The translations under genes were made by a program, and so were the position numbers. Below are positions 1-64,000 of a DNA stretch of 64,000 nt, piece after piece. Location of the stretch: the NCBI GenBank assembly GCA_039818205.1, contig JBCBUK010000001.1:384001-448000 (forward strand). Direction: 5' to 3'. How positions within the stretch are numbered: the stretch's first letter is position 1; each line of letters starts with the position of its first letter. Below the pieces are notes generated by a model, which saw nothing but the letters and a program-made list of their open reading frames with translations, had not been told where the DNA came from and ran no database searches. The stretch is from Verrucomicrobiota bacterium (GTDB taxonomy: Bacteria; Verrucomicrobiota; Verrucomicrobiia; Opitutales; Cerasicoccaceae).

Positions 1-3000
1 TATTGCCAGCCGTGGTCTTTAAACCGCCATTGACTGTAATCGCCGAACCCGCTGCCAGGAGCAAGTCTGTCACCGCTTCGACCTGTCCAGCAATCTCAAG
101 CGTATCAACTGCCGTTACGTTAATCGAACCACCGGCGAGTATTGGACCGTTGACCAAGATGTTTGCCGCATTGATCGACGTGTCGGTGGCGCTGGTAATT
201 CCACCACCACTCAGGTCGAAATCGCCACCCGCGTTGATAGCCGTTTCAGCACCCGAAACGATGCTTCCTGAAATCGAAGCCGACGTCGTTGAGGTCAAGA
301 CTGCCATGCCACCAGCATTAACCGATCCTTCAACCGAGAGACTATCGTCAGAGCTAACCGATATATCGCCGGTCGAAGAACGGATGTCACCTGAGATTGA
401 GACCGCAAGCTGACCATTGATCGTCACTGAATCGGCGGCAGTGAGCGCGCCATCGATATCGATCAATCCATCGGCATTCACGTTCAACAGGGCTCCTGCA
501 TCGACGCCGCCAGTCACCGAGAGGTTTTGACCGCTCCGCAATGTAACGTTGGCTCCACCATCGATCGATCCACCGATTGTCAGGGCACCAGCGGTATCGG
601 CTGTGATGCTTCCACCCGCCTGCATCGGACCATTGATTAGAACCCCGCTAACCGCATCGACGAGGATCGAGCCATTCGCGCTAACACCGCCGCCAGTCAG
701 AGTGAAGAAGGTTCCTGCAATGAGGTTCGCATCGCCACCTGCATCAATGTCGCCACTAATTGAGAGTGCTTCTGTCGCCGTGATGCCAGCGCTTGAACCA
801 GCATCCACCGAACCATCGAGATCGACGTTTTCGGCCGAGACTATTGTTGAACCCGCAATGGAAGCGATGCTTCCGGTCAAGCTAAGGTCACTCGGCGTGG
901 CGAGTATTACCGAAGTGTTTGCCGAGATGTCACCAGCAATGCTAATCGCTTGGTCGGCTTGGACGTCTATCAATCCTCCTGCGTTGATCGGGCCACCTAC
1001 CGTTAATTCTGCCGCAGCAACAATTTCGACATTACCGTCGGCGTCAACCCCACCGCCAGTCAGTGCAATGTTCTCGCCAGAGAGCGAAACGTTTTCGCCG
1101 GACTGGATGCTGCCAAGGATGTCGAGATCGTCACCTGCATCGAGCGTGGCTCCAAGACCAGTCGTGACGGACCCGATTAACTCGATCGCATCAACCGCGC
1201 TCAGATTCGCTGCTCCCGAGAGAGAGCTCACGTCGCCCGCGATCGTCAGACTAGAGCCGCTAACTAAATTCAAGTTGCCGGCCACTGAAGCTTCGCCCGC
1301 AACCGATAATTGACCATCGGTCGTGATCGCGAGTTCGCCACCAGCAGTAATCGCCCCGTCGATTGAGACGCTTACCGGAGCAGTGATCGACACATCATTT
1401 CCAGCGTCAATACCGCCGTCGACCAGCGAGAAACTAGAACCGCTCTCGGCAACAATCGATTGGCCGGCGGCCAAGCTACCTTCGATAGCAATGGCCCCTA
1501 GCGCGTTGAGCGTGAGATTCGTCGCCGCTTCAACCGCGCCGCCAATCGTAAGGTCGGATCCCGAATCGAGTGTAACCTCGCCCTGCTGAGAATCTAAACT
1601 ACCAGAGATGGTCAGTGCGGCACCCGCATCAAGAACAAGGCCCTGACCAACCTCGACCGATCCAGAAATCTGTAGGCTGCCATCGGTCTCCCCGGTTAGG
1701 CCGCCCGCAGCCGTAATCTGTCCACCGATCGTGGCACCGCTTGTGGCAAGCAGGTCAATCGATCCACCCGAGCTGATTCCACCGCTCGAAAGCGTGAACT
1801 GACCTTCCGTGGAAATGCTTACCGCACTACCAGCGCTGACCGCGTCTTGAACCTCGATCAGGTCATTCGCCGAAAGGACGAGAGTTCCACCGGAGTCTAG
1901 TGCGCCGGAGACCAGAATTGTTCCGTTGGTCGAATCGAAGCTCAAAGAGCCACCTGCGGTCACTGAACCGGAGACCGAAAGCGCGTCATCAACGACAACA
2001 TCAACTGAGCTTGTCGAGTCAATGGACCCACCAAAGCTCGCCGATTCAGCTACAACGCTAACGCTGTTCGCATCCAAGGTTCCATTCATCGCAAGGGCAC
2101 CACCTGCGTTGGCATTCAACGCACCAGCGACCACTAGCGGACCGCTTAAGCTCAACGTTGTATCTGCCATCAAGTCAAGTGAGGCGCCCATCGATGCGCC
2201 GCCCAAGATGGTAATCGATTCGGCTTGAACCAATGAATCTGTGCCGCCCGCAATGGACTGTGCGCTCAAGGCATTCGTCGCAGTGAGTCTCAGAGCGCCG
2301 GCCGTGGACGCGAGTGCTGCAGTGGAAACCAATGAGCCTCCCGAATTGATCGTTAGATCATTTCCAGCGGTGAGCGCTCCGTACAACTCAAGGTCACCCG
2401 CAGTGTCAATCTCGATTGCGCCACCTACCGATAGCGTCTGTGCCAGAGTCGTTTTGGTAAGTGCACCCGCCTTCAAGCTGACTTCCGTCGTTGCGACAAG
2501 TGCTCCCCGAAGGTCAAGAGCACCCAGCGCGTCGAGATGCAGCCTCGTTCCGGCCGCAATCGACTCGCCGAGTCCCAAATGGATATCCCCTGCCGCATCA
2601 ACGTTGACGGCCTCACCGGCGACAAGGTCACCTGAAGAGGTCAAAGAACCACCGATCACCAAACCAATCGACCCTGCCGCATTGAGTGAGGCCTCAAGGT
2701 CATCCTGTTCATTCAGAACAATGGATCCCGCGGAAGCGGTTGCCGCAATCACTTGCAAGGCGGTTTCGAGTTCAAGGATCGCGTTACCTGCGACTGCGTT
2801 GAGTTCGCGAGCGACAATGTCGGCTTCACTATCGTTACCAAGCTCCAGGATGGACCCACCTGCAGCCAGATCGATACTACCCGTGCTACCCGCATCAACC
2901 TCGTCGACTAGCAGGTTGCCACTAGCATCAATACGAATCACTCCGCCAGCTGATGTGGCTTCGCGAATCGTTGCGTCACCCTGTACAACCACATCAATGA

Positions 3001-6000
3001 TGCCGGATGCGATCAAGATGAGTTCAGCACTTTGGTCGAGGCTGAGGATCAAATTGGTGCCTTCCAAGGTCAGACTACCAGCAGCAATTTCCAGGTTACG
3101 ATCTGGGTCGGTGGTGCTTCCGATATTACCACCGGCCTTGAGTTTAACCGAGCTGGCAATTAGATCGTCGGCGGTATCGGTTGCGGATACCTCAAGGATG
3201 TCGCCGCCAGCTTCAAGCTCGATATTACCAGTCGAAGACGCATCGATCAGGCTGACCAAAATGTCTTCTGAAGCAGCCAAGCGATAGTCACCGCTATTGG
3301 ACGCAACTAGGCTTTCTACAGTTAGCTGGCCAGTCACTTCGATGCCTACATTGTCGACAGCGGCAGTCAAGTTGAGCGCAACTTGCGAGTTCAGGTAAAG
3401 CGCCGTGGCATTCGCATCAATGCTTCCAGCAGAAGTCTCAATCTGTTGCCCAGCCGATCCAATTGAGCCGCCAGCCTTCAAGACAAGACTTTGAGCAAGT
3501 AGATCGGTATCCGCATCATCCGGGTTGAGTTCCGAAATACTGTCTCCGGCGTCAAGAATGATCTGTCCGGCCGCACCAGCCTCAATCAATCCCACGATCA
3601 CTCCGGTGCCAGCCGTCAAATCGATCGTGCTCGTTGCACCACTAGTCGAGGAGACAACTCGGTTTGCCTGGAGTAAGCCGCCCGCCGAAACCACTATCGG
3701 TCCGTTGGCCGATGTCACATTTCGCAAGGTCAAGCTGTCCGTCTCTGCAACTTCGATTGAGCCAAGCTGGGTCGTAATCGCCGAGAGCTCATCAACCGTC
3801 GTTGTCAAGTCGATGGCGCCACCTGCGGCAACTTCGAGAAGCGCACCGCTCACAGTCGCTTCGACCGTGCCATTTGCAGTTACAAGGACATCTCCAGAGC
3901 TACCCGCGTCGACGACAAGGTCTTCAATATTGCCATTTGTCGCATCAAGGCTGATCGAATTGAACGCGCTCGATCCGGAGACGGTGACCGCTGTGCCAGT
4001 CAAGCCGCTGATGCTATCGGCAATGATCGAGATAGGACCGTTTGCTGCGGTGACGTTGCCAACAACGATCGCGCCCTCGTCGGCGATCCGGATGGCTCCG
4101 GCACCCGTGGAAACCAGCGTGGCCGTTCCGACCGTCGTGGTCACGTCGATGCCTCCGGTCGCGGTGACACCCAAAGTCGCTGCATCCAGCTCGAAGGGCT
4201 GTGCGCCGACCGGAACATTCACCATCCGAACGTTGCCAGCGGCGTTCAAGGTCAGCTGTGAACCCGCATCGATGTTTCCAAGGTCGAGGTCGGTGCCCGT
4301 AAGCGAGATGGTGCCGGTCGTCGCTACGTCCAGAGCAATCAAGCGGCCACCGCTAACTACGTTGATCGGCCCGGCAGTTTCGAGATCCAAGATCTCGAGT
4401 CCATCAGTTTCATTCAAAGTAAACGAGGTGCCGTTCGCGTCCAACTTGGTCACGGCGGTCTTAAGGTTGACCGTCGAGCCTGCATTGATCTTGAGCTCAT
4501 CACCGGTGATCAAACCGTTTGTGCTCATACGAATTGCGCCGTTCGCCTGTAAGCTCAAATCGCCCAGGGATCCGGCATTGACCGTTCCGATTTCGAGCAC
4601 TCCCGTGCCTGCCCCTAACTCAATGTCGTTGAAGTCAGAGTTGGTTTGCGAACGTGCGGTCTTTACGATCAGGCCGTTGGCCGAGATTCGGATCAAGCCA
4701 TCAACCGTTTCGGCTTGGTCAACGGTTAGTTGACCACTTGAAGTCGCCGCAAGGCTACCTTCGCCGGTCATGACTGCATCCAAGATACTGTATTCTCCTG
4801 AGAGCTGGGCTCCCGCGCTGCGAACGGTTAGCTTGTTCGCCTTCACGCTTGTGGAAGCACCTTCGCCTGCAGTGATCGAAATATCTGCCCCAACAGACTC
4901 AACTGCATCAAGTGTGATCCGGCCTTCGGCATCCAAAGTGATCGAATTACCGTCACCCACGATTCCGCCACCATTCAGATCCCCCGCAACGGCTATGTTG
5001 ATGAGGCCATTTGCATCGATCCGATCGATGAGCAGATCGCTGACATTGGAAACTCGCAGGTCACTACCAGCGACTGCCGTCACTGTCTCCAGATCAAGTT
5101 CGAGGTCGAGGCTGCGGTCAGTTGAACCGCCGATCCGGTTACCGGCACTCAGGTCGGCGACACCCGCGATGAGGTCGGCCTCTGAATCGTTGCCCGCTCC
5201 ACCGATCTCACGGATGTATCCAGCCGCCCGGGCGATGATTGAGCCAGATGCTCCTGCATCGATCAGATCAATGATGAGATTGCCGCTATCACCGGTTCCG
5301 CTATTTGCAATCAACTCGATTGTGCCTTCCAACTCGCTGATCACTGAATTCACGGTAATCGTTCCACCTGCCGTTAGTGAAAGGTCTCCGTTGCGCACAC
5401 TCACTGAGTTCAGAATGATCGCATCGGCTTCAGTAATCGCGACATCACCTTGGCTGGTTGTCGTCAAATCCAACGAATCGACATCGGTATTCACGTTGAT
5501 GCTGCCCGCAGCAGTCACGCCCAAAGTGTTTGCCGTGATCACGCCGGGCGTTCCACCGTTGCCCACAATCGAACCATTGATATCGATTGAAACGTTGCCC
5601 GTTCCCGCGTTGATATCCCCAATGATTAGGTTTCCGTTTCCTCCGGTCTGCGTGGAAAGTGAGATATCGCCACCTGCGCTATCAATATTCGCCGCGTTTA
5701 TCGACCCACCGGCAACTACGGTAAGGTCGCCTCCGATCAGATCGATATCCGTGAGAACAATGTTGTCTTGCTCTCGAACAGTGATTGCCTGGCCGGCTTC
5801 CACGCTCGCGGTGAGACTGCCAATGACCGTATCGATGTCGATTGGGCCCTCGGCATTGATCGTGATAGCATCGCCACTTAGTAGACCGCCTACTGCGGTC
5901 GTGACGCTCCCGGAGGTCGCGGTCAAGGTAACATCACCGCGGAGTCCAGCGTCCAGATTCTCGATGACGATGTCTCCAGTTTCAGATTCGAGAGTGACAT

Positions 6001-9000
6001 CGTTCGTGTCTCGGTCGATCGGGGAAACGAGATTCTCAACCGTGATAGTACCCGTGGCGCTTAGGTCGACGACGCCATCGCCAACAGAAATGTCACCGAG
6101 GGTGACTGGGCCCGAAAGCTCGCCTGTGAGATCGCCAGCTCCATCGATCGTAACGTTTAGAACACTGATCGAACCCGTTCCAAGGTCAACATTGGCCAGG
6201 TCGCCATCAATTGGTGTTGGGCCAGCAATGACAGTGACCGTTCCCCCGTATACATTTGAATCCACTCCGCTACCCGCAGTCAGATTTACATCGCCGCCCT
6301 GCGCGTTGATCGTATCAATCGTGATCGCGCCGCTACCAGCATTGAGGGTGACGGTCTGACCTGAAGTTTGCAGAAGCTGACCGGTGATATTGCCATCGGT
6401 GAAGAGGTTGACTTCTTGCGTCGTGATCAGTGTTCCAATGTCGATGTCACCCGCTCCCGCGAAGTCGATGTAAACCGCTGCTCCAGACAGGCTCGTGATT
6501 CGCTCGATACTGATCTCTGGGTTCCGGTCGGCATCAATGCCTACTCCAATGTTTCTACCAGCGATTATCGATCCGGTCTGAGCGACCAGATCGAACTCAT
6601 CATCAACGGCGACAATCTCAATGATATCGCGACCAGCGTTTAGTAAGACGTTACCCGTTTCACCCGCACTCACGTAACCGAGTTCCAAGTCGCCACCCGT
6701 GGTGATGTCTACACGTTGGCCATCAGCCACAACGTCAAGTGCACGAAGCGCATCGGCTTCATTCAAGGTCAGGTTGCCTGCTCCAGTAACCGCGTTGATC
6801 GAAGCGACATGGGTGCGAAGATCAATTCCCGTGGCAGCATTGACCGTTAGATCCGATCCGGCTATTCGCGCGGTCGCATGGGTGGTCCGAACTGATCCGC
6901 TCTCAGCGGTTGCTTCAATCGAACCGCTCGCTTGGACTCCGTTGCGCAGCGTGATACTTCCCGAGACTACACCCGCTTCCAGAACAATATTACCAGCAGT
7001 GAGCTGGTTGGCAGTAATGCTACCGGAGCCATCGCGACCAGCAAGCAGAGCGAGTTGAACATCGGCTGTAACTGAGCCGTTCAATATAATTCCGTCATCC
7101 GTGGAGATCGTTATATCGGCTGCGTCACCGCTAATACCGGCGATTGAGCCGTTGAGCGTTAGGCCACTCTCAGTCACGATCTCAACTGAACCAGAGGAGC
7201 GAATATTTCCGCCAACACTGATCGTATCTGCAGCGCTCAAATCGACAGACTCAGAACCGGTGAGATCGCCGCTTATCGTCAATCCTTGGTTGGTCGCTAG
7301 ACGGATGTTCTTTGAAGTCAGGCTATCGCCGGATGCAATCGTAAGCGCATCTCCCGTAGTAATCTCGATACTCTCGGAAGCGGTTAGGCTGTTAAACTGT
7401 GCTCGGACTGATTTGCGTGCGGTTAAAGCCACGGATGCCGAGGCATTCAAAGTTGTGTTGGTAATGTCGACCGAGCCACCGAACAGGTTGACCCCATCGT
7501 CCGAATATCCAAGCGATGCGAGAACAATGTTCGCAGCATTGAGCGTGGTTGGGTTCGAGGTGGTGCCAAGCGCAAGATTGTTGCCCACGGAAACATCAAT
7601 CAAATTGCTGACCGTGAGGTCGTCCAACTGCGCCGTCAGGTTCTTTCGCGCATTGAAGCTGACCGAGTCCGTTGCATTGATCGTTGTCGCGGCGACATCG
7701 ATGTTACCACCCTGCCAGGTTCCGCCATTGTCAATAAAACCGGTCGAAACCAAGCGTACGTTCTTAGCTGCGATCGTCGCGCTACCCAACTGAATGTCTT
7801 CGCCGGAGATAATCTCAACGAGATCATTCGTCGAAAGGTCCAGGTTTCCGCTAATTGAACGGTTCGCGATCAAGCTCAGACTACTGGTTGCGGAGAAGTT
7901 CCCCGTTAGATTCAATGAACCGCCCGTGTAGATGCCCGTGTCATTAAAGTAGCCAGTGGATCCCAAGCTGATCGAGGCCGCCGACAGATTGCTGTTGAGA
8001 ATCAGGTTTCCACCCGAAGAGAGGTTGATCTCACTGTTTGCACCAGTGACGGAGATATTGAGGTTCGCGCCAAAAATCTCGCGCTGAGCATTCAGTGTGA
8101 CCGCCTCGGAGGCATCGAATGAGGCACCGTCTTCGACAATGATGTTACCAAGAGAGACATCGTCAAAGATTTGGCGGAGGTTCAATGACGCTGGATTGCT
8201 GATCGGCGTATAGTCGCGCTGGATCACATCGCGAAGTGCGGCCAACTCAGCTGCATCCGTGATCTGCGGGAACGAAGTTAAGAAAGCACCCGTTCCCGGA
8301 TTCTGACGTCGGTAAATATCGCCATTGGATTCGTCGACCCAGAAGGTGAAGCCTGTGTTGTCTTCATAGAGAACCACCGAGGCACTGCCGATCGTCGTTC
8401 GAGTCAATCCGAAGAAATCACCAAACTGATTCTCCAAATACTCGACACCAGCTGGCGTCTCCCAAACCGCCAGGCCTGCCGAATCCTGACGTGCTTGCTT
8501 TGTAATTGTCAGCATTGGGATCAGGTCGAGGTCTTGCGGTGCCACCACACTCTCAAGGACATTTCCGTTGAGAACGAAGACTGAGCCACCAATAAGATCC
8601 GGCGAATCCTTGTAGTAGACATTACCCTGCGATTGGAATCGGTAGAGTCCGATCAAGCTACCGTCGGCAAAATTCTTTTTAGCAAGCGTCGTGCGATCGA
8701 CGGATGCCTCAACAAGCGAGCCACTTTGGAGGCGGTAGATGAGCCCAGTATCCGCGTTGCGGCTATCCTTGTAATAGGTGCTACCGTTCGCTTCGAATTG
8801 ATAGAGACCAACCAGCAACGGATTACTGCTCTCAGCGATAAAGTGCGGCTGCGAAATCTGGTTGCCGCGAGCAATCAGAGAAACTTCTTTGAGCTGGCCG
8901 CCGGATTGGCCCGAGATGCTTCCAGTCAGATTGATGTTGCCAGCATTCGCAATGACCTCAACCAGATCGGTTCCCCGCAGGTCACCGTCGATCGTAATCG

Positions 9001-10700
9001 ATTCACCCGACTCAAGGATGATCGTTCGCGCGCTGAAGCTGAGTGCTTCACCAGCAGTGCCGATCGTTGCGCCCGCACGGAACTCAAGGCGATCGGGTGC
9101 GCGGACATCACCAAAGAGACTAATATCGCGTCCAGCATTAAGGATGACTCCCGAACCGGCTTCTAGCGTTTCGTTGCCACTGAACTCGTTGATTACGATG
9201 TCCCCGGCAATTGCTCCGAGGGTAACGGAATGACCCGATCCAAGCGCCGTAATGCGTCCCTGAGTGAGGGTTGCCGTGCCATTGTTGTCTTGCAAGAAGC
9301 CAACTTGTAATGTCTCCGCAGCTTCGATCGTAACGTCGCCGTTGGCCGCCGTTACCGATTGAATGTTCAAACCGAAATCAGGAGCAAATGGTGCAGCTCG
9401 ATCAGATATTTCAATATCTCCAGCGCCTGTAACCGTTGCACGGATCAAGGTGTCGAGTGCCGTGTCCAGCCCCAGGATACCCGTTCTCGCATCGAACTCA
9501 GCATCAAGAGCAATGATGTCGACTTCGTCGCTATCATCTAGATCACGAATGCGAGCGGCGGAATCCAGAACCACTCGCCCAAATGAGGAGAGTGGGAAGT
9601 CTTGTGCCAACAACTCATCGCGGGCGGCTTCTGACTCAATATAGCCGCCAGCATTGATCAGGCCAACGATGATGTCGCCGCTAGTCGTTTCGAGGGTAAC
9701 GGAATCGAACGTCTCAGTTCCACCGGACGACGTTCGGCTATTGGCCAAGAGATCAATGCGCTCCGCGGTGATCGCCCCACCCGCTTTCAGTTCAAACGAA
9801 CCATCCAGGATGGTCGCCGCGTGAATGGTGATGGCATTGCGCTCATCGATTTCAATACTCGTGTCACCAAACGTAGTCTCGAGGGTCAGCCCAGCAACGT
9901 CAGTGCGTAGGTCAATGGCGGCATCGTTCGCGCCAGCGGCTTCGACGATCAACTGGTCGGCCTTGACCCAATACCAGGTGCCGTTCAACTGGGCGTGACT
10001 GAGTTCGCCTTGAACGTAGAATGAAACGTCGCCCTGGCCACCGGCCTCGACTCGGCGAACGATCAAATCAGCCTCGTTGGTTTTGAGGTCATTCGTTGAA
10101 AGGACGCGTGATGGATCAATGGTCGAAATCGTGATATCGTTCGCATCGGTGGTCCCCAATGTGTGGACTAAGCGGGCATCAACGTCGCCCAAAGCCTCGA
10201 TGCTAATTGAACCATTCTGCGCCGTGATGTTATCAAGCACCAAGTTGTCTGCTTCGGTAATCTCAATGTCGCCCGCCGCAGTTACCACTGCGACCAGTCG
10301 ACCTACCTCGGTATTCGCGACAATTCCGTCGCGAGCAGAGATGTTTAATTGATCCGCAACGATTTTACCACGTAAGTGTTCCACTTCGCCGCGCTGAGCC
10401 GTCAGGAAGATGTTACCGCTGTCGGCGATCAAGTCTGTATCGGCGAGAATCAGATCACCACCGTTGACGCCGCTGTCCAGGTCAATGATTGCGTTGTTAT
10501 TAAGAACACGAAGAATACCTTGGACATTGCCCGTCTGGCTCCCCACCCGAGTGGAACCACCGCTTCCCGCGGTTGAATCGATGCGGTTTCCAGCGGTAAT
10601 CTCTCCAAAGAGATCGATATTGGCATCGGCGTCGATATCAACGCGATCGACCGCCGTGACAAATCCGTCGATCAAAACATTGTCGGTTGCGTCAATGAAT
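1..10700 (-). repeat. Filamentous-haemagglutinin-like beta-helix repeat region of the giant protein
   Basis: G/A/T/D/I/V/L-rich translation. About 18-residue rungs at 1-2800 (xAGxxxxxxGxLxAxxxxxL pattern). Recurring units of roughly 100 aa (LxAxxGIG...LxTxVxxLxA...IxIxExDxLxL) at 3000-10700. Confidence 0.7.
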
Positions 10701-13700
10701 ACTCGGTTGGTTGTCGAGTCAGTGGTTATCGAAATCGCAGCACCGGCCAGTTGGGCACTGATAGTGAACCAAGCTCCGGCGAAAACCAGGGTACCCTCAT
10801 CATTGATCTGAACGTCAATGCGGCCGAATCCAGCCTCGCTAATCGCAGTGACAATCGCTTCTTCAAGTTCTTCAAGAGTCGTGAAACCGCTCGTGCTTGC
10901 GGCTGATATCGAAACCTTAGCCGACGGCAAAGTAGTAGTTTCCAGCGTTAACTCGAGGTTACCGGTCAGTCGATAATTGCTGTCGGCTATGTCCGAGACA
11001 TCAATCGTTTTCACGACCTGACCAACCTGAGCCGCTTGCTCAATGTTCACATCCCCGCTTGAGGCCAGACGAATCTCACCACGCGCTTTGAGAACGGCAT
11101 TCGCCGCGATACTGTCTTCTGCCGAGCTTCCGGCTGGCAACGAGCCACCGACATTTGTTTCGGCGCCGGACGATACATTGATCTCAGCGCCTGAGGCTGT
11201 CGCGTTGATAATCGCTCCAATCTTCGCAAGGTTGCCCGCTTCGATACGTATATTTCCGAGGTTTGAAACGACTGACTCACTTTCGAATACTCCGAAGTTA
11301 ACGTCGCGTTCATCTTCTGGAACACGTTCGTACTCGGTGATGACGCGGTCTTGGTATACCGTCTCCGTGATCCAATTATTGCGCGTGACGGTGCGCTCCT
11401 CGTATTGAGTCTCGGTAACTTCTTGGAACTGGATGACATCGTCTTCGATGATTTCCGGATTGGTTACTACCTGATAGTTGAAGTGGGTCCGGGCATCGGT
11501 GACATCCTTCCAATCATACACCCAACGAGTCTCGTAGTGCTTACGGTCTTCGAATAGGTCAACCCGCTTATACTCCGTGTAAGGTCGGGAGGAATACTGC
11601 TCGTTTGAGTAGATTGCTTGTGGTCGTGGATTCGACTGGCTGGTGTTACCTTGTGGAACTCCATTGAGCGTCCACTCGAGGTCTTGCTGCCAATAGTCGT
11701 TGTTGCTGCTGTGACCACCAGAAACCTGAACGTTACGCCCATCGTCGACACGCTTACCTTGATACTGCCACTCGAAGTCGACCGCGACCTGATCCCAACT
11801 ACGGGTTGCCGTGTCGGCGACAAAGCGACGCTCATCGTAGCGAGATGTGATCGAATTCGTGCCGTTGGCGCGAGTCGTTGCATTGGTCGAGTCGGTTTTG
11901 AAGACGTTGGTCAAACGCTCAACGGTGAAATCGGTGCCATTCTCGTCGAAAGCGAGATCGGTCGGCAGGTTGTCGACGTCGACAAAATTCCCTCCTGCAT
12001 CGACGAACACGCGGCCATGGTTTACGCCACTATCTGTCACCCGAACATAAAAATCGTATTGTCCCGTGTTGGTCCAGTGGACATCGGTGTCGCGCGGATC
12101 AACCGTCGTCCCGCCGTCCTTATCGAATCCAACCTTCCAGTGATCTCCAGTCTCATTGGTACCACGAGAAACGTCTGCCGAGTCACCCGTGTAAACCGTG
12201 GCTGTGGCCGTCCACGGAACATTGACTCTCCGCAGGTTAAGGAATCCTGTGCGGCGCTCATCAACCCCTGAAGTGCTTCCGGTAATTGAGTAGTTCTCAA
12301 TCGATGTGCCTTCGAGATTGTTATCAAAGTCATCGAACGCGCCGCCAGAGATGAGTACGATGTCGAAGTCATAGTTACCAACATTGACCGTAGTTGTTCC
12401 CAAAACGGTACCGGAGGGATAACCATCGGCGCCCTGCGAGACCTTATCGGCAGTTGCCGAATCCGGAGCCGTATCGTTGTCACTGATGAGGAACTCAACA
12501 TCGTAAAGGATCGGGTAGTCCGAACCGAGCCATTCGTTAAAGGTTCCCTTAAAGATCGAGACATTGCGGGCAACCTCATCCGCATAGGTTGGGATCTGGC
12601 GCTGATTGATCGAGTTCGAATTAAGCCCGTCGATCTCTTTGTCGGCCCTGGCATTGAAGTCCCAAACGAACGCGCCACTATTGTTGTCCCAATTCAAGTC
12701 GTAGATACTGCTCAGTATCCGAGTCAGATTACCGTAAATGGCTTCATCGATTAGATCCTGATCCGCATCTTCGCCCACCGTACTTGACTCCGGTAGGAGA
12801 ACATATTGACCGAGTTCTTCGACGTAACGGGTCTTAAAGTTGTTACTCGCCCAGTAACTTGGAGCGTCAGCATAATCATAGGTCGTGGTACCACTCGCCT
12901 CGTTCAGCTGCACGTCTCGGTGTGAATTATCTGCCTCAAAGACATACCATTCACGCCAGTACTGGCTATTCGATCCCGTCGGCTTTTGAACACCAGTCTG
13001 GAAATTTGCATCGCGAGTATCATCAGGATTGTTCAGCTGAGCACGCGCATCAAGGAAGTCTGAAATCGTCAGATTCGCATCACTGAGACTTCCCCAGGTA
13101 CTGTTCCAGCGGCTTTGCCATGTGCTATTAATGAACGCATTTGAATCGATACGAGTATTGAGATCGACACTCTCCTTCCAACCTTGGAACCACCAACCGA
13201 TCTGGTGAATATCTGCATTGGCATCAATCCTGGTTTGTCCAATAACTTCGTTGGATGTTGGGTCATTGGAGACAAAAATCGACTTCTTAATGTCCGTCGC
13301 TGGATCTAAACCATCTGGAACCCGAACGTAATAATCCGGACGCTCAGCCGCTGGCAACTGGTCGTAAACATCTCCGAGGATATGTGAGACGTGGACGATC
13401 TTCGAATTCGCATCAGTTAGCGTAGAAACGTGCCAATCGGGAACCCAAATAAAGCCATCGTTCGCGCGAGAGAAGTGTGCTTCAAAGTCCGTAGTCGCGA
13501 TATAGGCGAAGCCGGAATAAGTAGATCCTGGGATTTCGTCGATCTGGTTTGCCGCCGACGCACCGTTGTTAAAGTCCGTCAAGCTGCTCCGCTTGATCAG
13601 AGTCAGGTCGATACCATTTTTGACGGTAAATACCTCGCCCGAACCGAGGACATAGTTGAGGTCGTACAATTTCCGGTATCCATCCTCGCCGCCTGCGATG

Positions 13701-16700
13701 TAGTCCGCAGACCAAGTCTGAGTGGCCCCTTGGCCTGTCTTGTTCAGCTCTGGATTTCCGTCGACACCGACCTCGCGAATCGTGCCAGTGACACCGTTAG
13801 GATTGTTGAAAGTCTGGCCCGAACCGAGCTTGAACCATCCAGTTTGATCGATGCCCACATCGAAGGTCTTGAACTGGCGACCAACAGGCACCTTCTCCGT
13901 TCCGATCTCTTTAAGATAGGTCGTTTCAAACGGAATATAGACAACTTCGGTTATGGTTGGATTGTTTGGATCCAGGATGCGGCGTTCACCAACTGGCACC
14001 GAAACGATCGTGTCGCGACGAACCAGATATGGATCGGCAATCTGCTTTTCACCACCAACCGAAGATGCAGCTTCGACGCGGACGTCGGTTGCGGCGCGGA
14101 TGACCACGCTGTCCAGGTTCGCGGCGATTCCTTTTCCTTCAGCGGTGATGATGGCGGCTCCAAGGATCAGCGCATCACCATCGGCGTCGCTCGCAAATTC
14201 GCTCGGTCCACTGAGCTCGCCGGCGAGAATCTCCACGGTATTTTCTGCGGCAACAACACCAGAGATCTGAACCGTATCATTCGCATGCAGGCGGATGTGG
14301 CTGCTAGAACCGCGACCTTCGATCGTTCCCGAGATGACCAGGTCTTTGGCATCGATGTTCAAGCGCGATTGCGCCGCGACTAATGCGCGTCCGGTCACTT
14401 CCGGATTCTCGAAAATCGAGACTATTCCAGCGGCGTCGATATCAACCTCACCAGTCGGGCCGCGGGCGATAACCACACCGCTTTCCCAGGCAATCATGTC
14501 TTTGACATCGATATCAACGAGACGATTTGCGTTGATAAGACCCGTAACGATCAAATCGCCGGTCGCCACGTTGCTTTCGTCACGCGTATCGATGGTAATC
14601 GTTGGGACGTCGACGGCGGCCGTAAACACTCCCGGTGAAACTTCCTGCGAGAAAACGCGACCGACCATACCGGCGATCTCGATATCCTGCTTGGTCTTCA
14701 GGGTGATGCTACCCGTATCCGAGGCATCGATCAATCCACCGGCTCGGTAGATACGCTCACCCGCAGCATCGAGGATGAAGTTTCCGCTGCTATCGGTTTC
14801 GAATTGAACAGCACCCAGACGAATCGAGAATCCGCTGGCGTCGTTACCACCGGCAATCAGGAGTTCGTCGTCAGAGAAGAGCGAAGTATTGACTTCCACT
14901 TGCCCACCGTCGGTGCCGAAAGCGACGCCCGAGGCGTCGACCTTCAAGTCGGAATCATCTCCCTCGGCGAATAGGTTGCCAGAAAGGTCAATGCCTGAGC
15001 TCGTCGCGATGTCGATCTCGAAGAAAGTATCACCGTTGGCAAACTCGCGGTTACCGGTCGTGCGGAAGAACGAACCCTCTCGCAGGACAAGACCCGTTGC
15101 CACTGAATCATCAAGCGTGCGGACCTTTACCTGGCCAACCGCCTGCGCCGAACCCGTGATCAATTCGTCGAATCCATCTTGGTTCACCCCGATGCCACCA
15201 ACGGTGATCAACTGATCCGCTTCGAGTGTGATCGTCGCGGTATCGGCCGTAGTCGGCGTCTTGTCCAAATCTCCGGCTTTCAGAGCGCCCAATAGGCTTA
15301 GGTGGGTGCCCGCATCAACGATGAGTTGGGAGTCGTTGGCGGTCGTGATGATCTCGTTTGCAGCGAGAATCTGGATAATTCCCGTGAAGTCGAGGGAGAT
15401 GAGATCTGTTGCAAGCAGCTTGCCTCCAACCTGGCGGCGTTGGCTCGTCCCCGGAATCAACTCGATGCCGCCCAGGACTAGATCGTCACCCGAGATGGTC
15501 AGCTCGTGATCGTGGTTGGCGAGACTTCCATCACCATTCACGTCAAACCCAGCCTCAACGATGCTCCGCATCGAAACATCTGCACCCGACATGTTAATTG
15601 AGCCTTCGGCACGAATTGAGGCATCAACAGTCAACTGGTCGGCCGCGTGGATTTCGATCGCGTGATCTTGGATCTCTCCGGAAATCAGAGTCAGGTCGGC
15701 GTCACTCTCGATCACTCCGTTGATTACGATATCCTGACCCGCGAGCGCGATCGTCCCGGTTGCGATGATGCGTCCCGAGGCCGATCCAATTTCAAGTGTG
15801 CCATCGACCGATTCAAGGTCGATATGCTGATCGGCACCCGGTGCCTCGACGGTGTTATCGATGAAGACGTCGTTGCGGCCCTTGATGATGATCGACCCAT
15901 CCGATGGATTGCCCGAGGAGTCATCGCTCAGGGTCAAGGAGCCAATGTCTTGCAACCAAAGACTACGTTCTCCTGCAGTGAGCGGTGTCGTATTCACGAG
16001 CAGGCCGTTTTCATCGAACTCGACTCCCGCCGTGATGACGATGTCTCCATTAGCGGAAATGATGCCACCGACAATGAGCGAGCGGTTTGAGTGAATCTTG
16101 ACGGAGCGATCGTCACCACCAGCGATCAAGTCGCCGAGCACGTAACCGTTTTGACCCGCATCAAGTATGATGTCGCCGTCGATCGTGCGGAGGCCACCTG
16201 AAACATCGATCTCGATGTCTCGACCTTGCTCAGTATCGATGCCCGAAAGTAGGCCAATCTCAGTGTAAGATTCAATGTTGCCCCCAACGAATAGCTTACC
16301 GCCAGTGCTCAATTGCGCGGTCATGCTACCCGTTGCAAAGCCAAGCTGGCTAGCGCCGGATCCTGGGGTCACCGAAAACTCATTTAAACTGGTGATCAAC
16401 AAACGCTCGTTGCTGACTTGGACTCGGAATGCATCGGCTCCAAATTCGGCATCGAGAACCGCCTGCAAGTCGTCGACGAGATTCCAGATATTTCCATTGT
16501 TGGCAGTCGCCTCGCGGGTTAGCACAACATCAGCGTCGACCATCGAACCGTTAGCCATCAACATGACCGAAAGGTGAACATCGGCGGTCAAGCGGCCGTC
16601 AGGGCTGCTAATCAATCCGGTTGGAGCAACCTCGTATTTCGGTGCCGAATCAAGCGTGACAGAAGAGTTCGCCTTAATCGCGCTAATCGCAGCGGGTGCA

Positions 16701-19700
16701 TCGACTGCTGCTTGCGCTGTGGCTGCGTTGGCTTCCAGGCCAAGAATATCAGCGTTGGCGCCACCTTGGATGGTGAAGTCCGCCCCACCGGTCGTGAAGA
16801 CGATCTTGCCGTTGCGCAAGCCCACATCCAAGCGAGACCCAGTAACCGAATCTACCATGCCTGGAACCGCATCGATCGCGTTTTGCAGATCTTGAACCAG
16901 ATCCGCGAAGAGGATGTTGGTGGCGGTGTCTGCCTTTGCCAAGGTAACCGTTTCAGTTACCGTCGTGGAACCCTGATTAAGCGAAAAGGTGAAGGTTACG
17001 TCCTCAGCAATTTGACCATCGCTGTGATCAGGGAAGCCCGCTGGCTCAACGATCTTCTGGTATGGACGGCCAAAGACGTCCACGCGCTTGGTACCAGCGA
17101 TTTCGATATGGCTGTTAGAAGATAGCGTGCGAACTTCGGCGGAACCAAAGATCAGGACACTTTTACCGCTATTGGGATCGCCTGGTGTGAAGGGATCGTC
17201 TCCACCGAGCACGCGAATCGATTTACCGGCGACCAGTGACAGACCAATCTCGACCTGACTGCTAGAGGTGATGTCGATCGAGGTGAGCGACTCAGCACCA
17301 TAAACGGTTTCGTCAAAGACCCGAACCTCACGGCCAAGGATACGGCCGGTGTCGATGTCAGAGACGACTTCGAACTCACCACCGGCAACAATGGCGCCGA
17401 GAAGTGACGCGTCGCCGACCGCAGCGATGTTGATTTCTGAATCACGGTCGGTGGTCGCAATTTCAGAAGAACCATAAACCTGAACGCTGATGCCCGAGGC
17501 ATCCGTTCCACCGGAGATATCGATGAGGCGGCTAGCAAAGACGCGCCCCGCAGCAATCACTTGATTACCAGCTAGGTTAGTTACTTCACCGCCGATACTC
17601 ACTTGTTCTTGAGCGGCAACACGAACCTCACCGTCCAGACCCGAGGCTTCAAGCAACCCGAGCGAACGCATGCGACCCGCGGACTGAACATCGACCAAGC
17701 CCGTCCCGGTGTCACCGACTGACCGGAGTCCACCAATGCTGGTGATATCTACGCCAATGCCATCGGCATCGTCACCCGAACGGATAATCACTTGGTCGTT
17801 GGCCTCGACCGAAGAATCGATAAGCACTCGATTGGTTGCACCGATCTTGATGTCCGCACCAAGGTCGGTGGTGCGCACACTGCCAATGATATCGACGCGG
17901 CCATCACCAAAGATCGAAATCTGTTCCTCGACAACCTCACTATCAACCGTGACGTAAGGATCAGTCGCGCTATCCGCATCCACATCAGTTGGCGTTTCAC
18001 CCGGGCCGAAGACTGTCTGGCCGGAGATCAGGCGAGCCGTGTCACCAATGACAACCGAGCGACCTTCGTCGTCCTGACCAGAGGCGCGGACAACGATTTG
18101 GTCCCGCGAGATCATAAAGCCGTCGAGCAAGGCTGCGCCGGTAGATTTAGCAATGATGTCCGAGTTGACGCCAGCAGCGGTAACGTTACCGAGAACTACT
18201 AGATCGTCTACCGAGAGCAGTTCGATCGAACTGTTCTCAGCAAGGGAGTAAAGGGTGCCACCGATAAAGAGTGCGACACCATCAGTGCTTGCGTCCGCGG
18301 TGATGTCCATATCGCGGCTAGTCGTAATTGCACCGGGGATGTCAACGTCTTGTGCCGAGTAGACTCGGGCGTCGCCCCGAGCACCAATTTCATTATAGGT
18401 GCGCTCGAAAACGATCTCTCCGTCAGCGTTGGTCGTCTGCGTCTCGATGATTTCAACACCGGCGATAACCGCTCCACCGATGAAGACGTAATTGGTACCC
18501 TCTATGTCGATCAGAGAATCCGCTCCACGAGCTTCGAAACGGCCGCTTTCGACCATCTTAAAATCACCCGGCGTGTAGGCCTTGATCAAAGCACCATCAC
18601 CATAGGTCTGAACGAAATCCGCGATCTCGATTCGATCCACCCCAAAGATATTCACTTGCGCGTTGTCGGCGCGGTAGGAAATCACATTGGCATTGACCTG
18701 GACAAAAACCGAATGGGTCGATTCATCATCACCACCGTCAATGGTGATCGAGTCGTCCGCATAGATACGGCTTGGCGCATTACCGTTACCGATCTCCACG
18801 AACTCATCAAACTCGATGGTAACATCAGCACCCTGCCCGACCGCGACAACTTCACCGTGGATAATCGCGTTGTCACTACCTGCGTTCTGACCAGTGACAC
18901 GGACCGCTCCGTCCATCGCGAGTAAGGTACCCGCTGTTCCGAGAACAAATGATTCATCGGTTGGGTCGCTACCCGCAGTAACGTCTACGCCACCAGCTGA
19001 GAACAATTTACCCTCGACCAATACCGCTTGCTGCGAGTCGATCAGAATACCTGAATTGCTTCCAGTAATCGCGATCACACCGTCGATGATGGCATCCTCG
19101 GGAGTTTGGATAACGAGGTCACTATTGTCACCCTTCTGCACGATGAGGCCGCTCGTCTCGAGTACGAAAGAGTCTCCCGAGACATCGGTTCCAGAGGAAA
19201 CCTCTACGGTGTCCGCAGCAGCAACAAAACCGCCAATGATCAGTCGATTGCCCGTATCGATGGTTACGTTGGTCTCATTGCCCAACAGAGTGTAGTCACG
19301 ATATTCATATTCAGCGGTGTCGGTGTCGCGCAGGACACTCGCTGCTGGAAGGACAAACTTACTGACGGCGCCATCCTGAACACCCGCATCAATGCGACCC
19401 CGGATCTCTGCGCGTTCGCCAGCCGAAACCGCGATGCTGGTGAGTGCGCTATCGAGGCGCGAACCAAAGTGCTGGATCGCACTGGTTTCTTGAAAGAAAT
19501 CTGCGTCGGCATGCAAGACGATCGTGGAATCATCACCATAAACATTGATGAAGCCCGAAACGCGGAAGTCATCAACGGACTGCATGTCGATGAAGGAGTC
19601 GTTGAAGACCATCTGATCAGCATCCACCCCAAAGCGGGTGTCAGCTGCGTCTGCCGCAGTCAACGCGTGGGCTGGATTCGATGTATCGCGAGTCCATGCT

Positions 19701-22700
19701 CCAACCTTAACTATGCCTGAGACAATAAGGCTGACATCTTCTTGACCCGAACCGGCATCAACTTGAACCGAGTTCGACGCGTAAAGATTGCCGCGGATCT
19801 CTGCCATATCCTCCGCGTTGATGACGATGTCGTGCGCCGTAATGCTTGAGCCCGTTGGCGGCACCGGAGCGTGAAGCGACTCGATATCGACCAGCATCTC
19901 GCGAGAATGGAAAGTGACATCGTTTCCAAAGTCGCGCACCTGATCTTCATAAAATTCGACCTCACCTTGAATAGTGATGGTGTCGGCGATGAATTCAGCG
20001 TCGTCGCGGAACTCGGCGTGACCAAAGTAGAAATCGTTGGCGATGCGGTTTCCGTTGCTGTCGAAGCGGCTGAAGTGAAGCTTAGCAAATCCATCCTTGA
20101 GCGCCGCTAAGTCTGTCGTATCGAGATCCAAGGATTGGGATAGATCGATCGAACCACCTGAGTAGCCGCCAGCAAACTCATCGAGTCCAGTGAAATCCTC
20201 CGCGGCCGTACCAAAGGTGTATTGGTAGGCTTCCGTCGTGGAGCGAACGTAAAGGTTGCCCGTTGCGATTATGGTGTTGGCACCGGCATTGAACTCCATG
20301 TCATCGGCCATCAGTGCGATGTCCTTGTTAGGGGCATCGGCCCGCAAGGTGCCCGACTGGAGTGTCAAGAGCGATTCAGCATCGATCAGGTCAATGTCAA
20401 CGTGACCGAAGGAGGAAACGATACCCGTCGGATTATTCACACCGTCCAGGGTAAGGTCCTTGGCAACAATTGTCAGGTCGTCGGTTTCCTCAACCCAGAT
20501 GTCGGCCCAATCGCTACCGCCTGCTTGATCAAGATCGGCGGTAGTCGAAAGCGTAATCGTGCGGACAGTCGAAACGATTTTGTCGGTGAAGCCCATTGCG
20601 CTAAGTGCGAGATAACTGTTGGCTGCACGGAAAGTTGCCGCGTCGAGGTCAAGCGTGCCAAGTGGCACTTTGATCTCGATGTATCCGCTGCCCTGCTGAT
20701 CATCATTAACGCCACTGGAAACACTCAAACGATTATTGAGATCGGCGACCGCATTGGCCCCTTCGAGGATAATATCAATAAAGCCATTACTGGTGGCATT
20801 GAAGACATCGTAGACTGCCAAGTCGCCTTGCTCGATACGCCAGATCGAATTGCGATAATCAATTCTGCGGGTGGTCGTCATGCTGCCAGCCATCACGTGG
20901 AAAAGACCCGATCCAGCCACGGTTGCATCCAAAGCAACGTGTGTTGCGACATCCCACTCAATGTCAGCTGAGACGATCGCACCAAAGATCTCGACGGCAT
21001 TGGCAACAATATCCCATAGCGAGGTCGAGTTGAAATCACCGTCAACCACGGCAGTCGTGGTGATGTCCCAATCCACATCAACCGTATTCGCCGTTCCTGA
21101 GAGGTTGAGTGAATTCGCATCAACATCCCAGAATTTCGAGGAGTTGAATGTGCCGTCCATTGTGACGCTATCCACCAGGTTCCAAATCGCATCACGCGTC
21201 TGAATAGTCCCGGAAGTAACGAGAGTTGTCGCGTTAATCTCCCAGAGATTGTTCGAGGTAAAGTCACCAGTAAGCAGAACGTTTTCAGCGATGTTCCAAG
21301 TCACATCGTCGGCATTCATGCTGCCATTGAAAACCAACGATACCGAATCCGCAGTAAAAGTGGTGGCCTCAACCCGACCGTCGATCGATATACCGTCGAG
21401 AACGTTGAAATCAATTGTTGGCGCTTTGACCAGCGGTGCGTCGATGTCGATGAACTCGGCGTTGACAATAATCGAGGAAAGCGCTTCTAAACTGGCGTCC
21501 GCATCGAGCGTTTCCAGCACATCGACGAAGATGTTGTTCGCCTTGATATGGCTCAGCGTATTGACAGTGTCCGCGATAAAGCGGATGTCGATGTCACCAA
21601 GATCGGAAATTCCATTGTTAGTCGATCCAGTCGTGACGCGAACATCTCCACCGAAGTCAACGACATCTCCGATAAAGTCACGTCCATTAAACTGGGCGCC
21701 TTTACCAATCATTGTCTGGCGCTCGATGTCACCGGAGAAGTTCAAAACTTCGCGGCCGTTGCGGATCTGATAGCGATTCAACTCAACGGCAGCCAAAGCA
21801 TATTTCTGCTCAGCAATAACTTCATCGAAACCGCCAGTGGTATCGAAAATGTTGACGGTGCCAATGGCCTTCGGGCTCTGAGCAAGTCCGAGCAGAGCGC
21901 GATATTGATCGTTACCTCCCGAGTCGGTGAAGTTAAGGACATCCTCGCGGAATTCATTAATCAGGACAAGGTCATCACCGGTTCCAAGAACAACGTCGTC
22001 AACATCCGCCCGTTGGGCTCTGATCTCACTGCCATCGGAAGCGAGAACCGTTACTCCGGAGCGAGAGACGGTGACAGTCAAGTCATCCGATACCTCGCCA
22101 AAATCGAGGGTCACGATGCCATCGCGGTCGGTGAAGCGATCACGGTCAAATCCGTCGTCGAAGTAGTAGGTGTCATTGCCTTCTTCACCGCGGAGATCAT
22201 CGACTCCTAGACCCCCATGGATTTCGTCGTCGCCAAGGCCAGCAATAATCCGGTCCTCACCAGCATCACCAAAGAGCAAGTCGCCCGCCGAACCACCGAA
22301 GATCTGGTCATCGCCAAGGCCGCCATGAATTTCAACTGCTGCGGTTGCCGCCTGAGCGTCGATGATGTCGTCGCCTTCACCACCGTCGGCGCTTCCACCA
22401 GCCTCACCAAGAAAGATTCGATCGCGGCCTCGGGATCCAGCGACTTCGACAGTAACATCGCGCAGTCGTGAGGCATCAAATGTGTCGTCGCCTTCGCCAA
22501 GATCTACGACGATGTGCTCGACTTCGCCCTTATCGAAAATCTGTACCCAGTCGTTGAAAATGACGTAAACACGATTGCTGTCACCAAATACCTCGAAGTT
22601 TTCACCGCCATCGATCGTGTCAAAGTACTCACGTTTTGAGGCATCGGGACCGGCATTAATGTGGAGGGTCTTGCCTTCCAGACGGCCCAAAGTCGGCTGA

Positions 22701-25700
22701 GGGAAGGCTGCCTTATACTCAAACTCGAAGAGAGTCGCATCCACCAACGTAATGTTGATGATTCGCTTCATGATCTTTCCCACGAATGGGATCTTGATTC
22801 CGACGTCCACGAACGCGCGGATCTTGAGGCTCAAATCACCATCAACATTGATCAAGTTTGCGAGCCCACGGTTCTCAAACTCAAAGAGCGTCTTAATCTC
22901 GGATCCGCGGATCTTGCCGTCGCTCTCAAAATCCTGACCATAAACGACGCCATCGAAGGTAAACATTGTATCGATGCGGCCGATAAGATCGTCGTAGTTG
23001 GCGGCACGATTACCGTCCTCATCAATCAGCTCATAAAGCGTTGGAATCGCAACGTCCTGGAGGTCCAGGTCGACGTTTAATTCGAGTAGACCTTCCAAGC
23101 CCGCCTCGACAACGACAATGTTGATTGCTGCAGCCAAACCGATGTGAGCACCAAAGCTCAGTTCCGGTTTTTCTTCAGTGAAGTTTGAGGCCACCGACTT
23201 ATCGGCAACGAAGAAACCATCGAATACCTTGCTTGCGTCACCGGTCTCAATGGCCTTGCGAATGCCAAAGGTATCGTAGCCGAATGCCAGGTCCGCGGTA
23301 GCATTGAATCCGCCAAAGGCGTCGATGTTGAAGATGACCGGGCCAAGCGGGAACGTGACGAGCGTTTGACGGAAATCAAAACCAACCGAGAGTAGCGGAA
23401 GCTCGTAGGTAAACAGAGTCGCATCCCCACCAGTGAGCAACTGAGTCCAGTTGCCAATATCCCAGATGTAGTCGAAGCGGAAACCAGAGCGGGCCTCGCT
23501 ACCGGTTGTAACGCTGCCAGAGCGCTCCGTGTTCGGGCGCGAATTATTGAGCGCCTTGATCTCCTCAAAGCTTGCGAGGCTGACGTCCATGTCGGCCTGC
23601 GTGGCTTGAACATTTCGCGTTCCAAGGCCTGCGATGTTCCCCAAAAGGATCTCACCATCGACACTCAAGAGCCCATTGATCTGATCGACGAGGTTAAGGA
23701 AGTTCTGAACCTCGTAGACGAAGCTAAAGTCAACCGGCTTCTTGCCCTTAAGTTTCAGAGCAAGATTGATCAGGCCAATCAGATTAGGCTCATCCAAAAT
23801 CTTATCCAGACCGGCAATACGCGCCGTTAACGTATCAACGACCGGTCGGAACGGATCCAAAACATCATTGATCTCGTCAACAATCGGCTTGAGGAATTTC
23901 GAAACAAACGAACCGACATCAATACGAAGATTTTGCAGTCCAATATTTGGCGTGCTCGCGCCATTGGCGAGATCCCATGCCCAATCGACGACAAAGTCAG
24001 CCTTCAAGGTGGGAAGACCACTCGCACCTGCGATTGCCAATTCGATGCCAAGGTTCAGATTTGCATCGAGTCCAAAATCGATATCGAATGTGTCGCTGAC
24101 ACGGCGGCTAAAGAGCTCATCGATTGTCAGGCGGCGGTCGTCGACCTCGTCGGAATCGTTCGGGTTACCTCCGAGAATATCAATGCTGAGTCCGCCTCGT
24201 AATCCGCCCGCTTGGAAACCTGCCCGGTCTGGATTGCTATCTTGATCTTCAACCGTCGCTTGGAAGAAGAGCAGCTGACCGGTTCCGGTAAAGCGAGTAT
24301 TGATGCTTGGGTCCAGGGGCTTGCCATCGAGGAACACATCAACGCCGACCTCAAGTTCCGCCTGGGTTGGATCGACACCGAGGTAGAAACCGTCCTTAAG
24401 CGAAAGACCGAAATTGAAGTCGAACATCCAATCGAGTTCGAAGGCAAAGCCGCCATCGATGTCCAAGCTAAGACCGGGCAGATCGAAGGCTAGCGGAATG
24501 TCGATACCCGTGCTGAAGAGCGTCGAACCAAGATTTAAATCAAACTCGATCGCATCCGCATTTTCTGGGATTTCGTCACCTTCTTCCCAGTCTTTGATCC
24601 GAACTGCATTCTCGTCGAACCAGATCGCGATAACGTCATCCTTGGTGACGCGGCTGTCACCATTGTTGTCGAGAATGATATCGAGGCCGGAGGTGCCAAA
24701 CAGGTCCCATAAGCTGTCGCGGATCACTTCGATAGCTTTTCCATTCCCGCTAAGCTTTTCGCGGAGGTCCGAAAGCAAACCATTACGGATGTCGGAAAGG
24801 AATGTCGCGGCCTTGGCCAGCTTGTCGCCAACCAGTGGAATATCCTGGGCGAGACTGGAACCAAAAATGTTTTCGAGACTACCCAGCGCAAGGTCAACGC
24901 CATCAAGAATCGAGGACGGGTCGTTGAGAATGCCCAACAACGAGAACTGTCCACCCTGTGCTTCAAAGATGCCCGAGAAGTCGATCGGCGTAAACTCAAG
25001 GAAGCTCGAAGCGCCACCGGCAACGCCAGATTGAAGTGAGTCAAATAGGCTTCCAATCGACTGATTGTCGAGCGTGCGGAAGCGCATCACGTTGTCCGAA
25101 CCCAACGGAACATCAAGACCAAAGACCGACAGGCTCACCGGCAACTGAATATCGAGCGCGCCCGTAAAGTCGAAGTCGAGTCCACCGCTGCCGTTGAGGC
25201 TGACAAGCGCTGAAGCAAATCCAGTCGAAAGAAGGCCGCTATTGACGTTCGCCGCCGCGACGGTGTCGGGGTTGCCATCCGAGTTGAGGACGACCAGTCC
25301 ATCGCGGACGCCGACATTCAGCTCACCAAAGCCAAATGCCAGTGTCAGGTCTTCGCCAAGGATACGGGCTCCAACTTCAACGTGGGTTCCCGCCAAGCCC
25401 CCCGAATTTGGGTCAAAGTTCGGATCGAACTCACGGAAGAAGATTTCTGGGCTCGTAGTATCCGAGAAATCGATGCCGATATCGAGAATCGCATCGACGA
25501 AGGCTTGGAACTCAACAACGGCTCCCGCGTCCAGGAAGTTGCTCAGGCCCTCGAAGAATGATGCATTCGATGAACCGACCAGTGTAGCCAGGGTTTCCGC
25601 ATCCAGGTTAAAAATGAAGGTATCCGAGAAAAGTGCTCCAATGTTAAAGTGAACGTCGAGCACTTCTCCGTTGAGCGCGAAACCAAACTTCTGCTCATGT

Positions 25701-28700
25701 AGCGGCTTGGTATTGTCGTCGTTGATTCCCAGCGCCTGCTCAATCTTGGCCTCAACATCCTGAATCGCTGCCACCGGATCGTTGGCCACTTCTTCCAACG
25801 CAGCCGAGAAATCGCTGATGAACGAGAAAACGTCTTCGAGCGATGTGTTCACGACCGGAATCTGGGTCGTGTAGAATGGCATATCAGCCAAGGTTTGATC
25901 CAAGAAATCAACACCGTCGCGAATCGCGCCAATGATTGTTGCGAAATCGAGATCCTTGAAGTTTAGCTCGGTTGGGAAGTTTGGCAGAACCACCTCTACC
26001 GTGCTAAAGTCCAGCAAATCGGGGATGGTAATCGATAGCTCTTCCTCGGCTGGGATATCGACTTGGAATGGGCCAGCTTCAAGTTCGAAGCCGCGCAGAA
26101 CCGCTGCCGCATCACCCGAGAAATCAAAATTGAAGCTATCGAATAGATCTCCATTGATCAGATCGAGGAACGTGAAGAGGCGATCGCCCTCAGTCTCAGA
26201 GTTCAGATCCCGATCCAGTGTAGCCGTTGCCGTCGCATTGAACGTAAGGTTAGAACCGGTTTCGGCACCGCCCGCTGCAATGCGAGCGAAGCCAAGAATG
26301 GCCTCTGCACCGAGTGCTTCCGACTCGGGTGTGCTTGGATCGTCGGCAATCTCAAAGTTCACATCGCCGGTCACCTCGACATTATCGATCATCAGCTCTG
26401 GTAGCCCTTGAGCCGAGAAATCGATGACCAAGTCAAAACCACCAGCAACCGTTGTATCCAGATTGACCGTGCCTTCTGGATTGATCTCAAGCGGACCAAG
26501 ATCGAAGTCAAATTCGAGCGGTAGATTATTGATCGGAGCCAGCGCGAGACCGAATGCAAATGGCATGCGGAACTGCTTGGTAACGGGATCAAACGAAACT
26601 GATAGACCGTCGGGAAGAATACCGGCACGGTTGATCGAATCAATCAACTCGTCGAGCGTGCGGATCTGCTCAATTGGGCGATGGACCGCAAAACTTAAGA
26701 GTGTGAGCGCGGCGTCTGCCGTGTAAGCGATTCGGATATTCTCACTATCGATAAACTCTTCGACCCGGAACTCGCCGATACCATCGAGCGTTATACGCTC
26801 GCCAGCCATCTCTTCGGTGAACGCACCACCAGCCGAGGTAAGGATATCGCTGCCTTCGGCCATCGAACCGTTTACCGCCGCAAAGAGGTCTACGCGTGGA
26901 CGATTGAAATCGATTTTCGAGAGAATCTGGTCGTCGAAGGCGGTCGCAAAGTCGAGGATATCGCCAAGCTCGACTCCGATGAATGGGATCTCGGTGGCAA
27001 AAAGATCCGCTTCGCGGAAGTCGCGGAGCCAGGCCAAAACGTCCTGGATCATGATGATACCATCAACAACACTGAAATTCGAGAAGTCGAGCAGCTCGTC
27101 GAAGTTTTCCGTGCTGAACTCGAGACCATCGAACAGATCGCCCTCAAGGTTGATGCGTGGTGTATTATCGCGGTTGAAATCGATACCGGGCAACGATCCG
27201 TAGATCGGCAAAGACACGTCGAGACGATTCTCGCCGGGCTGGAATCCGAGCTGACCATTGACCAGGCTAACCGATCCTCCCAAGGCCAAACCAACTTCGC
27301 CCTTGTCGGCACCTTCGCGGCCAATGCTTACTGCAAGTGGCCCGACTTCCGCGCCTAGCACAAAATCATCGGAGTCGATATTCGCCTGGAAGCCGAGATT
27401 GGTGAGATCGAAATCGAAATCTCCCGTTTCGGTGTTCAGATCAATGTCGAAAGCGACATTCCCAGTAACGTCGGCCAAGAAATTCGCATCTCCGGTGAAG
27501 CGGAAACCGATCGCCTCAATGTCCTGACTGAGGGCCAACTCCATCAGTGTCTGATAGGTAAAGTCTTTGTCGAAGGAGAGGCTGAAGCCCTCTTCGGTCA
27601 GGTTCCAAGTCAGGTAGTCGCCCGCTTCACCTTGGAGGCTCGGCAACCATTCTGCCTCTAGGTATTCGAGCAAACCGCCGATAGACGGTAAACCGTTCTC
27701 GTAGACTGGAGCAGCAAAAGTCTCACGGGCCGTACCGCTTGGATCCCGTCCGAGAACTGGGTCGACGTAGCGCTTGATGAAGTCGCCGACACTGAGAATT
27801 TCGGTAAGGCCAAGAATGTCGTCGAGCGAGGCATTAAACCCTGGCAGTTGGTTCGAAAGCGGGTGGTCAGAAATCTGCTGACCATTGTCGTCGAATCGTG
27901 GTTCAATCTGATCCTTTAGATCCAATACCTCGTCGGCTAGCTGGTCAACGTAACCGGCCACCAGCGCGGAGAGGCTCAAGCCCAGATTGTCGAGACCCAG
28001 TGCTGACAGACCGAAGAGATTCGGGTCGAGCAACGATAGCGATTCAAGTGTACTGTAGGTGACCTCTCCCAGGTCAGCCAAATCGAAGCGACTCAACAGG
28101 TTGTTGTCGATCAGGTCGGCCAGCGTTGCCGTTCCGCTATTGATCAGCTCCTGCGCGTCGATGATCAACTGATCCGCCAACTCAGCGGCAGTAGCCAGAC
28201 CCGCGGTGGTCAAATCGGAAAGTGCAACCTCCGCGTCAGCGAGCAGAGCGTTAGCATCAATAATGCCTTCGCCCACTAAGTCTTCGATCGTTGCAACGCC
28301 GTCCTCAACTAGGCTCAATACACGGGCCTCACCCAGCGTGACGAAGTTATCAATAACCAGCAATCCGGAATCGGCAAGCTGAGCGAATTCGGTCAGCGCG
28401 CTATCAAACAGATCCTGAATCACAACCGTGGCATCGGCAAGAATGTCCGTAGCTTCCAGGTAGCTTTGCGCAACCAAGCCGGAGGCAATAGCGGCGTTCT
28501 CGGATATTAGGTCCAGCAGTGCCGCAGCGCCCAGGTCCTTAAGATCGCCGACCGCGATCAATCCATTGGAGAACACTTCGCTAAAATCAGCTAGGCCAGA
28601 GGCTATCAACTCAGCGAGTAAGACGTTCCCGGAAGGATCTACCAAACCAGCGTCCGTGAGCTCGGCGTTGGTCGCTACACCGGCGCTAACAATGTCGGTC

Positions 28701-31700
28701 GCAGCACGGAACGCGGTGCCGGAAATTTCAGCCGCAGTGACGCGTCCGGCGTCTACCAACTGTTGCAGCGTGACCGCGCCACTGGAGAGGAGCGTGTCAA
28801 GGTCTTCCGAACCGAGGTCGGCAAGATCACTCACGAGGATCAATCCAGCGTCAACCAATTCGGCCAAGGTGCTTTCACCCGAAGCGATCAGTGCCGCCAG
28901 ATTCGTCTCGGCGTTTGACTTCAGGTCGGTGATTTCGACGAATCCGCTAGCCACCAAATCGGCAATCGCCGCAATACCCTGCTCGACGAGTGGTAGCAAA
29001 GCGGTGAAATCAAGGTCGGTAAACTGTTCGACGCTCAGTAGGCCATTAGCAGCCAATTCACTCAGGCTAACGGTTCCTGCGTCCAGGAGATCAGTGAGAT
29101 TCAGATGGGCAATGGCTTCAAGCTCAGCCTGAGATGCAACCCCGGCCGCAACAAGCGCATCAACACTGAGTCGGTAGGCAGCGTCGATATCGGCCGCAGT
29201 AATCAATCCATTCGTGGCGAGCTGGGCCAAATCCAGGAACTGGACGGCAAGCAGATCATCGAGATCGGCTTCATTGGCAAGACCATCGAACAAGTTGAGG
29301 TTTAGATAGCGGAGGCTAGCCAATGGAGCACCAGCGTCACCGCCAATAAAGTTGTCTCCAACTTTCGCGTAGATCGGCAGGTCAACATCGACGCTCGCAT
29401 TTGGCTCGAAGACTAACTCACCGCCTTCGTCCGCAACACGTGCGCTCAAGGCCAGAGCAACCTTGCCCTTCTCTCCATCCGGTGAACCAATACTTGCCCC
29501 GAGCGGACCAAAATTAACGGCAGCAAAGAGTTCTTCGTCGGATGCGACAGATGCGCCGAGGAAAAGCTCGTCAAAGTTGAAGAAGACATCCGGGCTACTG
29601 GGATCGGCCAGGTCGATGCCGAACTCGAAATCAAGTGCGGCTTCGAGATCTAGTGCAAAATCGAGATCACCCTCGAGATTGAAACCAGCTCCTTCAAGAT
29701 CTCCAGCGATGTCAAGATTCACGTTGCGGCTGAAGGCATAATCGCCATCAAACACCGCCTTAAAGCCAGTCACCTTGCCTTCGGAATCCTTAATCTGAAC
29801 GAAGCTCAGTGGACCAACACCCGTCGAGGCGTCGAATCCTGGAAGCGTTGGCAACCAGTTTGCGGTCAGGTAGTCGATCAAGCCCGTGGCGATTGTCACC
29901 TGAGTCAAGTTTGAGAACGAGCCGATCGAGTTTAGGTAGGCAACAACGTAAGTATCGATGTTGAGGAAGGCCTCGAGCCCATCCCCACCAAGCAGGCTAT
30001 TGATCGAGACATCGGTGCCGAAAAGCTGACGGTCCAAAATCCCGCTGCTCTGAAGCGACTGGAGCAAGCTTGCTTTGAGCGATGAGACCAGATCGGCAAG
30101 CTCTTGCAAGGCGGCTTGATAGGCAACGGTATCAACCGCTTCGCCAATCGAGCCGATAATGTCCGGGAAGGTGAAAAGGATTGGGTTTGGTCCGGTCGCC
30201 GCACCGGTCAACGCCTTGAATAGTTCGGCGAGGCCATCGGTGCCATTGGCCGGATTGCTTTGAATACGCAGGTTAGGCTCAAGCGGAACTTCGAAGCCAA
30301 ACGCATCGACCACCACAGGCAGCTCGAGATCGAAACCACCGCGGCTTTCCAGATCAATGTTGTCAAACAGGTTTTCACTAAAGCGATAGAGGCCATCATC
30401 ACCAGATCCGCCGTCGCCATCGAGGACGAACGAGATCGCGGCAAAATCGCTCCGGTCGTTTTCATCGAGCAACTCAGGGTTCGTCGTTGCATCGCCGTCG
30501 GCATCGATCGTAAAGCGACCGCCTTCAGTCGAAATGGCCACGATGTCATTACCCAACGACATGCTTAAGTCCGTTCCGAGAACCTTAAAGCCAGCCTCAA
30601 TCTTGGTGCCATCGTTGAGACTCTCGTCAAAGTCATAGAAGAAGTTGTCAACCGGCTGGCCCGTTTCGCGCGGCCCGAGATCGACGCCATACCGGACATC
30701 AAGGCTCGCAAATCCCTTGATCATTACGCCACCGTCCTCAGTCGCGTCGAGGCTATCGATACCATCGAGCTCGGAACCCCCCTGCCCCGTCGCTGCCTTG
30801 AACGCACCGAGATCAAGTTTGAAGTTGAACATCTTCTCGAATGCGACGTCCAAATCGAGGTCGAGGCGCAGAACGTTGCCCTGCATGTAGGCACGGAAGA
30901 TATCCGTGTCGGTTTTGATATCGAGCCCGAGCTCGTCCATGATCAATCCGATCAACTTCTGAACATCATTCTCTGGGTCGAGCAATGCGGTTTCGACGGC
31001 GTCCACCGCATTGGTGATTTGCTGGTAAACGTCAAATATTTCGCGTACCGAAACGCCCAGGCCGGGCAGTTCCATGTTGTAAACGTCGACCGGCAACGAC
31101 TCATCGGTAATGAAGAATGGCAGCTGCGAAAAGGCCGAATCGATGTGATCACGGATACGACTGATACCGTCGAAAATGTCTTCGAGTCGGAGGTATTTGT
31201 AGAAAGACCAGATACCGGGAAGCTCCGATATATCGAGCTCCATATCAGCAGCATTATCGAGATCGGTAACGTTGAAGCTGATCGTAACTCCATTTGCTAC
31301 CGGGATGCCGCCCAGGCCAGTCTTCACCTTGATGCCGCGAAGTTCTGCATCGGCGGATCCGGACAAGTCAATGGCGAAGCTTCCATCCGAACTTCCATCG
31401 AGAACGCTTTGTAGCGCAAAGCGAGTTTGGCCTCCGGAATCAAGTGTTGCGACACTGCGGAAGTCCGTCTGCACCGTGCTTTCGAGACCGGATACATCAC
31501 CCAGTGTAACGCCAACAAATCCGAGACGACCCGAAGCATAGATCTCGCTCGCATCAAAGCTGACATCTCCGCTCAAGGTAAGATTGTCCAACTCCCAGAC
31601 CAGTGTTCCATCGCCGGTCGGCCCGTCGAGATCGGCGATGAGGTCAAAGCGACCACCCACTGTCGCGGCAATATCGACCAATCCATCCGTTACTAGGCCA

Positions 31701-34700
31701 ACGAGGTCGAAACCATAGTCATCCTGTAAATTAATATCGAGGTTCTGCAGACCGAATGGATCGAAGTCGTATCCGTCAAAATGCCGGATACTGATCAAGC
31801 CCAACTCGAAAAGATCTCCAACGGTGAGGAAACCTTCCTCTAGGATGTAATCCATGTCGACCAACTCGCCGAACTCCGAATCAACAATTGGGCCCAATCC
31901 AAGCACTTGTGCGAGCGGCACGGGCTCAAGATCAAGGCTATCCACATCGATCAGTCCAAGATCATCAAGATCTGCATGAGTGATCAGACCTGCGTTCGCC
32001 AATTCAGCAGCCGTAATCAAGCTACTATCAAGCAGGGCAATGGTATTGACGTCGTCATCCGGGCCAACAAGGCCAGCAGATTCCAATTCAGCCTGAGTCA
32101 GTGCTGTACCGGTAGTCAACTGCGTAACGGTGAATGACTCGACGGTGCCAAACAGTTGCTCGCGGGTGACCGCTCCTAAGTCGAGGTAATCCTGTAGCCT
32201 CAATACACTGCTGTCGATTCCAGCTAGCGTGATCTGGTTAAAGGCAGATGCCGCAAGGTATCCGCCTGAAATCAGCGCATCATAGCTTGTCAAACCTTCG
32301 TCGACCAAACCAGTAGTCAGCACGCGATCCGACAGCTGCCCAGCGCCGACCAAGTCAGCAAAGCTTGCGAGTGAGGCATTGATCACCGTCAGGGCGTCGA
32401 TCTCATCGACCATAAGATCTTCAGCGATCAAGTCACTAAACACGAGCGCAACTTCATCGACCAAGGTCGTTGCCGCAATGGTTTCCGTCGCGAAACCGGC
32501 TCCGACCAATTCCCCGTATTCGATCAGATTATTCGCCAAGATTGAGCTGATCGTAACTGGATTATTCAGATCGATTCCAGCATTGGTCAGCGCAGTGTTG
32601 GTCGTCAGGCCAGCAGAGACCAAATCAGCTGCGGCAATTCCAGTGTCACCCAAAACACCCGCTGCAACCAAGTCATCGAAAGTGGTCAAACTTGTGCGGA
32701 GTAATTCTTCAATCGAAACCGTCCGATCATCGACCAGATCGCTCGCACTCAAGTCGGCATCGGTCACTAGACCTGCGCTGATCAACTGTGTGATCGAAAG
32801 TGTATCGGACACAATACCGGCACTAATCAAGGCATCAATCGTTGTGATGCCATCGCCAATCAGCGATTGAGCCGATTGCGTTCGGGCTTGCGCGAACAAC
32901 TGATCAGGCGTCAAAGCGCCACTTGCTAGTAGCAGCATCAACTTCTCGCTCGTGAGGTCAACCGAACCAAACAGCGCTGCCGATGGATCCAGCAGACCCT
33001 CGGTCGTGAGGAAGTTCAAATCCAACAGGCCAAGCGCATCAAAGTCTTCTAAGCTGAATCGGTGTAGATCGAGGGTAAAGTCGATTGGCAGAACAATCTC
33101 TTGAGTCACCGGATTGTAGCCGACTTGCTCACCTTCCAAGAGAACACCTGAGGCGTTGATCTCGCTCGCTAATGCTTGCAAAGTGCCCGCTGCCTCAAAA
33201 TCAATCTGCGAGAGGACGAGCAACTCAAAGGCGAATCCAAAGTCGAGCACCTCGCCGAGGCTTTTTTCCAGATAAGGAACGCGCTTGTTGAATAGCTCGG
33301 TTTCGTTGACCGTGGCCAACCACTCATCCTTGATCGCGTTTAGCTGGGTCTCAAAGTCACCAACACGAAGCTGGGCAAAGTCACGCAGGTTATCGAAATT
33401 CTCGAGATTTAGCGGTCCGCTTGTCGACGGAAGCAAGTCGCCACTATAGCGGATGCGAGCATCCTGGCCGAGGGTAACATCCTGACCGGCCAACTCTGCG
33501 AAGACCGGTAGGTTGATGTCGAAGGCACCAGTTGAATTCGTATCGATTGTGTCCGAAGCCAGCACGAGGGTCGTGCTGCCATTGAGGCTCAAGCTAGCTG
33601 AGCCAAGATCGCCAGGCGTACCAATCGAAACCTCTAGATCGCCAATCAGGCTATCGAACTCGAGGCCACTCGCGAAAGCGGTTATCAAGATTTCGTTGCG
33701 GAAGCTCAGCCCCTCGGTTCCAGAGAAGCCATCGAGATCGGCAACAAACGTCAAGTGGGCGTTGACCGCTCCTGAGAGTTCCGCCAGGGCGTCGCGCACC
33801 AAGTCACTGATCAGATCAGCATCCGCACCAGTTGCACCCAGATCAAATTGGTCCAGCTCGCCTAAAGCCAGTGGAATATCAAGCTCCACCTTCAGTTGAC
33901 GGGTAGCACCGTCGTAGGAAGCGACCGTTGCTGGTACGGCTGTTTGCAGCGCCGAAACGAAATCCTGGACCGTGTCAATTGTATCGAAATCAATCAGCGA
34001 AAGGACGTTTGTTTTGAAGGCGTCATCGAAACCAAAGATGTCTCCAATCGAAGCGCCCAGCATTGGTATATGAGCGCTGAGAAAATCATCTTGCTGCAAC
34101 GTTTCACCCCACTGCCCGACCGTCTGGAAAAGCTCATTTAGGTCCGCGACCGCTAGTTCTGCAAAGTAAGCAAACTCCTGGAAGTTTTCGGCATTGAACG
34201 AAACCGCCGATCCCAGTTGGCCATCGAATACATCGCCATTCAAACGGATCCGTGGCTGGTTTGCCGTTAAGTCATGAATAGCAGTACCGGCGAGTTCAGC
34301 GTATATCGGCAGGTTGATGTCCAGCGAGCTATCTGCCGAGACACCATAAACACCCTCGGCCAAAGTCAGGCTTCCGTTAACGTCTAGATCAAAGGAGCCC
34401 AATTGAGCGCTGGATTGCCCGAGATTCACCGCCAGATCTCCAACGCGGGCAGGCAGCTCGATATCGCTGCGATCGACTTCAACGGTGAAGTCAAACTTGT
34501 CGACCGTGAGGCTTCCGATTGGCATATTGTCTGCCCATCCAACGGCGATCGTGAAATCCAGATCAGCGGTAACGTCCAGATCCAGGCTCGCGGTCTCCTC
34601 AGCAGTTAGGCCAAGCGCCAACGCTTCATCACCAAGAACGAGCGCCGCGCTGCGCGAGTAAGTGACCTCATCGTCGATGCCAAAGGTAAAGCCAGTGATC

Positions 34701-37700
34701 TTGCCGTCAGTCCGCTGGAAAGTCACCTTGAGCGGGGCTGCCCCCAGGAGAGCACCTCCAAAAAGCTGGCTGAACCAGTTGGCTTCGAGGTAGCTAAGCA
34801 AACCTCCGATGCTTGGCTCTTCATCCTCACTGAATGGGATTGGATCGTCCGCCGGGAACGGCTGGTTTGGATTGAGCGAGCGGAAAAGGTAATGGTCGAT
34901 GTAGTCACCCAATTGCGTGAAGACAGTCACGTCCGTCAAATCACCCAAGGTCGCATTGGTGCCTGGAATCGCCTGAGTGAGGATCTCCTGAACGGCGGCG
35001 GTAAAGCTCTGTTTGAATCCGATAAGGTCCGCCGATAATCCTTGCAGCGCCCGAGAAAGCTGATCGATAACCGCCTCACGCTCAAATGCACTCGTGGCAA
35101 TCGCAACGGTCATATCGAAGCTACCTAAGCGGGTGCGCACTTCAGCGAACGGTGAGGAACCCGTCGAAACGTAGCCACCATCGGTGATAAACTCCGAGCG
35201 GCTACGACCAATATCGGCAACTAAGTCGGTGGTGACCGCCGAGAAATCGAGAATACCGCCACTGTCGTCCTTCAAGCGGTCATCGCCAAAGTTGTTTCCA
35301 AAATAAAACGTATCGATACCCGTACCACCGTCGAGCGAGTCGTCTCCAGTGCCACCAAAAATCGCATCCCAGCCAGCACCTGCTTCAATGCGGTCGGCAC
35401 CCGAGCCACCGATCAATACGTCGCCACCGGAGCCGCCAAAAATATCGTCGTCACCCGCTGCGCCTTCAATGCGGATGCCACCAACCGAACGGGAACCGTC
35501 GAGTTCGTCGTCACCAACGCCACCGCGCAAGATGCTACCCGAGCGCGTTCCAGCGATCAAAACATCATCACCAACGCCGCCGTCGAACTCGACAGCCACA
35601 CCACTCAGGCCAGATGCATCAAAGGTATCATCACCTTCGCCGCCATCGGCAACCACCTTATTTACGTTGAAGTAGGTGGTGGTGTATTCGCCATACTGCA
35701 CGGTCACGGTACCGCCCGAGCCCGAAAGCGTGTATGCTTCGCCACCGTCCTCGGTATCAATGTATAGGCGCATCCCCGCGCGAGATCCTGTGTGCAGATA
35801 GAGGGTTCCATCGGCTTCACGATGAGCCAATACAGGCTCGACATCCGGCGCTTCAAAACTCCAATTAAAGAGGTCGAACTCGGCGAGAGTAAGTTCCCAA
35901 TCCTGCTCAACTACGAGCAAATCAACATAGGCGAAGAGAAAAATTCGGGCGCGTAGCTCAGCGGAAAGGTCAACCAAGTTCAACAGACCGCCGAGGTCCT
36001 CCAAGTCGAACACACCATTGTCTTCCGGCACGTTGCCGTCGATATCTGGCGGAGTGTAATTGAAAAGAGTCGCGACTTCCGAACCACGGATCTTTCCGTC
36101 GTCGTTAATGTCGTTCAGGTCGATCTCGCCTCGGAAAATAATCTCACCGGCGGCACCAGCACCGGCGATCCCGACACCTACTCCACCCTTCAGTCCAATG
36201 TTTGCATCGATGATGAACTCAGGTTGATCCTCAGTTCCATCCAAACCGAAGTCCGAGAGGAAGAAACCGTCCAACAACCACGCATAGTTGTTGTTTTCCA
36301 GTGCCTTGCGTGCACCAAAAGTATCGTAACCAAAGGCGAGGTCTGCTGTTGCTTTGAATCCGCCAAATGCGGCAATTTCAATCGGAACGGGTCCCGCCGC
36401 AAAGCGGCCAATGATCTTGTCGAAGCTGAATTCAACTTCGAGCAAGGGCATCTCATAGGTAAAGAGCGTTGCATCCTCACCCTGAAGCAGCTTTGCCCAG
36501 TTGCCGATGTCCGTAATGTATTCCAGGAACTGGAAACCCCGGCGTTCGGCAGTCGCTTCGCCACCACCGAGACTCTCTTCTTCGATCTGAACAAGCCCTT
36601 CCGACAACGTAGAGCTGCCTACGGTGCTGAACTTGCTGGTCCACTGGACATCGCCCGTGGCCAAACCAGTGATATCACCGAGTAAGATGACACCCGTTGG
36701 CTTACCGGATCCATCGAGCTGGAAGAGCTGATTGATTCGATCCGGCAGGGTCAGCATGTTCTGAGCGGCATAGACAAACGACCAATCAATCTGGTCACGT
36801 CCCTCCAGATTATTTACGAAATTGATGATCCCCAGGATGTTCGCATCATCCTCTTCAAAACCGATATCAACCAGTTCTGGAATTGGGTTGAGAAGCGCGT
36901 CAATGAAGCCGCGGAATGGCTCCAAGTTTTTCGCGATCTCAATGACGGTTGGCTGGAGGAAGTCCGTTACCAGGCTGCCCGCATCAACACCAAGGTTAGT
37001 GATGCGCAGATTCGGGGCGGACAAGCCGGTGTCGTCGTCATACGACATATCGAAGCGCAACTCACCGACGAGCTTCGGAATAAAGTTTGCCTCGGGAACG
37101 GAAAGCTGAAGACCAAGATCAACATTGGCCGCAACGTTGTAGTCGAGCTCGATGACATCCGAGACCTCACGCGCCGAAATAATGCTATCGAGAGTCAGAC
37201 GGTTGCGCTCATTTGTGCCGCTCTTCAGGTCGACGTTCAATGTTCCAAAGAGGCCGCTTTGCCCTGGATTCAAATCGCTAACGGCGAGTTCCAAGAAGCC
37301 CAGGCTACCAGAACCAGAGAATGGCGTGATGGCACTTGGATTCGTCGGAGACCCATCGAGGTAAACGGCAACATCGACACGAAGCTCAGGATCTCCGGTC
37401 GGGTCTCCGGAATTAGCCGCGTCTGTCGGGTCATTAAGCGTGAGGAAGAATCCGTCTTGGACACTGAGTCCAAATCCGAAGTCCAGTTCCCAGTCCAACT
37501 CAACACTGACGCCACCATCGATATCGAGACCGATGCCAGGCAAGTCGAAATCGATTGGGATATCAACACCGGTATTCAGAACCGTGCCACCGAGTTGGAA
37601 ATCGAACTCCAACGCCTCGGCATCTAGTGGTGGCAATTCGTCTTCGACCCACGCTTCCGTTGAGCCGTCGTCCAGGCGCCAACGCAGCGCCACATCACCT

Positions 37701-40700
37701 TCGTCGGCAATATTGTTTCCATTGCGATCGCGTAACACACCCAAGCGCGTTCCGAGTACGGTTACGAGAGCATCGCGAATGAACTCAGCAGGTTGCGTCT
37801 CGTCGAGTGTTTGCTTTAGCTCAGCCACGAAACCGCGGCGGATATCCAAGATAAAATCCGAAAGGCTGTAGAGGCGCTCACCCATTAGCGGGATATTTTG
37901 AGCCAGGCCACCGCGGAGAACATCCTCAACCGCGCCCAGAGCAAGATCAACGCCGTCGACAATGTAGACCGGGTCGTTAAGGAGCGCAAGGATTGAGAAA
38001 TCGCCTCCGAAGGCTTCAAACGTGCCCACGACATTACCGAAATCGAAGACCACTGCAGGCGGCTCGTTCTCTGGCAATGGCTCCTTGCTGGCCAGCTGCT
38101 GCAGCAGTGTCATCAGGGCTTGATCACCGTAGAACGGATTCGTCTGGATAACGATCGGGTCGAGCTCAAGCGAGGTCTCCCCAATCGTCATAAGCAATGG
38201 GAGCTCAATGTGAACGCTACCCAACAGTTCCCATATGATATTGTCCGAAATGCTCTCGCTGACGCGATACTTGCCATCGTCACCCGGGGTTCCCGCACCT
38301 GTCAGGAAGATCGACAATTCCGCAAAGTCGTCGTCAGTAATCGAGGAGCCATCGCGATCAATGATAATCTGGCCATCTGCGACTGCCAAATTCAGTGGGC
38401 CAACCTTAAAGCCCAAATCCAACCCGGTGCCGATTACGCGAGTGCCCAGAGTCAACCGAGTGCCCTCGCCTGTCGCAGCACTGTAATCGTATAAGAAAAC
38501 GTCCGGACCACCGGGTGAGGTCAACGACTTCAAGTCGATACCGAGATTCAAGATGGCCTCAATCTTTCCCCACAGTTGCAGGTCGGCCGACGCACCAACA
38601 CCAACAAGATCGGTCAGTTGCTCAATATTGTCCAGGTAATCAAGATTGTCCGCACCGGAGATATCTTTGATCGCCGAGAGATCGAGGTTGAAAGTCACCA
38701 GCGAGGAAACCATCCGTGACCAATCGACATCCACCTTTAGGACGTCATTATCGATGCTCAGCTCGAAGTCGTCATCCGCAAGACCCAGGGCGTCCTCGAT
38801 GATTGTTTCAAAGCCTTGGATCAAACCACCTTCTTGGTCAGCTGCCGCCTGAATTTGCTGGGCTAGCTCGCTCGTAAAGTCGAATACTTCTTCCAGGGTG
38901 ACATCGAGTCCCGGAAGACGAGCATCGTAAAGTGGCGTGTCGCTCAATGAATCCTCAACAAAGCTCAGCCCAACCTGAAGAGCCGCAACTACGTTGTCGA
39001 AGGTGATGTTTTTAACATCGAGCAAACTGCCGAGATCCGGGAGGACGGTGGTTGCCGTAGAAAGATCTGAAAGATCAGAAATCGAGATTCCGATCGTCTC
39101 GCTTTCGTTTACGAATAGGTCGCCGAAGTCGGAATCAACTTTGATTCCCTGCAGCTGAGCGGAAGCCGCGCCGCTATAGTCAAAGTAGAACGCATCACGG
39201 AAGGTATTACGGACCAATTCGCGAAGCCCAAAGGACTGGTCGTTGGTCGTGTTAAGATCACCGTCGAGATCTAAAGCCGCGACCACACTCGCATCCAAGT
39301 GAACCCCGGAGCCATCAACTCCTTCGCCGATAGTCAGACCCAGGCTACCGAGTCGAGCCTTGGCGACAAAGTCCTCGACGTCCAACTTCGTATCCGCACT
39401 CAGGCGGGCACCCTGAACAAGGATTTCGAAATCGCTGTTATTGTCCGCGCCATCAAGGTCAAAGACCAAGTCAACGGCGGCATTGACATCGATACCCAAG
39501 GACGCAATGGCCTCAGTAGTTAGCTCAAACAGATCTGCATCGGACAGGTCGAGTCCAAGATCCAAGGGCAGATTATCAAACGGAGTCAGCGATGCCGAGT
39601 AGCGGATCGGCAGGATAATTTGATTCTCAACGGCATCGTAGCTGACCTGTGCACCATCTGGGAGCACCAGCTTGTTCGCAACCTCGACAAAAAATTCTTG
39701 CAGATTGGTAACGTTGCTGAGATCGAGCTTCGAGAGATACCCTTCGTTAAAGGATTCTGCAAAGTCGACGACGTCACCGAGGTTAACCCCGGCAAATGGG
39801 ATCTCGACGTCAAAAATGTCGTAGCCAACAACGTCGCTCAGCCAGAGCGAGATGTCGTCCAGCGCGACAAAGAGATCGGAAACTTCGAAGCGAGAAAAGT
39901 CTGTTAGGCGGTCGAAACCGTTTGCTTGGACGTCGACACCGCTCTCACCTGCTCCCGGGAAAAGCTTGCCCGCAGCAGTTACTCGAAGGTCCGTTCCCTC
40001 GGACAAATCGACACTTCCAAGCGAAGCGGAGATCGGCAGGTTTATATCAACGTTGCCGTCAAAAATTGGTGAGAACGCGCCGCCGGTGTAAGAGAAGCCA
40101 CCGGTCAGATCAATCGCCGCCGTGCCTTTCTCGGCTCCTTGGCCGACGCCGACCGCGAGTGGTCCTACAGCCGCATCAAAGGTAAGGTCTTGGGAATCGG
40201 CGCCTGCGCCAACAGAGAATTCATTGAGGTTGAAACTCGTTGCACCCGTGTTGAAGTCCACCCCGAAGTCGAAATCGACCGTGAAATCCAAATCGAAATC
40301 AACTGTTCCATCCAGGGTCAGGCCAAGGTTCTCCGCCTCCTCACCCAAGGCGAGACGAGCAGTCCGGGTCGCGGTGTTATTAGCGCGGAAAGCAAACGCA
40401 ACGCCTGAGGTTGTGACCGACCAGGTGAGCGCAAAATCGTCCTCTGAAATGAAGCTCAGCCACTCGTTCGAGAGAAAGTCGATGATCTCGGGAAGCGTTG
40501 GGAGCGCATCGCCAGTCTGCCAGGTCGTTGGATCAAATTGTTCGAGGTAACGTTCGAGGGCATCCCCCACTTCGAGGTAGCGGTCAAGACCACTAAAAAG
40601 CTGATTGAGCGTCAGATTTGTCCCCAGGATCTCGGTGTCGAGAATGTCCTGGAAATTAAAGTCTGCGAACACCTGCTGAAGCTCATCAGCAAGATCCAAA

Positions 40701-42736: not shown

Positions 42737-43138
42737 AGGAAAATCAAAAATATAGCAGAGAGAGGCGGAATGATTAGATGATAATCAGCCCCGAAAGAAG
42801 GGGCTATTGAGTCGCGATCATCAACCACTTTTATGTTACGAAAGTGAAAATAAAATCCTCTAATACGTCACATAAATAAACAAAAACGACACAAACGTCT
42901 CAATAGCTCAACCTGCTATCCTTCAATATTTTACGTAACTCAATTCCCCACTCACCTGCGATTTCGACCGATGAATGGTTCGAATCAAAACCAACCATGC
43001 ATCGCGGGGATTTTCAAAGCGCCGAACTCCGGGCGGTCAGCAATTTTCCATTGCTAGCGCAATGAAAAACTATTGATTCAGGGCATTTACATTAAAACCT
43101 GGGTGAAACAGGCTATTTTCAAGTACCCTTAGGTAATT

Positions 43139-43939
43139 CTATCGTTCCGCCTGTACCGTAGATATCTTAGTCGGTTCGAGGGATTTCGTTCGGTCGAGCA
43201 CAACCCGGAAGCCGTAGACGGGTAAGCGAATATAGGAGATATTCCCAACACGATTATGGTGCATCATGTCCGATGGCTCATGCATTCTCCATGAGCCTCC
43301 TTTAAGCACGCGCATATCCGGAGCGCCCTCGTAATAGTCCGAGCACCATTCCCAGACGTTGCCGCCCATATCGTAGAACCCAAGTTCATTCGGCGAGAAA
43401 CTACCGACCGGTGCGGTTTGTTCAAAACCATCAATTTGCAATTGCTGGCCATAGTTCCCCGACCCTTCAGGCGGTGGCCATTCTTTTCCCCATGGGAAGG
43501 CAATCTCGCGGTTAAAACTAGTCCGCGATTTCTTGGATTCATCGACCACAACACCGGCGGCAGCCAACCATTCGGCTTCGGTCGGGAGTCGGTAAAAATC
43601 ACCCTCACCAATGAGCTCTGCCTCCTGCTCTGAGCGCGTCAACCATCGACAGAACAGATTGGCATCTTCCCAGGAGACATAGACCGCGGGCTCATTATCA
43701 GTTTGTTCAAAATAAGGCTTCGACCAACGCAAACCAGTGGCTTCAACAAAGCCCTGGTAGTCGCTAACACGAGTTTCCCAGATGCACATAAGCACGCCCG
43801 GCTCAAGCTCGACAAAGGCCATCTGTAATGAGTTTGACCAATCAGCTACCGCTCGTTCCTCTGCGTCAGCCGCAGTCGTCGAAGCAATCGAAGCAACGAT
43901 TGCGGCTAGGCAAAAACGGTAAAGACGACGGATCATCAT
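43139..43939 (-). CDS. Exported SUMF1/FGE-sulfatase (C-type lectin fold) family protein, probably non-catalytic
   Basis: Signal peptide. Family motifs PAVYVSWEDA, YRLPTEAEW, FPWG, PVGSFSPNELGFYDMGGNVWEW, RVLKGGSW, YGFRVV. The FGE catalytic cysteines after GGS are absent. Confidence 0.88.
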   Translation of the reverse strand: MMIRRLYRFCLAAIVASIASTTAADAEERAVADWSNSLQMAFVELEPGVLMCIWETRVSDYQGFVEATGLRWSKPYFEQTDNEPAVYVSWEDANLFCRWLTRSEQEAELIGEGDFYRLPTEAEWLAAAGVVVDESKKSRTSFNREIAFPWGKEWPPPEGSGNYGQQLQIDGFEQTAPVGSFSPNELGFYDMGGNVWEWCSDYYEGAPDMRVLKGGSWRMHEPSDMMHHNRVGNISYIRLPVYGFRVVLDRTKSLEPTKISTVQAER

Positions 43940-44110
43940 TTACGTTATTGAGAGCTTTACCCGAGGAATTCAATCGCAAAAGGAATTCCTTGCCGACCGA
44001 AACCGGTACGTTACATTTCCAAATTCTCTGTGTCGGTCATTGACCTGCCCGGCAATGATATCAGTTTACTGTTCCGGTTTACCAATCGCCCTTTCGCCTC
44101 CTGCTGATAG

Positions 44111-45559
44111 ATGAAATTAACATCATCCAACGTGCCGCAACTAAGCGGGCAATCCGCCGACTTCTCAATCGAGGCGGTTTCTGACCAGTTGGCCAAGAAG
44201 GAATCGCGTCAGGCCTTGAACGCAGTTGATCTTTGTCTGATGCTCAACGATGAGGACCGATTCCTCAAGGCAGCGATGCTCCTCTGCAACGAAATCAATG
44301 CGAGATTTCGGTGCGTTCAAGTGGGTTTGGGTATTTTCCGCGGCGGCCATGCGAAACTGGCAGCGTTGAGCAATACACAACGCTTTGACCGCAAAAGCGA
44401 ATTGGTTCGGCGGATGCAATACGCGATGGAGGAAGCAGCCGACCAAGACGAAGAAACAATTTATCCTCGCCCCCGCGAAGACAGCTTCATCTACCGCGAA
44501 CTTGAGAAATACGTTACGGTGGCCGGGATGGAAGCGGGAGCGACCCTGCCCCTTCGCCACAATGGAGAAATTTTCGGCGTTATCCTATTAGAACGTCGCG
44601 ACGAACGCTTTACGCCCGACGAACTCTTTGCCTTGCGCTTAATCGTCGATGTAAATGCCCGGCTTGTTTATGACCTCGAGCGCCGAGATCAATGGATTGG
44701 ACGCCGCTGGGCACGCGGCGCCCGTAAGACTGCCGCGTGGGTTTTTGGATTTGAGCATACCTGGACTAAGATTGGTATTCTGTGCGGCATCGGAGTCATC
44801 GCTTTCCTTATTTTCTATCAGTGGTTTTACCGTGTTGAAGCGGACTTCAGTCTTAAGGCCCAAACCGTTCTGAATATACCAGCGCCATTCGATGGCTTCA
44901 TTGAAGGCGTCGCGGTGGACCTTGGAGACACCGTCAGCCCAAACGCGCCATTGCTTCACCTTGATCGCCAGCAACTTCTTCTCGAGGAGGCCGAAATCGA
45001 AAGCCGTATTAGCCGATACGTTGCCGAAGCCGAAGCTGCCCATAGCCAAGGCCAGTTTAGTGAAGCACAGATTGCCCGCATGCAAGTTCGAGAGGAAGAA
45101 GCGGAACTCGCGATCATACAACACCGTTTGTCTAAGGCCGACTTGATCGCGCCATTCGAAGGGTTCGTGATGGAAGGTGATCTACGCGAGCGCATCGGTG
45201 CTCCGGTTAATCGAGGCGAGCCGCTATACAAGCTAGCACGCATCGACAGCATGTCGGTGCGTATCGAGATTAAAGAAGAAGACATTCATGAGGTATCCGT
45301 TGGTTCAACCGGCGAGCTCGCGTTCGCTAGCCGACCAGAAGAGAAGTTCGCTTTTGTAATTGAAAGTATCGAACCGGCAGCGCAGACCCGACAAGAGGGC
45401 TCAATTTTCGTTGCCCGTGCCAGCTTCGAGGGTGAACCAGTTGAATGGTGGCGCCCGGGAATGCGCGGTGTGGCCAAAATTGACGTCGGAGACCGCAGTC
45501 TCATTTGGGTGCTCACGCACCGGTTGGTCGACTTCGTTCGCATGAAACTCTGGATTTAA
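44111..45559 (+). CDS. GAF-like domain plus HlyD-family membrane fusion (periplasmic adaptor) protein
   Basis: N-terminal GAF-like segment (ATLPLRHNGEIFGVILLER...FTPDEL). One transmembrane helix (IGILCGIGVIAFLIFYQW). Lipoyl half-motifs IPAPFDGFIEGV and LIAPFEGFV flank a helical hairpin. C-terminal WRPGMRGVAKI. Confidence 0.88.
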   Translation: MKLTSSNVPQLSGQSADFSIEAVSDQLAKKESRQALNAVDLCLMLNDEDRFLKAAMLLCNEINARFRCVQVGLGIFRGGHAKLAALSNTQRFDRKSELVRRMQYAMEEAADQDEETIYPRPREDSFIYRELEKYVTVAGMEAGATLPLRHNGEIFGVILLERRDERFTPDELFALRLIVDVNARLVYDLERRDQWIGRRWARGARKTAAWVFGFEHTWTKIGILCGIGVIAFLIFYQWFYRVEADFSLKAQTVLNIPAPFDGFIEGVAVDLGDTVSPNAPLLHLDRQQLLLEEAEIESRISRYVAEAEAAHSQGQFSEAQIARMQVREEEAELAIIQHRLSKADLIAPFEGFVMEGDLRERIGAPVNRGEPLYKLARIDSMSVRIEIKEEDIHEVSVGSTGELAFASRPEEKFAFVIESIEPAAQTRQEGSIFVARASFEGEPVEWWRPGMRGVAKIDVGDRSLIWVLTHRLVDFVRMKLWI

Positions 45560-45565
45560 TCGAGC

Positions 45566-47722
45566 ATGCCGGAAAAGAAGACCTTCAGCGATTCGTGGTA
45601 CCGCATTGCAGACAAGCATGCGACGCTGCGGCATCAGGTCCAAACCGCAAAGCAGTATTTTCGCGGTGATCGCTGGTATGTCTTGCACGATCCGTTTCGT
45701 AACGAATTCTTCCGAGTCACCGAGCAAGCCTACCTCTTTATCGCCCGATTGACCTTAGACAAGACGATCGACGATGTCTGGCGCGAGTGCATGGAACGCC
45801 AGCCGGAACTCGCACCGGGTCAAGAAGAAGTCATCGATGTGCTGGCCCAACTCAACCAGGCCAATCTCATTCAATCAGATCTGCCGGCTAACAGCACCCA
45901 CCTGTTTGAACAGGCACGCAAGAATACCAAGAAAAAGATTCGTTCCCAGCTGATCAACTTCCTGTTCTTACGAATACCGGTATTTAACCCCGACGCCCTG
46001 CTGAATTTCCTCAAACCGTTGGGCAAACTTGCCATCAATCCTATCGGAGCCCTGGTTTGGCTCGGAGTTGTTGGTTGGGCGCTTAACCTCGTATTTTCGA
46101 ACTTTGAATCTGCAACCAATCAGGCATCTGGGTTTCTTTCCCCGCAGAACATACCCTGGATCCTAGTCGCCACGGTTTTGCTGAAAGCCATACACGAATT
46201 AGCCCATGGCATCGCCTGTAAACACTATGGTGGAAGCGTTCCGCAGTTTGGAATCATGCTGATGATCCTTATGCCGCTCCCGTATGTTGATGCGACTTCC
46301 AGTTGGTCGTTTCCCAACAAATGGAAGCGCATCGTTGTAAGTTCAGCCGGCATGATCGTCGAGATATTTGTCGCGGCAATAGCGACCATCATCTGGAGCG
46401 AAACTGGAGCCGGTATGGTCAACGCGGTCGCCTACAACGTTATGTTGATCGCATCGATCACAACGATTCTCTTCAACCTCAACCCGTTGTTGAAGTTTGA
46501 TGGGTACTACATTTTTTCTGACCTTTTCGGCCTGCCAAATTTGCAACAGCGCTCGATTGGCACCTTGCGCTTCCTGATGGAGTATTACTTGTTTGGTTAC
46601 AAAGATGCGATCTGCCCAGCGCGAGATTTCAATGAAGGCGTATGGCTCTCAATCTATGGCGTCGCCTCGGGCATTTACCGGGTCTTCCTCATGCTATCGA
46701 TTTCATTTTTGGTAGCCGAGCGTTTCTTCGAGATCGGTTTGCTATTGGGGATTTTTACCCTGCTGATGAACATCGTGCTGCCTCTGTTGAAGTTTATCCG
46801 ATATGTGTTCACGAATTCACAGCTATCCCGCAATCGGGCCCGCGCGATCATGGTTACGGGTCTAGTCTTTGGCTCGCTCGCATTTGCACTGACCCTGATT
46901 CCGGTTGAGGAACATTTTGTTGAACCCGGCATCGTTCGCAGTGAAGACCGCGCCGTTATTGGAGCGACTGATAGCGGTTATCTGACGGAAGTCATGCAAC
47001 CGACCGGGGTCTATGTCGAAGCGGGCACACCCCTCATGCAACTTCGCGACCCAGAACTTGCCCATGAGATAACGCAAGCAGAACTCGCAATTGAACGCAC
47101 CGAGACCACCCTCATGCAAGCGCAAGAGGACGAGTTCAGCTCTTTACGTCCTCTGCGTAGGCAGGTTCAGCTCGAACAGCAACGCCTCGATCGTCTACTT
47201 GAGCGCAAGGCCGAACAAACCATTCGCGCACCCATCAGCGGGCTGTGGACCTCACCGGACATCAACGCCATGGACGGTCTTTGGATTGGTCGCGGAGATG
47301 CCGTGGGGCACATTGTCAACCCGCAGGATTTGCGCTTCATCGCGGTTATCTCCCAAAGTGAAGCCGCGAATCTGTTTAACCGAAAAATCGAACGCGCAGA
47401 GATTCGCCTTTGGGGCCGTGCGGGCCAACCGCTCATGGCGACAGTGCAGCGTATCATCGAGGCCGAGCAAGCAGCATTGCCATCTCCCGCTCTCGGTTGG
47501 CAAGGAGGTGGTGAGGTTCGCGTCAAGCCCGACGACCCGGAAGGCCGTGAGGTCGTTGATCCCTTTTTCCGCCTCATTGCCGTCATTGAAAATCCCGAAG
47601 AGATAGGAATCGTTGCCAATGAGCAAACGGGCAAAATTCGACTGACAGTGGGCAAGCGCCCGCTCCTCTTTCAATGGGTGCACGACATCCGCCAACTCTT
47701 GCAGGAGCGTCTGAAGCTATGA
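45566..47722 (+). CDS. PqqD-like / M50 (site-2) zinc metalloprotease / HlyD-like fusion membrane protein
   Basis: HELAH (HExxH) at 46193-46207 and NLNPLLKFDG near 46475-46504, within several transmembrane helices. C-terminal MFP motifs (ATDSGYL...G, coiled coil, IRAPISG). Starts 6 nt after the previous gene. Confidence 0.88.
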   Translation: MPEKKTFSDSWYRIADKHATLRHQVQTAKQYFRGDRWYVLHDPFRNEFFRVTEQAYLFIARLTLDKTIDDVWRECMERQPELAPGQEEVIDVLAQLNQANLIQSDLPANSTHLFEQARKNTKKKIRSQLINFLFLRIPVFNPDALLNFLKPLGKLAINPIGALVWLGVVGWALNLVFSNFESATNQASGFLSPQNIPWILVATVLLKAIHELAHGIACKHYGGSVPQFGIMLMILMPLPYVDATSSWSFPNKWKRIVVSSAGMIVEIFVAAIATIIWSETGAGMVNAVAYNVMLIASITTILFNLNPLLKFDGYYIFSDLFGLPNLQQRSIGTLRFLMEYYLFGYKDAICPARDFNEGVWLSIYGVASGIYRVFLMLSISFLVAERFFEIGLLLGIFTLLMNIVLPLLKFIRYVFTNSQLSRNRARAIMVTGLVFGSLAFALTLIPVEEHFVEPGIVRSEDRAVIGATDSGYLTEVMQPTGVYVEAGTPLMQLRDPELAHEITQAELAIERTETTLMQAQEDEFSSLRPLRRQVQLEQQRLDRLLERKAEQTIRAPISGLWTSPDINAMDGLWIGRGDAVGHIVNPQDLRFIAVISQSEAANLFNRKIERAEIRLWGRAGQPLMATVQRIIEAEQAALPSPALGWQGGGEVRVKPDDPEGREVVDPFFRLIAVIENPEEIGIVANEQTGKIRLTVGKRPLLFQWVHDIRQLLQERLKL

Positions 47723-49704
47723 CGCCGACCCGGACATTTCATCATCGACACATCGATCTACCCGCCAAGGTTCCAAGCGGGCTGGACCGGTTGCTACACG
47801 ATAGCTACGGGCGAATCAAGCGGCGGGCTACGATCGCTGGTCAGTTGAAGCGAGAAAGCCAGTGGATTCACCGCCGGGCTGACAAGCTTCGCGAACTATC
47901 CTCAGCCCAGTTTCGTGAAGCCTTGGAGGACATGCAGATTCGCTTTCGCCGAGTTCGCCAATGCCCTTCTGCAGCAAGCGAGCGAGAAGCCCTGGCATTG
48001 GTCGCTGTCGCCACCAGCCGAACTTTGGGTTTGGACCCCTACCCCGTCCAGCTAATGGCCGCGCTTAGTCTAATTCGTGGCTACTTGGCCGAGATGTCGA
48101 CCGGTGAAGGCAAAACGCTTTCCAGTGCGTTGGCAGTAAGCGTCCTCGGTTGGCGCGGCAAACCCGTTCATTTATTCACTGCAAATGATTACCTTGCGCA
48201 ACGCGATTGTGAGGAGATGGTGCCACTCTATCAGTTTTGCGGCCTAACAGCGGGTTATGTCGTCGCGGAAATGGAGCCCGATGACAGACGCCCACATTAC
48301 GCTAGCGACATTACCTGCACGACGAGTAAGGAATTGCTCGCAGATTTCCTCCGTGATCGTTTGAAGACTGACTCAATCAACGACACCCGCCGTCTTCTTG
48401 TTCGCGAACTACTGGGCGGCGGTGGCCCGTCCGACCCGCCGGTGACCCGGGGGATTCATACAGCAGTGATCGATGAAGCCGACAGCGTCATGATTGACGA
48501 CGCAGCAACGCCGCTAATCATCAGTCAAAAGTATCGTAATGAAGCCTTCAATGAGTGCTGTGAAATCGCGCATCAGATTGCCAATAATCTCGTTGGAGAC
48601 GACCACTACAGAGTCAACTTTCAGAAGCGGGAAATTCAAATCACCCCCGCCGGCTATGACCTGATCGAAACCCAAGCCGAACAGTTTCCACGCATGTGGC
48701 AAACCTTCGAACGAAGCAACGAACTCGTAAAGCTATCGCTAACGGCCCGAGAGTTTTTTCGTCGCGACAAAGACTACATTATCCAAGACGAAAAGGTCGT
48801 CATTATTGACCCCTCTACCGGACGTCTCAAGAAAGACAGCACCTGGCGCGGTGGCGTCCACCAAGCAATTGAGATCAAAGAAAACTTGCCCATCAGCGAT
48901 CCCGCTCAAACGCTCGCAAGCCTTAGCTTTCAGAGATTCTTTCGACTATTCAAACATCTCTGCGCAACGACGGGAACCGTGGGTACCACCCGCGGAGAAT
49001 TCTGGCATTTCTACAAACTGCCGACGGTTCGAATTCCGACCCACCGACCATGCGTTCGGCGCCAAATGCCCACCCGGTATTTTGGATCGAACGAACGCAA
49101 GTTCGCCGCCATTGTTGACGAAGTAAAAGCATTTCGCTCAGCCGGTCGGCCAATCCTAATCGGAACGTTTTCCGTTGAAGCTAGTGAAGCACTTGCTGGT
49201 CGTCTAGAGGAAGAAGGCTTGCCGTTCGAGCTGATCAACGCAGCCGAACACGATCGCGAAGCCGCAATCATAAAGGACGCTGGCCACCCGGGAAGAATCA
49301 CCTTGGCCACCAACATGGCGGGACGCGGGACCGATATCAAACTCGCTAAGGGCGTCGCGGATTCTGGCGGCCTCCACGTAATTTGTGCTGAAAGAATGGA
49401 AAGCGCACGAGTAGACCGCCAACTCCACGGACGCGCTGGTCGCCAAGGCGACCCGGGGAGCACTCAAACATTTGTCTCGATGGAAGACGACTTGTTGCGC
49501 CAGCAATGCGGATCCAAGATGTGTGGAACCGTTGGGCAGGCGCTCGACAGCTCGGCTCCCGGCGCAAAACTGATTGCGGCACGCCTGACCAATCGAGCTC
49601 AACGTGAAGGCGAAAAGAAAAAACGCAAACAGCGAGAAAGCGTCATGAAGATGGACCATTGGCTCGAAGAATCACTCGCCTTCTCCGGAAGCAGCGGTCT
49701 CTAA
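47719..49704 (+). CDS. Secondary, C-terminally truncated SecA-like ATPase (661 aa)
   Basis: EMSTGEGKT, TANDYLAQRD, IDEADSVMID, IIDPSTGR...W.GGVHQAIEIKE, ATNMAGRGTDI, RVDRQLHGRAGRQGDPG. Start placed at the ATG overlapping the upstream stop (ATGA, 47719-47722). Confidence 0.92.
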   Translation: MTPTRTFHHRHIDLPAKVPSGLDRLLHDSYGRIKRRATIAGQLKRESQWIHRRADKLRELSSAQFREALEDMQIRFRRVRQCPSAASEREALALVAVATSRTLGLDPYPVQLMAALSLIRGYLAEMSTGEGKTLSSALAVSVLGWRGKPVHLFTANDYLAQRDCEEMVPLYQFCGLTAGYVVAEMEPDDRRPHYASDITCTTSKELLADFLRDRLKTDSINDTRRLLVRELLGGGGPSDPPVTRGIHTAVIDEADSVMIDDAATPLIISQKYRNEAFNECCEIAHQIANNLVGDDHYRVNFQKREIQITPAGYDLIETQAEQFPRMWQTFERSNELVKLSLTAREFFRRDKDYIIQDEKVVIIDPSTGRLKKDSTWRGGVHQAIEIKENLPISDPAQTLASLSFQRFFRLFKHLCATTGTVGTTRGEFWHFYKLPTVRIPTHRPCVRRQMPTRYFGSNERKFAAIVDEVKAFRSAGRPILIGTFSVEASEALAGRLEEEGLPFELINAAEHDREAAIIKDAGHPGRITLATNMAGRGTDIKLAKGVADSGGLHVICAERMESARVDRQLHGRAGRQGDPGSTQTFVSMEDDLLRQQCGSKMCGTVGQALDSSAPGAKLIAARLTNRAQREGEKKKRKQRESVMKMDHWLEESLAFSGSSGL

Positions 49705-49737
49705 CGATTTCTCGCCAGAACGGACCACTTCGTTAGT

Positions 49738-51591
49738 CTACAGCGCATCCACCACCTGAACGCCGATTTCTTCGAGCAGTGTTCCCGACGCTTCAAAGAG
49801 ATCGACCCGCGACTTGGCTAGATCGTTCAAGACCGTGAGTTCACGCAGGCGCGCGTTCGACAAATCGGTATGAAAGTTCAAGGTGTCGTAGATTGATTTC
49901 TCGCCCGATTCGACCAAGATTTGCTCTTGGTCAATCTCTTGTTCAAAAAGCTCACGAAGCTCCTGCGCATTGGCGAGCCGTCGTTCCTGAAGCTCAATCT
50001 GCTCAAGCGCTGATGTGACCTCGTGCACGATCGTGTTCTCGATACTTGACCGCTCTAACATCAGCCGTCGACGGGCGCTGAGAACTTCGCGGACTCGATT
50101 GTCGGCTTCGACGTTTCCCCATGGACGGGAGAATACAACCCCCACCGAAACTTCCGGAAAGTCTGCCCGTACGGTTTCACCATAACTGCTAAAGGGATTG
50201 TCGGAGATACCGCGGAGGCCAGCCGACGCCACAATATCCAACTGAGGCAATTGCTCATCGCGCGCAGCGGTCAACTCATAGCGACTCCGCTCGATGGCCA
50301 AAGCGGCGCGATGGTAGTCCGGACGCCTCTGCAGTGCGCGGCCAATCAGGTATGACGCATTAAAATCCGGGGTCTCACCAACCACCCAACCCTCGGGCAA
50401 CGCATCCTGCATCGCCTCCCGTTCTGCGCGTCCGGTTGTGAGCAAGAACAACAACGAGCGAGCATCCTCCAAACGTTGCTCGGCTTGAAACAAGTCGTCA
50501 CGGCTCTCCGTAATTCTTGCCTGAATCGCAGCAATATCGCGAATTGATGCTTGTCCGCGTTCTACGTCCCGGCGTTTTTTCGACAGCAATGCCTGGAACA
50601 CGTCGATCTCAACTGCCTGCAATCGCATCTCCTGATAAGCCAAGAGAAAATCGTAGTATATGCGCATTGTTCGAGCGATGATGATGAGTACCTCACCGCG
50701 AAATTCCGTATCGGCAATACGCTTGTTCCGCTGAGCAATACGCAGCGGAGCCAGGTTGGCGTCCGTTCCAAATCCCCGCATCAAGGGCACCGTTAAATCG
50801 AGCCCAAAGAAGCTCTCAAACTCTGGATCAAAAACCGAGCGCTCGTCCTCGCGGGTCAAATCAGTGGTCGAGGCAACAAGCGTGCTTCTTAGGCCATAGG
50901 TCACGCCATAGGGCATGCGTTGCTCAAACTTCAACTCAACGGAACCGACGGATGCGTCAAATGGATTTGAGTTTCCGTTAAGTCCAACAAGGTCTTCAAC
51001 TTGACCGCCCGATGAGATAAACTCTTGAGTGTTCTGAGGCACGCGACTCTCGCGCAGCGTTCCGCTTGTCTCAAAGCGCGGATCAAAGGCACCGAAAGTT
51101 TGGCGCATACGGTAATCCTCAATCTCGATGACACTTCGCTGGATCTGAATATCAAAATTCTCTTCCAAAGCCATCTGAAGTGCCCATTGCAATGGCAACT
51201 TTGGGTAATGAACAGCAGGTCTTTCCGGGTTCGGTAACAGGTCTCGCAGATAAGCTGGACGCAAGTAGCGACGCTCAAACTGCTCCGCATGCAGATTGTC
51301 CAAAAACAACCAACCGCGAGATCCTTCGGACCATTCAGAAAGATATCCAGCCGGGTCCGCTTCTGGAGTAATCCGGGGCGTCATACCCGCCTGCTCTGGT
51401 TCCTCATCGAACAGCTCCGGCTCGACAAAAGGCAACGAATCAGCCGGATTCATTTCAACCGATTCCTCGGCCGGTATCCGGTCATCCCCCCGTCGAAAGT
51501 CGTAGTAACGCTTCTCCGTTGGCGTATCAACCTGCGCAGTCGCGACCGACAACCAAGTTAAAAAGAGGCATCCAATGAATTTGACCCACAT
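49738..51591 (-). CDS. TolC-family outer membrane efflux protein with an N-terminal extension
   Basis: Signal peptide. LQWALQMALEENFDIQ, GAFDPRF, LTVPLMRGFG, ALQRRPDY and DEQLPQLDIVAS follow the two-repeat outer membrane efflux pattern. Confidence 0.88.
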   Translation of the reverse strand: MWVKFIGCLFLTWLSVATAQVDTPTEKRYYDFRRGDDRIPAEESVEMNPADSLPFVEPELFDEEPEQAGMTPRITPEADPAGYLSEWSEGSRGWLFLDNLHAEQFERRYLRPAYLRDLLPNPERPAVHYPKLPLQWALQMALEENFDIQIQRSVIEIEDYRMRQTFGAFDPRFETSGTLRESRVPQNTQEFISSGGQVEDLVGLNGNSNPFDASVGSVELKFEQRMPYGVTYGLRSTLVASTTDLTREDERSVFDPEFESFFGLDLTVPLMRGFGTDANLAPLRIAQRNKRIADTEFRGEVLIIIARTMRIYYDFLLAYQEMRLQAVEIDVFQALLSKKRRDVERGQASIRDIAAIQARITESRDDLFQAEQRLEDARSLLFLLTTGRAEREAMQDALPEGWVVGETPDFNASYLIGRALQRRPDYHRAALAIERSRYELTAARDEQLPQLDIVASAGLRGISDNPFSSYGETVRADFPEVSVGVVFSRPWGNVEADNRVREVLSARRRLMLERSSIENTIVHEVTSALEQIELQERRLANAQELRELFEQEIDQEQILVESGEKSIYDTLNFHTDLSNARLRELTVLNDLAKSRVDLFEASGTLLEEIGVQVVDAL

Positions 51592-51620
51592 ACGCGATCG
51601 TTGTTGGGAGCAGGCACAGT

Positions 51621-51659
51621 AGAAAAGTTGAGGGAGAACTCACCGAGAACTCCCCCAAC
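51621..51659 (-). terminator. Probable intrinsic terminator after the hypothetical gene
   Basis: On the minus strand, GTTGGGGGAG-TT-CTC-GGT-GAG-TT-CTCCCTCAAC is followed by TTTTCT, about 27 nt past the stop at 51687. Confidence 0.6.
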
Positions 51660-51686
51660 CGATAAAACTGAAGCGGTGTCCAGTGC

Positions 51687-52469
51687 TTACTTGGTTACAC
51701 CAAGACGCTCGGCGAACTCCTTCAATGACTGTGCTTGAGTCGTAATGAAGAACGCTACGGTCAAGATACTGGCGAGGTGCTCGTTCTTGTTGAGTCCTGC
51801 GAAGTCGCCAACTCCGAGCTCACGAACCATGTCGCCGACTTCGGAAGTTACGAACACGCCACCGCCTTGTTGACCAGGCTGGGTCTTCAACTGAACGCTG
51901 CGAAGCTTGATGGTAAGCTTACCGCCAGTAACGTCGTTCTCGCTAACAACGCTGCCCTTGTTCGCCAATGCACGGCGGAGCTGGTAGATGCTCAAGATGT
52001 GCTCTTCTGAAGGAGAAGAGATCGAGTGTTTTTCCTTCAAGTAGCCAATCTTAGAAGGCAGATCCATGCGTGCGAACTCCATGCGCTCGTCTTGCAATGT
52101 CTTTTGGATGTCACCTTGCTGGTTGCCAGCCTTCCAATTGGAAAGAGTCGAAATAGTGCGGCAATCGTCGAGAAACAAAACAAGCACACCGAGAACTTCA
52201 TTCAAAGTCTGCTTGAGCAACCAAGTGTTGTACTCACGCTTGACCGAGGTGTAGTCCATGCGGCTCTTTTGCGAAGGCATTACGCGATTGGCACGAGAGA
52301 AATTCTCATACTCCTGCTCGCTCAGCATACGCTCAGCAGCCAACGAATAATTCATTACATCGTGGACGCGCTGAAGGGCTTCCAAGTAGTTGTTTACAAC
52401 TTCGCCCAGATTGATCTGAGTCGACTTATTTTCTGCTTCAGGCGCTGCAGGGACGGATTCTGATGACAT
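51687..52469 (-). CDS. Hypothetical protein (260 aa), predicted mostly helical
   Basis: Long ORF with protein-like composition and a downstream terminator. ATG at 52469 (MSSESVPAAP) preferred over the track's upstream start. Confidence 0.8.
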   Translation of the reverse strand: MSSESVPAAPEAENKSTQINLGEVVNNYLEALQRVHDVMNYSLAAERMLSEQEYENFSRANRVMPSQKSRMDYTSVKREYNTWLLKQTLNEVLGVLVLFLDDCRTISTLSNWKAGNQQGDIQKTLQDERMEFARMDLPSKIGYLKEKHSISSPSEEHILSIYQLRRALANKGSVVSENDVTGGKLTIKLRSVQLKTQPGQQGGGVFVTSEVGDMVRELGVGDFAGLNKNEHLASILTVAFFITTQAQSLKEFAERLGVTK

Positions 52470-53052
52470 AGTATTTGGATGTGGTTTGGTTTTACAAGAG
52501 ATCTCTCTCAATAAGAAATCATAGAACAGGGTTACGGACCAAAACCGCTTTTGTTTTAACTAACAATGGTTTTTTTCGAAAAAATTGCGTTACAGGAAAA
52601 TCAAAACCCAAAGATTATTGTTCCTAATAGTTTTGAACAAAAACCATTAAATCCGTAAAGAAACAGCGTTGCAACAAATGAGCTTCGCGATCGCCACCTA
52701 AACGATACCAACGAATCGAAAATGGCACATTAAATAGTCAACCTTTTCACAGAACTAGGAACAATAACCTAGCAGCTTAAATCCCCATGACCGACACCTC
52801 ATAAACAAGAGGAGAGAATCAAGGACAGGTTCGATGTAGACATACGGTATCGACACCGCAGGCCATCGTCGCGAGATAAACGACCAGCCTTCGACAGCGG
52901 GTCAGTAGAAATAACCGAGAAATTTCGATCTGAGCTTATACTCCGCGACTACCGAGGAACAGGTAACGGAATTAAGAAGATCGATCTAGTCGCGAGTAGT
53001 TTGGGAATAAAACGCCAACGTTCCAAGGCACAAGGCATTCGAAATTGGGCAC

Positions 53053-53082
53053 AAAAAAGCAGGCCGGTATCTACCGGCCTGC
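53053..53082 (-). terminator. Intrinsic terminator of the fasciclin gene
   Basis: Perfect stem GCAGGCCGGT-AGAT-ACCGGCCTGC followed by TTTTTT on the minus strand. Confidence 0.9.
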
Positions 53083-53104
53083 CAAGAAAGTCTACCAAAT
53101 CCAA

Positions 53105-53656
53105 TTAGCCCTGAGTGGACTCTGGTGGAAGGATCACGGTATCAATTACGTGAATGACGCCATTACCGGTGACGATATCCGTTGCGACAACGTTTGCTCC
53201 GTCAATGGTAACACCGGATTCAGACACCTCAACGGATGCAGACGCACCGTTGGCTGTTGCAACCTTACCGGTTTGAACGTCTGCTGCCATAACCTTACCA
53301 GGAACAACGTGGTAGGTCAGAATTGCAGCGAGCTTGTCTTTGTTCTCTGGCTTCAAGAGACTTTCGACAGTGCCAGCAGGGAGCTTAGCAAATGCTTCGT
53401 CGGTTGGAGCGAACACAGTGTATGGACCTTCGCCTTGAAGAGTCTCAACGAGATCAGCAGCAGCTACTGCAGTCACCAAGGTTTGAAACTTACCCGAAGC
53501 CATCGCGGTTGTGACGATGTCGGTATTTTGAACGCTTTGGGTGAGGTTCTTCGCTTTGCTTGGGCAAGATCCGCAGCTGCCGCAGCTGCCAGCGAATGCT
53601 TGAGTGGATCCGAGGAGCAAACCGCTAATGAGCGTAACTTTAATTATGTTTTTCAT
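53105..53656 (-). CDS. Secreted fasciclin (FAS1) domain protein
   Basis: Signal peptide ending AFA. FAS1 motifs [22 protein letters not shown] and [13 protein letters not shown]. Confidence 0.95.
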
Positions 53657-53799
53657 ATCGATACTGGGTTAAGAGTTCTGGAGTTACGACTAAGACTAAA
53701 TCTCAAAAATGCAAATTGTGGAGCTCATTTTCCTAAAAATGTGCAAAATCGATCATCGGTCATCGTATTGGAAACACTGCAAATTCAGCATTTCCCGTG

Positions 53800-54519
53800 C
53801 TAGACTGGCTGTTCCGCGTCAGGAAACAAGGCGTCTCGAATCGCTGGGCGGATTGCATCGTAGTCATGATCTGGACTCAGTGGCTTCCAACCGACGCCGT
53901 CCAGGTAGAAATCGTAGTTTCTGAATCGGACGGATTCTGGTGTCACGTCATTCATCCCCTCAAACAGCGGTAAACCTTCGCTGAGCAGGTGGGACCCCTT
54001 CGACAGGCTGATAAGGCCCATGACAATCGTTTCGTCATTTGGACCATCAGGAGCCAGGTCGCCGCAGGCGCGCGCCTGCGCCATGATCTCGTAGCAGGTG
54101 CCCATGCATTGCGCTGAGGCTTCCTGCCACCCCAGCTGCTGGGCCTCAGCGGTTTTCTCCCAGAGCGATTTCGTGCGGGCAAGCTGCATTACCTCGAACC
54201 CATTGCAGATATGATGGGCGAGGACTTCATCAGCAATCCCGATCGCACACATACGCTCACGCGGCGGGCCATCATGGGTCAGCGCGCGGGCGAAATACTC
54301 TGCCCGGCGTCTAAAATGGTCGACCGCCACGGCCAGGACGAGATCCTCCTTGTTTTTAAAGTGATTGTAGATCGTGGCTTTCGAATATTCGATCGTCGCG
54401 GCAAGCTCATCCAGGTTAAGCCCCAGATACCCGCCAGCCGCCAACAATCGGTCAGCCTCACGGATAATTAGCTGGGTTCTTTCAGCCCACTCACGTTGTT
54501 TTCGTGTCAGGATACTCAT
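53800..54519 (-). CDS. TetR/AcrR family transcriptional regulator
   Basis: Helix-turn-helix GYLGLNLDELAATIEYSKATIYNHFKNKEDLV. Divergent from the RND genes. Confidence 0.93.
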   Translation of the reverse strand: MSILTRKQREWAERTQLIIREADRLLAAGGYLGLNLDELAATIEYSKATIYNHFKNKEDLVLAVAVDHFRRRAEYFARALTHDGPPRERMCAIGIADEVLAHHICNGFEVMQLARTKSLWEKTAEAQQLGWQEASAQCMGTCYEIMAQARACGDLAPDGPNDETIVMGLISLSKGSHLLSEGLPLFEGMNDVTPESVRFRNYDFYLDGVGWKPLSPDHDYDAIRPAIRDALFPDAEQPV

Positions 54520-54544
54520 TTAATTTCGAATAAACATTCACGAG

Positions 54545-54576
54545 AATTGACTATTTTTCAAGTTGTGACTTAAAGT
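54545..54576 (+). promoter_or_regulatory. Candidate sigma70 promoter and TetR operator for the RND operon
   Basis: TTGACT (54547-54552), 18 nt, TAAAGT (54571-54576). The inverted repeat TTGA-N7-TCAA overlaps the -35 element. Confidence 0.4.
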
Positions 54577-54586
54577 TAAGAAAAAG

Positions 54587-55675
54587 ATGAGAGTTAAACC
54601 ATCACTACTAATAGTCCTGCTGGCCCTATCGGGATGCGGCAAGGCTCCGGAAGCGCCAAACGCTCCCCGGGTTCTCAAGGTGGATACCGGACAAATCGTC
54701 GCTCAAGGCAGTTTGACCCGCGAATCACGCTTTTTTGGCCTCATCGAGCCCCGCCAAACCAGCGAGCTCGCCTTCGAACTTTCCGGAACCGTTGAAGAGA
54801 TATTCACCAACGAGGGCGACGACATCAGAAAAGGTGACCGTCTCGCCCGGCTTGATCACGCACGCCTAGAGGCCAGAATAACTGCGGCCGACGCGGCCGT
54901 CAACGAAGCGGATGCCACCCGCCACCTAGCTGAGATCACTTTTGAGCGACTTGATCGGCTTCTGTTGGAAGATGCGGCCTCCCAGCAAGAACTAGACGAA
55001 GCGCATCAAGCACTGCGCGTGGCACAGGCAACGGTTGACCGCTTGAAGGCAGAAGCTGACGCCCTGCGGGTGGACCTATCCAAAACGACGCTCTACGCGC
55101 CTTACGACGGATCGGTTGTTCGACGTTATGTCGATGAGGGTGCCAGTATTGGTCCCGCCCGAGCAGTCCTGCAAGTCATCGAAAACGAAACTTTGGAAGC
55201 AAGGATCGGCCTAGCTCCCGATGCCGCGCAAGGCCTTGAAGTAGGCGACGAAGTCAATTTGCGCCTACCAGGCAAGCCTCACGAAGCATTCACGGGAAGC
55301 ATTCTCCGACTGATTCCGTTGCGCGAAAGCCGCACGCGAACGGTTGATGTAATTGTCGATATACTGGCTCCCGGAATTCATTTGCATCCCGGTGATGCAG
55401 TTGAGGTTGTCCTCCCGCGGCAAGAAAAAGCACCGGGATTTTGGATTCCTCGAGAATCGCTCACCGAGAACGTTCGTGGTCTTTGGTCGGTGTTCGTTGT
55501 CGACGAAAACGAAGACGGACATCCCGTAGTTTCTCGCGAGCCCGTCGAGATCATCCACTTTGAATCCGACCGAGTCTACGTCCATGGACCATTGGATTCT
55601 GGCGATCAGATTGTTATCTCCGGGATACATCGACTGGCTCCAGGCCAACGCGTTGATCCACAAGTCGGTTCATAG
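54587..55675 (+). CDS. RND efflux periplasmic adaptor lipoprotein
   Basis: Lipobox LSGC. LAFELSGTVEEIFTNEGDDIRKGDRLARLD, LYAPYDGSV, GIHRLAPGQRV. Confidence 0.93.
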   Translation: MRVKPSLLIVLLALSGCGKAPEAPNAPRVLKVDTGQIVAQGSLTRESRFFGLIEPRQTSELAFELSGTVEEIFTNEGDDIRKGDRLARLDHARLEARITAADAAVNEADATRHLAEITFERLDRLLLEDAASQQELDEAHQALRVAQATVDRLKAEADALRVDLSKTTLYAPYDGSVVRRYVDEGASIGPARAVLQVIENETLEARIGLAPDAAQGLEVGDEVNLRLPGKPHEAFTGSILRLIPLRESRTRTVDVIVDILAPGIHLHPGDAVEVVLPRQEKAPGFWIPRESLTENVRGLWSVFVVDENEDGHPVVSREPVEIIHFESDRVYVHGPLDSGDQIVISGIHRLAPGQRVDPQVGS

Positions 55676-55677
55676 CA

Positions 55678-58600
55678 GTGAAAGATTCGCGGCCACCACA
55701 CCTGCTTGTCCGACTCTTCTACGAGAACCGGCACCTGCTGATATTGACCATCGTGCTAATCATGGTGGGTGGATGGACGGCGTTGCAATCGATGCCACGA
55801 CTCGAAGACCCTGTCATCGTAAACCGCAACCCACAGATCATCACCGCGTTTCCCGGGGCAACGGCTGACCGCGTCGAGGCATTGGTGAGTGAACCGATCG
55901 AACAAGCACTGCTCGAGGTTCCAGGGATCAAGTTCATCCAATCAAACTCGCGCAACGGCATCTCACTCATCGTAATCGAACTGCTTGACTCGATCAACGA
56001 GCCAGAAAACAAACGAGTCTTTTCCGAGATTAGAGATCGCTTAGGCGATGTGAATGCGCAGCTTCCCGAGGGCGTTCAAGCCCCGTTCTTTGATGACAAA
56101 CGCAACGCGGTCGCCTTCACGATGATCACCGCGCTTACCTGGCCAAACGACGAAACCAATCCACGTATACTGACACGCGTCGCAGAAGACCTAGCGCGGC
56201 GTTTACGGACGATTCCTGGCACAGAGCTCGTCCGACTCTACGGTGCCGCTGACGAGGAGATATCAGTCGAGGTAGACCCTATCCGGCTGGCCAGTCTTGG
56301 CCTGCGCATGACTGAAATCGTTACCGCCCTAGAACTGGCGGATAGCAAGACCCCGTCCGGCGCAGTCTATACGGAATCGGCCGACTTCACTCTAGAGGTC
56401 GCAGGTGAGCTCGATTCGCTCGACCGGATCGCTGAGACCCCAGTTGCCCAAGACGCTAATGGTCGAACGGTGCGCCTCTCCGATATCGCTAAAATCGGCC
56501 GCGGCGAACGGGCACCACCAAACACGATTGCCCTGATCGATGGCCAGCGCACTGTCTTGGTTGGTGCACGAGTCCGCCCAGACAGCTTGGTGAGCACATG
56601 GACGGAACGCTCACAGGAAAAGCTCCAAGAATTTAGGCAAGAGGTTGCTGGAGGAATCGAAGTCGAAGCCATCTTTCTCCAGGACGAGTACATCACCGAT
56701 CGTTTGCGCTCGTTAACGGAGAATCTTCTGCTTGGAGCTGGCGTCATCATTATAGCTATCCTTCTCACCATGGGCTACCGCTCAGCGTTGATCGTGAGTT
56801 TTGCCCTCCCCCTCACCGCGGCATTAACGCTATTCGTCATTAACATCAGCGGCGGTAAGCTACACCAAATGTCGATCTTCGGCATGATCATCGCACTCGG
56901 CCTCCTGATTGACAACGCGATCGTCGTTACCGATGAAGTAAGAAAACACAAACGCGCGGGCCATGGTCATGTCGACGCCGCGTCGCGCGCAATCAGGCAC
57001 CTTGCACTTCCACTTTTCTCGTCGACGATTACGACGGTACTATCCTTCATGCCGATCGCATTGCTCTCCGGCGGTGCCGGAGACTTCGTAGGTTCAATCG
57101 CAATTAGCGTTATTATAGCCGTGCTTGGTTCCTATGCGATTTCATTAACCGTTATCGCTTCACTCGCGGCCAGTGGCCGAACCGGGACGGCGACCAAGCC
57201 CGGTCCATTTGAATGGCTAAGGAGCGGAATCAATGGCCGCCCAATCGCTGGCCTAGCCCGCCGTATATTGCGCTTCTTCGCTAAGCATCCCTTGGTTGCG
57301 ATCGGCGCTAATCTGATAGTTCCCATCGCTGGATTCACCTTGGCTGGCACCCTTGGTAATCAATTCTTTCCACGGACGGATCGCGACATGTTCGAGATCG
57401 ACCTTTGGCTTCCGCAGGGCACATCCATTGCCCAAACACAGCGCTATACCAGGGAGGTCGAGGCATTTCTCCAGGCCGATCCCGCGGTAAACCGCGTATC
57501 GTGGACAATTGGTTCGAGTTACCCAACCGTCTACTACAACCTGATCATGAACCAAGACGGATCGCCGCACTACGCGCACGCAACCGTATGGACCGATGAT
57601 CCCGATGCCACTGACCGCATCGTGCGGAAGACTCAGGCATGGGCCGACGAACACCATCGAGCCGTTCAGCTCGTTGCTCGCAAGTTTGCTCAAGGACCGC
57701 CAGCTGACTCAGATGTTGAATTCCGCATCTATGGGCCAGATATTATGACGCTGCGTGAACTGGGCGACCAGGTCCGCGTCGTCCTTGCGGAGCATCCGGA
57801 AATCTTGCACACGCAAACGACCATTCCTCCCGGTGAACCCAAGATCTGGGCAACACTGGACGACGAACAACTAGGCCTCGCCAACCTATCACCGGTCGGT
57901 GCTGCCAACCAACTTGAGTCGCAACTGCGTGGCTTCACGGCGGGCGTCGTCATCGAAGGCGTTGAGGATATACCGATTCGGGTTCGCCGCCCAAACGCCG
58001 ACCGCAACTCCGTTGCGAATGCGTCCGACTTCGTGTTCACCCCGACTAATGCTCAACCCAACGAATGGATTCCACTCGAAGCACTTGGCAAACTCGAGTT
58101 GCTACCCAGCGTCGCAGGTATCGAACGCCGCAACCAACAACGGATGAACAAAGTCCTCGGCTTTGCCCAAACTGGAGCCCTGCCAATTGACATCACGAAT
58201 AACGTTCTCGCGGAACTCGATGAACGCGGGTTCCAGCTACCGCCTGGGTATCGAATCGAACTCGGTGGCGAATCAGAAAACCAAGGTAATGCAGTGGGCA
58301 ACCTCGCAAAGTTTCTACCTGTTTTGGTCGTCGCAATGATGGGTGTCTTGATCCTCAGTTTCCGCTCGGTCCGGCACGCGGGTATCCTCATTATCGGTGC
58401 ACCACTAGCCGTCGGCTACGGTCTCTTTGCGACTTGGCTCCTGGGCTTTCCACTGAGCTTCAACACCATCATCGGATCCATGGGGTTGATGGGACTCGCC
58501 TTCAACGACAACATCGTCGTCCTTGCTGCCATTACAGCAAAGGCCCGCAAGGATGGCATCGATATCGACTCGATCGTTCATGAAACACTGGATTGCGGAC

Positions 58601-58806
58601 GGCACTTGATATCCACAACCCTTACAACCATCGGGAGCTTTATGCCGTTGCTCTTGATTATTGGCGGCGAGTTCTGGCCCCCTCTAGCAATTGTCCTCGT
58701 TGGCGGTGTTGGTGGTGCGACGCTGATCGCTTTTACCTTAACGCCATCTCTCTACTCGCTTCTATTTGTGAGCCGGAAGAATAAAACAAACGGACAAACC
58801 GCCTAA
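55678..58806 (+). CDS. RND efflux permease (AcrB/AcrD/AcrF family)
   Basis: 1042 aa. PRLEDP, FPGATADRVEALVSEPIE, GMIIALGLLIDNAIVV, QFFPRTDR, and a 12-transmembrane pattern. Confidence 0.95.
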   Translation: MKDSRPPHLLVRLFYENRHLLILTIVLIMVGGWTALQSMPRLEDPVIVNRNPQIITAFPGATADRVEALVSEPIEQALLEVPGIKFIQSNSRNGISLIVIELLDSINEPENKRVFSEIRDRLGDVNAQLPEGVQAPFFDDKRNAVAFTMITALTWPNDETNPRILTRVAEDLARRLRTIPGTELVRLYGAADEEISVEVDPIRLASLGLRMTEIVTALELADSKTPSGAVYTESADFTLEVAGELDSLDRIAETPVAQDANGRTVRLSDIAKIGRGERAPPNTIALIDGQRTVLVGARVRPDSLVSTWTERSQEKLQEFRQEVAGGIEVEAIFLQDEYITDRLRSLTENLLLGAGVIIIAILLTMGYRSALIVSFALPLTAALTLFVINISGGKLHQMSIFGMIIALGLLIDNAIVVTDEVRKHKRAGHGHVDAASRAIRHLALPLFSSTITTVLSFMPIALLSGGAGDFVGSIAISVIIAVLGSYAISLTVIASLAASGRTGTATKPGPFEWLRSGINGRPIAGLARRILRFFAKHPLVAIGANLIVPIAGFTLAGTLGNQFFPRTDRDMFEIDLWLPQGTSIAQTQRYTREVEAFLQADPAVNRVSWTIGSSYPTVYYNLIMNQDGSPHYAHATVWTDDPDATDRIVRKTQAWADEHHRAVQLVARKFAQGPPADSDVEFRIYGPDIMTLRELGDQVRVVLAEHPEILHTQTTIPPGEPKIWATLDDEQLGLANLSPVGAANQLESQLRGFTAGVVIEGVEDIPIRVRRPNADRNSVANASDFVFTPTNAQPNEWIPLEALGKLELLPSVAGIERRNQQRMNKVLGFAQTGALPIDITNNVLAELDERGFQLPPGYRIELGGESENQGNAVGNLAKFLPVLVVAMMGVLILSFRSVRHAGILIIGAPLAVGYGLFATWLLGFPLSFNTIIGSMGLMGLAFNDNIVVLAAITAKARKDGIDIDSIVHETLDCGRHLISTTLTTIGSFMPLLLIIGGEFWPPLAIVLVGGVGGATLIAFTLTPSLYSLLFVSRKNKTNGQTA

Positions 58807-58843
58807 CGTATGAGCGGCTCATTGGACATCGTGCGTGGACCGA

Positions 58844-59506
58844 TCACTTCGCCTGCACCGCAAGTTCCTGAATATTACGGCCATTGCACGCAAATATGCG
58901 ATCATCGCGATCACGATTCAGGGTCACAAAACTAGTAGTTCCGCCAAAAGCCGGAAGAATCGCGTGTTGCTGGCGCAACCAAAATGCTTTTGATCGAAAT
59001 GCACAACCCACTCCATCCCGGTATCTGATGCCCGGATGCAAGTGACCGCAAAGCGGATAAAGACTCGGATGCTCACAAGGTTCATGTGCCATTAAGAACG
59101 GACCCACTTCAAGCGGTTCGCCATGGCGCTCAACGAAGTCTATATCCTGTTTTCGCAATGACCGCCGGTCATGGTTACCATCAACCAGAGCTAGCGTGAC
59201 TCCCTGCTGGTCGACCCAGCCCTTCAATCGCTGCAACGTTTCCGGTTCTACCGATGCTTGACCATGAAACAGATCACCCAGCACCAGCAGCTGCTTCGCG
59301 TTCGTTCGATCAAGCAATGCTGCCAGTCGATCCAAGTCTCGCTGATCATTTCCTTCCGGGAGAAACAATCCGCGATCTCGGTGCACTTGACTCCGCCCAA
59401 GATGGATATCCGCAACAATGAGCATCGCCTGGTTTGGCCAATGAATCGCGTGGTCCGCCCAAAGGACCAACTCGTCGCCCGCCACCTGAAGGCTTATACA
59501 TTCCAT
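58844..59506 (-). CDS. pdeM: Ligase-associated DNA damage response metallophosphoesterase/endonuclease
   Basis: ADIHLG, LGDLFH, GNHD, HEP, GHLHPG, LPAFG. Abuts the Lhr-like helicase. Confidence 0.88.
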   Translation of the reverse strand: MECISLQVAGDELVLWADHAIHWPNQAMLIVADIHLGRSQVHRDRGLFLPEGNDQRDLDRLAALLDRTNAKQLLVLGDLFHGQASVEPETLQRLKGWVDQQGVTLALVDGNHDRRSLRKQDIDFVERHGEPLEVGPFLMAHEPCEHPSLYPLCGHLHPGIRYRDGVGCAFRSKAFWLRQQHAILPAFGGTTSFVTLNRDRDDRIFACNGRNIQELAVQAK

Positions 59507-61957
59507 CTAGCTCGTCGCTCCTTCCCGAGCCGCAATTCGCGCAACGCGGTCCGACCAGCTTTCACTGGAAACTTGGTCGAAGAGCGACTCAGCCCAGAGT
59601 GGAAAAGCAAAGGGCGTGATCTTTTCCGTAGCCACAACATGAAAAGGCATTTCATTGATCCGCTGCAATGTCGACAACAAGCGAGTATGCTCCAGCTGTC
59701 GATCCAGCAATTCCCGTTCAGCCTGAAGAAGGAGTCTATTGTCCGTGTCGTAACGTGCAAAGGTATCGTAAAGCAGACCCGATGACATCTGGATGTTTCG
59801 AGCACTCTTAGGCTGTCCCGGATAGCCTTGAAAGACTAAACCAGCCACGCGCGCGATTTCTCGAAACTGACGACGGGCCAACTCCGCAGAGTTCATGCAA
59901 TCCAATAGATCCACCTGCAAGTTCTCCACTGAAAAGAGTTGTCGAACAAGCGACTCATCAACCTCAAACTCTTTGGCTGACTGAATGGAAAATCCATAGT
60001 CGTTGATCGTCGTTTTTAGAGTTAGTGGTGTGATCTTTGACAATCGAAATGCCACTAGCGCAGCCAATCCTTCGTTTACCAAACGCCCCGCAAAAGGATA
60101 AGCAAATAGGTTCCATGTCGATCGGTAGTGGCAACTCTCTGTGAGCAGCCAGCGACTACCTGGCAACAGCGATCGTTCCTGCTGCTGAGTCAACAAGGGC
60201 GATAGACGGCGCAACTCATCCGACTGCGCTCCCTCTGTGGACCATGACTGGATTTCTCGAGCAACGGCATCAGCCAGCTCGCTGGAAAGTGGAGAACGTC
60301 CGCCAGCCCAAGACGGGGTCACCCCGGCGGCACGCCGCGCGTTCTTAACATACGCCGTCATCTGGCGAAAGCGGATAAGCTCGAGACGTTTCCCCGCGAA
60401 ATTAAAAACATCGCCCGGATTCAAGCGAGAGATGAAGCCCTCTTCGATCATCCCGAGTGAACCACCTTTCTGATAGCGCACCACGATCTCTGAATCTCCC
60501 GTGATCGTGCCTATACTCATGCGGTGCATCCGCGCAAGCGACTGCCCGCTTCCTGCCAATGCCCCGGACTCGCTCACACAGACTTTGCGATACTCCGGAT
60601 AGGCCGTCAGCGCACCGACCTCTCCTTTCGCAAACCCGAGCACCCAGGTCCAATCCAAGGGGTTCAATTCATTGAACGCGGCCGTTGACAAGATCTCATC
60701 CCGTAACTGCGCTTCAGTAACATCGCCACTCAGGGCCACCGTAATGACATGCTGCAACAAGACGTCCAAAGAGTTTTTTAAAGAAATGCGTGGTTCAATC
60801 TCACCGCGCCCCAAGGCAGAACGAGCCGCTGCAAATTCCAAAATCTCCAGAGCGTTGGTTGGCACACCATAAATCACGCTGGGCACTCCCGGCTGGTGGC
60901 CACTGCGCCCGGCTCGCTGGGTCAAGCGAGCAATTCCCTTCGGCGAGCCGACTTGGACCACTTGCTCGACCGGCGAGTAGTCGACACCCAAGTCTAAACT
61001 GGAGGTGCAAACAACGGCTTTGACCTCGCCTTCATCGATGGCCTGCTCAATCGCTAAACGCCGATCACGATCGACCGAGCCATGATGGATCTCAATGGAT
61101 GCTGCAAGATCAGGAGCAGCCTTGCTGAGGCTTTGATACCACAACTCGGCTTGGCTACGCGTATTGGTGAAAACCAAGGTCGAGCGTGCGTGACGAATCT
61201 GCTCCACCACGGCATGGACCAACCGTATCCCCAAATGCCCGGCCCAGGGAAAGCCTTCGATGTCATCGGGCAACAACGTGACGACACGGATCTCTTTTTG
61301 GTGATCACCGCGCACGATGATTGCATCCCGATGATTCGGACCCACCAGCGTTCGGAGGGCATCATCCAAGTTGCCAATGGTGGCTGACAATCCCCAAACT
61401 CGAACATCCGGCACCAAGCCCTTCAAACGCGAGATGCCCAGCTCAGTCTGCACGCCGCGTTTCGACCCCATCAGTTCATGCCACTCATCGCAAACGATAC
61501 AGCGCAGCTGACGAAAGCTCTTCCGCACGTCCGCGTAGGACAACATCAAACTAAGCGACTCGGGTGTGGTAATGAGCACATTCGGTAGCTGCTTCCGTAA
61601 GCGAGCCTTGTCGCGACTTGAGATGTCCCCGTGCCGAACCGCGACTGTCCACGGCAAATCGATGCCAGAGAAAAAATGCTGCAGGGCATCACCGGTGTCA
61701 TTTGCCAAGGCCTTGAGCGGAGTAATCCACAACACTCGTAATCCTGTAGCGGCTTTGCCAGCTAACTGCTCCTCAAGCCCCTCTTGGGCTGGGCCGCCCA
61801 TCGCGGCAAAGGTCTTACCAAAGCCCGTAGGCGCATGCACCAGCCCGCTTTTGCCAGCGCGGTAGCCTTCCCAGGCGGTTTGCTGGAACGGGAAGACGTC
61901 CCAGCCCTGGCCTTGAAACCAGTCTTCGATCCGTCCACCTGTTACAGTCTGGCTCAT
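59507..61957 (-). CDS. Ligase-associated DNA damage response DEXH-box helicase (Lhr-core type)
   Basis: APTGFGKT, ITPLKALAND, TTPESL, DEWHELMGSKRG, LSATIGN, HHGS, SLDLGVDY, QRAGRSGH, HRMSIGTI. Confidence 0.93.
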   Translation of the reverse strand: MSQTVTGGRIEDWFQGQGWDVFPFQQTAWEGYRAGKSGLVHAPTGFGKTFAAMGGPAQEGLEEQLAGKAATGLRVLWITPLKALANDTGDALQHFFSGIDLPWTVAVRHGDISSRDKARLRKQLPNVLITTPESLSLMLSYADVRKSFRQLRCIVCDEWHELMGSKRGVQTELGISRLKGLVPDVRVWGLSATIGNLDDALRTLVGPNHRDAIIVRGDHQKEIRVVTLLPDDIEGFPWAGHLGIRLVHAVVEQIRHARSTLVFTNTRSQAELWYQSLSKAAPDLAASIEIHHGSVDRDRRLAIEQAIDEGEVKAVVCTSSLDLGVDYSPVEQVVQVGSPKGIARLTQRAGRSGHQPGVPSVIYGVPTNALEILEFAAARSALGRGEIEPRISLKNSLDVLLQHVITVALSGDVTEAQLRDEILSTAAFNELNPLDWTWVLGFAKGEVGALTAYPEYRKVCVSESGALAGSGQSLARMHRMSIGTITGDSEIVVRYQKGGSLGMIEEGFISRLNPGDVFNFAGKRLELIRFRQMTAYVKNARRAAGVTPSWAGGRSPLSSELADAVAREIQSWSTEGAQSDELRRLSPLLTQQQERSLLPGSRWLLTESCHYRSTWNLFAYPFAGRLVNEGLAALVAFRLSKITPLTLKTTINDYGFSIQSAKEFEVDESLVRQLFSVENLQVDLLDCMNSAELARRQFREIARVAGLVFQGYPGQPKSARNIQMSSGLLYDTFARYDTDNRLLLQAERELLDRQLEHTRLLSTLQRINEMPFHVVATEKITPFAFPLWAESLFDQVSSESWSDRVARIAAREGATS

Positions 61958-61988
61958 CTAGGCTACCCTCTATGATTGTGTCTGAAAC

Positions 61989-62168
61989 TCAGGCATTACC
62001 CGATACTCCCTTGGCCGATGATCGCGCACGCCGGCAGCGATCCGAACAGTAGACGACCGCATCCCAACAACCCGCCCACTTCTTGCGCCAGCTGAAAGGG
62101 CGTTGACAAACGGGACATATCTTTTGGGGCAGATCTGCCTTTGAAACCACTTTTCCGTTTAGTCGCAT
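61989..62168 (-). CDS. DUF2256 family small Cys-rich protein (59 aa)
   Basis: [22 protein letters not shown]...[16 protein letters not shown] at 62168. Confidence 0.88.
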
Positions 62169-62294
62169 GGGAGGCAGAATAGCGCATTCTCCAGTGATTT
62201 CAAACGCCGCGATCAGGAATTCCAAACAAGAAGTCATTGGCCGATAAGGAGATAAATAATTCTCAATTTTCTGAAGAAATAAACCAGTAATCAC

Positions 62295-62324
62295 TTGATC
62301 ACCGTGTAATTTTGAGCATACTAT
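62295..62324 (+). promoter_or_regulatory. Candidate imuA promoter with a degenerate LexA-like box
   Basis: TTGATC (62295-62300), 18 nt, TACTAT (62319-62324). TGTAA-TTTT-GAGCA (62305-62318) matches 7 of 10 positions of TGTTC-N4-GAACA. Confidence 0.35.
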
Positions 62325-62329
62325 TTTGA

Positions 62330-62977
62330 GTGATTGAGAATGCGGACAAACGTGCGGCCACATTCCGAAAATTGACCTCGAAAATTGGGGTGGTTTCGGC
62401 GGCTAGCCTGCAGCTGACGCAAGAGCTGCGGCCCAACCATAGCGGATGGATCCCTCCATCTCGCATGGTCGAATGTGTCTGTACGGGCTCAAGCGTCGGC
62501 GGACAATCGCTGGTCGAACTGCTCTTGGCGAAAAACCTGAAAAATGGCAGTTTTGCGGCCTTTGTTGACCTCGCCAATGGCTTTGACCTGGACTCCTTGA
62601 GCCTTGGATTGGAAGAACGGATGCTATGGGTTCGCTGCCAGAATGAAACGCAATCATTGAAGGCCTTAGACCTCTTGTTACGTGATGACAACTTCAGCTT
62701 GGTAGTGGCTGATCTACGCAGCTCTAGCAAGCACTTGCGACAAGCCCCCGCCCGATCCTGGTATCGCTTGCAACGTCTCAGCCATCAACGTGAAGGCTAT
62801 TGCGTGATACTGGCCCAGGAACACCTCTCACCCTGCATGGACCTGTCATTAACACTCTCGGCCAACCATCGCTTCGCCACCTTAAATCAAGGGCGCACGA
62901 ATATCCAGCAGACCATCGCGCAGCAAATAGCGGAACAGCTGGATAGCCCCGTAACAACGATCGCCGAAGCCATCTAA
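62330..62977 (+). CDS. imuA: ImuA-like RecA-fold mutagenesis accessory protein
   Basis: [46 protein letters not shown]. Degenerate Walker A. Lies directly upstream of an ImuB-like gene. Confidence 0.72.
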
Positions 62978-62990
62978 CCACAGCCCATAT

Positions 62991-64000
62991 ATGTTCCTCT
63001 GCCTTTTCATAGATAATTTTCGGCTACAGGCGGTGTCGCGACGTCAAGCCCTGCCACCCGCTCTACCCACTGCCCTGACCAACAGCAGTGGCAATATCTG
63101 CGAGCTCAACCACGCCGCTTACACCCACCATATCCGAGTCGGCATGTCGATGCCCAAAGCCATGTCCCGCTGTGCTCAACTCAAGATTGTGAATCCCTGT
63201 TTGCAAGCTGAGAAAGCTACTCAGCGACTGGTTTGGAGTAACGTCTGGCAGATCTCACCCAAGATTGAACTAACACGCATTGGCTTGGTCACCGTGCAAC
63301 TCTACCGAATGGATTTTGAAACGCTATGCCGCCAAGTCGAACACTGTTTGGGGCAACTTAGGCGGCAGGATATATTTGCCCGGGCGGGCGCAGCGCCCAC
63401 CCCCGACTGGGCAGAACTAGCCGCAATAACTGCTGAGGCGCACTCATTTAAGCTCAAGCCCGATAAACAGCAGATGCAGACCCTACTCGATCACACCGCA
63501 TTAAACATGCTACCAGCCATGAATGACCGCACCATCAGCCTGCTAGACAACTGGGGCATACGGAGTCTCGGGGCCTTGGCCCGTCTCCCGCGCAATGAAC
63601 TTGGTGAGCGACTGGGCACATCAATCTTATCCATTTGGGATCTGCTCCATGGCAAAACCAAACGACTACTGCGATTCACCGAACTCGAACCCGAGTTCAA
63701 TGAGACCTTCCCGCTCGAGACGCCCATTGAAAATTTAGATGCGGTTTGCTTCTTGATCCGTCGCGCAGCTGATGCCCTGGAACAGCAGTTAATCCAAGCC
63801 GGCAAAGTGGCGCGTGCAATCGAGATCACCTTGAACATCGAACGGCGATCTCCTTATCGGAAAAGAATTCAACTCCCGGAAACCACTCAACAAGCTGACT
63901 TGATGGAGCGTCTGCTTCGAAATCACTTGGAGCAGATTCAACTAAGGGGTGCGATATGTGAGGTAACACTGAGCCTTGATGCTGTGCCACCGCTCGGCAA
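62991..64000 (+). CDS. imuB: ImuB-like inactive Y-family DNA polymerase (partial, runs off the window)
   Basis: Not in the ORF track. Translates MFLCLFIDNFRLQAV...CELNHAAYTHHIRVGMSMPKAMSRC...ISPKIE...GAAPTPDWAELAA...LDNWGIRSLGALARLPRNELGERLG. Confidence 0.85.
   Translation, partial: MFLCLFIDNFRLQAVSRRQALPPALPTALTNSSGNICELNHAAYTHHIRVGMSMPKAMSRCAQLKIVNPCLQAEKATQRLVWSNVWQISPKIELTRIGLVTVQLYRMDFETLCRQVEHCLGQLRRQDIFARAGAAPTPDWAELAAITAEAHSFKLKPDKQQMQTLLDHTALNMLPAMNDRTISLLDNWGIRSLGALARLPRNELGERLGTSILSIWDLLHGKTKRLLRFTELEPEFNETFPLETPIENLDAVCFLIRRAADALEQQLIQAGKVARAIEITLNIERRSPYRKRIQLPETTQQADLMERLLRNHLEQIQLRGAICEVTLSLDAVPPLG

Follow-up and report, generated by a model that had tools for sequence, protein, structure and literature searches.

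How are proteins of 10,000-20,000 residues exported if they have neither a Sec signal nor a TPS domain, and also lack a C-terminal type I secretion (T1SS) signal? This open question is raised by the 64,000-nt stretch of a Verrucomicrobiota genome analysed here (the window; G000:C1:384001-448000 in the whole genome). A first-pass annotation had described a minus-strand frame, missing from the accompanying list of open reading frames (ORFs), that appeared open from an ATG at position 42736 to the window edge. On translation, there was no in-frame stop within the window (codons 1-14,245; 2..42736, minus strand, given earlier as 1..42736), and its absence from the list reflects a default that leaves out frames running off the source sequence. 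The gene had also been expected to be longer than its window part. Extending into the neighbouring contig sequence and following the ORF through the whole genome gave a complete gene at G000:C1:377972-426736, encoding 16,254 aa, with a frame free of stops and N until a stop codon 6,028 bases before the first base of the window.

We confirmed that this open frame is a genuine and intact gene. A Logan contig of 29,313 nt (run X1, word depth 35.4), which was built independently of the assembly and spans the most repetitive 20 kb of the giant as well as its stop codon, matched with 0 differences and 0 gaps. Since X1 may be the source sample, the match represents the agreement of a second assembler rather than independent data. 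An assembly artefact, or a silent relic whose protein is never made, would fit with reads that come from one run only, possibly the source of the assembly, with the runs listed for the stretch, none of them RNA, and with the region upstream of the giant, where there was no clear Shine-Dalgarno sequence and where a promoter scan, uninformative for this phylum, returned no sigma-70-like site. We nonetheless regard such an origin as extremely improbable: a stop-free 48.8-kb frame is impossible by chance, two assemblers concur without a difference at a depth of ~35, there are too few DNA repeats for mis-joins, and many genomes have kept the N-terminal motif, the fold and the neighbourhood. About 50 nt past the stop codon is a terminator-like hairpin of 11 pairs (7 GC) followed by a T-run. 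Downstream of the giant are two small ORFs of no known kind and genes for a secreted-type nuclease and a lipase.

At full length the giant has a mass of 1.69 MDa, a pI of ~4.05 and a net charge of -1770 (D+E 15.6%, K+R 4.7%), in line with its earlier description as strongly acidic. The only Cys are residues 9 and 13, both N-terminal of the LEPR motif described below; the confinement of Cys to the leader, first noticed in parts of the protein, thus holds throughout. There are no transmembrane (TM) segments, including at the C-terminus. The DNA has few repeats: two weak families of direct repeats and a single 27-nt array (2.7 copies) that corresponds to an RTX nonapeptide block. Those in the protein are diverged (at most ~50% identity). 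Both observations agree with the initial view of old, diversified repeats rather than a recent tandem expansion. The further claim that the protein is among the largest in bacteria stands insofar as it lies in the far tail of sizes; however, in 401 genomes of the same phylum there are five larger LEPR-XLL frames (16,521-20,466 aa). West-Roberts et al. (2023) report predicted proteins from bacteria that reach 85,804 aa.

The N-terminus begins with a polar, basic leader (residues 1-40; 42617..42736, minus strand) that carries both Cys. It has no hydrophobic core (maximum 19-residue hydropathy of 0.55 in residues 1-70) and no Sec-type signal. Directly after it comes a LEPR-XLL motif region (residues 41-61, FELDQLEPRILLSATPTG...; 42554..42616, minus strand), which corresponds to NCBIfam NF012209 (LEPR-8K), a 24-position model with a curated cutoff of 17 bits. 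The giant scored 24.8 bits in the protein scan and 31.4 bits in the genome scan, and E47 and R49 were invariant in an alignment of 43 leaders. With a match over the cutoff and an N-terminal position of the motif in a protein of this size, the giant is, judged by its sequence, a member of the annotated but unstudied LEPR-XLL ('LEPR-8K') class. The tag, the class and the neighbouring export-type cassette had been overlooked in the first-pass annotation. In print, the available texts hold only passing mentions of LEPR-XLL, for a ~8000-aa Vibrio protein and a Limnohabitans protein. We found LEPR-XLL frames in 29 of 401 genomes of the phylum, where frames of 10,000-20,000 aa are common; the source genome, which is 99.97% complete, has the giant as its sole LEPR-XLL protein. 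Members of the class resemble the giant in the N-terminal motif over the curated cutoff, the giant size and the acidic, repetitive body, but only the ~20-residue tag is held in common and the bodies are unlike. At 16,254 aa, the giant is also about twice the size that the name LEPR-8K implies. Residues 1-1500, used as the query in a word-indexed homolog search, matched none of the proteins of 5,500-17,500 aa.

The N-terminal half (zone A, residues ~470-6,900; 22037..41329, minus strand) contains a module of ~165-210 residues that recurs ~12 times, and a segmental duplication relates residues 1570-2520 to 5920-6900 at ~45% identity. The predicted structure had a pLDDT of 66.1. A 1,200-residue piece had only 60 relatives among 1.84 billion representatives, the module profile had no match in any other giant (607 large frames in the loci examined), and an Atlas look-alike search returned nothing but unnamed clusters for zone A and no usable match for the solenoid gap. 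Two RTX-type GGxGxD nonapeptide blocks are present, at residues ~2365-2476 (35309..35644, minus strand) and ~6785-6856 (22169..22384, minus strand), the second being a duplicate of the first. The GGxGxD motifs lie at residues 2365-2470, 4109, 6785-6841 and 12512, with 0 in the last 3,700 residues, and HemolysinCabind had no match in the last 2,008 residues. In zone A, rare and diverged modules thus form a mosaic, together with two RTX-type blocks that are predicted to bind calcium.

The C-terminal half (zone B) runs from residue 7,055 to 14,245 within the window (2..21574, minus strand) and on to residue ~16,046 beyond it. It has ~20 residues per coil and a super-period of ~122 residues (repeat alignment built from non-overlapping windows), and is broken by non-solenoid gaps, e.g. 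residues 9,570-10,476. An AlphaFold model of zone B is a regular three-sided right-handed beta-helix with a pLDDT of 96.7, which in structure comes closest to EtpA, HMW1 and HxuA, all secreted adhesins. Of 21 relatives found by sequence, which go by the names filamentous haemagglutinin or CdiA, 17 carry PF05860. On this confident model, the C-terminal half is a filamentous-haemagglutinin-type (FHA-type) beta-helix rod, roughly 170 nm long if the rise per coil is taken as 0.48 nm. From the initial suggestion of an extended adhesin, fibre or surface layer, the extended fibre can therefore be retained for the C-terminal half on the strength of the model, its matches and its relatives; nothing specific pointed to a surface layer, and adhesion is a role that the giant may have.

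Among the closest sequence relatives of zone B are CdiA toxins, as well as haemagglutinins whose C-termini hold toxin domains. The giant might then be a CdiA-like device for contact-dependent delivery or antagonism rather than an adhesin, its long FHA-type stalk holding a C-terminal effector out to adjacent cells. Repeats are absent from the last ~200 residues, which five other LEPR-XLL giants do not share, and the downstream ORFs, nuclease gene and lipase gene would also suit such a device. Yet the acidic tail has nothing remarkable about it, searches of the C-terminal 400 and 2,008 residues returned no toxin or pretoxin family, the terminator-like hairpin stands between the giant and the downstream ORFs, and N-terminus-first export would leave the C-terminus closest to the cell. 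We consider a delivery device quite improbable, and favour a fibre. A shared C-terminal anchor, for which a search had been suggested earlier, was rejected: there is no C-terminal TM segment, and the last 700 residues had no BLAST similarity to the tails of the five other LEPR-XLL giants.

How, then, would such a fibre leave the cell? Upstream of the giant and divergent from it lies a cassette that encodes a GAF-HlyD periplasmic adaptor of 482 aa (44111..45559, plus strand; cytoplasmic GAF 78-180, one TM segment 221-239, then HlyD domains), a 718-aa fusion of a PqqD-like domain, an M50-type intramembrane metalloprotease and HlyD (45566..47722, plus strand), a short SecA paralog of 676 aa (47674..49704, plus strand; Walker A GEGKT at 144, DEAD at 267) and a TolC-family outer-membrane factor (OEP) of 617 aa (49738..51591, minus strand). 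The M50-HlyD fusion has HELAH at 210-214, NPLLKFDG at 306-313, ~6 TM segments and a periplasmic HlyD part at 447-718. Its M50 catalytic residues are invariant in 32/32 orthologs; in the copy from the window, PqqD is matched only weakly, at 13.2 bits (E 0.12). The Pfam matches of the SecA paralog are SecA_DEAD, SecA_PP_bind (preprotein cross-linking) and P-loop_SecA only, with no wing or scaffold family; it can be aligned to SecA chains of known structure over their residues 40-603, with 12 more residues before its end. A canonical SecA is encoded elsewhere, on contig C9. ABC transporter families had 0 matches in the 14 window ORFs scanned, and no inner-membrane pore was recognised among the cassette genes. 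Between the giant and the cassette there is an FGE-sulfatase-like gene (43139..43939, minus strand), a neighbour in the closest relatives only and outside the conserved set. It was rejected as a modifier of the giant, given one [CS]xPxR site against 0.85 expected and its presence as a neighbour in few loci.

To relate cassette and giant, we compared their distribution across genomes. Strong cassette orthologs and LEPR-XLL frames occurred together in 27 of the 29 LEPR-positive genomes, mostly 2-14 kb apart, a count that includes related, non-independent genomes and a strong/weak split chosen after the bimodal scores were seen. The strong ortholog is absent from G231 and G398, although a weaker one lies beside the giant of the latter; in G060, 148 kb separate the cassette from the closest LEPR frame. 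The gene order of the cassette is kept in 27/30 loci, and 8 of the 63 loci with room for one have no SecA-like gene downstream. Cassette and LEPR-XLL frames also co-occur and cluster across phyla. In a synteny test for gain or loss of the block, two genomes of the same family gave no match to the Lhr helicase, and identity of the other marker reached only 33-34%. The giant is probably an acidic extracellular or cell-surface LEPR-XLL fibre and, from the pairing and the neighbourhood, most likely the single cargo of the divergent cassette, which would export it.

A locus of this kind has been described computationally as the 'secondary SecA_DEAD' locus in Verrucomicrobia, Planctomycetes and Proteobacteria (Kamneva, Poudel & Ward 2015, PLoS One, PMC4452313). 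In the accessible text of that paper, it comprises a SecA_DEAD paralog, Peptidase_M50/HlyD, GAF/HlyD and sometimes OEP with no ABC transporter, its biological role is 'completely unknown' and no cargo is named; the missing inner-membrane pore is already raised there, and the terms 'giant', 'cargo', 'adhesin' and 'large protein' do not occur anywhere in PMC4452313. The cassette here matches, with a second, wingless SecA_DEAD besides the canonical SecA, adjoining M50/HlyD and GAF/HlyD, an OEP and no ABC transporter. It differs from the locus as there described in standing head-to-head with a probable cargo and in that the pairing is quantified. In a search of the openly accessible literature, we found no paper naming LEPR-XLL proteins as cargo of the secondary-SecA locus. 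Giants from Omnitrophota and actinobacteria are likewise tied to a SecA-type ATPase without scaffold and wing (West-Roberts et al. 2023 preprint). As far as the available text of that preprint goes, their SecA DEAD domains are built in and accompanied by many transmembrane regions, whereas in our locus the SecA paralog (676 aa) is encoded on its own and the giant is free of TM segments.

The rod itself would point to another exit. The TpsA exoproteins (FHA, HMW1, EtpA, HxuA, CdiA) share its beta-helix of haemagglutinin-type repeats, and a real secreted fibre might therefore use Sec and an unrecognised two-partner transporter, or a distant ABC-type T1SS, with the cassette processing or regulating the giant or serving another substrate. 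The giant, however, begins with another tag, exceeds TpsA proteins three- to fourfold in length and lacks both the Sec signal and the N-terminal TPS domain PF05860, which was absent from residues 1-700 at E <= 1 and from residues 1-4000 at E <= 0.01. For TpsB (PF03865), there were 0 matches in the genome and likewise 0 in the control genomes. Type I secretion of giant RTX adhesins (LapA/LapBCE, SiiE, MpIBP) uses HlyD-type adaptors, a TolC-family channel and a C-terminal signal, and peptidase-containing ABC exporters of leader-bearing bacteriocins combine an N-terminal leader with a built-in protease (C39 domain). The T1SS components are summarised in Kamneva et al. (2015; PMC4452313). Our locus resembles the former in its HlyD-type adaptors and TolC-family channel beside an acidic giant with RTX nonapeptides, and the latter in its N-terminal leader and a protease within the machine. 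There are also differences: the wingless SecA paralog is the only ATPase of a cassette without an ABC transporter; the putative signal of the giant is N-terminal rather than C-terminal and its RTX blocks are internal; and the built-in protease is of the intramembrane M50 type and carries a PqqD-like domain, instead of being a C39 domain. There are four full-length ABC exporters elsewhere in the genome, which together with the missing pore would favour another route, but the best of them, on another contig, scores 391 bits with the HlyB-type model TIGR01846, whose cutoff is 725.55. The giant has no RTX repeats near its C-terminus, no dedicated HlyB-type exporter was found, and the adjoining cassette and LEPR-XLL frames recur across phyla. 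A separate exit route is thus unlikely, and export through the cassette is preferred.

Such export might proceed as follows. The PqqD-like domain would bind the N-terminal leader with its LE-x-R-x-LLS motif, the SecA-like ATPase would thread the unfolded chain, N-terminus first, into the adaptor and TolC conduit, which would work without an ABC transporter, the M50 protease would presumably cut off the leader, and calcium-aided folding outside the cell would pull the chain outward. With an N-terminal signal, export could start while the 48.8-kb message is still in translation. More tentatively, and with the balance tipped slightly against the full scheme, the giant could be the sole cargo of an undescribed envelope-spanning secretion system in which a leader read by the PqqD-like domain is cut by the fused M50 protease, a wingless SecA motor replaces the ABC transporter and the HlyD/TolC conduit passes the chain N-terminus first, possibly during translation, with a SecA-less sister version serving DUF4347 giants that start MYQLEDRILFD (L037, L038).

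No function is attached to the curated model of the LEPR-XLL tag, and the 'secondary SecA' locus, described in 2015, has been without a role since. With one tag-bearing putative cargo and one cassette head-to-head, and no other LEPR-XLL protein in the genome, this organism offers a clean case for testing their pairing. The rod would place haemagglutinin-type repeats on a different export signal, which bears on the evolution of giant adhesins by module exchange.

Translation bears out the proposal of the first-pass annotation that one minus-strand frame stays open from ATG 42736 to the window edge. An open-ended ORF listing returned this frame at window positions 2..42736 as 14,245 codons with no in-frame stop; the default ORF list lacks it, since that list leaves out frames running off the source. 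On contig C1 of the genome (G000), where the window spans 384001-448000, the frame continues with no stop and no N as far as C1:377972; the complete ORF therefore has 16,254 codons, and the protein is indeed longer than its window part. The 1.69-MDa product is as strongly acidic as first described (net charge -1770; pI about 4.05; Asp+Glu 15.6% versus Lys+Arg 4.7%), and over its full length Cys occurs only in the leader, at residues 9 and 13. The gene also proved nearly free of repeated DNA, apart from a 27-nt array of 2.7 copies and two weak direct-repeat families, and protein-level repeats reach an identity of at most about 50%. A terminator-like hairpin (11 pairs, 7 of them GC, then a T-run) lies ~50 nt 3' of the stop. 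A 29,313-nt Logan contig spans the most repetitive 20 kb, stop codon included, without a single difference or gap (word depth 35.4); since the run behind it (X1) could be the one from which the assembly was made, this represents the agreement of a second assembler only. The data on frame, length, charge, Cys and repeats thus confirm every factual part of the earlier observation: the giant is a real gene.

The giant adds a very large new member to the LEPR-XLL class, which is annotated but unstudied. Residues 41-61 match NF012209 ('LEPR-XLL domain-containing protein', LEPR-8K) with 24.8 bits against a cutoff of 17, and in a LEPR-8K scan of the 99.97%-complete genome the giant was the sole match (31.4 bits). 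A basic leader of 40 residues precedes FELDQLEPRILLSATPTG. The N-terminus has no hydrophobic core (maximum 19-residue hydropathy 0.55), and no TM segment was found anywhere in the whole protein. Among 36 candidate N-termini from other genomes (33 LEPR-type, two DUF4347-type and one false match), the common plan is a polar/basic lead of 1-92 residues followed by phi-x-(L/I/V)-E-x-L-E-x-R-phi-(L/M)-L-S-(A/G). When 43 leaders were aligned, E47 and R49 were invariant and E44, L46, L52 and S53 nearly so. In the literature searched, two papers mention 'LEPR-XLL', both in passing.

Pfam recognised almost nothing over the 16,254 residues: there were two weak RTX (HemolysinCabind) matches, plus Fil_haemagg_2 (31.2 bits) and a FapA beta-solenoid within the C-terminal 2,008 residues. 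Self-comparison divides the body into two zones. Zone A (residues about 470-6,900) is a mosaic of modules, where a unit of about 165-210 residues recurs in ~12 irregularly spaced copies. A second copy of residues 1570-2520 lies at 5920-6900 (about 45% identity), and both copies contain a GGxGxD block. It is rare: a 1,200-residue piece matched 60 of 1.84 billion representative proteins (E <= 0.001; best identity 36%), and the module profile found no match in other giants of the examined loci. Residues about 4,500-4,900 (window about 28000-29200, minus strand) show strong 11/22/33-residue periodicity, unlike the remainder of zone A. The suggestion of an extended fibre is supported for half of the protein, the C-terminal half being predicted by AlphaFold to form an FHA-type beta-helical rod. 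For zone A, structure prediction gave no confident fold (pLDDT 66.1). Adhesion is a plausible, putative role. The last ~22 residues (G000:C1:377975-378040 of the source genome) end ...GGFLDSALAVLNFFGWGK; among other LEPR-XLL giants, the one at locus L031 ends ...SGWKRSLESVLSFFFKL and three more end ...RGL or ...KGL. These few ends may hint at a short amphipathic C-terminal tail motif.

Divergently upstream of the giant lies a plus-strand cassette. Its GAF-HlyD adaptor (window 44111-45559) has 482 aa, versus 603-674 aa for orthologous frames elsewhere, counted from the first possible start; either the window copy is missing an N-terminal extension or the other starts are over-called. The 718-aa M50-HlyD fusion has HELAH at 210-214, NPLLKFDG at 306-313, about six TM segments and a terminal periplasmic HlyD part. 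Its N-terminal half resembles intramembrane HExxH proteases that cleave the leaders of daptides and other RiPPs (NF041824, E 5.8e-49, below cutoff), and the catalytic residues are invariant in 32/32 orthologs. In its first ~100 cytoplasmic residues, PqqD was the top Pfam match, at the same place, in 6/10 orthologs, one of which passed the cutoff of 23.4 bits (23.7 bits); the window's copy scored 13.2 bits (E 0.12). A leader-binding domain in this protein is probable. The SecA paralog (676 aa) has Walker A GEGKT at 144 and DEAD at 267, conserved in 28/29 and 26/29 orthologs, respectively. Its alignment with solved SecA chains of 765-844 residues covers their positions 40-603, after which the paralog has 12 more residues, and no wing or scaffold family is among its Pfam matches; the canonical SecA is a 1,046-aa frame on contig C9. 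The protease is intact and of leader type, and the SecA paralog is an intact ATPase that keeps the preprotein-binding domain. A 617-aa TolC-family OEP is convergent with the operon. No ABC transporter was found in the 64-kb window, and the genome's best HlyB-type match (391 bits versus a cutoff of 725.55) is on another contig.

Between giant and cassette lies an FGE-sulfatase-like gene (window 43139-43939, minus strand), a neighbour that recurs in the closest relatives (L062, L082, L010) and not elsewhere; the giant has no excess of [CS]xPxR sites. Just past the cassette (window 53800-58806) is an ordinary TetR/HlyD-type adaptor/AcrB-family RND efflux operon, separate from the SecA-like system. 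Beyond the giant's terminator (L001:8018-11570, minus strand), two small ORFs (142 and 216 aa) that matched no family are followed on the same strand by a DNA/RNA non-specific endonuclease gene and a class-3 lipase gene; these could be secreted enzymes or unrelated.

Such a locus has been described by Kamneva, Poudel & Ward (2015; PMC4452313) as a secondary SecA_DEAD protein with Peptidase_M50/HlyD, HlyD, GAF/HlyD and sometimes OEP, and without an ABC transporter. In their proposal the SecA paralog serves as ATPase and the M50 protein may form the pore; they regarded the role of the locus as 'completely unknown', and their text nowhere uses the words 'giant', 'cargo', 'adhesin' or 'large protein'. 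No link of the LEPR-XLL tag to this locus was found in the literature searched. A preprint (West-Roberts et al. 2023) describes giants that reach 85,804 aa and, separately, SecA DEAD domains lacking scaffold and wing in Omnitrophota and some actinobacterial giants. The wingless SecA is a shared feature, but theirs lies inside the giant whereas here it is a separate protein.

We examined co-occurrence in 401 genomes sampled from the phylum, among which related genomes are not independent. LEPR-XLL was carried by 29, this genome included. The M50-HlyD search at E <= 1e-10 gave hits in 93 genomes, and their scores were clearly bimodal: orthologs scoring over 450 bits (identity 34-44%) occur in 29 genomes and paralogs under 312 bits in the others, a split set after the data were seen. 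The two sets of 29 share 27 genomes. Two genomes have LEPR-XLL without a strong ortholog: G231, which has a weak 636-aa M50-HlyD match, and G398, whose giant is directly followed by a 253-bit M50-HlyD; in G222, one of two cassette-only genomes, a LEPR-type frame missed by the profile search adjoins the cassette (L026). By coordinate arithmetic, frame and ortholog share a contig in 19 genomes, with a motif-to-ortholog distance of 2.1-13.7 kb in 13, no more than about 5 kb between the ortholog and the 3' end of the giant in five, and a separation of 148 kb in G060. Of the 30 loci with a strong ortholog, 27 preserve the gene order HlyD-GAF, M50-HlyD, SecA-like; 28 include a SecA-like gene and 26 have an OEP. 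Weak-paralog loci had no SecA-like gene (0/7). A second LEPR-XLL frame starts at about the first giant's end in four genomes (G044:C5, G377:C29, G035:C142, G060:C1; e.g. a 19,033-aa frame starting near 26177, then a 5,558-aa frame at 83201), so tandem cargo genes seem common; the window has a single LEPR-XLL frame.

A scan of named genomes gave 597 relatives. The best 80 of these fall in Verrucomicrobiota, Lentisphaerae, Planctomycetota, Desulfobacterota, Fibrobacterota, Comamonadaceae, Gammaproteobacteria, Magnetococcales and Sulfurovum, the closest being an Opitutales MAG (Verrucomicrobiota; 55%). Within the same 80, SecA-like is downstream in 55 of 63 loci with room, HlyD-GAF upstream in 68/71, and the flanks of 15 show a LEPR-type large frame; here too, related genomes are not independent. 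Where a genome has no NF012209 match, weaker M50-HlyD paralogs adjoin large DUF4347 proteins (L037:2-4525 and L038:3-3953, minus strand; neighbours at L037:6835-11207 and L038:4066-11076) that start MYQLEDRILFD, i.e. with the LE-x-R-x-L motif of the LEPR tag right at the N-terminal end. The accompanying genes encode an OEP and two HlyD proteins, a short one of ~280 aa and another of ~470 aa; neither a SecA-like gene nor an ABC transporter lies at these two loci. The arrangement resembles a sister system.

A Sec signal, a TPS domain and a C-terminal RTX signal are all absent from the giant. Given this absence, the conserved tag and the adjoining machine, the simplest reading is leader-guided, N-terminus-first export by an ABC-less tripartite system. 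The tag would guide the giant into a machine of leader-binding domain, protease, SecA-type ATPase, two adaptors and TolC-family duct; the chain would leave N-terminus first without an ABC transporter, losing its leader in the course of export; once outside, this acidic chain would adopt its fold with zone A distal and the beta-helix stalk proximal. The clean one-to-one pairing of the giant with an orphan 'secondary SecA' cassette is a more interesting point than its class membership.

Follow-up and report, generated by a model that had tools for sequence, protein, structure and literature searches.

The window, that is, the whole stretch of 64,000 nucleotides that was analysed, carries a three-gene operon and, divergent from it, one giant gene. 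The giant gene (2..42736, reverse strand), recognised as an open reading frame (ORF), encodes a LEPR-XLL protein that is the probable cargo and runs off the window; in the genome its open frame comprises 16,270 amino acids, with weak RTX calcium-binding repeats as its only Pfam matches. The cargo gene is separated from the operon by the gene of an exported, FGE-sulfatase-like protein (43139..43939, reverse strand; Pfam FGE-sulfatase, 8.1e-36), which recurs among related loci only in close relatives (L001, L002, and L069), and it is uncertain whether this protein is part of the export system. The first operon gene encodes a GAF-HlyD adaptor of 482 amino acids (44111..45559, forward strand; Pfam HlyD_D23, 2.6e-15), whose GAF match is under the Pfam cut-off. 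It ends 6 nt before the gene of a 718-residue fusion protein (45566..47722, forward strand), in which, judging from the ORF and its translation, a PqqD/RRE-like domain is joined to an M50 intramembrane metalloprotease and a HlyD-type adaptor. The third gene encodes a truncated SecA-like ATPase (47674..49704, forward strand; SecA_DEAD 1.8e-81, PPXD 1.1e-21, and P-loop_SecA 5.4e-54) whose match to the secA profile of 787 positions is limited to positions 5-618, and a canonical SecA is encoded elsewhere in the same genome. Translation of the ATPase probably starts from the ATG at 47719, and this codon overlaps the stop codon (TGA) of the fusion gene in the sequence ATGA; the two genes are translationally coupled. 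A TolC-like outer-membrane channel of 617 amino acids (49738..51591, reverse strand; Pfam OEP, 2.5e-33) is convergent with the operon.

Of 80 related loci from many phyla, 62 show all three operon genes, and in 13 of the remaining 18 loci the contig ends beside the fusion gene. An OEP homologue is found upstream of the operon in 37 of the 80 loci. A 274-residue ORF beside the TolC-like gene was considered as a small third HlyD adaptor and rejected since it is unrelated; no such adaptor is recognisable beside the operon, matches in the same genome being generic adaptor proteins, and an extra small HlyD adaptor is present in two related loci (L056 and L061). A pump encoded near the operon is a separate RND/TetR unit. 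An earlier interpretation of the letters and their reading frames (the sequence-only reading) had reported neither a RiPP precursor nor a modifying enzyme nearby, and this is in agreement with the neighbours found within the window, which are the FGE-sulfatase-like, GAF-HlyD, SecA-like, and TolC-like genes.

A homologue search with the fusion protein found 2113 sequences; at least 120 of these, mostly of 712-743 amino acids, were listed, and 28 of the listed ones were aligned. The HELAH zinc-binding/catalytic motif (residues 210-214; 46193..46207, forward strand) and NPLLKFDG with the third zinc ligand Asp312 (residues 306-313; 46481..46504, forward strand) can be read from the sequence. Residues H210, E211, H214, N306, P307, D312, and G313 are unchanged in all 28 aligned relatives out of the 2113 homologues, and the zinc ligands (HELAH and NPxxxxDG) are intact in the fusion protein, as had been noted. 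Two hydrophobic segments, residues 198-218 and 285-306, hold the two motifs; these segments, and the seven-helix topology of the protein, come from a hydropathy script only. The sequence itself matches Peptidase M50 (PF02163) with 23.3 bits (E 4.5e-5) against a gathering score of 27.2 bits, and a precomputed PF02163 annotation is present on most of the listed relatives (the best 120 of 2113). In NCBIfam, the whole protein matches the daptide_HExxH family (NF041824; E 5.8e-49), of which the M50 core gives 137.9 of 167.2 bits. Since 167.2 bits is less than the curated cut-off of 300 bits, the fusion protein is, as judged from profile scores, related to the daptide protease family without being a member of it. 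The YydH/LiaK/EpeP family (NF058609) follows with E 8.3e-8 and 32 bits against a 225-bit cut-off.

The HlyD-type periplasmic adaptor part comprises residues 452-718 (46919..47719, forward strand) and is recognised by TIGR01730 (E 7.5e-10) and by the family profile, while with the single sequence the scores of Pfam HlyD_D23 and HlyD_3 narrowly miss their cut-offs. Searched against the PDB, the family profile found solved adaptors (PDB code: 6vej_P, E 4.5e-8; MexJ, E 5.4e-7) at profile positions 438-593, and the full-length profile found only adaptor and biotinyl-type chains besides a weak S2P match (E 0.47). The C-terminus is a HlyD-type adaptor, with the barrel-sandwich and beta-barrel domains that follow the membrane anchor in such proteins. 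Overall, the three-part composition (PqqD/RRE-like, M50, and MFP) proposed from the letters is borne out by the alignment, AlphaFold2 model, VIA-align, and hhalign.

The N-terminal ~100 residues are a predicted PqqD/RRE-type domain of the winged-helix kind (residues 14-106; 45605..45883, forward strand), as indicated by hhalign, AlphaFold2, VIA-align, and the Pfam matches of relatives. The stretch that had been quoted from the letters corresponds to residues 37-102. PF05402 is the sole Pfam match of residues 1-195 (E 0.018; 15.8 bits against a 23.4-bit cut-off) and aligns residues 38-102 with positions 2-67 of the 67 in the profile; with residues 1-130 the score is 13.8 bits, again below the 23.4-bit cut-off, and the full profile length is spanned. 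Thirty of 44 N-domains of the family match PF05402 at E<=1, the best with 7.3e-8. When the N-domain alignment was compared by hhalign with 17 standalone PqqD-family proteins, the match had a probability of 96.3% and an E-value of 1.5e-9 over 89 columns (residues 14-106). The AlphaFold2 model of residues 1-130 (pLDDT 85, pTM 0.76) has strands at 18-21, 26-32, 35-42, and 47-52, followed by helices at 53-59, 68-78, and 86-98. Thus, of the three-strand, three-helix RRE pattern that had been described, the fold and three helices stand, but the model has four strands, the extra one being N-terminal.

Structure comparisons point the same way on the fold. In VIA-align against 48,161 chains, the lasso B1 protein with its leader (PDB code: 6jx3_B) gives Z 9.3 over 84 aligned residues, TbiB1 gives Z 9.0, and PqqD gives Z 8.6; the identity of lasso B1 proteins to the N-domain is 13-17%. 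Together with the hhalign match and the confidence of the AlphaFold2 model, this upholds the claim of a PqqD-like fold. With the model as query, Foldseek found nothing in the PDB at E<=1e-3, and the four entries at the top of its ranking (E 0.014-0.032) are lasso B1 and TbiB1 with bound leader peptides. Of the 30 named feature hits obtained from the ESM Atlas, 20 are clusters of PqqD (score 0.95). When the N-domain alignment was searched as a profile against the PDB, no match reached E<=10. NCBIfam gave no hits with the N-domain alone, and no homology is therefore claimed between it and the N-terminus of the daptide protease. Conservation in the N-domain peaks on strand 47-52, with the invariant R50, and on helix 86-98, the side which we take to be the peptide-binding side in solved RRE complexes. 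A K/R-rich stretch (residues 118-128) precedes the first membrane helix, which suggests that the RRE domain is cytoplasmic.

The giant protein carries a LEPR-XLL leader motif at residues 41-61 (42554..42616, reverse strand; core FELDQLEPRILLSA), recognised by NF012209 with E 1.1e-6 and 28 bits against a 17-bit cut-off; Pfam gave no hits in the leader region. The consensus of such leaders is F-x-L-E-x-L-E-x-R-V-L-L-S-A. Aligned with 17 leaders from related loci, the leader of the window has D where at least 90% of the aligned leaders have E, and a regular expression demanding E at -3 misses it since D stands there. In five proteobacterial loci, ALTQEE replaces APGQEE in a helix of the RRE domain, and their leaders are without the aromatic residue at -5; this co-variation is not counted as evidence since it comes from one clade.

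Comparative genomics, the only basis for the following scheme, suggests that the RRE domain recognises the giant protein, for trimming and export, by its LEPR-XLL leader. On balance, the fusion protein probably combines the roles of receptor, peptidase, and adaptor in one subunit of an export apparatus that is linked to TolC, serves LEPR-XLL proteins, and has no ABC transporter in its operon. One possible order of events is as follows. The cytoplasm-facing RRE domain would capture the leader of the 16,270-residue protein, possibly in the groove between strand 47-52 (R50) and helix 86-98 (Q86, L93, Q95, and L96), as placed by analogy with solved RRE-leader complexes, and would hold it at the M50 active site, which may then remove the leader. 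The adaptors and TolC could form a duct, into which the SecA-like motor would subsequently feed the unfolded chain with its N-terminus first. The likeness to RiPP logic drawn in the sequence-only reading fits the fusion protein, in either direction of borrowing.

A different role for the PqqD-like domain deserves the most weight among the alternatives, although it is unlikely. The domain could be a docking or regulatory module that binds the cytoplasmic GAF part of the partner adaptor or plugs the protease, while the leader is recognised elsewhere, e.g. by the SecA-like ATPase through its preprotein-binding domain; this ATPase does retain the preprotein cross-linking domain. Winged-helix domains from outside RiPP pathways fit the N-domain model as well as RREs (8hkr_B, Z 9.2; NovN, Z 9.2), and therefore the function is not fixed by the fold alone. 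However, the homology found by hhalign is specifically to the PqqD family, and the most conserved residues lie on the presumed peptide-binding side described above. The paralogous systems also argue against such a module since both the N-domain and leader-like cargo persist in them without a SecA-like gene. These paralogues (24-27% identity) retain the N-domain and have no SecA-like gene nearby in any of the 26 fetched loci, and the five paralogue genomes that were searched whole contain canonical SecA only. Leader-like ORFs flank the paralogues in five of the 26 loci, from two genera, and with the strict motif 21 of the 26 loci are without a recognisable leader ORF and the reversed control gives three hits. 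LEPR-like leaders beside SecA-less paralogues point to the M50 fusion or the adaptors, not SecA, as the common reader. In one paralogue genus, the leader is on proteins of ~114 amino acids whose genes cluster with those of a radical SAM/SPASM enzyme and a standalone PqqD; no homologues of the radical SAM, PqqD, and 212-residue genes of this cluster were found in the 80 orthologue loci.

Instead of cutting the leader, the M50 domain could act as a gate or as a scaffold that forms a pore, or it could be a protease that serves quality control of stalled cargo or processes an adaptor, with the leader staying on the cargo; this appears improbable, more so than a docking role of the N-domain. The M50 protein was proposed by Kamneva et al. 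(2015) as a membrane pore that replaces the ABC transporter (PMC4452313, in its accessible part), and the strongly conserved block of the leader alignment stops at LLSA with no obvious cut-site signature. On the other hand, the catalytic His-Glu-His-Asp set does not vary among the 28 aligned relatives, an argument that proteolytic activity has been retained, and the closest curated families, daptide and YydH/LiaK, are RiPP leader peptidases, both matched under their cut-offs.

Pairing of the leader with the export genes was followed across genomes. The genome of the window (4.85 Mb, 99.97% complete) has one NF012209 match and one copy of the fusion gene, 2.8 kb apart. In a sample of 201 genomes from the phylum, 14 have a strong LEPR-XLL match (E<1e-3; in ORFs that range from 615 to 20,466 amino acids), and every one of these 14 carries an orthologue of the fusion gene (over 590 bits). 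Conversely, 14 of the 15 orthologue carriers have such a match, the exception being a 92% complete genome (G169); these counts overstate independence since the genomes in the sample are mutually related. Leader and orthologue are within ~3 kb of each other in seven of the 14 genomes. LEPR-type ORFs are present in 19 of the 80 related loci. Where at least 1 kb of DNA was available past the SecA-like gene (53 loci), a same-strand LEPR-type ORF starts within 2.5 kb in 16, and adjacency of leader and operon is seen again in several phyla. A nine-position leader regular expression was unspecific against reversed sequences (18 forward and 9 reversed hits in the orthologue set, 10 and 6 in the paralogue set) and was therefore replaced by a strict 13-position motif, which gave 16 hits in 15 of the 80 loci, none in the reversed sequences, and none in 20 shuffles. 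Regular-expression hits in three loci (L024, L043, and L063) were dropped since the motif lay deep inside the ORF or lacked the conserved flanking residues. That the operon and the giant gene are mere neighbours, the apparatus exporting something else not visible in the window, is very improbable in view of the one-to-one pairing in the genome, the phylum sample, the adjacency in several phyla, and the motif controls, even though 37 of the 53 loci with downstream DNA have no adjoining LEPR-type ORF and the two transcription units are divergent with the FGE-sulfatase-like gene between them.

A conserved ‘secondary SecA_DEAD’ locus was described from computer analysis by Kamneva, Poudel, and Ward (2015, PLoS One; PMC4452313), and according to the accessible part of that paper it has the same gene set, namely a secondary SecA_DEAD, Peptidase_M50/HlyD, GAF/HlyD, and sometimes OEP, without an ABC transporter, and it occurs in Verrucomicrobia and Planctomycetes too; Methylobacterium extorquens AM1 (META1p2399-2402) is another carrier named there. 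In the window, a second, shortened SecA_DEAD likewise stands beside the M50/HlyD and GAF/HlyD genes, whereas the small third HlyD adaptor of the Kamneva locus is not found next to this operon. As far as the accessible part goes, the paper names neither a cargo nor a recognition domain, the RRE domain being absent from its description: PqqD, LEPR, leader, and giant do not occur in the main text, and PqqD and PF07595 do not occur in the nine searchable files among the 19 supplementary ones. No open-access paper was found that links PqqD/RRE to M50/HlyD, or LEPR-XLL to the SecA_DEAD/M50/HlyD machinery; a preprint on giant proteins (10.64898/2026.03.19.712371) and a review of tripartite pumps (PMC8277102) were, in their accessible parts, both off target. 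An RRE on the M50 subunit would join two observations, that of the LEPR-XLL signal without a machinery (2004) and that of the SecA_DEAD/M50/HlyD locus without a cargo (2015; PMC4452313, accessible part), and the pair of receptor and signal would thereby become concrete, mutable, and testable. If this is true, leader recognition of the RRE type is not confined to short, modified peptides but takes in bacterial proteins that rank among the largest, and the LEPR-XLL leader could serve as a portable secretion tag.

Leader reading and cutting by separate parts of one pathway is established for lasso peptides, in which the RRE passes the leader to the B2 peptidase (PMC10885120, accessible part). In structure, the N-domain is closest to the lasso B1 proteins (PDB codes: 6jx3; TbiB1, 5v1u). 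Unlike the fusion protein, however, the lasso system has a soluble cysteine protease, a short peptide substrate, and no fused export adaptor. EpeP, in turn, is described in the accessible part of PMC10885120 as an M50 leader peptidase of a RiPP pathway which is thought to cleave and export its peptide. The daptide (NF041824) and YydH/LiaK/EpeP (NF058609) proteases, the closest curated families of the fusion protein, differ from it in having neither a HlyD fusion nor a SecA-like partner.

The proposed scheme follows the logic of bacteriocin exporters, in which an N-terminal (double-glycine) leader is removed by a peptidase within the ABC exporter. Such peptidase-containing ABC exporters use a C39 cysteine peptidase, whereas the system in the window has an M50 metalloprotease and an RRE. 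With type I secretion it has HlyD-type adaptors and a TolC-type channel in common, and the cargo has RTX-type repeats; however, its signal lies at the N-terminus, which is not the case in RTX proteins, and a truncated SecA is the ATPase, with no ABC transporter in the operon. A scan of ORFs from 43.1 to 64 kb of the window detected no ABC-transporter domain, and thus no inner-membrane energiser of the classical type I kind. A wider proposal, somewhat less likely than not, is a distinct class of protein-secretion system in which the RRE-M50-HlyD fusion both receives the signal and removes the leader; such a system would be guided by an N-terminal leader, ducted by TolC, and free of ABC transporters. 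This class would have its leader type, and perhaps its ancestry, in common with a RiPP-like pathway (radical SAM, PqqD, and leader-bearing small proteins), and the truncated SecA motor would belong to the versions with known large-to-giant cargoes (about 270 to 20,000 residues).

The leader of the giant protein is of the same N-terminal motif type as PF07595 and NF012209 LEPR-XLL. The former, the ‘Planctomycete cell-surface signal peptide’ RRLxxExLExRxLLA, was reported by Studholme et al. in 2004, as cited in PMC8567305 (accessible part). According to the same source, the ExLExRxLL motif has been a putative export signal since 2004, with no machinery assigned; its accessible text contains no occurrence of SecA, M50, or HlyD and therefore leaves the export machinery open. 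In T. immobilis, the motif is on 52 genes, and 20 of the proteins were detected; for eight of these, detection was confined to the SDS-soluble fraction (PMC8567305, accessible part).

The fusion gene (45566-47722, + strand), of which the span that first drew attention, 45566-46520, comprises the first 318 codons, encodes a protein of 718 aa. Its N-terminus had been assigned to the PqqD/RRE type in the sequence-only reading, and this assignment is borne out by profile and structure comparisons. The sole Pfam match of residues 1-195 is PqqD (PF05402), which falls under the cut-off (E 0.018) and spans the full profile length. When N-domains from 43 of the 80 related loci were aligned with that of the window, 30 of the 44 sequences matched PF05402 at E<=1, with a lowest E of 7.3e-8. 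The profile comparison suggested for residues 15-110 was made against standalone members of the PqqD family encoded in genomes of this phylum (17 of 27 extracted ORFs aligned), and PqqD homology was found over residues 14-106 with 96.3% probability and E 1.5e-9. PqqD clusters also make up 20 of the 30 named ESM Atlas feature hits. A profile search of 1.84 billion representatives returned 2486 proteins at E<=1e-3; among the best 150 of these, the domain lies at the extreme N-terminus in 149, and the proteins are mostly about 700-740 aa long.

The AlphaFold2 model of residues 1-130 (pLDDT 85, pTM 0.76) has four strands followed by three helices; of the three-strand, three-helix pattern proposed earlier, the helices therefore stand and the strand count does not. 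Foldseek gave no match to this model at E<=1e-3, and its top rows, outside that threshold, were lasso B1 and TbiB1, each in complex with a leader peptide. In an exhaustive VIA-align comparison with 48,161 chains, lasso B1 ranked first (Z 9.3), and further RiPP-type proteins were TbiB1 (Z 9.0), PqqD (8.6), TigE (8.1), and the PbtF RRE (7.5). Judged by entry title, fifteen of the first 25 rows are PqqD or RiPP-pathway enzymes. Therefore, on the profile match, the model, and the VIA-align ranks together, the N-domain is a PqqD/RRE homologue. Four unrelated enzymes with winged-helix domains reached Z 7.9-9.2 against the same domain, and a winged-helix fold by itself would not prove leader binding.

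The M50 zinc ligands, described earlier as intact, are present as HELAH (residues 210-214) and NPLLKFDG (306-313), and H210, E211, H214, N306, P307, D312, and G313 are invariant in all 28 relatives compared. The nearest curated families are RiPP leader peptidases, namely the daptide protease (E 5.8e-49) and YydH/LiaK (8.3e-8), with both scores far below the membership cut-offs. For the C-terminal third, the matches are to adaptor-protein families and, at profile level, to solved adaptor proteins, in agreement with the proposed fusion to an MFP. About seven membrane helices are suggested by a hydropathy script, and since K/R-rich stretches precede the first and the last of them, the N-domain is predicted to be cytoplasmic and the adaptor periplasmic.

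The GAF-HlyD gene (44111-45559, +; 482 aa) lies 6 nt upstream of the fusion gene. Downstream is the SecA-like ORF (47674-49704, +; 676 aa), whose in-frame ATG at 47719 overlaps the fusion-gene stop codon as ATGA, and a TolC-like gene (49738-51591, -; 617 aa) is convergent with the operon. In the SecA-like protein the preprotein cross-linking domain is retained along with the motor domains. Its match to the secA profile is confined to positions 5-618 of 787, and the genome encodes a canonical SecA elsewhere. The fusion-protein family is large, with at least 2113 matches. A genome scan gave 533 loci, and the 80 retained for comparison come from Verrucomicrobiota, Planctomycetota, Desulfobacterota, Fibrobacterota, Proteobacteria, and other groups. 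All three operon genes were detected in 62 of the 80, and 13 of the 18 loci without the full trio have a contig end beside the gene. Five loci have room for the missing partner yet lack one: with ample flanking DNA, no adjacent SecA-like gene was found in L031, L053, and L073, and no adjacent GAF-HlyD gene in L031, L033, and L064. Some genomes may encode the apparatus in split form. A TolC-like gene is located upstream of the operon in 37 of the 80 loci, and in two (L056, L061) the arrangement is TolC, small HlyD, GAF-HlyD, fusion gene, SecA-like gene, and LEPR giant.

The putative cargo is encoded divergently from the operon by the giant ORF (2-42736, -), an open frame of 16,270 aa in the genome, with the LEPR-XLL leader at residues 41-61 (NF012209, E 1.1e-6, over the cut-off). 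It is nearly devoid of Pfam-recognisable content, the approximately 14,245 residues scanned having two weak RTX calcium-binding repeat matches alone. An FGE-sulfatase-like gene (43139-43939, -), also divergent from the operon, sits between the two and is shared with the close relatives L001, L002, and L069 only. The N-terminus of its product resembles a signal peptide, and its best NCBIfam match is the T9SS ring lipoprotein PorK/GldK, a weak one (3.8e-19) far under the cut-off.

The genome of the window (4.85 Mb, 99.97% complete) holds one NF012209 match and one fusion-gene copy, 2.8 kb apart. Among 201 sampled genomes of the phylum, 18 have a match at E<=0.01: 14 are strong (E<1e-3) and sit on ORFs of 615 to 20,466 aa, and four are weak and sit on ORFs of 38-354 aa. 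A full-length fusion-gene orthologue (over 590 bits) occurs in 15 of the 201 genomes, including all 14 with a strong LEPR-XLL match, and the remaining carrier is G169 (92% complete); these genomes are kin, and the counts overstate independence. Match and orthologue are no more than about 3 kb apart in seven of the 14. A LEPR-type ORF was found in 19 of the 80 related loci with an HMM built from the leaders themselves, 16 of these loci having supplied training sequences, so that only L002, L028, and L044 are new detections. Where at least 1 kb of DNA follows the SecA-like gene (53 loci), such an ORF starts within 2.5 kb on the same strand in 16 and in none of the other 37. The strict 13-position motif gave 16 hits in 15 of the 80 loci, and none in reversed sequences or 20 shuffles. 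The leader consensus is F-x-x-E-x-L-E-x-R-V-L-L-S-A-D-P, with L, E, R, and L invariant.

Paralogues, mostly at 245-370 bits, occur in another 32 of the 201 genomes, where no strong LEPR-XLL match was found. Most of the N-domain is retained in all 26 paralogue loci examined (of 39), with matches beginning at residues 17-86. No SecA-like gene was found near the paralogue in any of the 26, and five such genomes searched whole gave canonical SecA only. Leader-like ORFs flank the paralogue in five of the 26 loci, from two genera (motif controls: three reversed hits, no shuffled hits). In one genus, the leader-bearing frames, stop to stop, are of about 510 and 1,075-1,100 aa (L119, 2442-5663 and 15647-17182; L120, 2259-5567 and 15771-17342), with leaders of the types LKLE-x-LEQRQLLA and L-x-LE-x-LETRTLLAG. 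Since NF012209 did not detect these leaders at E<=0.01, the curated model may under-count the class. In the other genus (L083, 8241-18481, -; likewise L121 and L122), the leader stands at the N-terminus of small proteins (roughly 110-145 aa), its LEPR-like core FEIEELESRQLF being followed by AAAA. The cluster comprises two such proteins, a 63-aa ORF, a conserved 212-aa ORF with no Pfam match, a radical SAM/SPASM enzyme, a standalone PqqD (E 7.9e-11), an HlyD adaptor, a small HlyD, TolC, and the M50-HlyD paralogue, and no SecA-like gene was found in it. The LEPR-like leader type is also found in a genuine RiPP-style cluster of genes. Since these paralogue loci have leaders and no SecA-like gene, the RRE-M50-HlyD protein and its adaptors, rather than the SecA-like motor, are what every leader-associated locus shares; the motor appears to go with systems that have known cargoes of large to giant size.

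We consider it fairly probable that the whole works as one route: the cytoplasmic RRE domain would capture the leader, the M50 site would remove it, and the SecA-like ATPase would drive N-to-C translocation into the adaptor and TolC duct. The leader-binding, cleavage, topology, and conduit steps are those that we infer. If binding resembles that in solved RRE complexes, the leader would presumably occupy the groove that strand 47-52 (with the invariant R50) forms with helix 86-98 (Q86, L93, Q95, L96). Leader-guided peptidase-exporter logic would here be applied to giant proteins.

A computational description of the gene set was given by Kamneva, Poudel and Ward 2015 (PMC4452313). Their paper proposes the M50 protein as the membrane component and names no cargo or recognition domain, and its main text contains none of the terms PqqD, LEPR, leader, and giant; PqqD is likewise absent from the 9 of its 19 supplementary files that are searchable. 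As precedents for the proposed route, PMC10885120 reports that lasso peptidases require an RRE and describes the M50 protease EpeP as probably exporting its peptide as well as cleaving it. The status of the leader as a putative export signal dates from 2004, and no machinery has been assigned to it, according to a passage of PMC8567305, where SecA, M50, and HlyD have no occurrences. In the open-access papers searched, LEPR-XLL has incidental mention only, RiPP recognition element and M50 together have review coverage only, and no paper was found with PqqD, HlyD, and M50 together or with daptide and M50 or metalloprotease.

A few kb from the operon, a TetR regulator, an adaptor protein (362 aa), and an AcrB-type RND pump (1042 aa) form a separate efflux unit (53800-58806), which is probably unrelated to it. 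Further on (59507-63998), a RecA-like protein of 215 aa and an impB/mucB-family polymerase come after an Lhr-type helicase (816 aa); the RecA-like protein and the polymerase resemble an ImuA/ImuB-type mutagenesis cassette.
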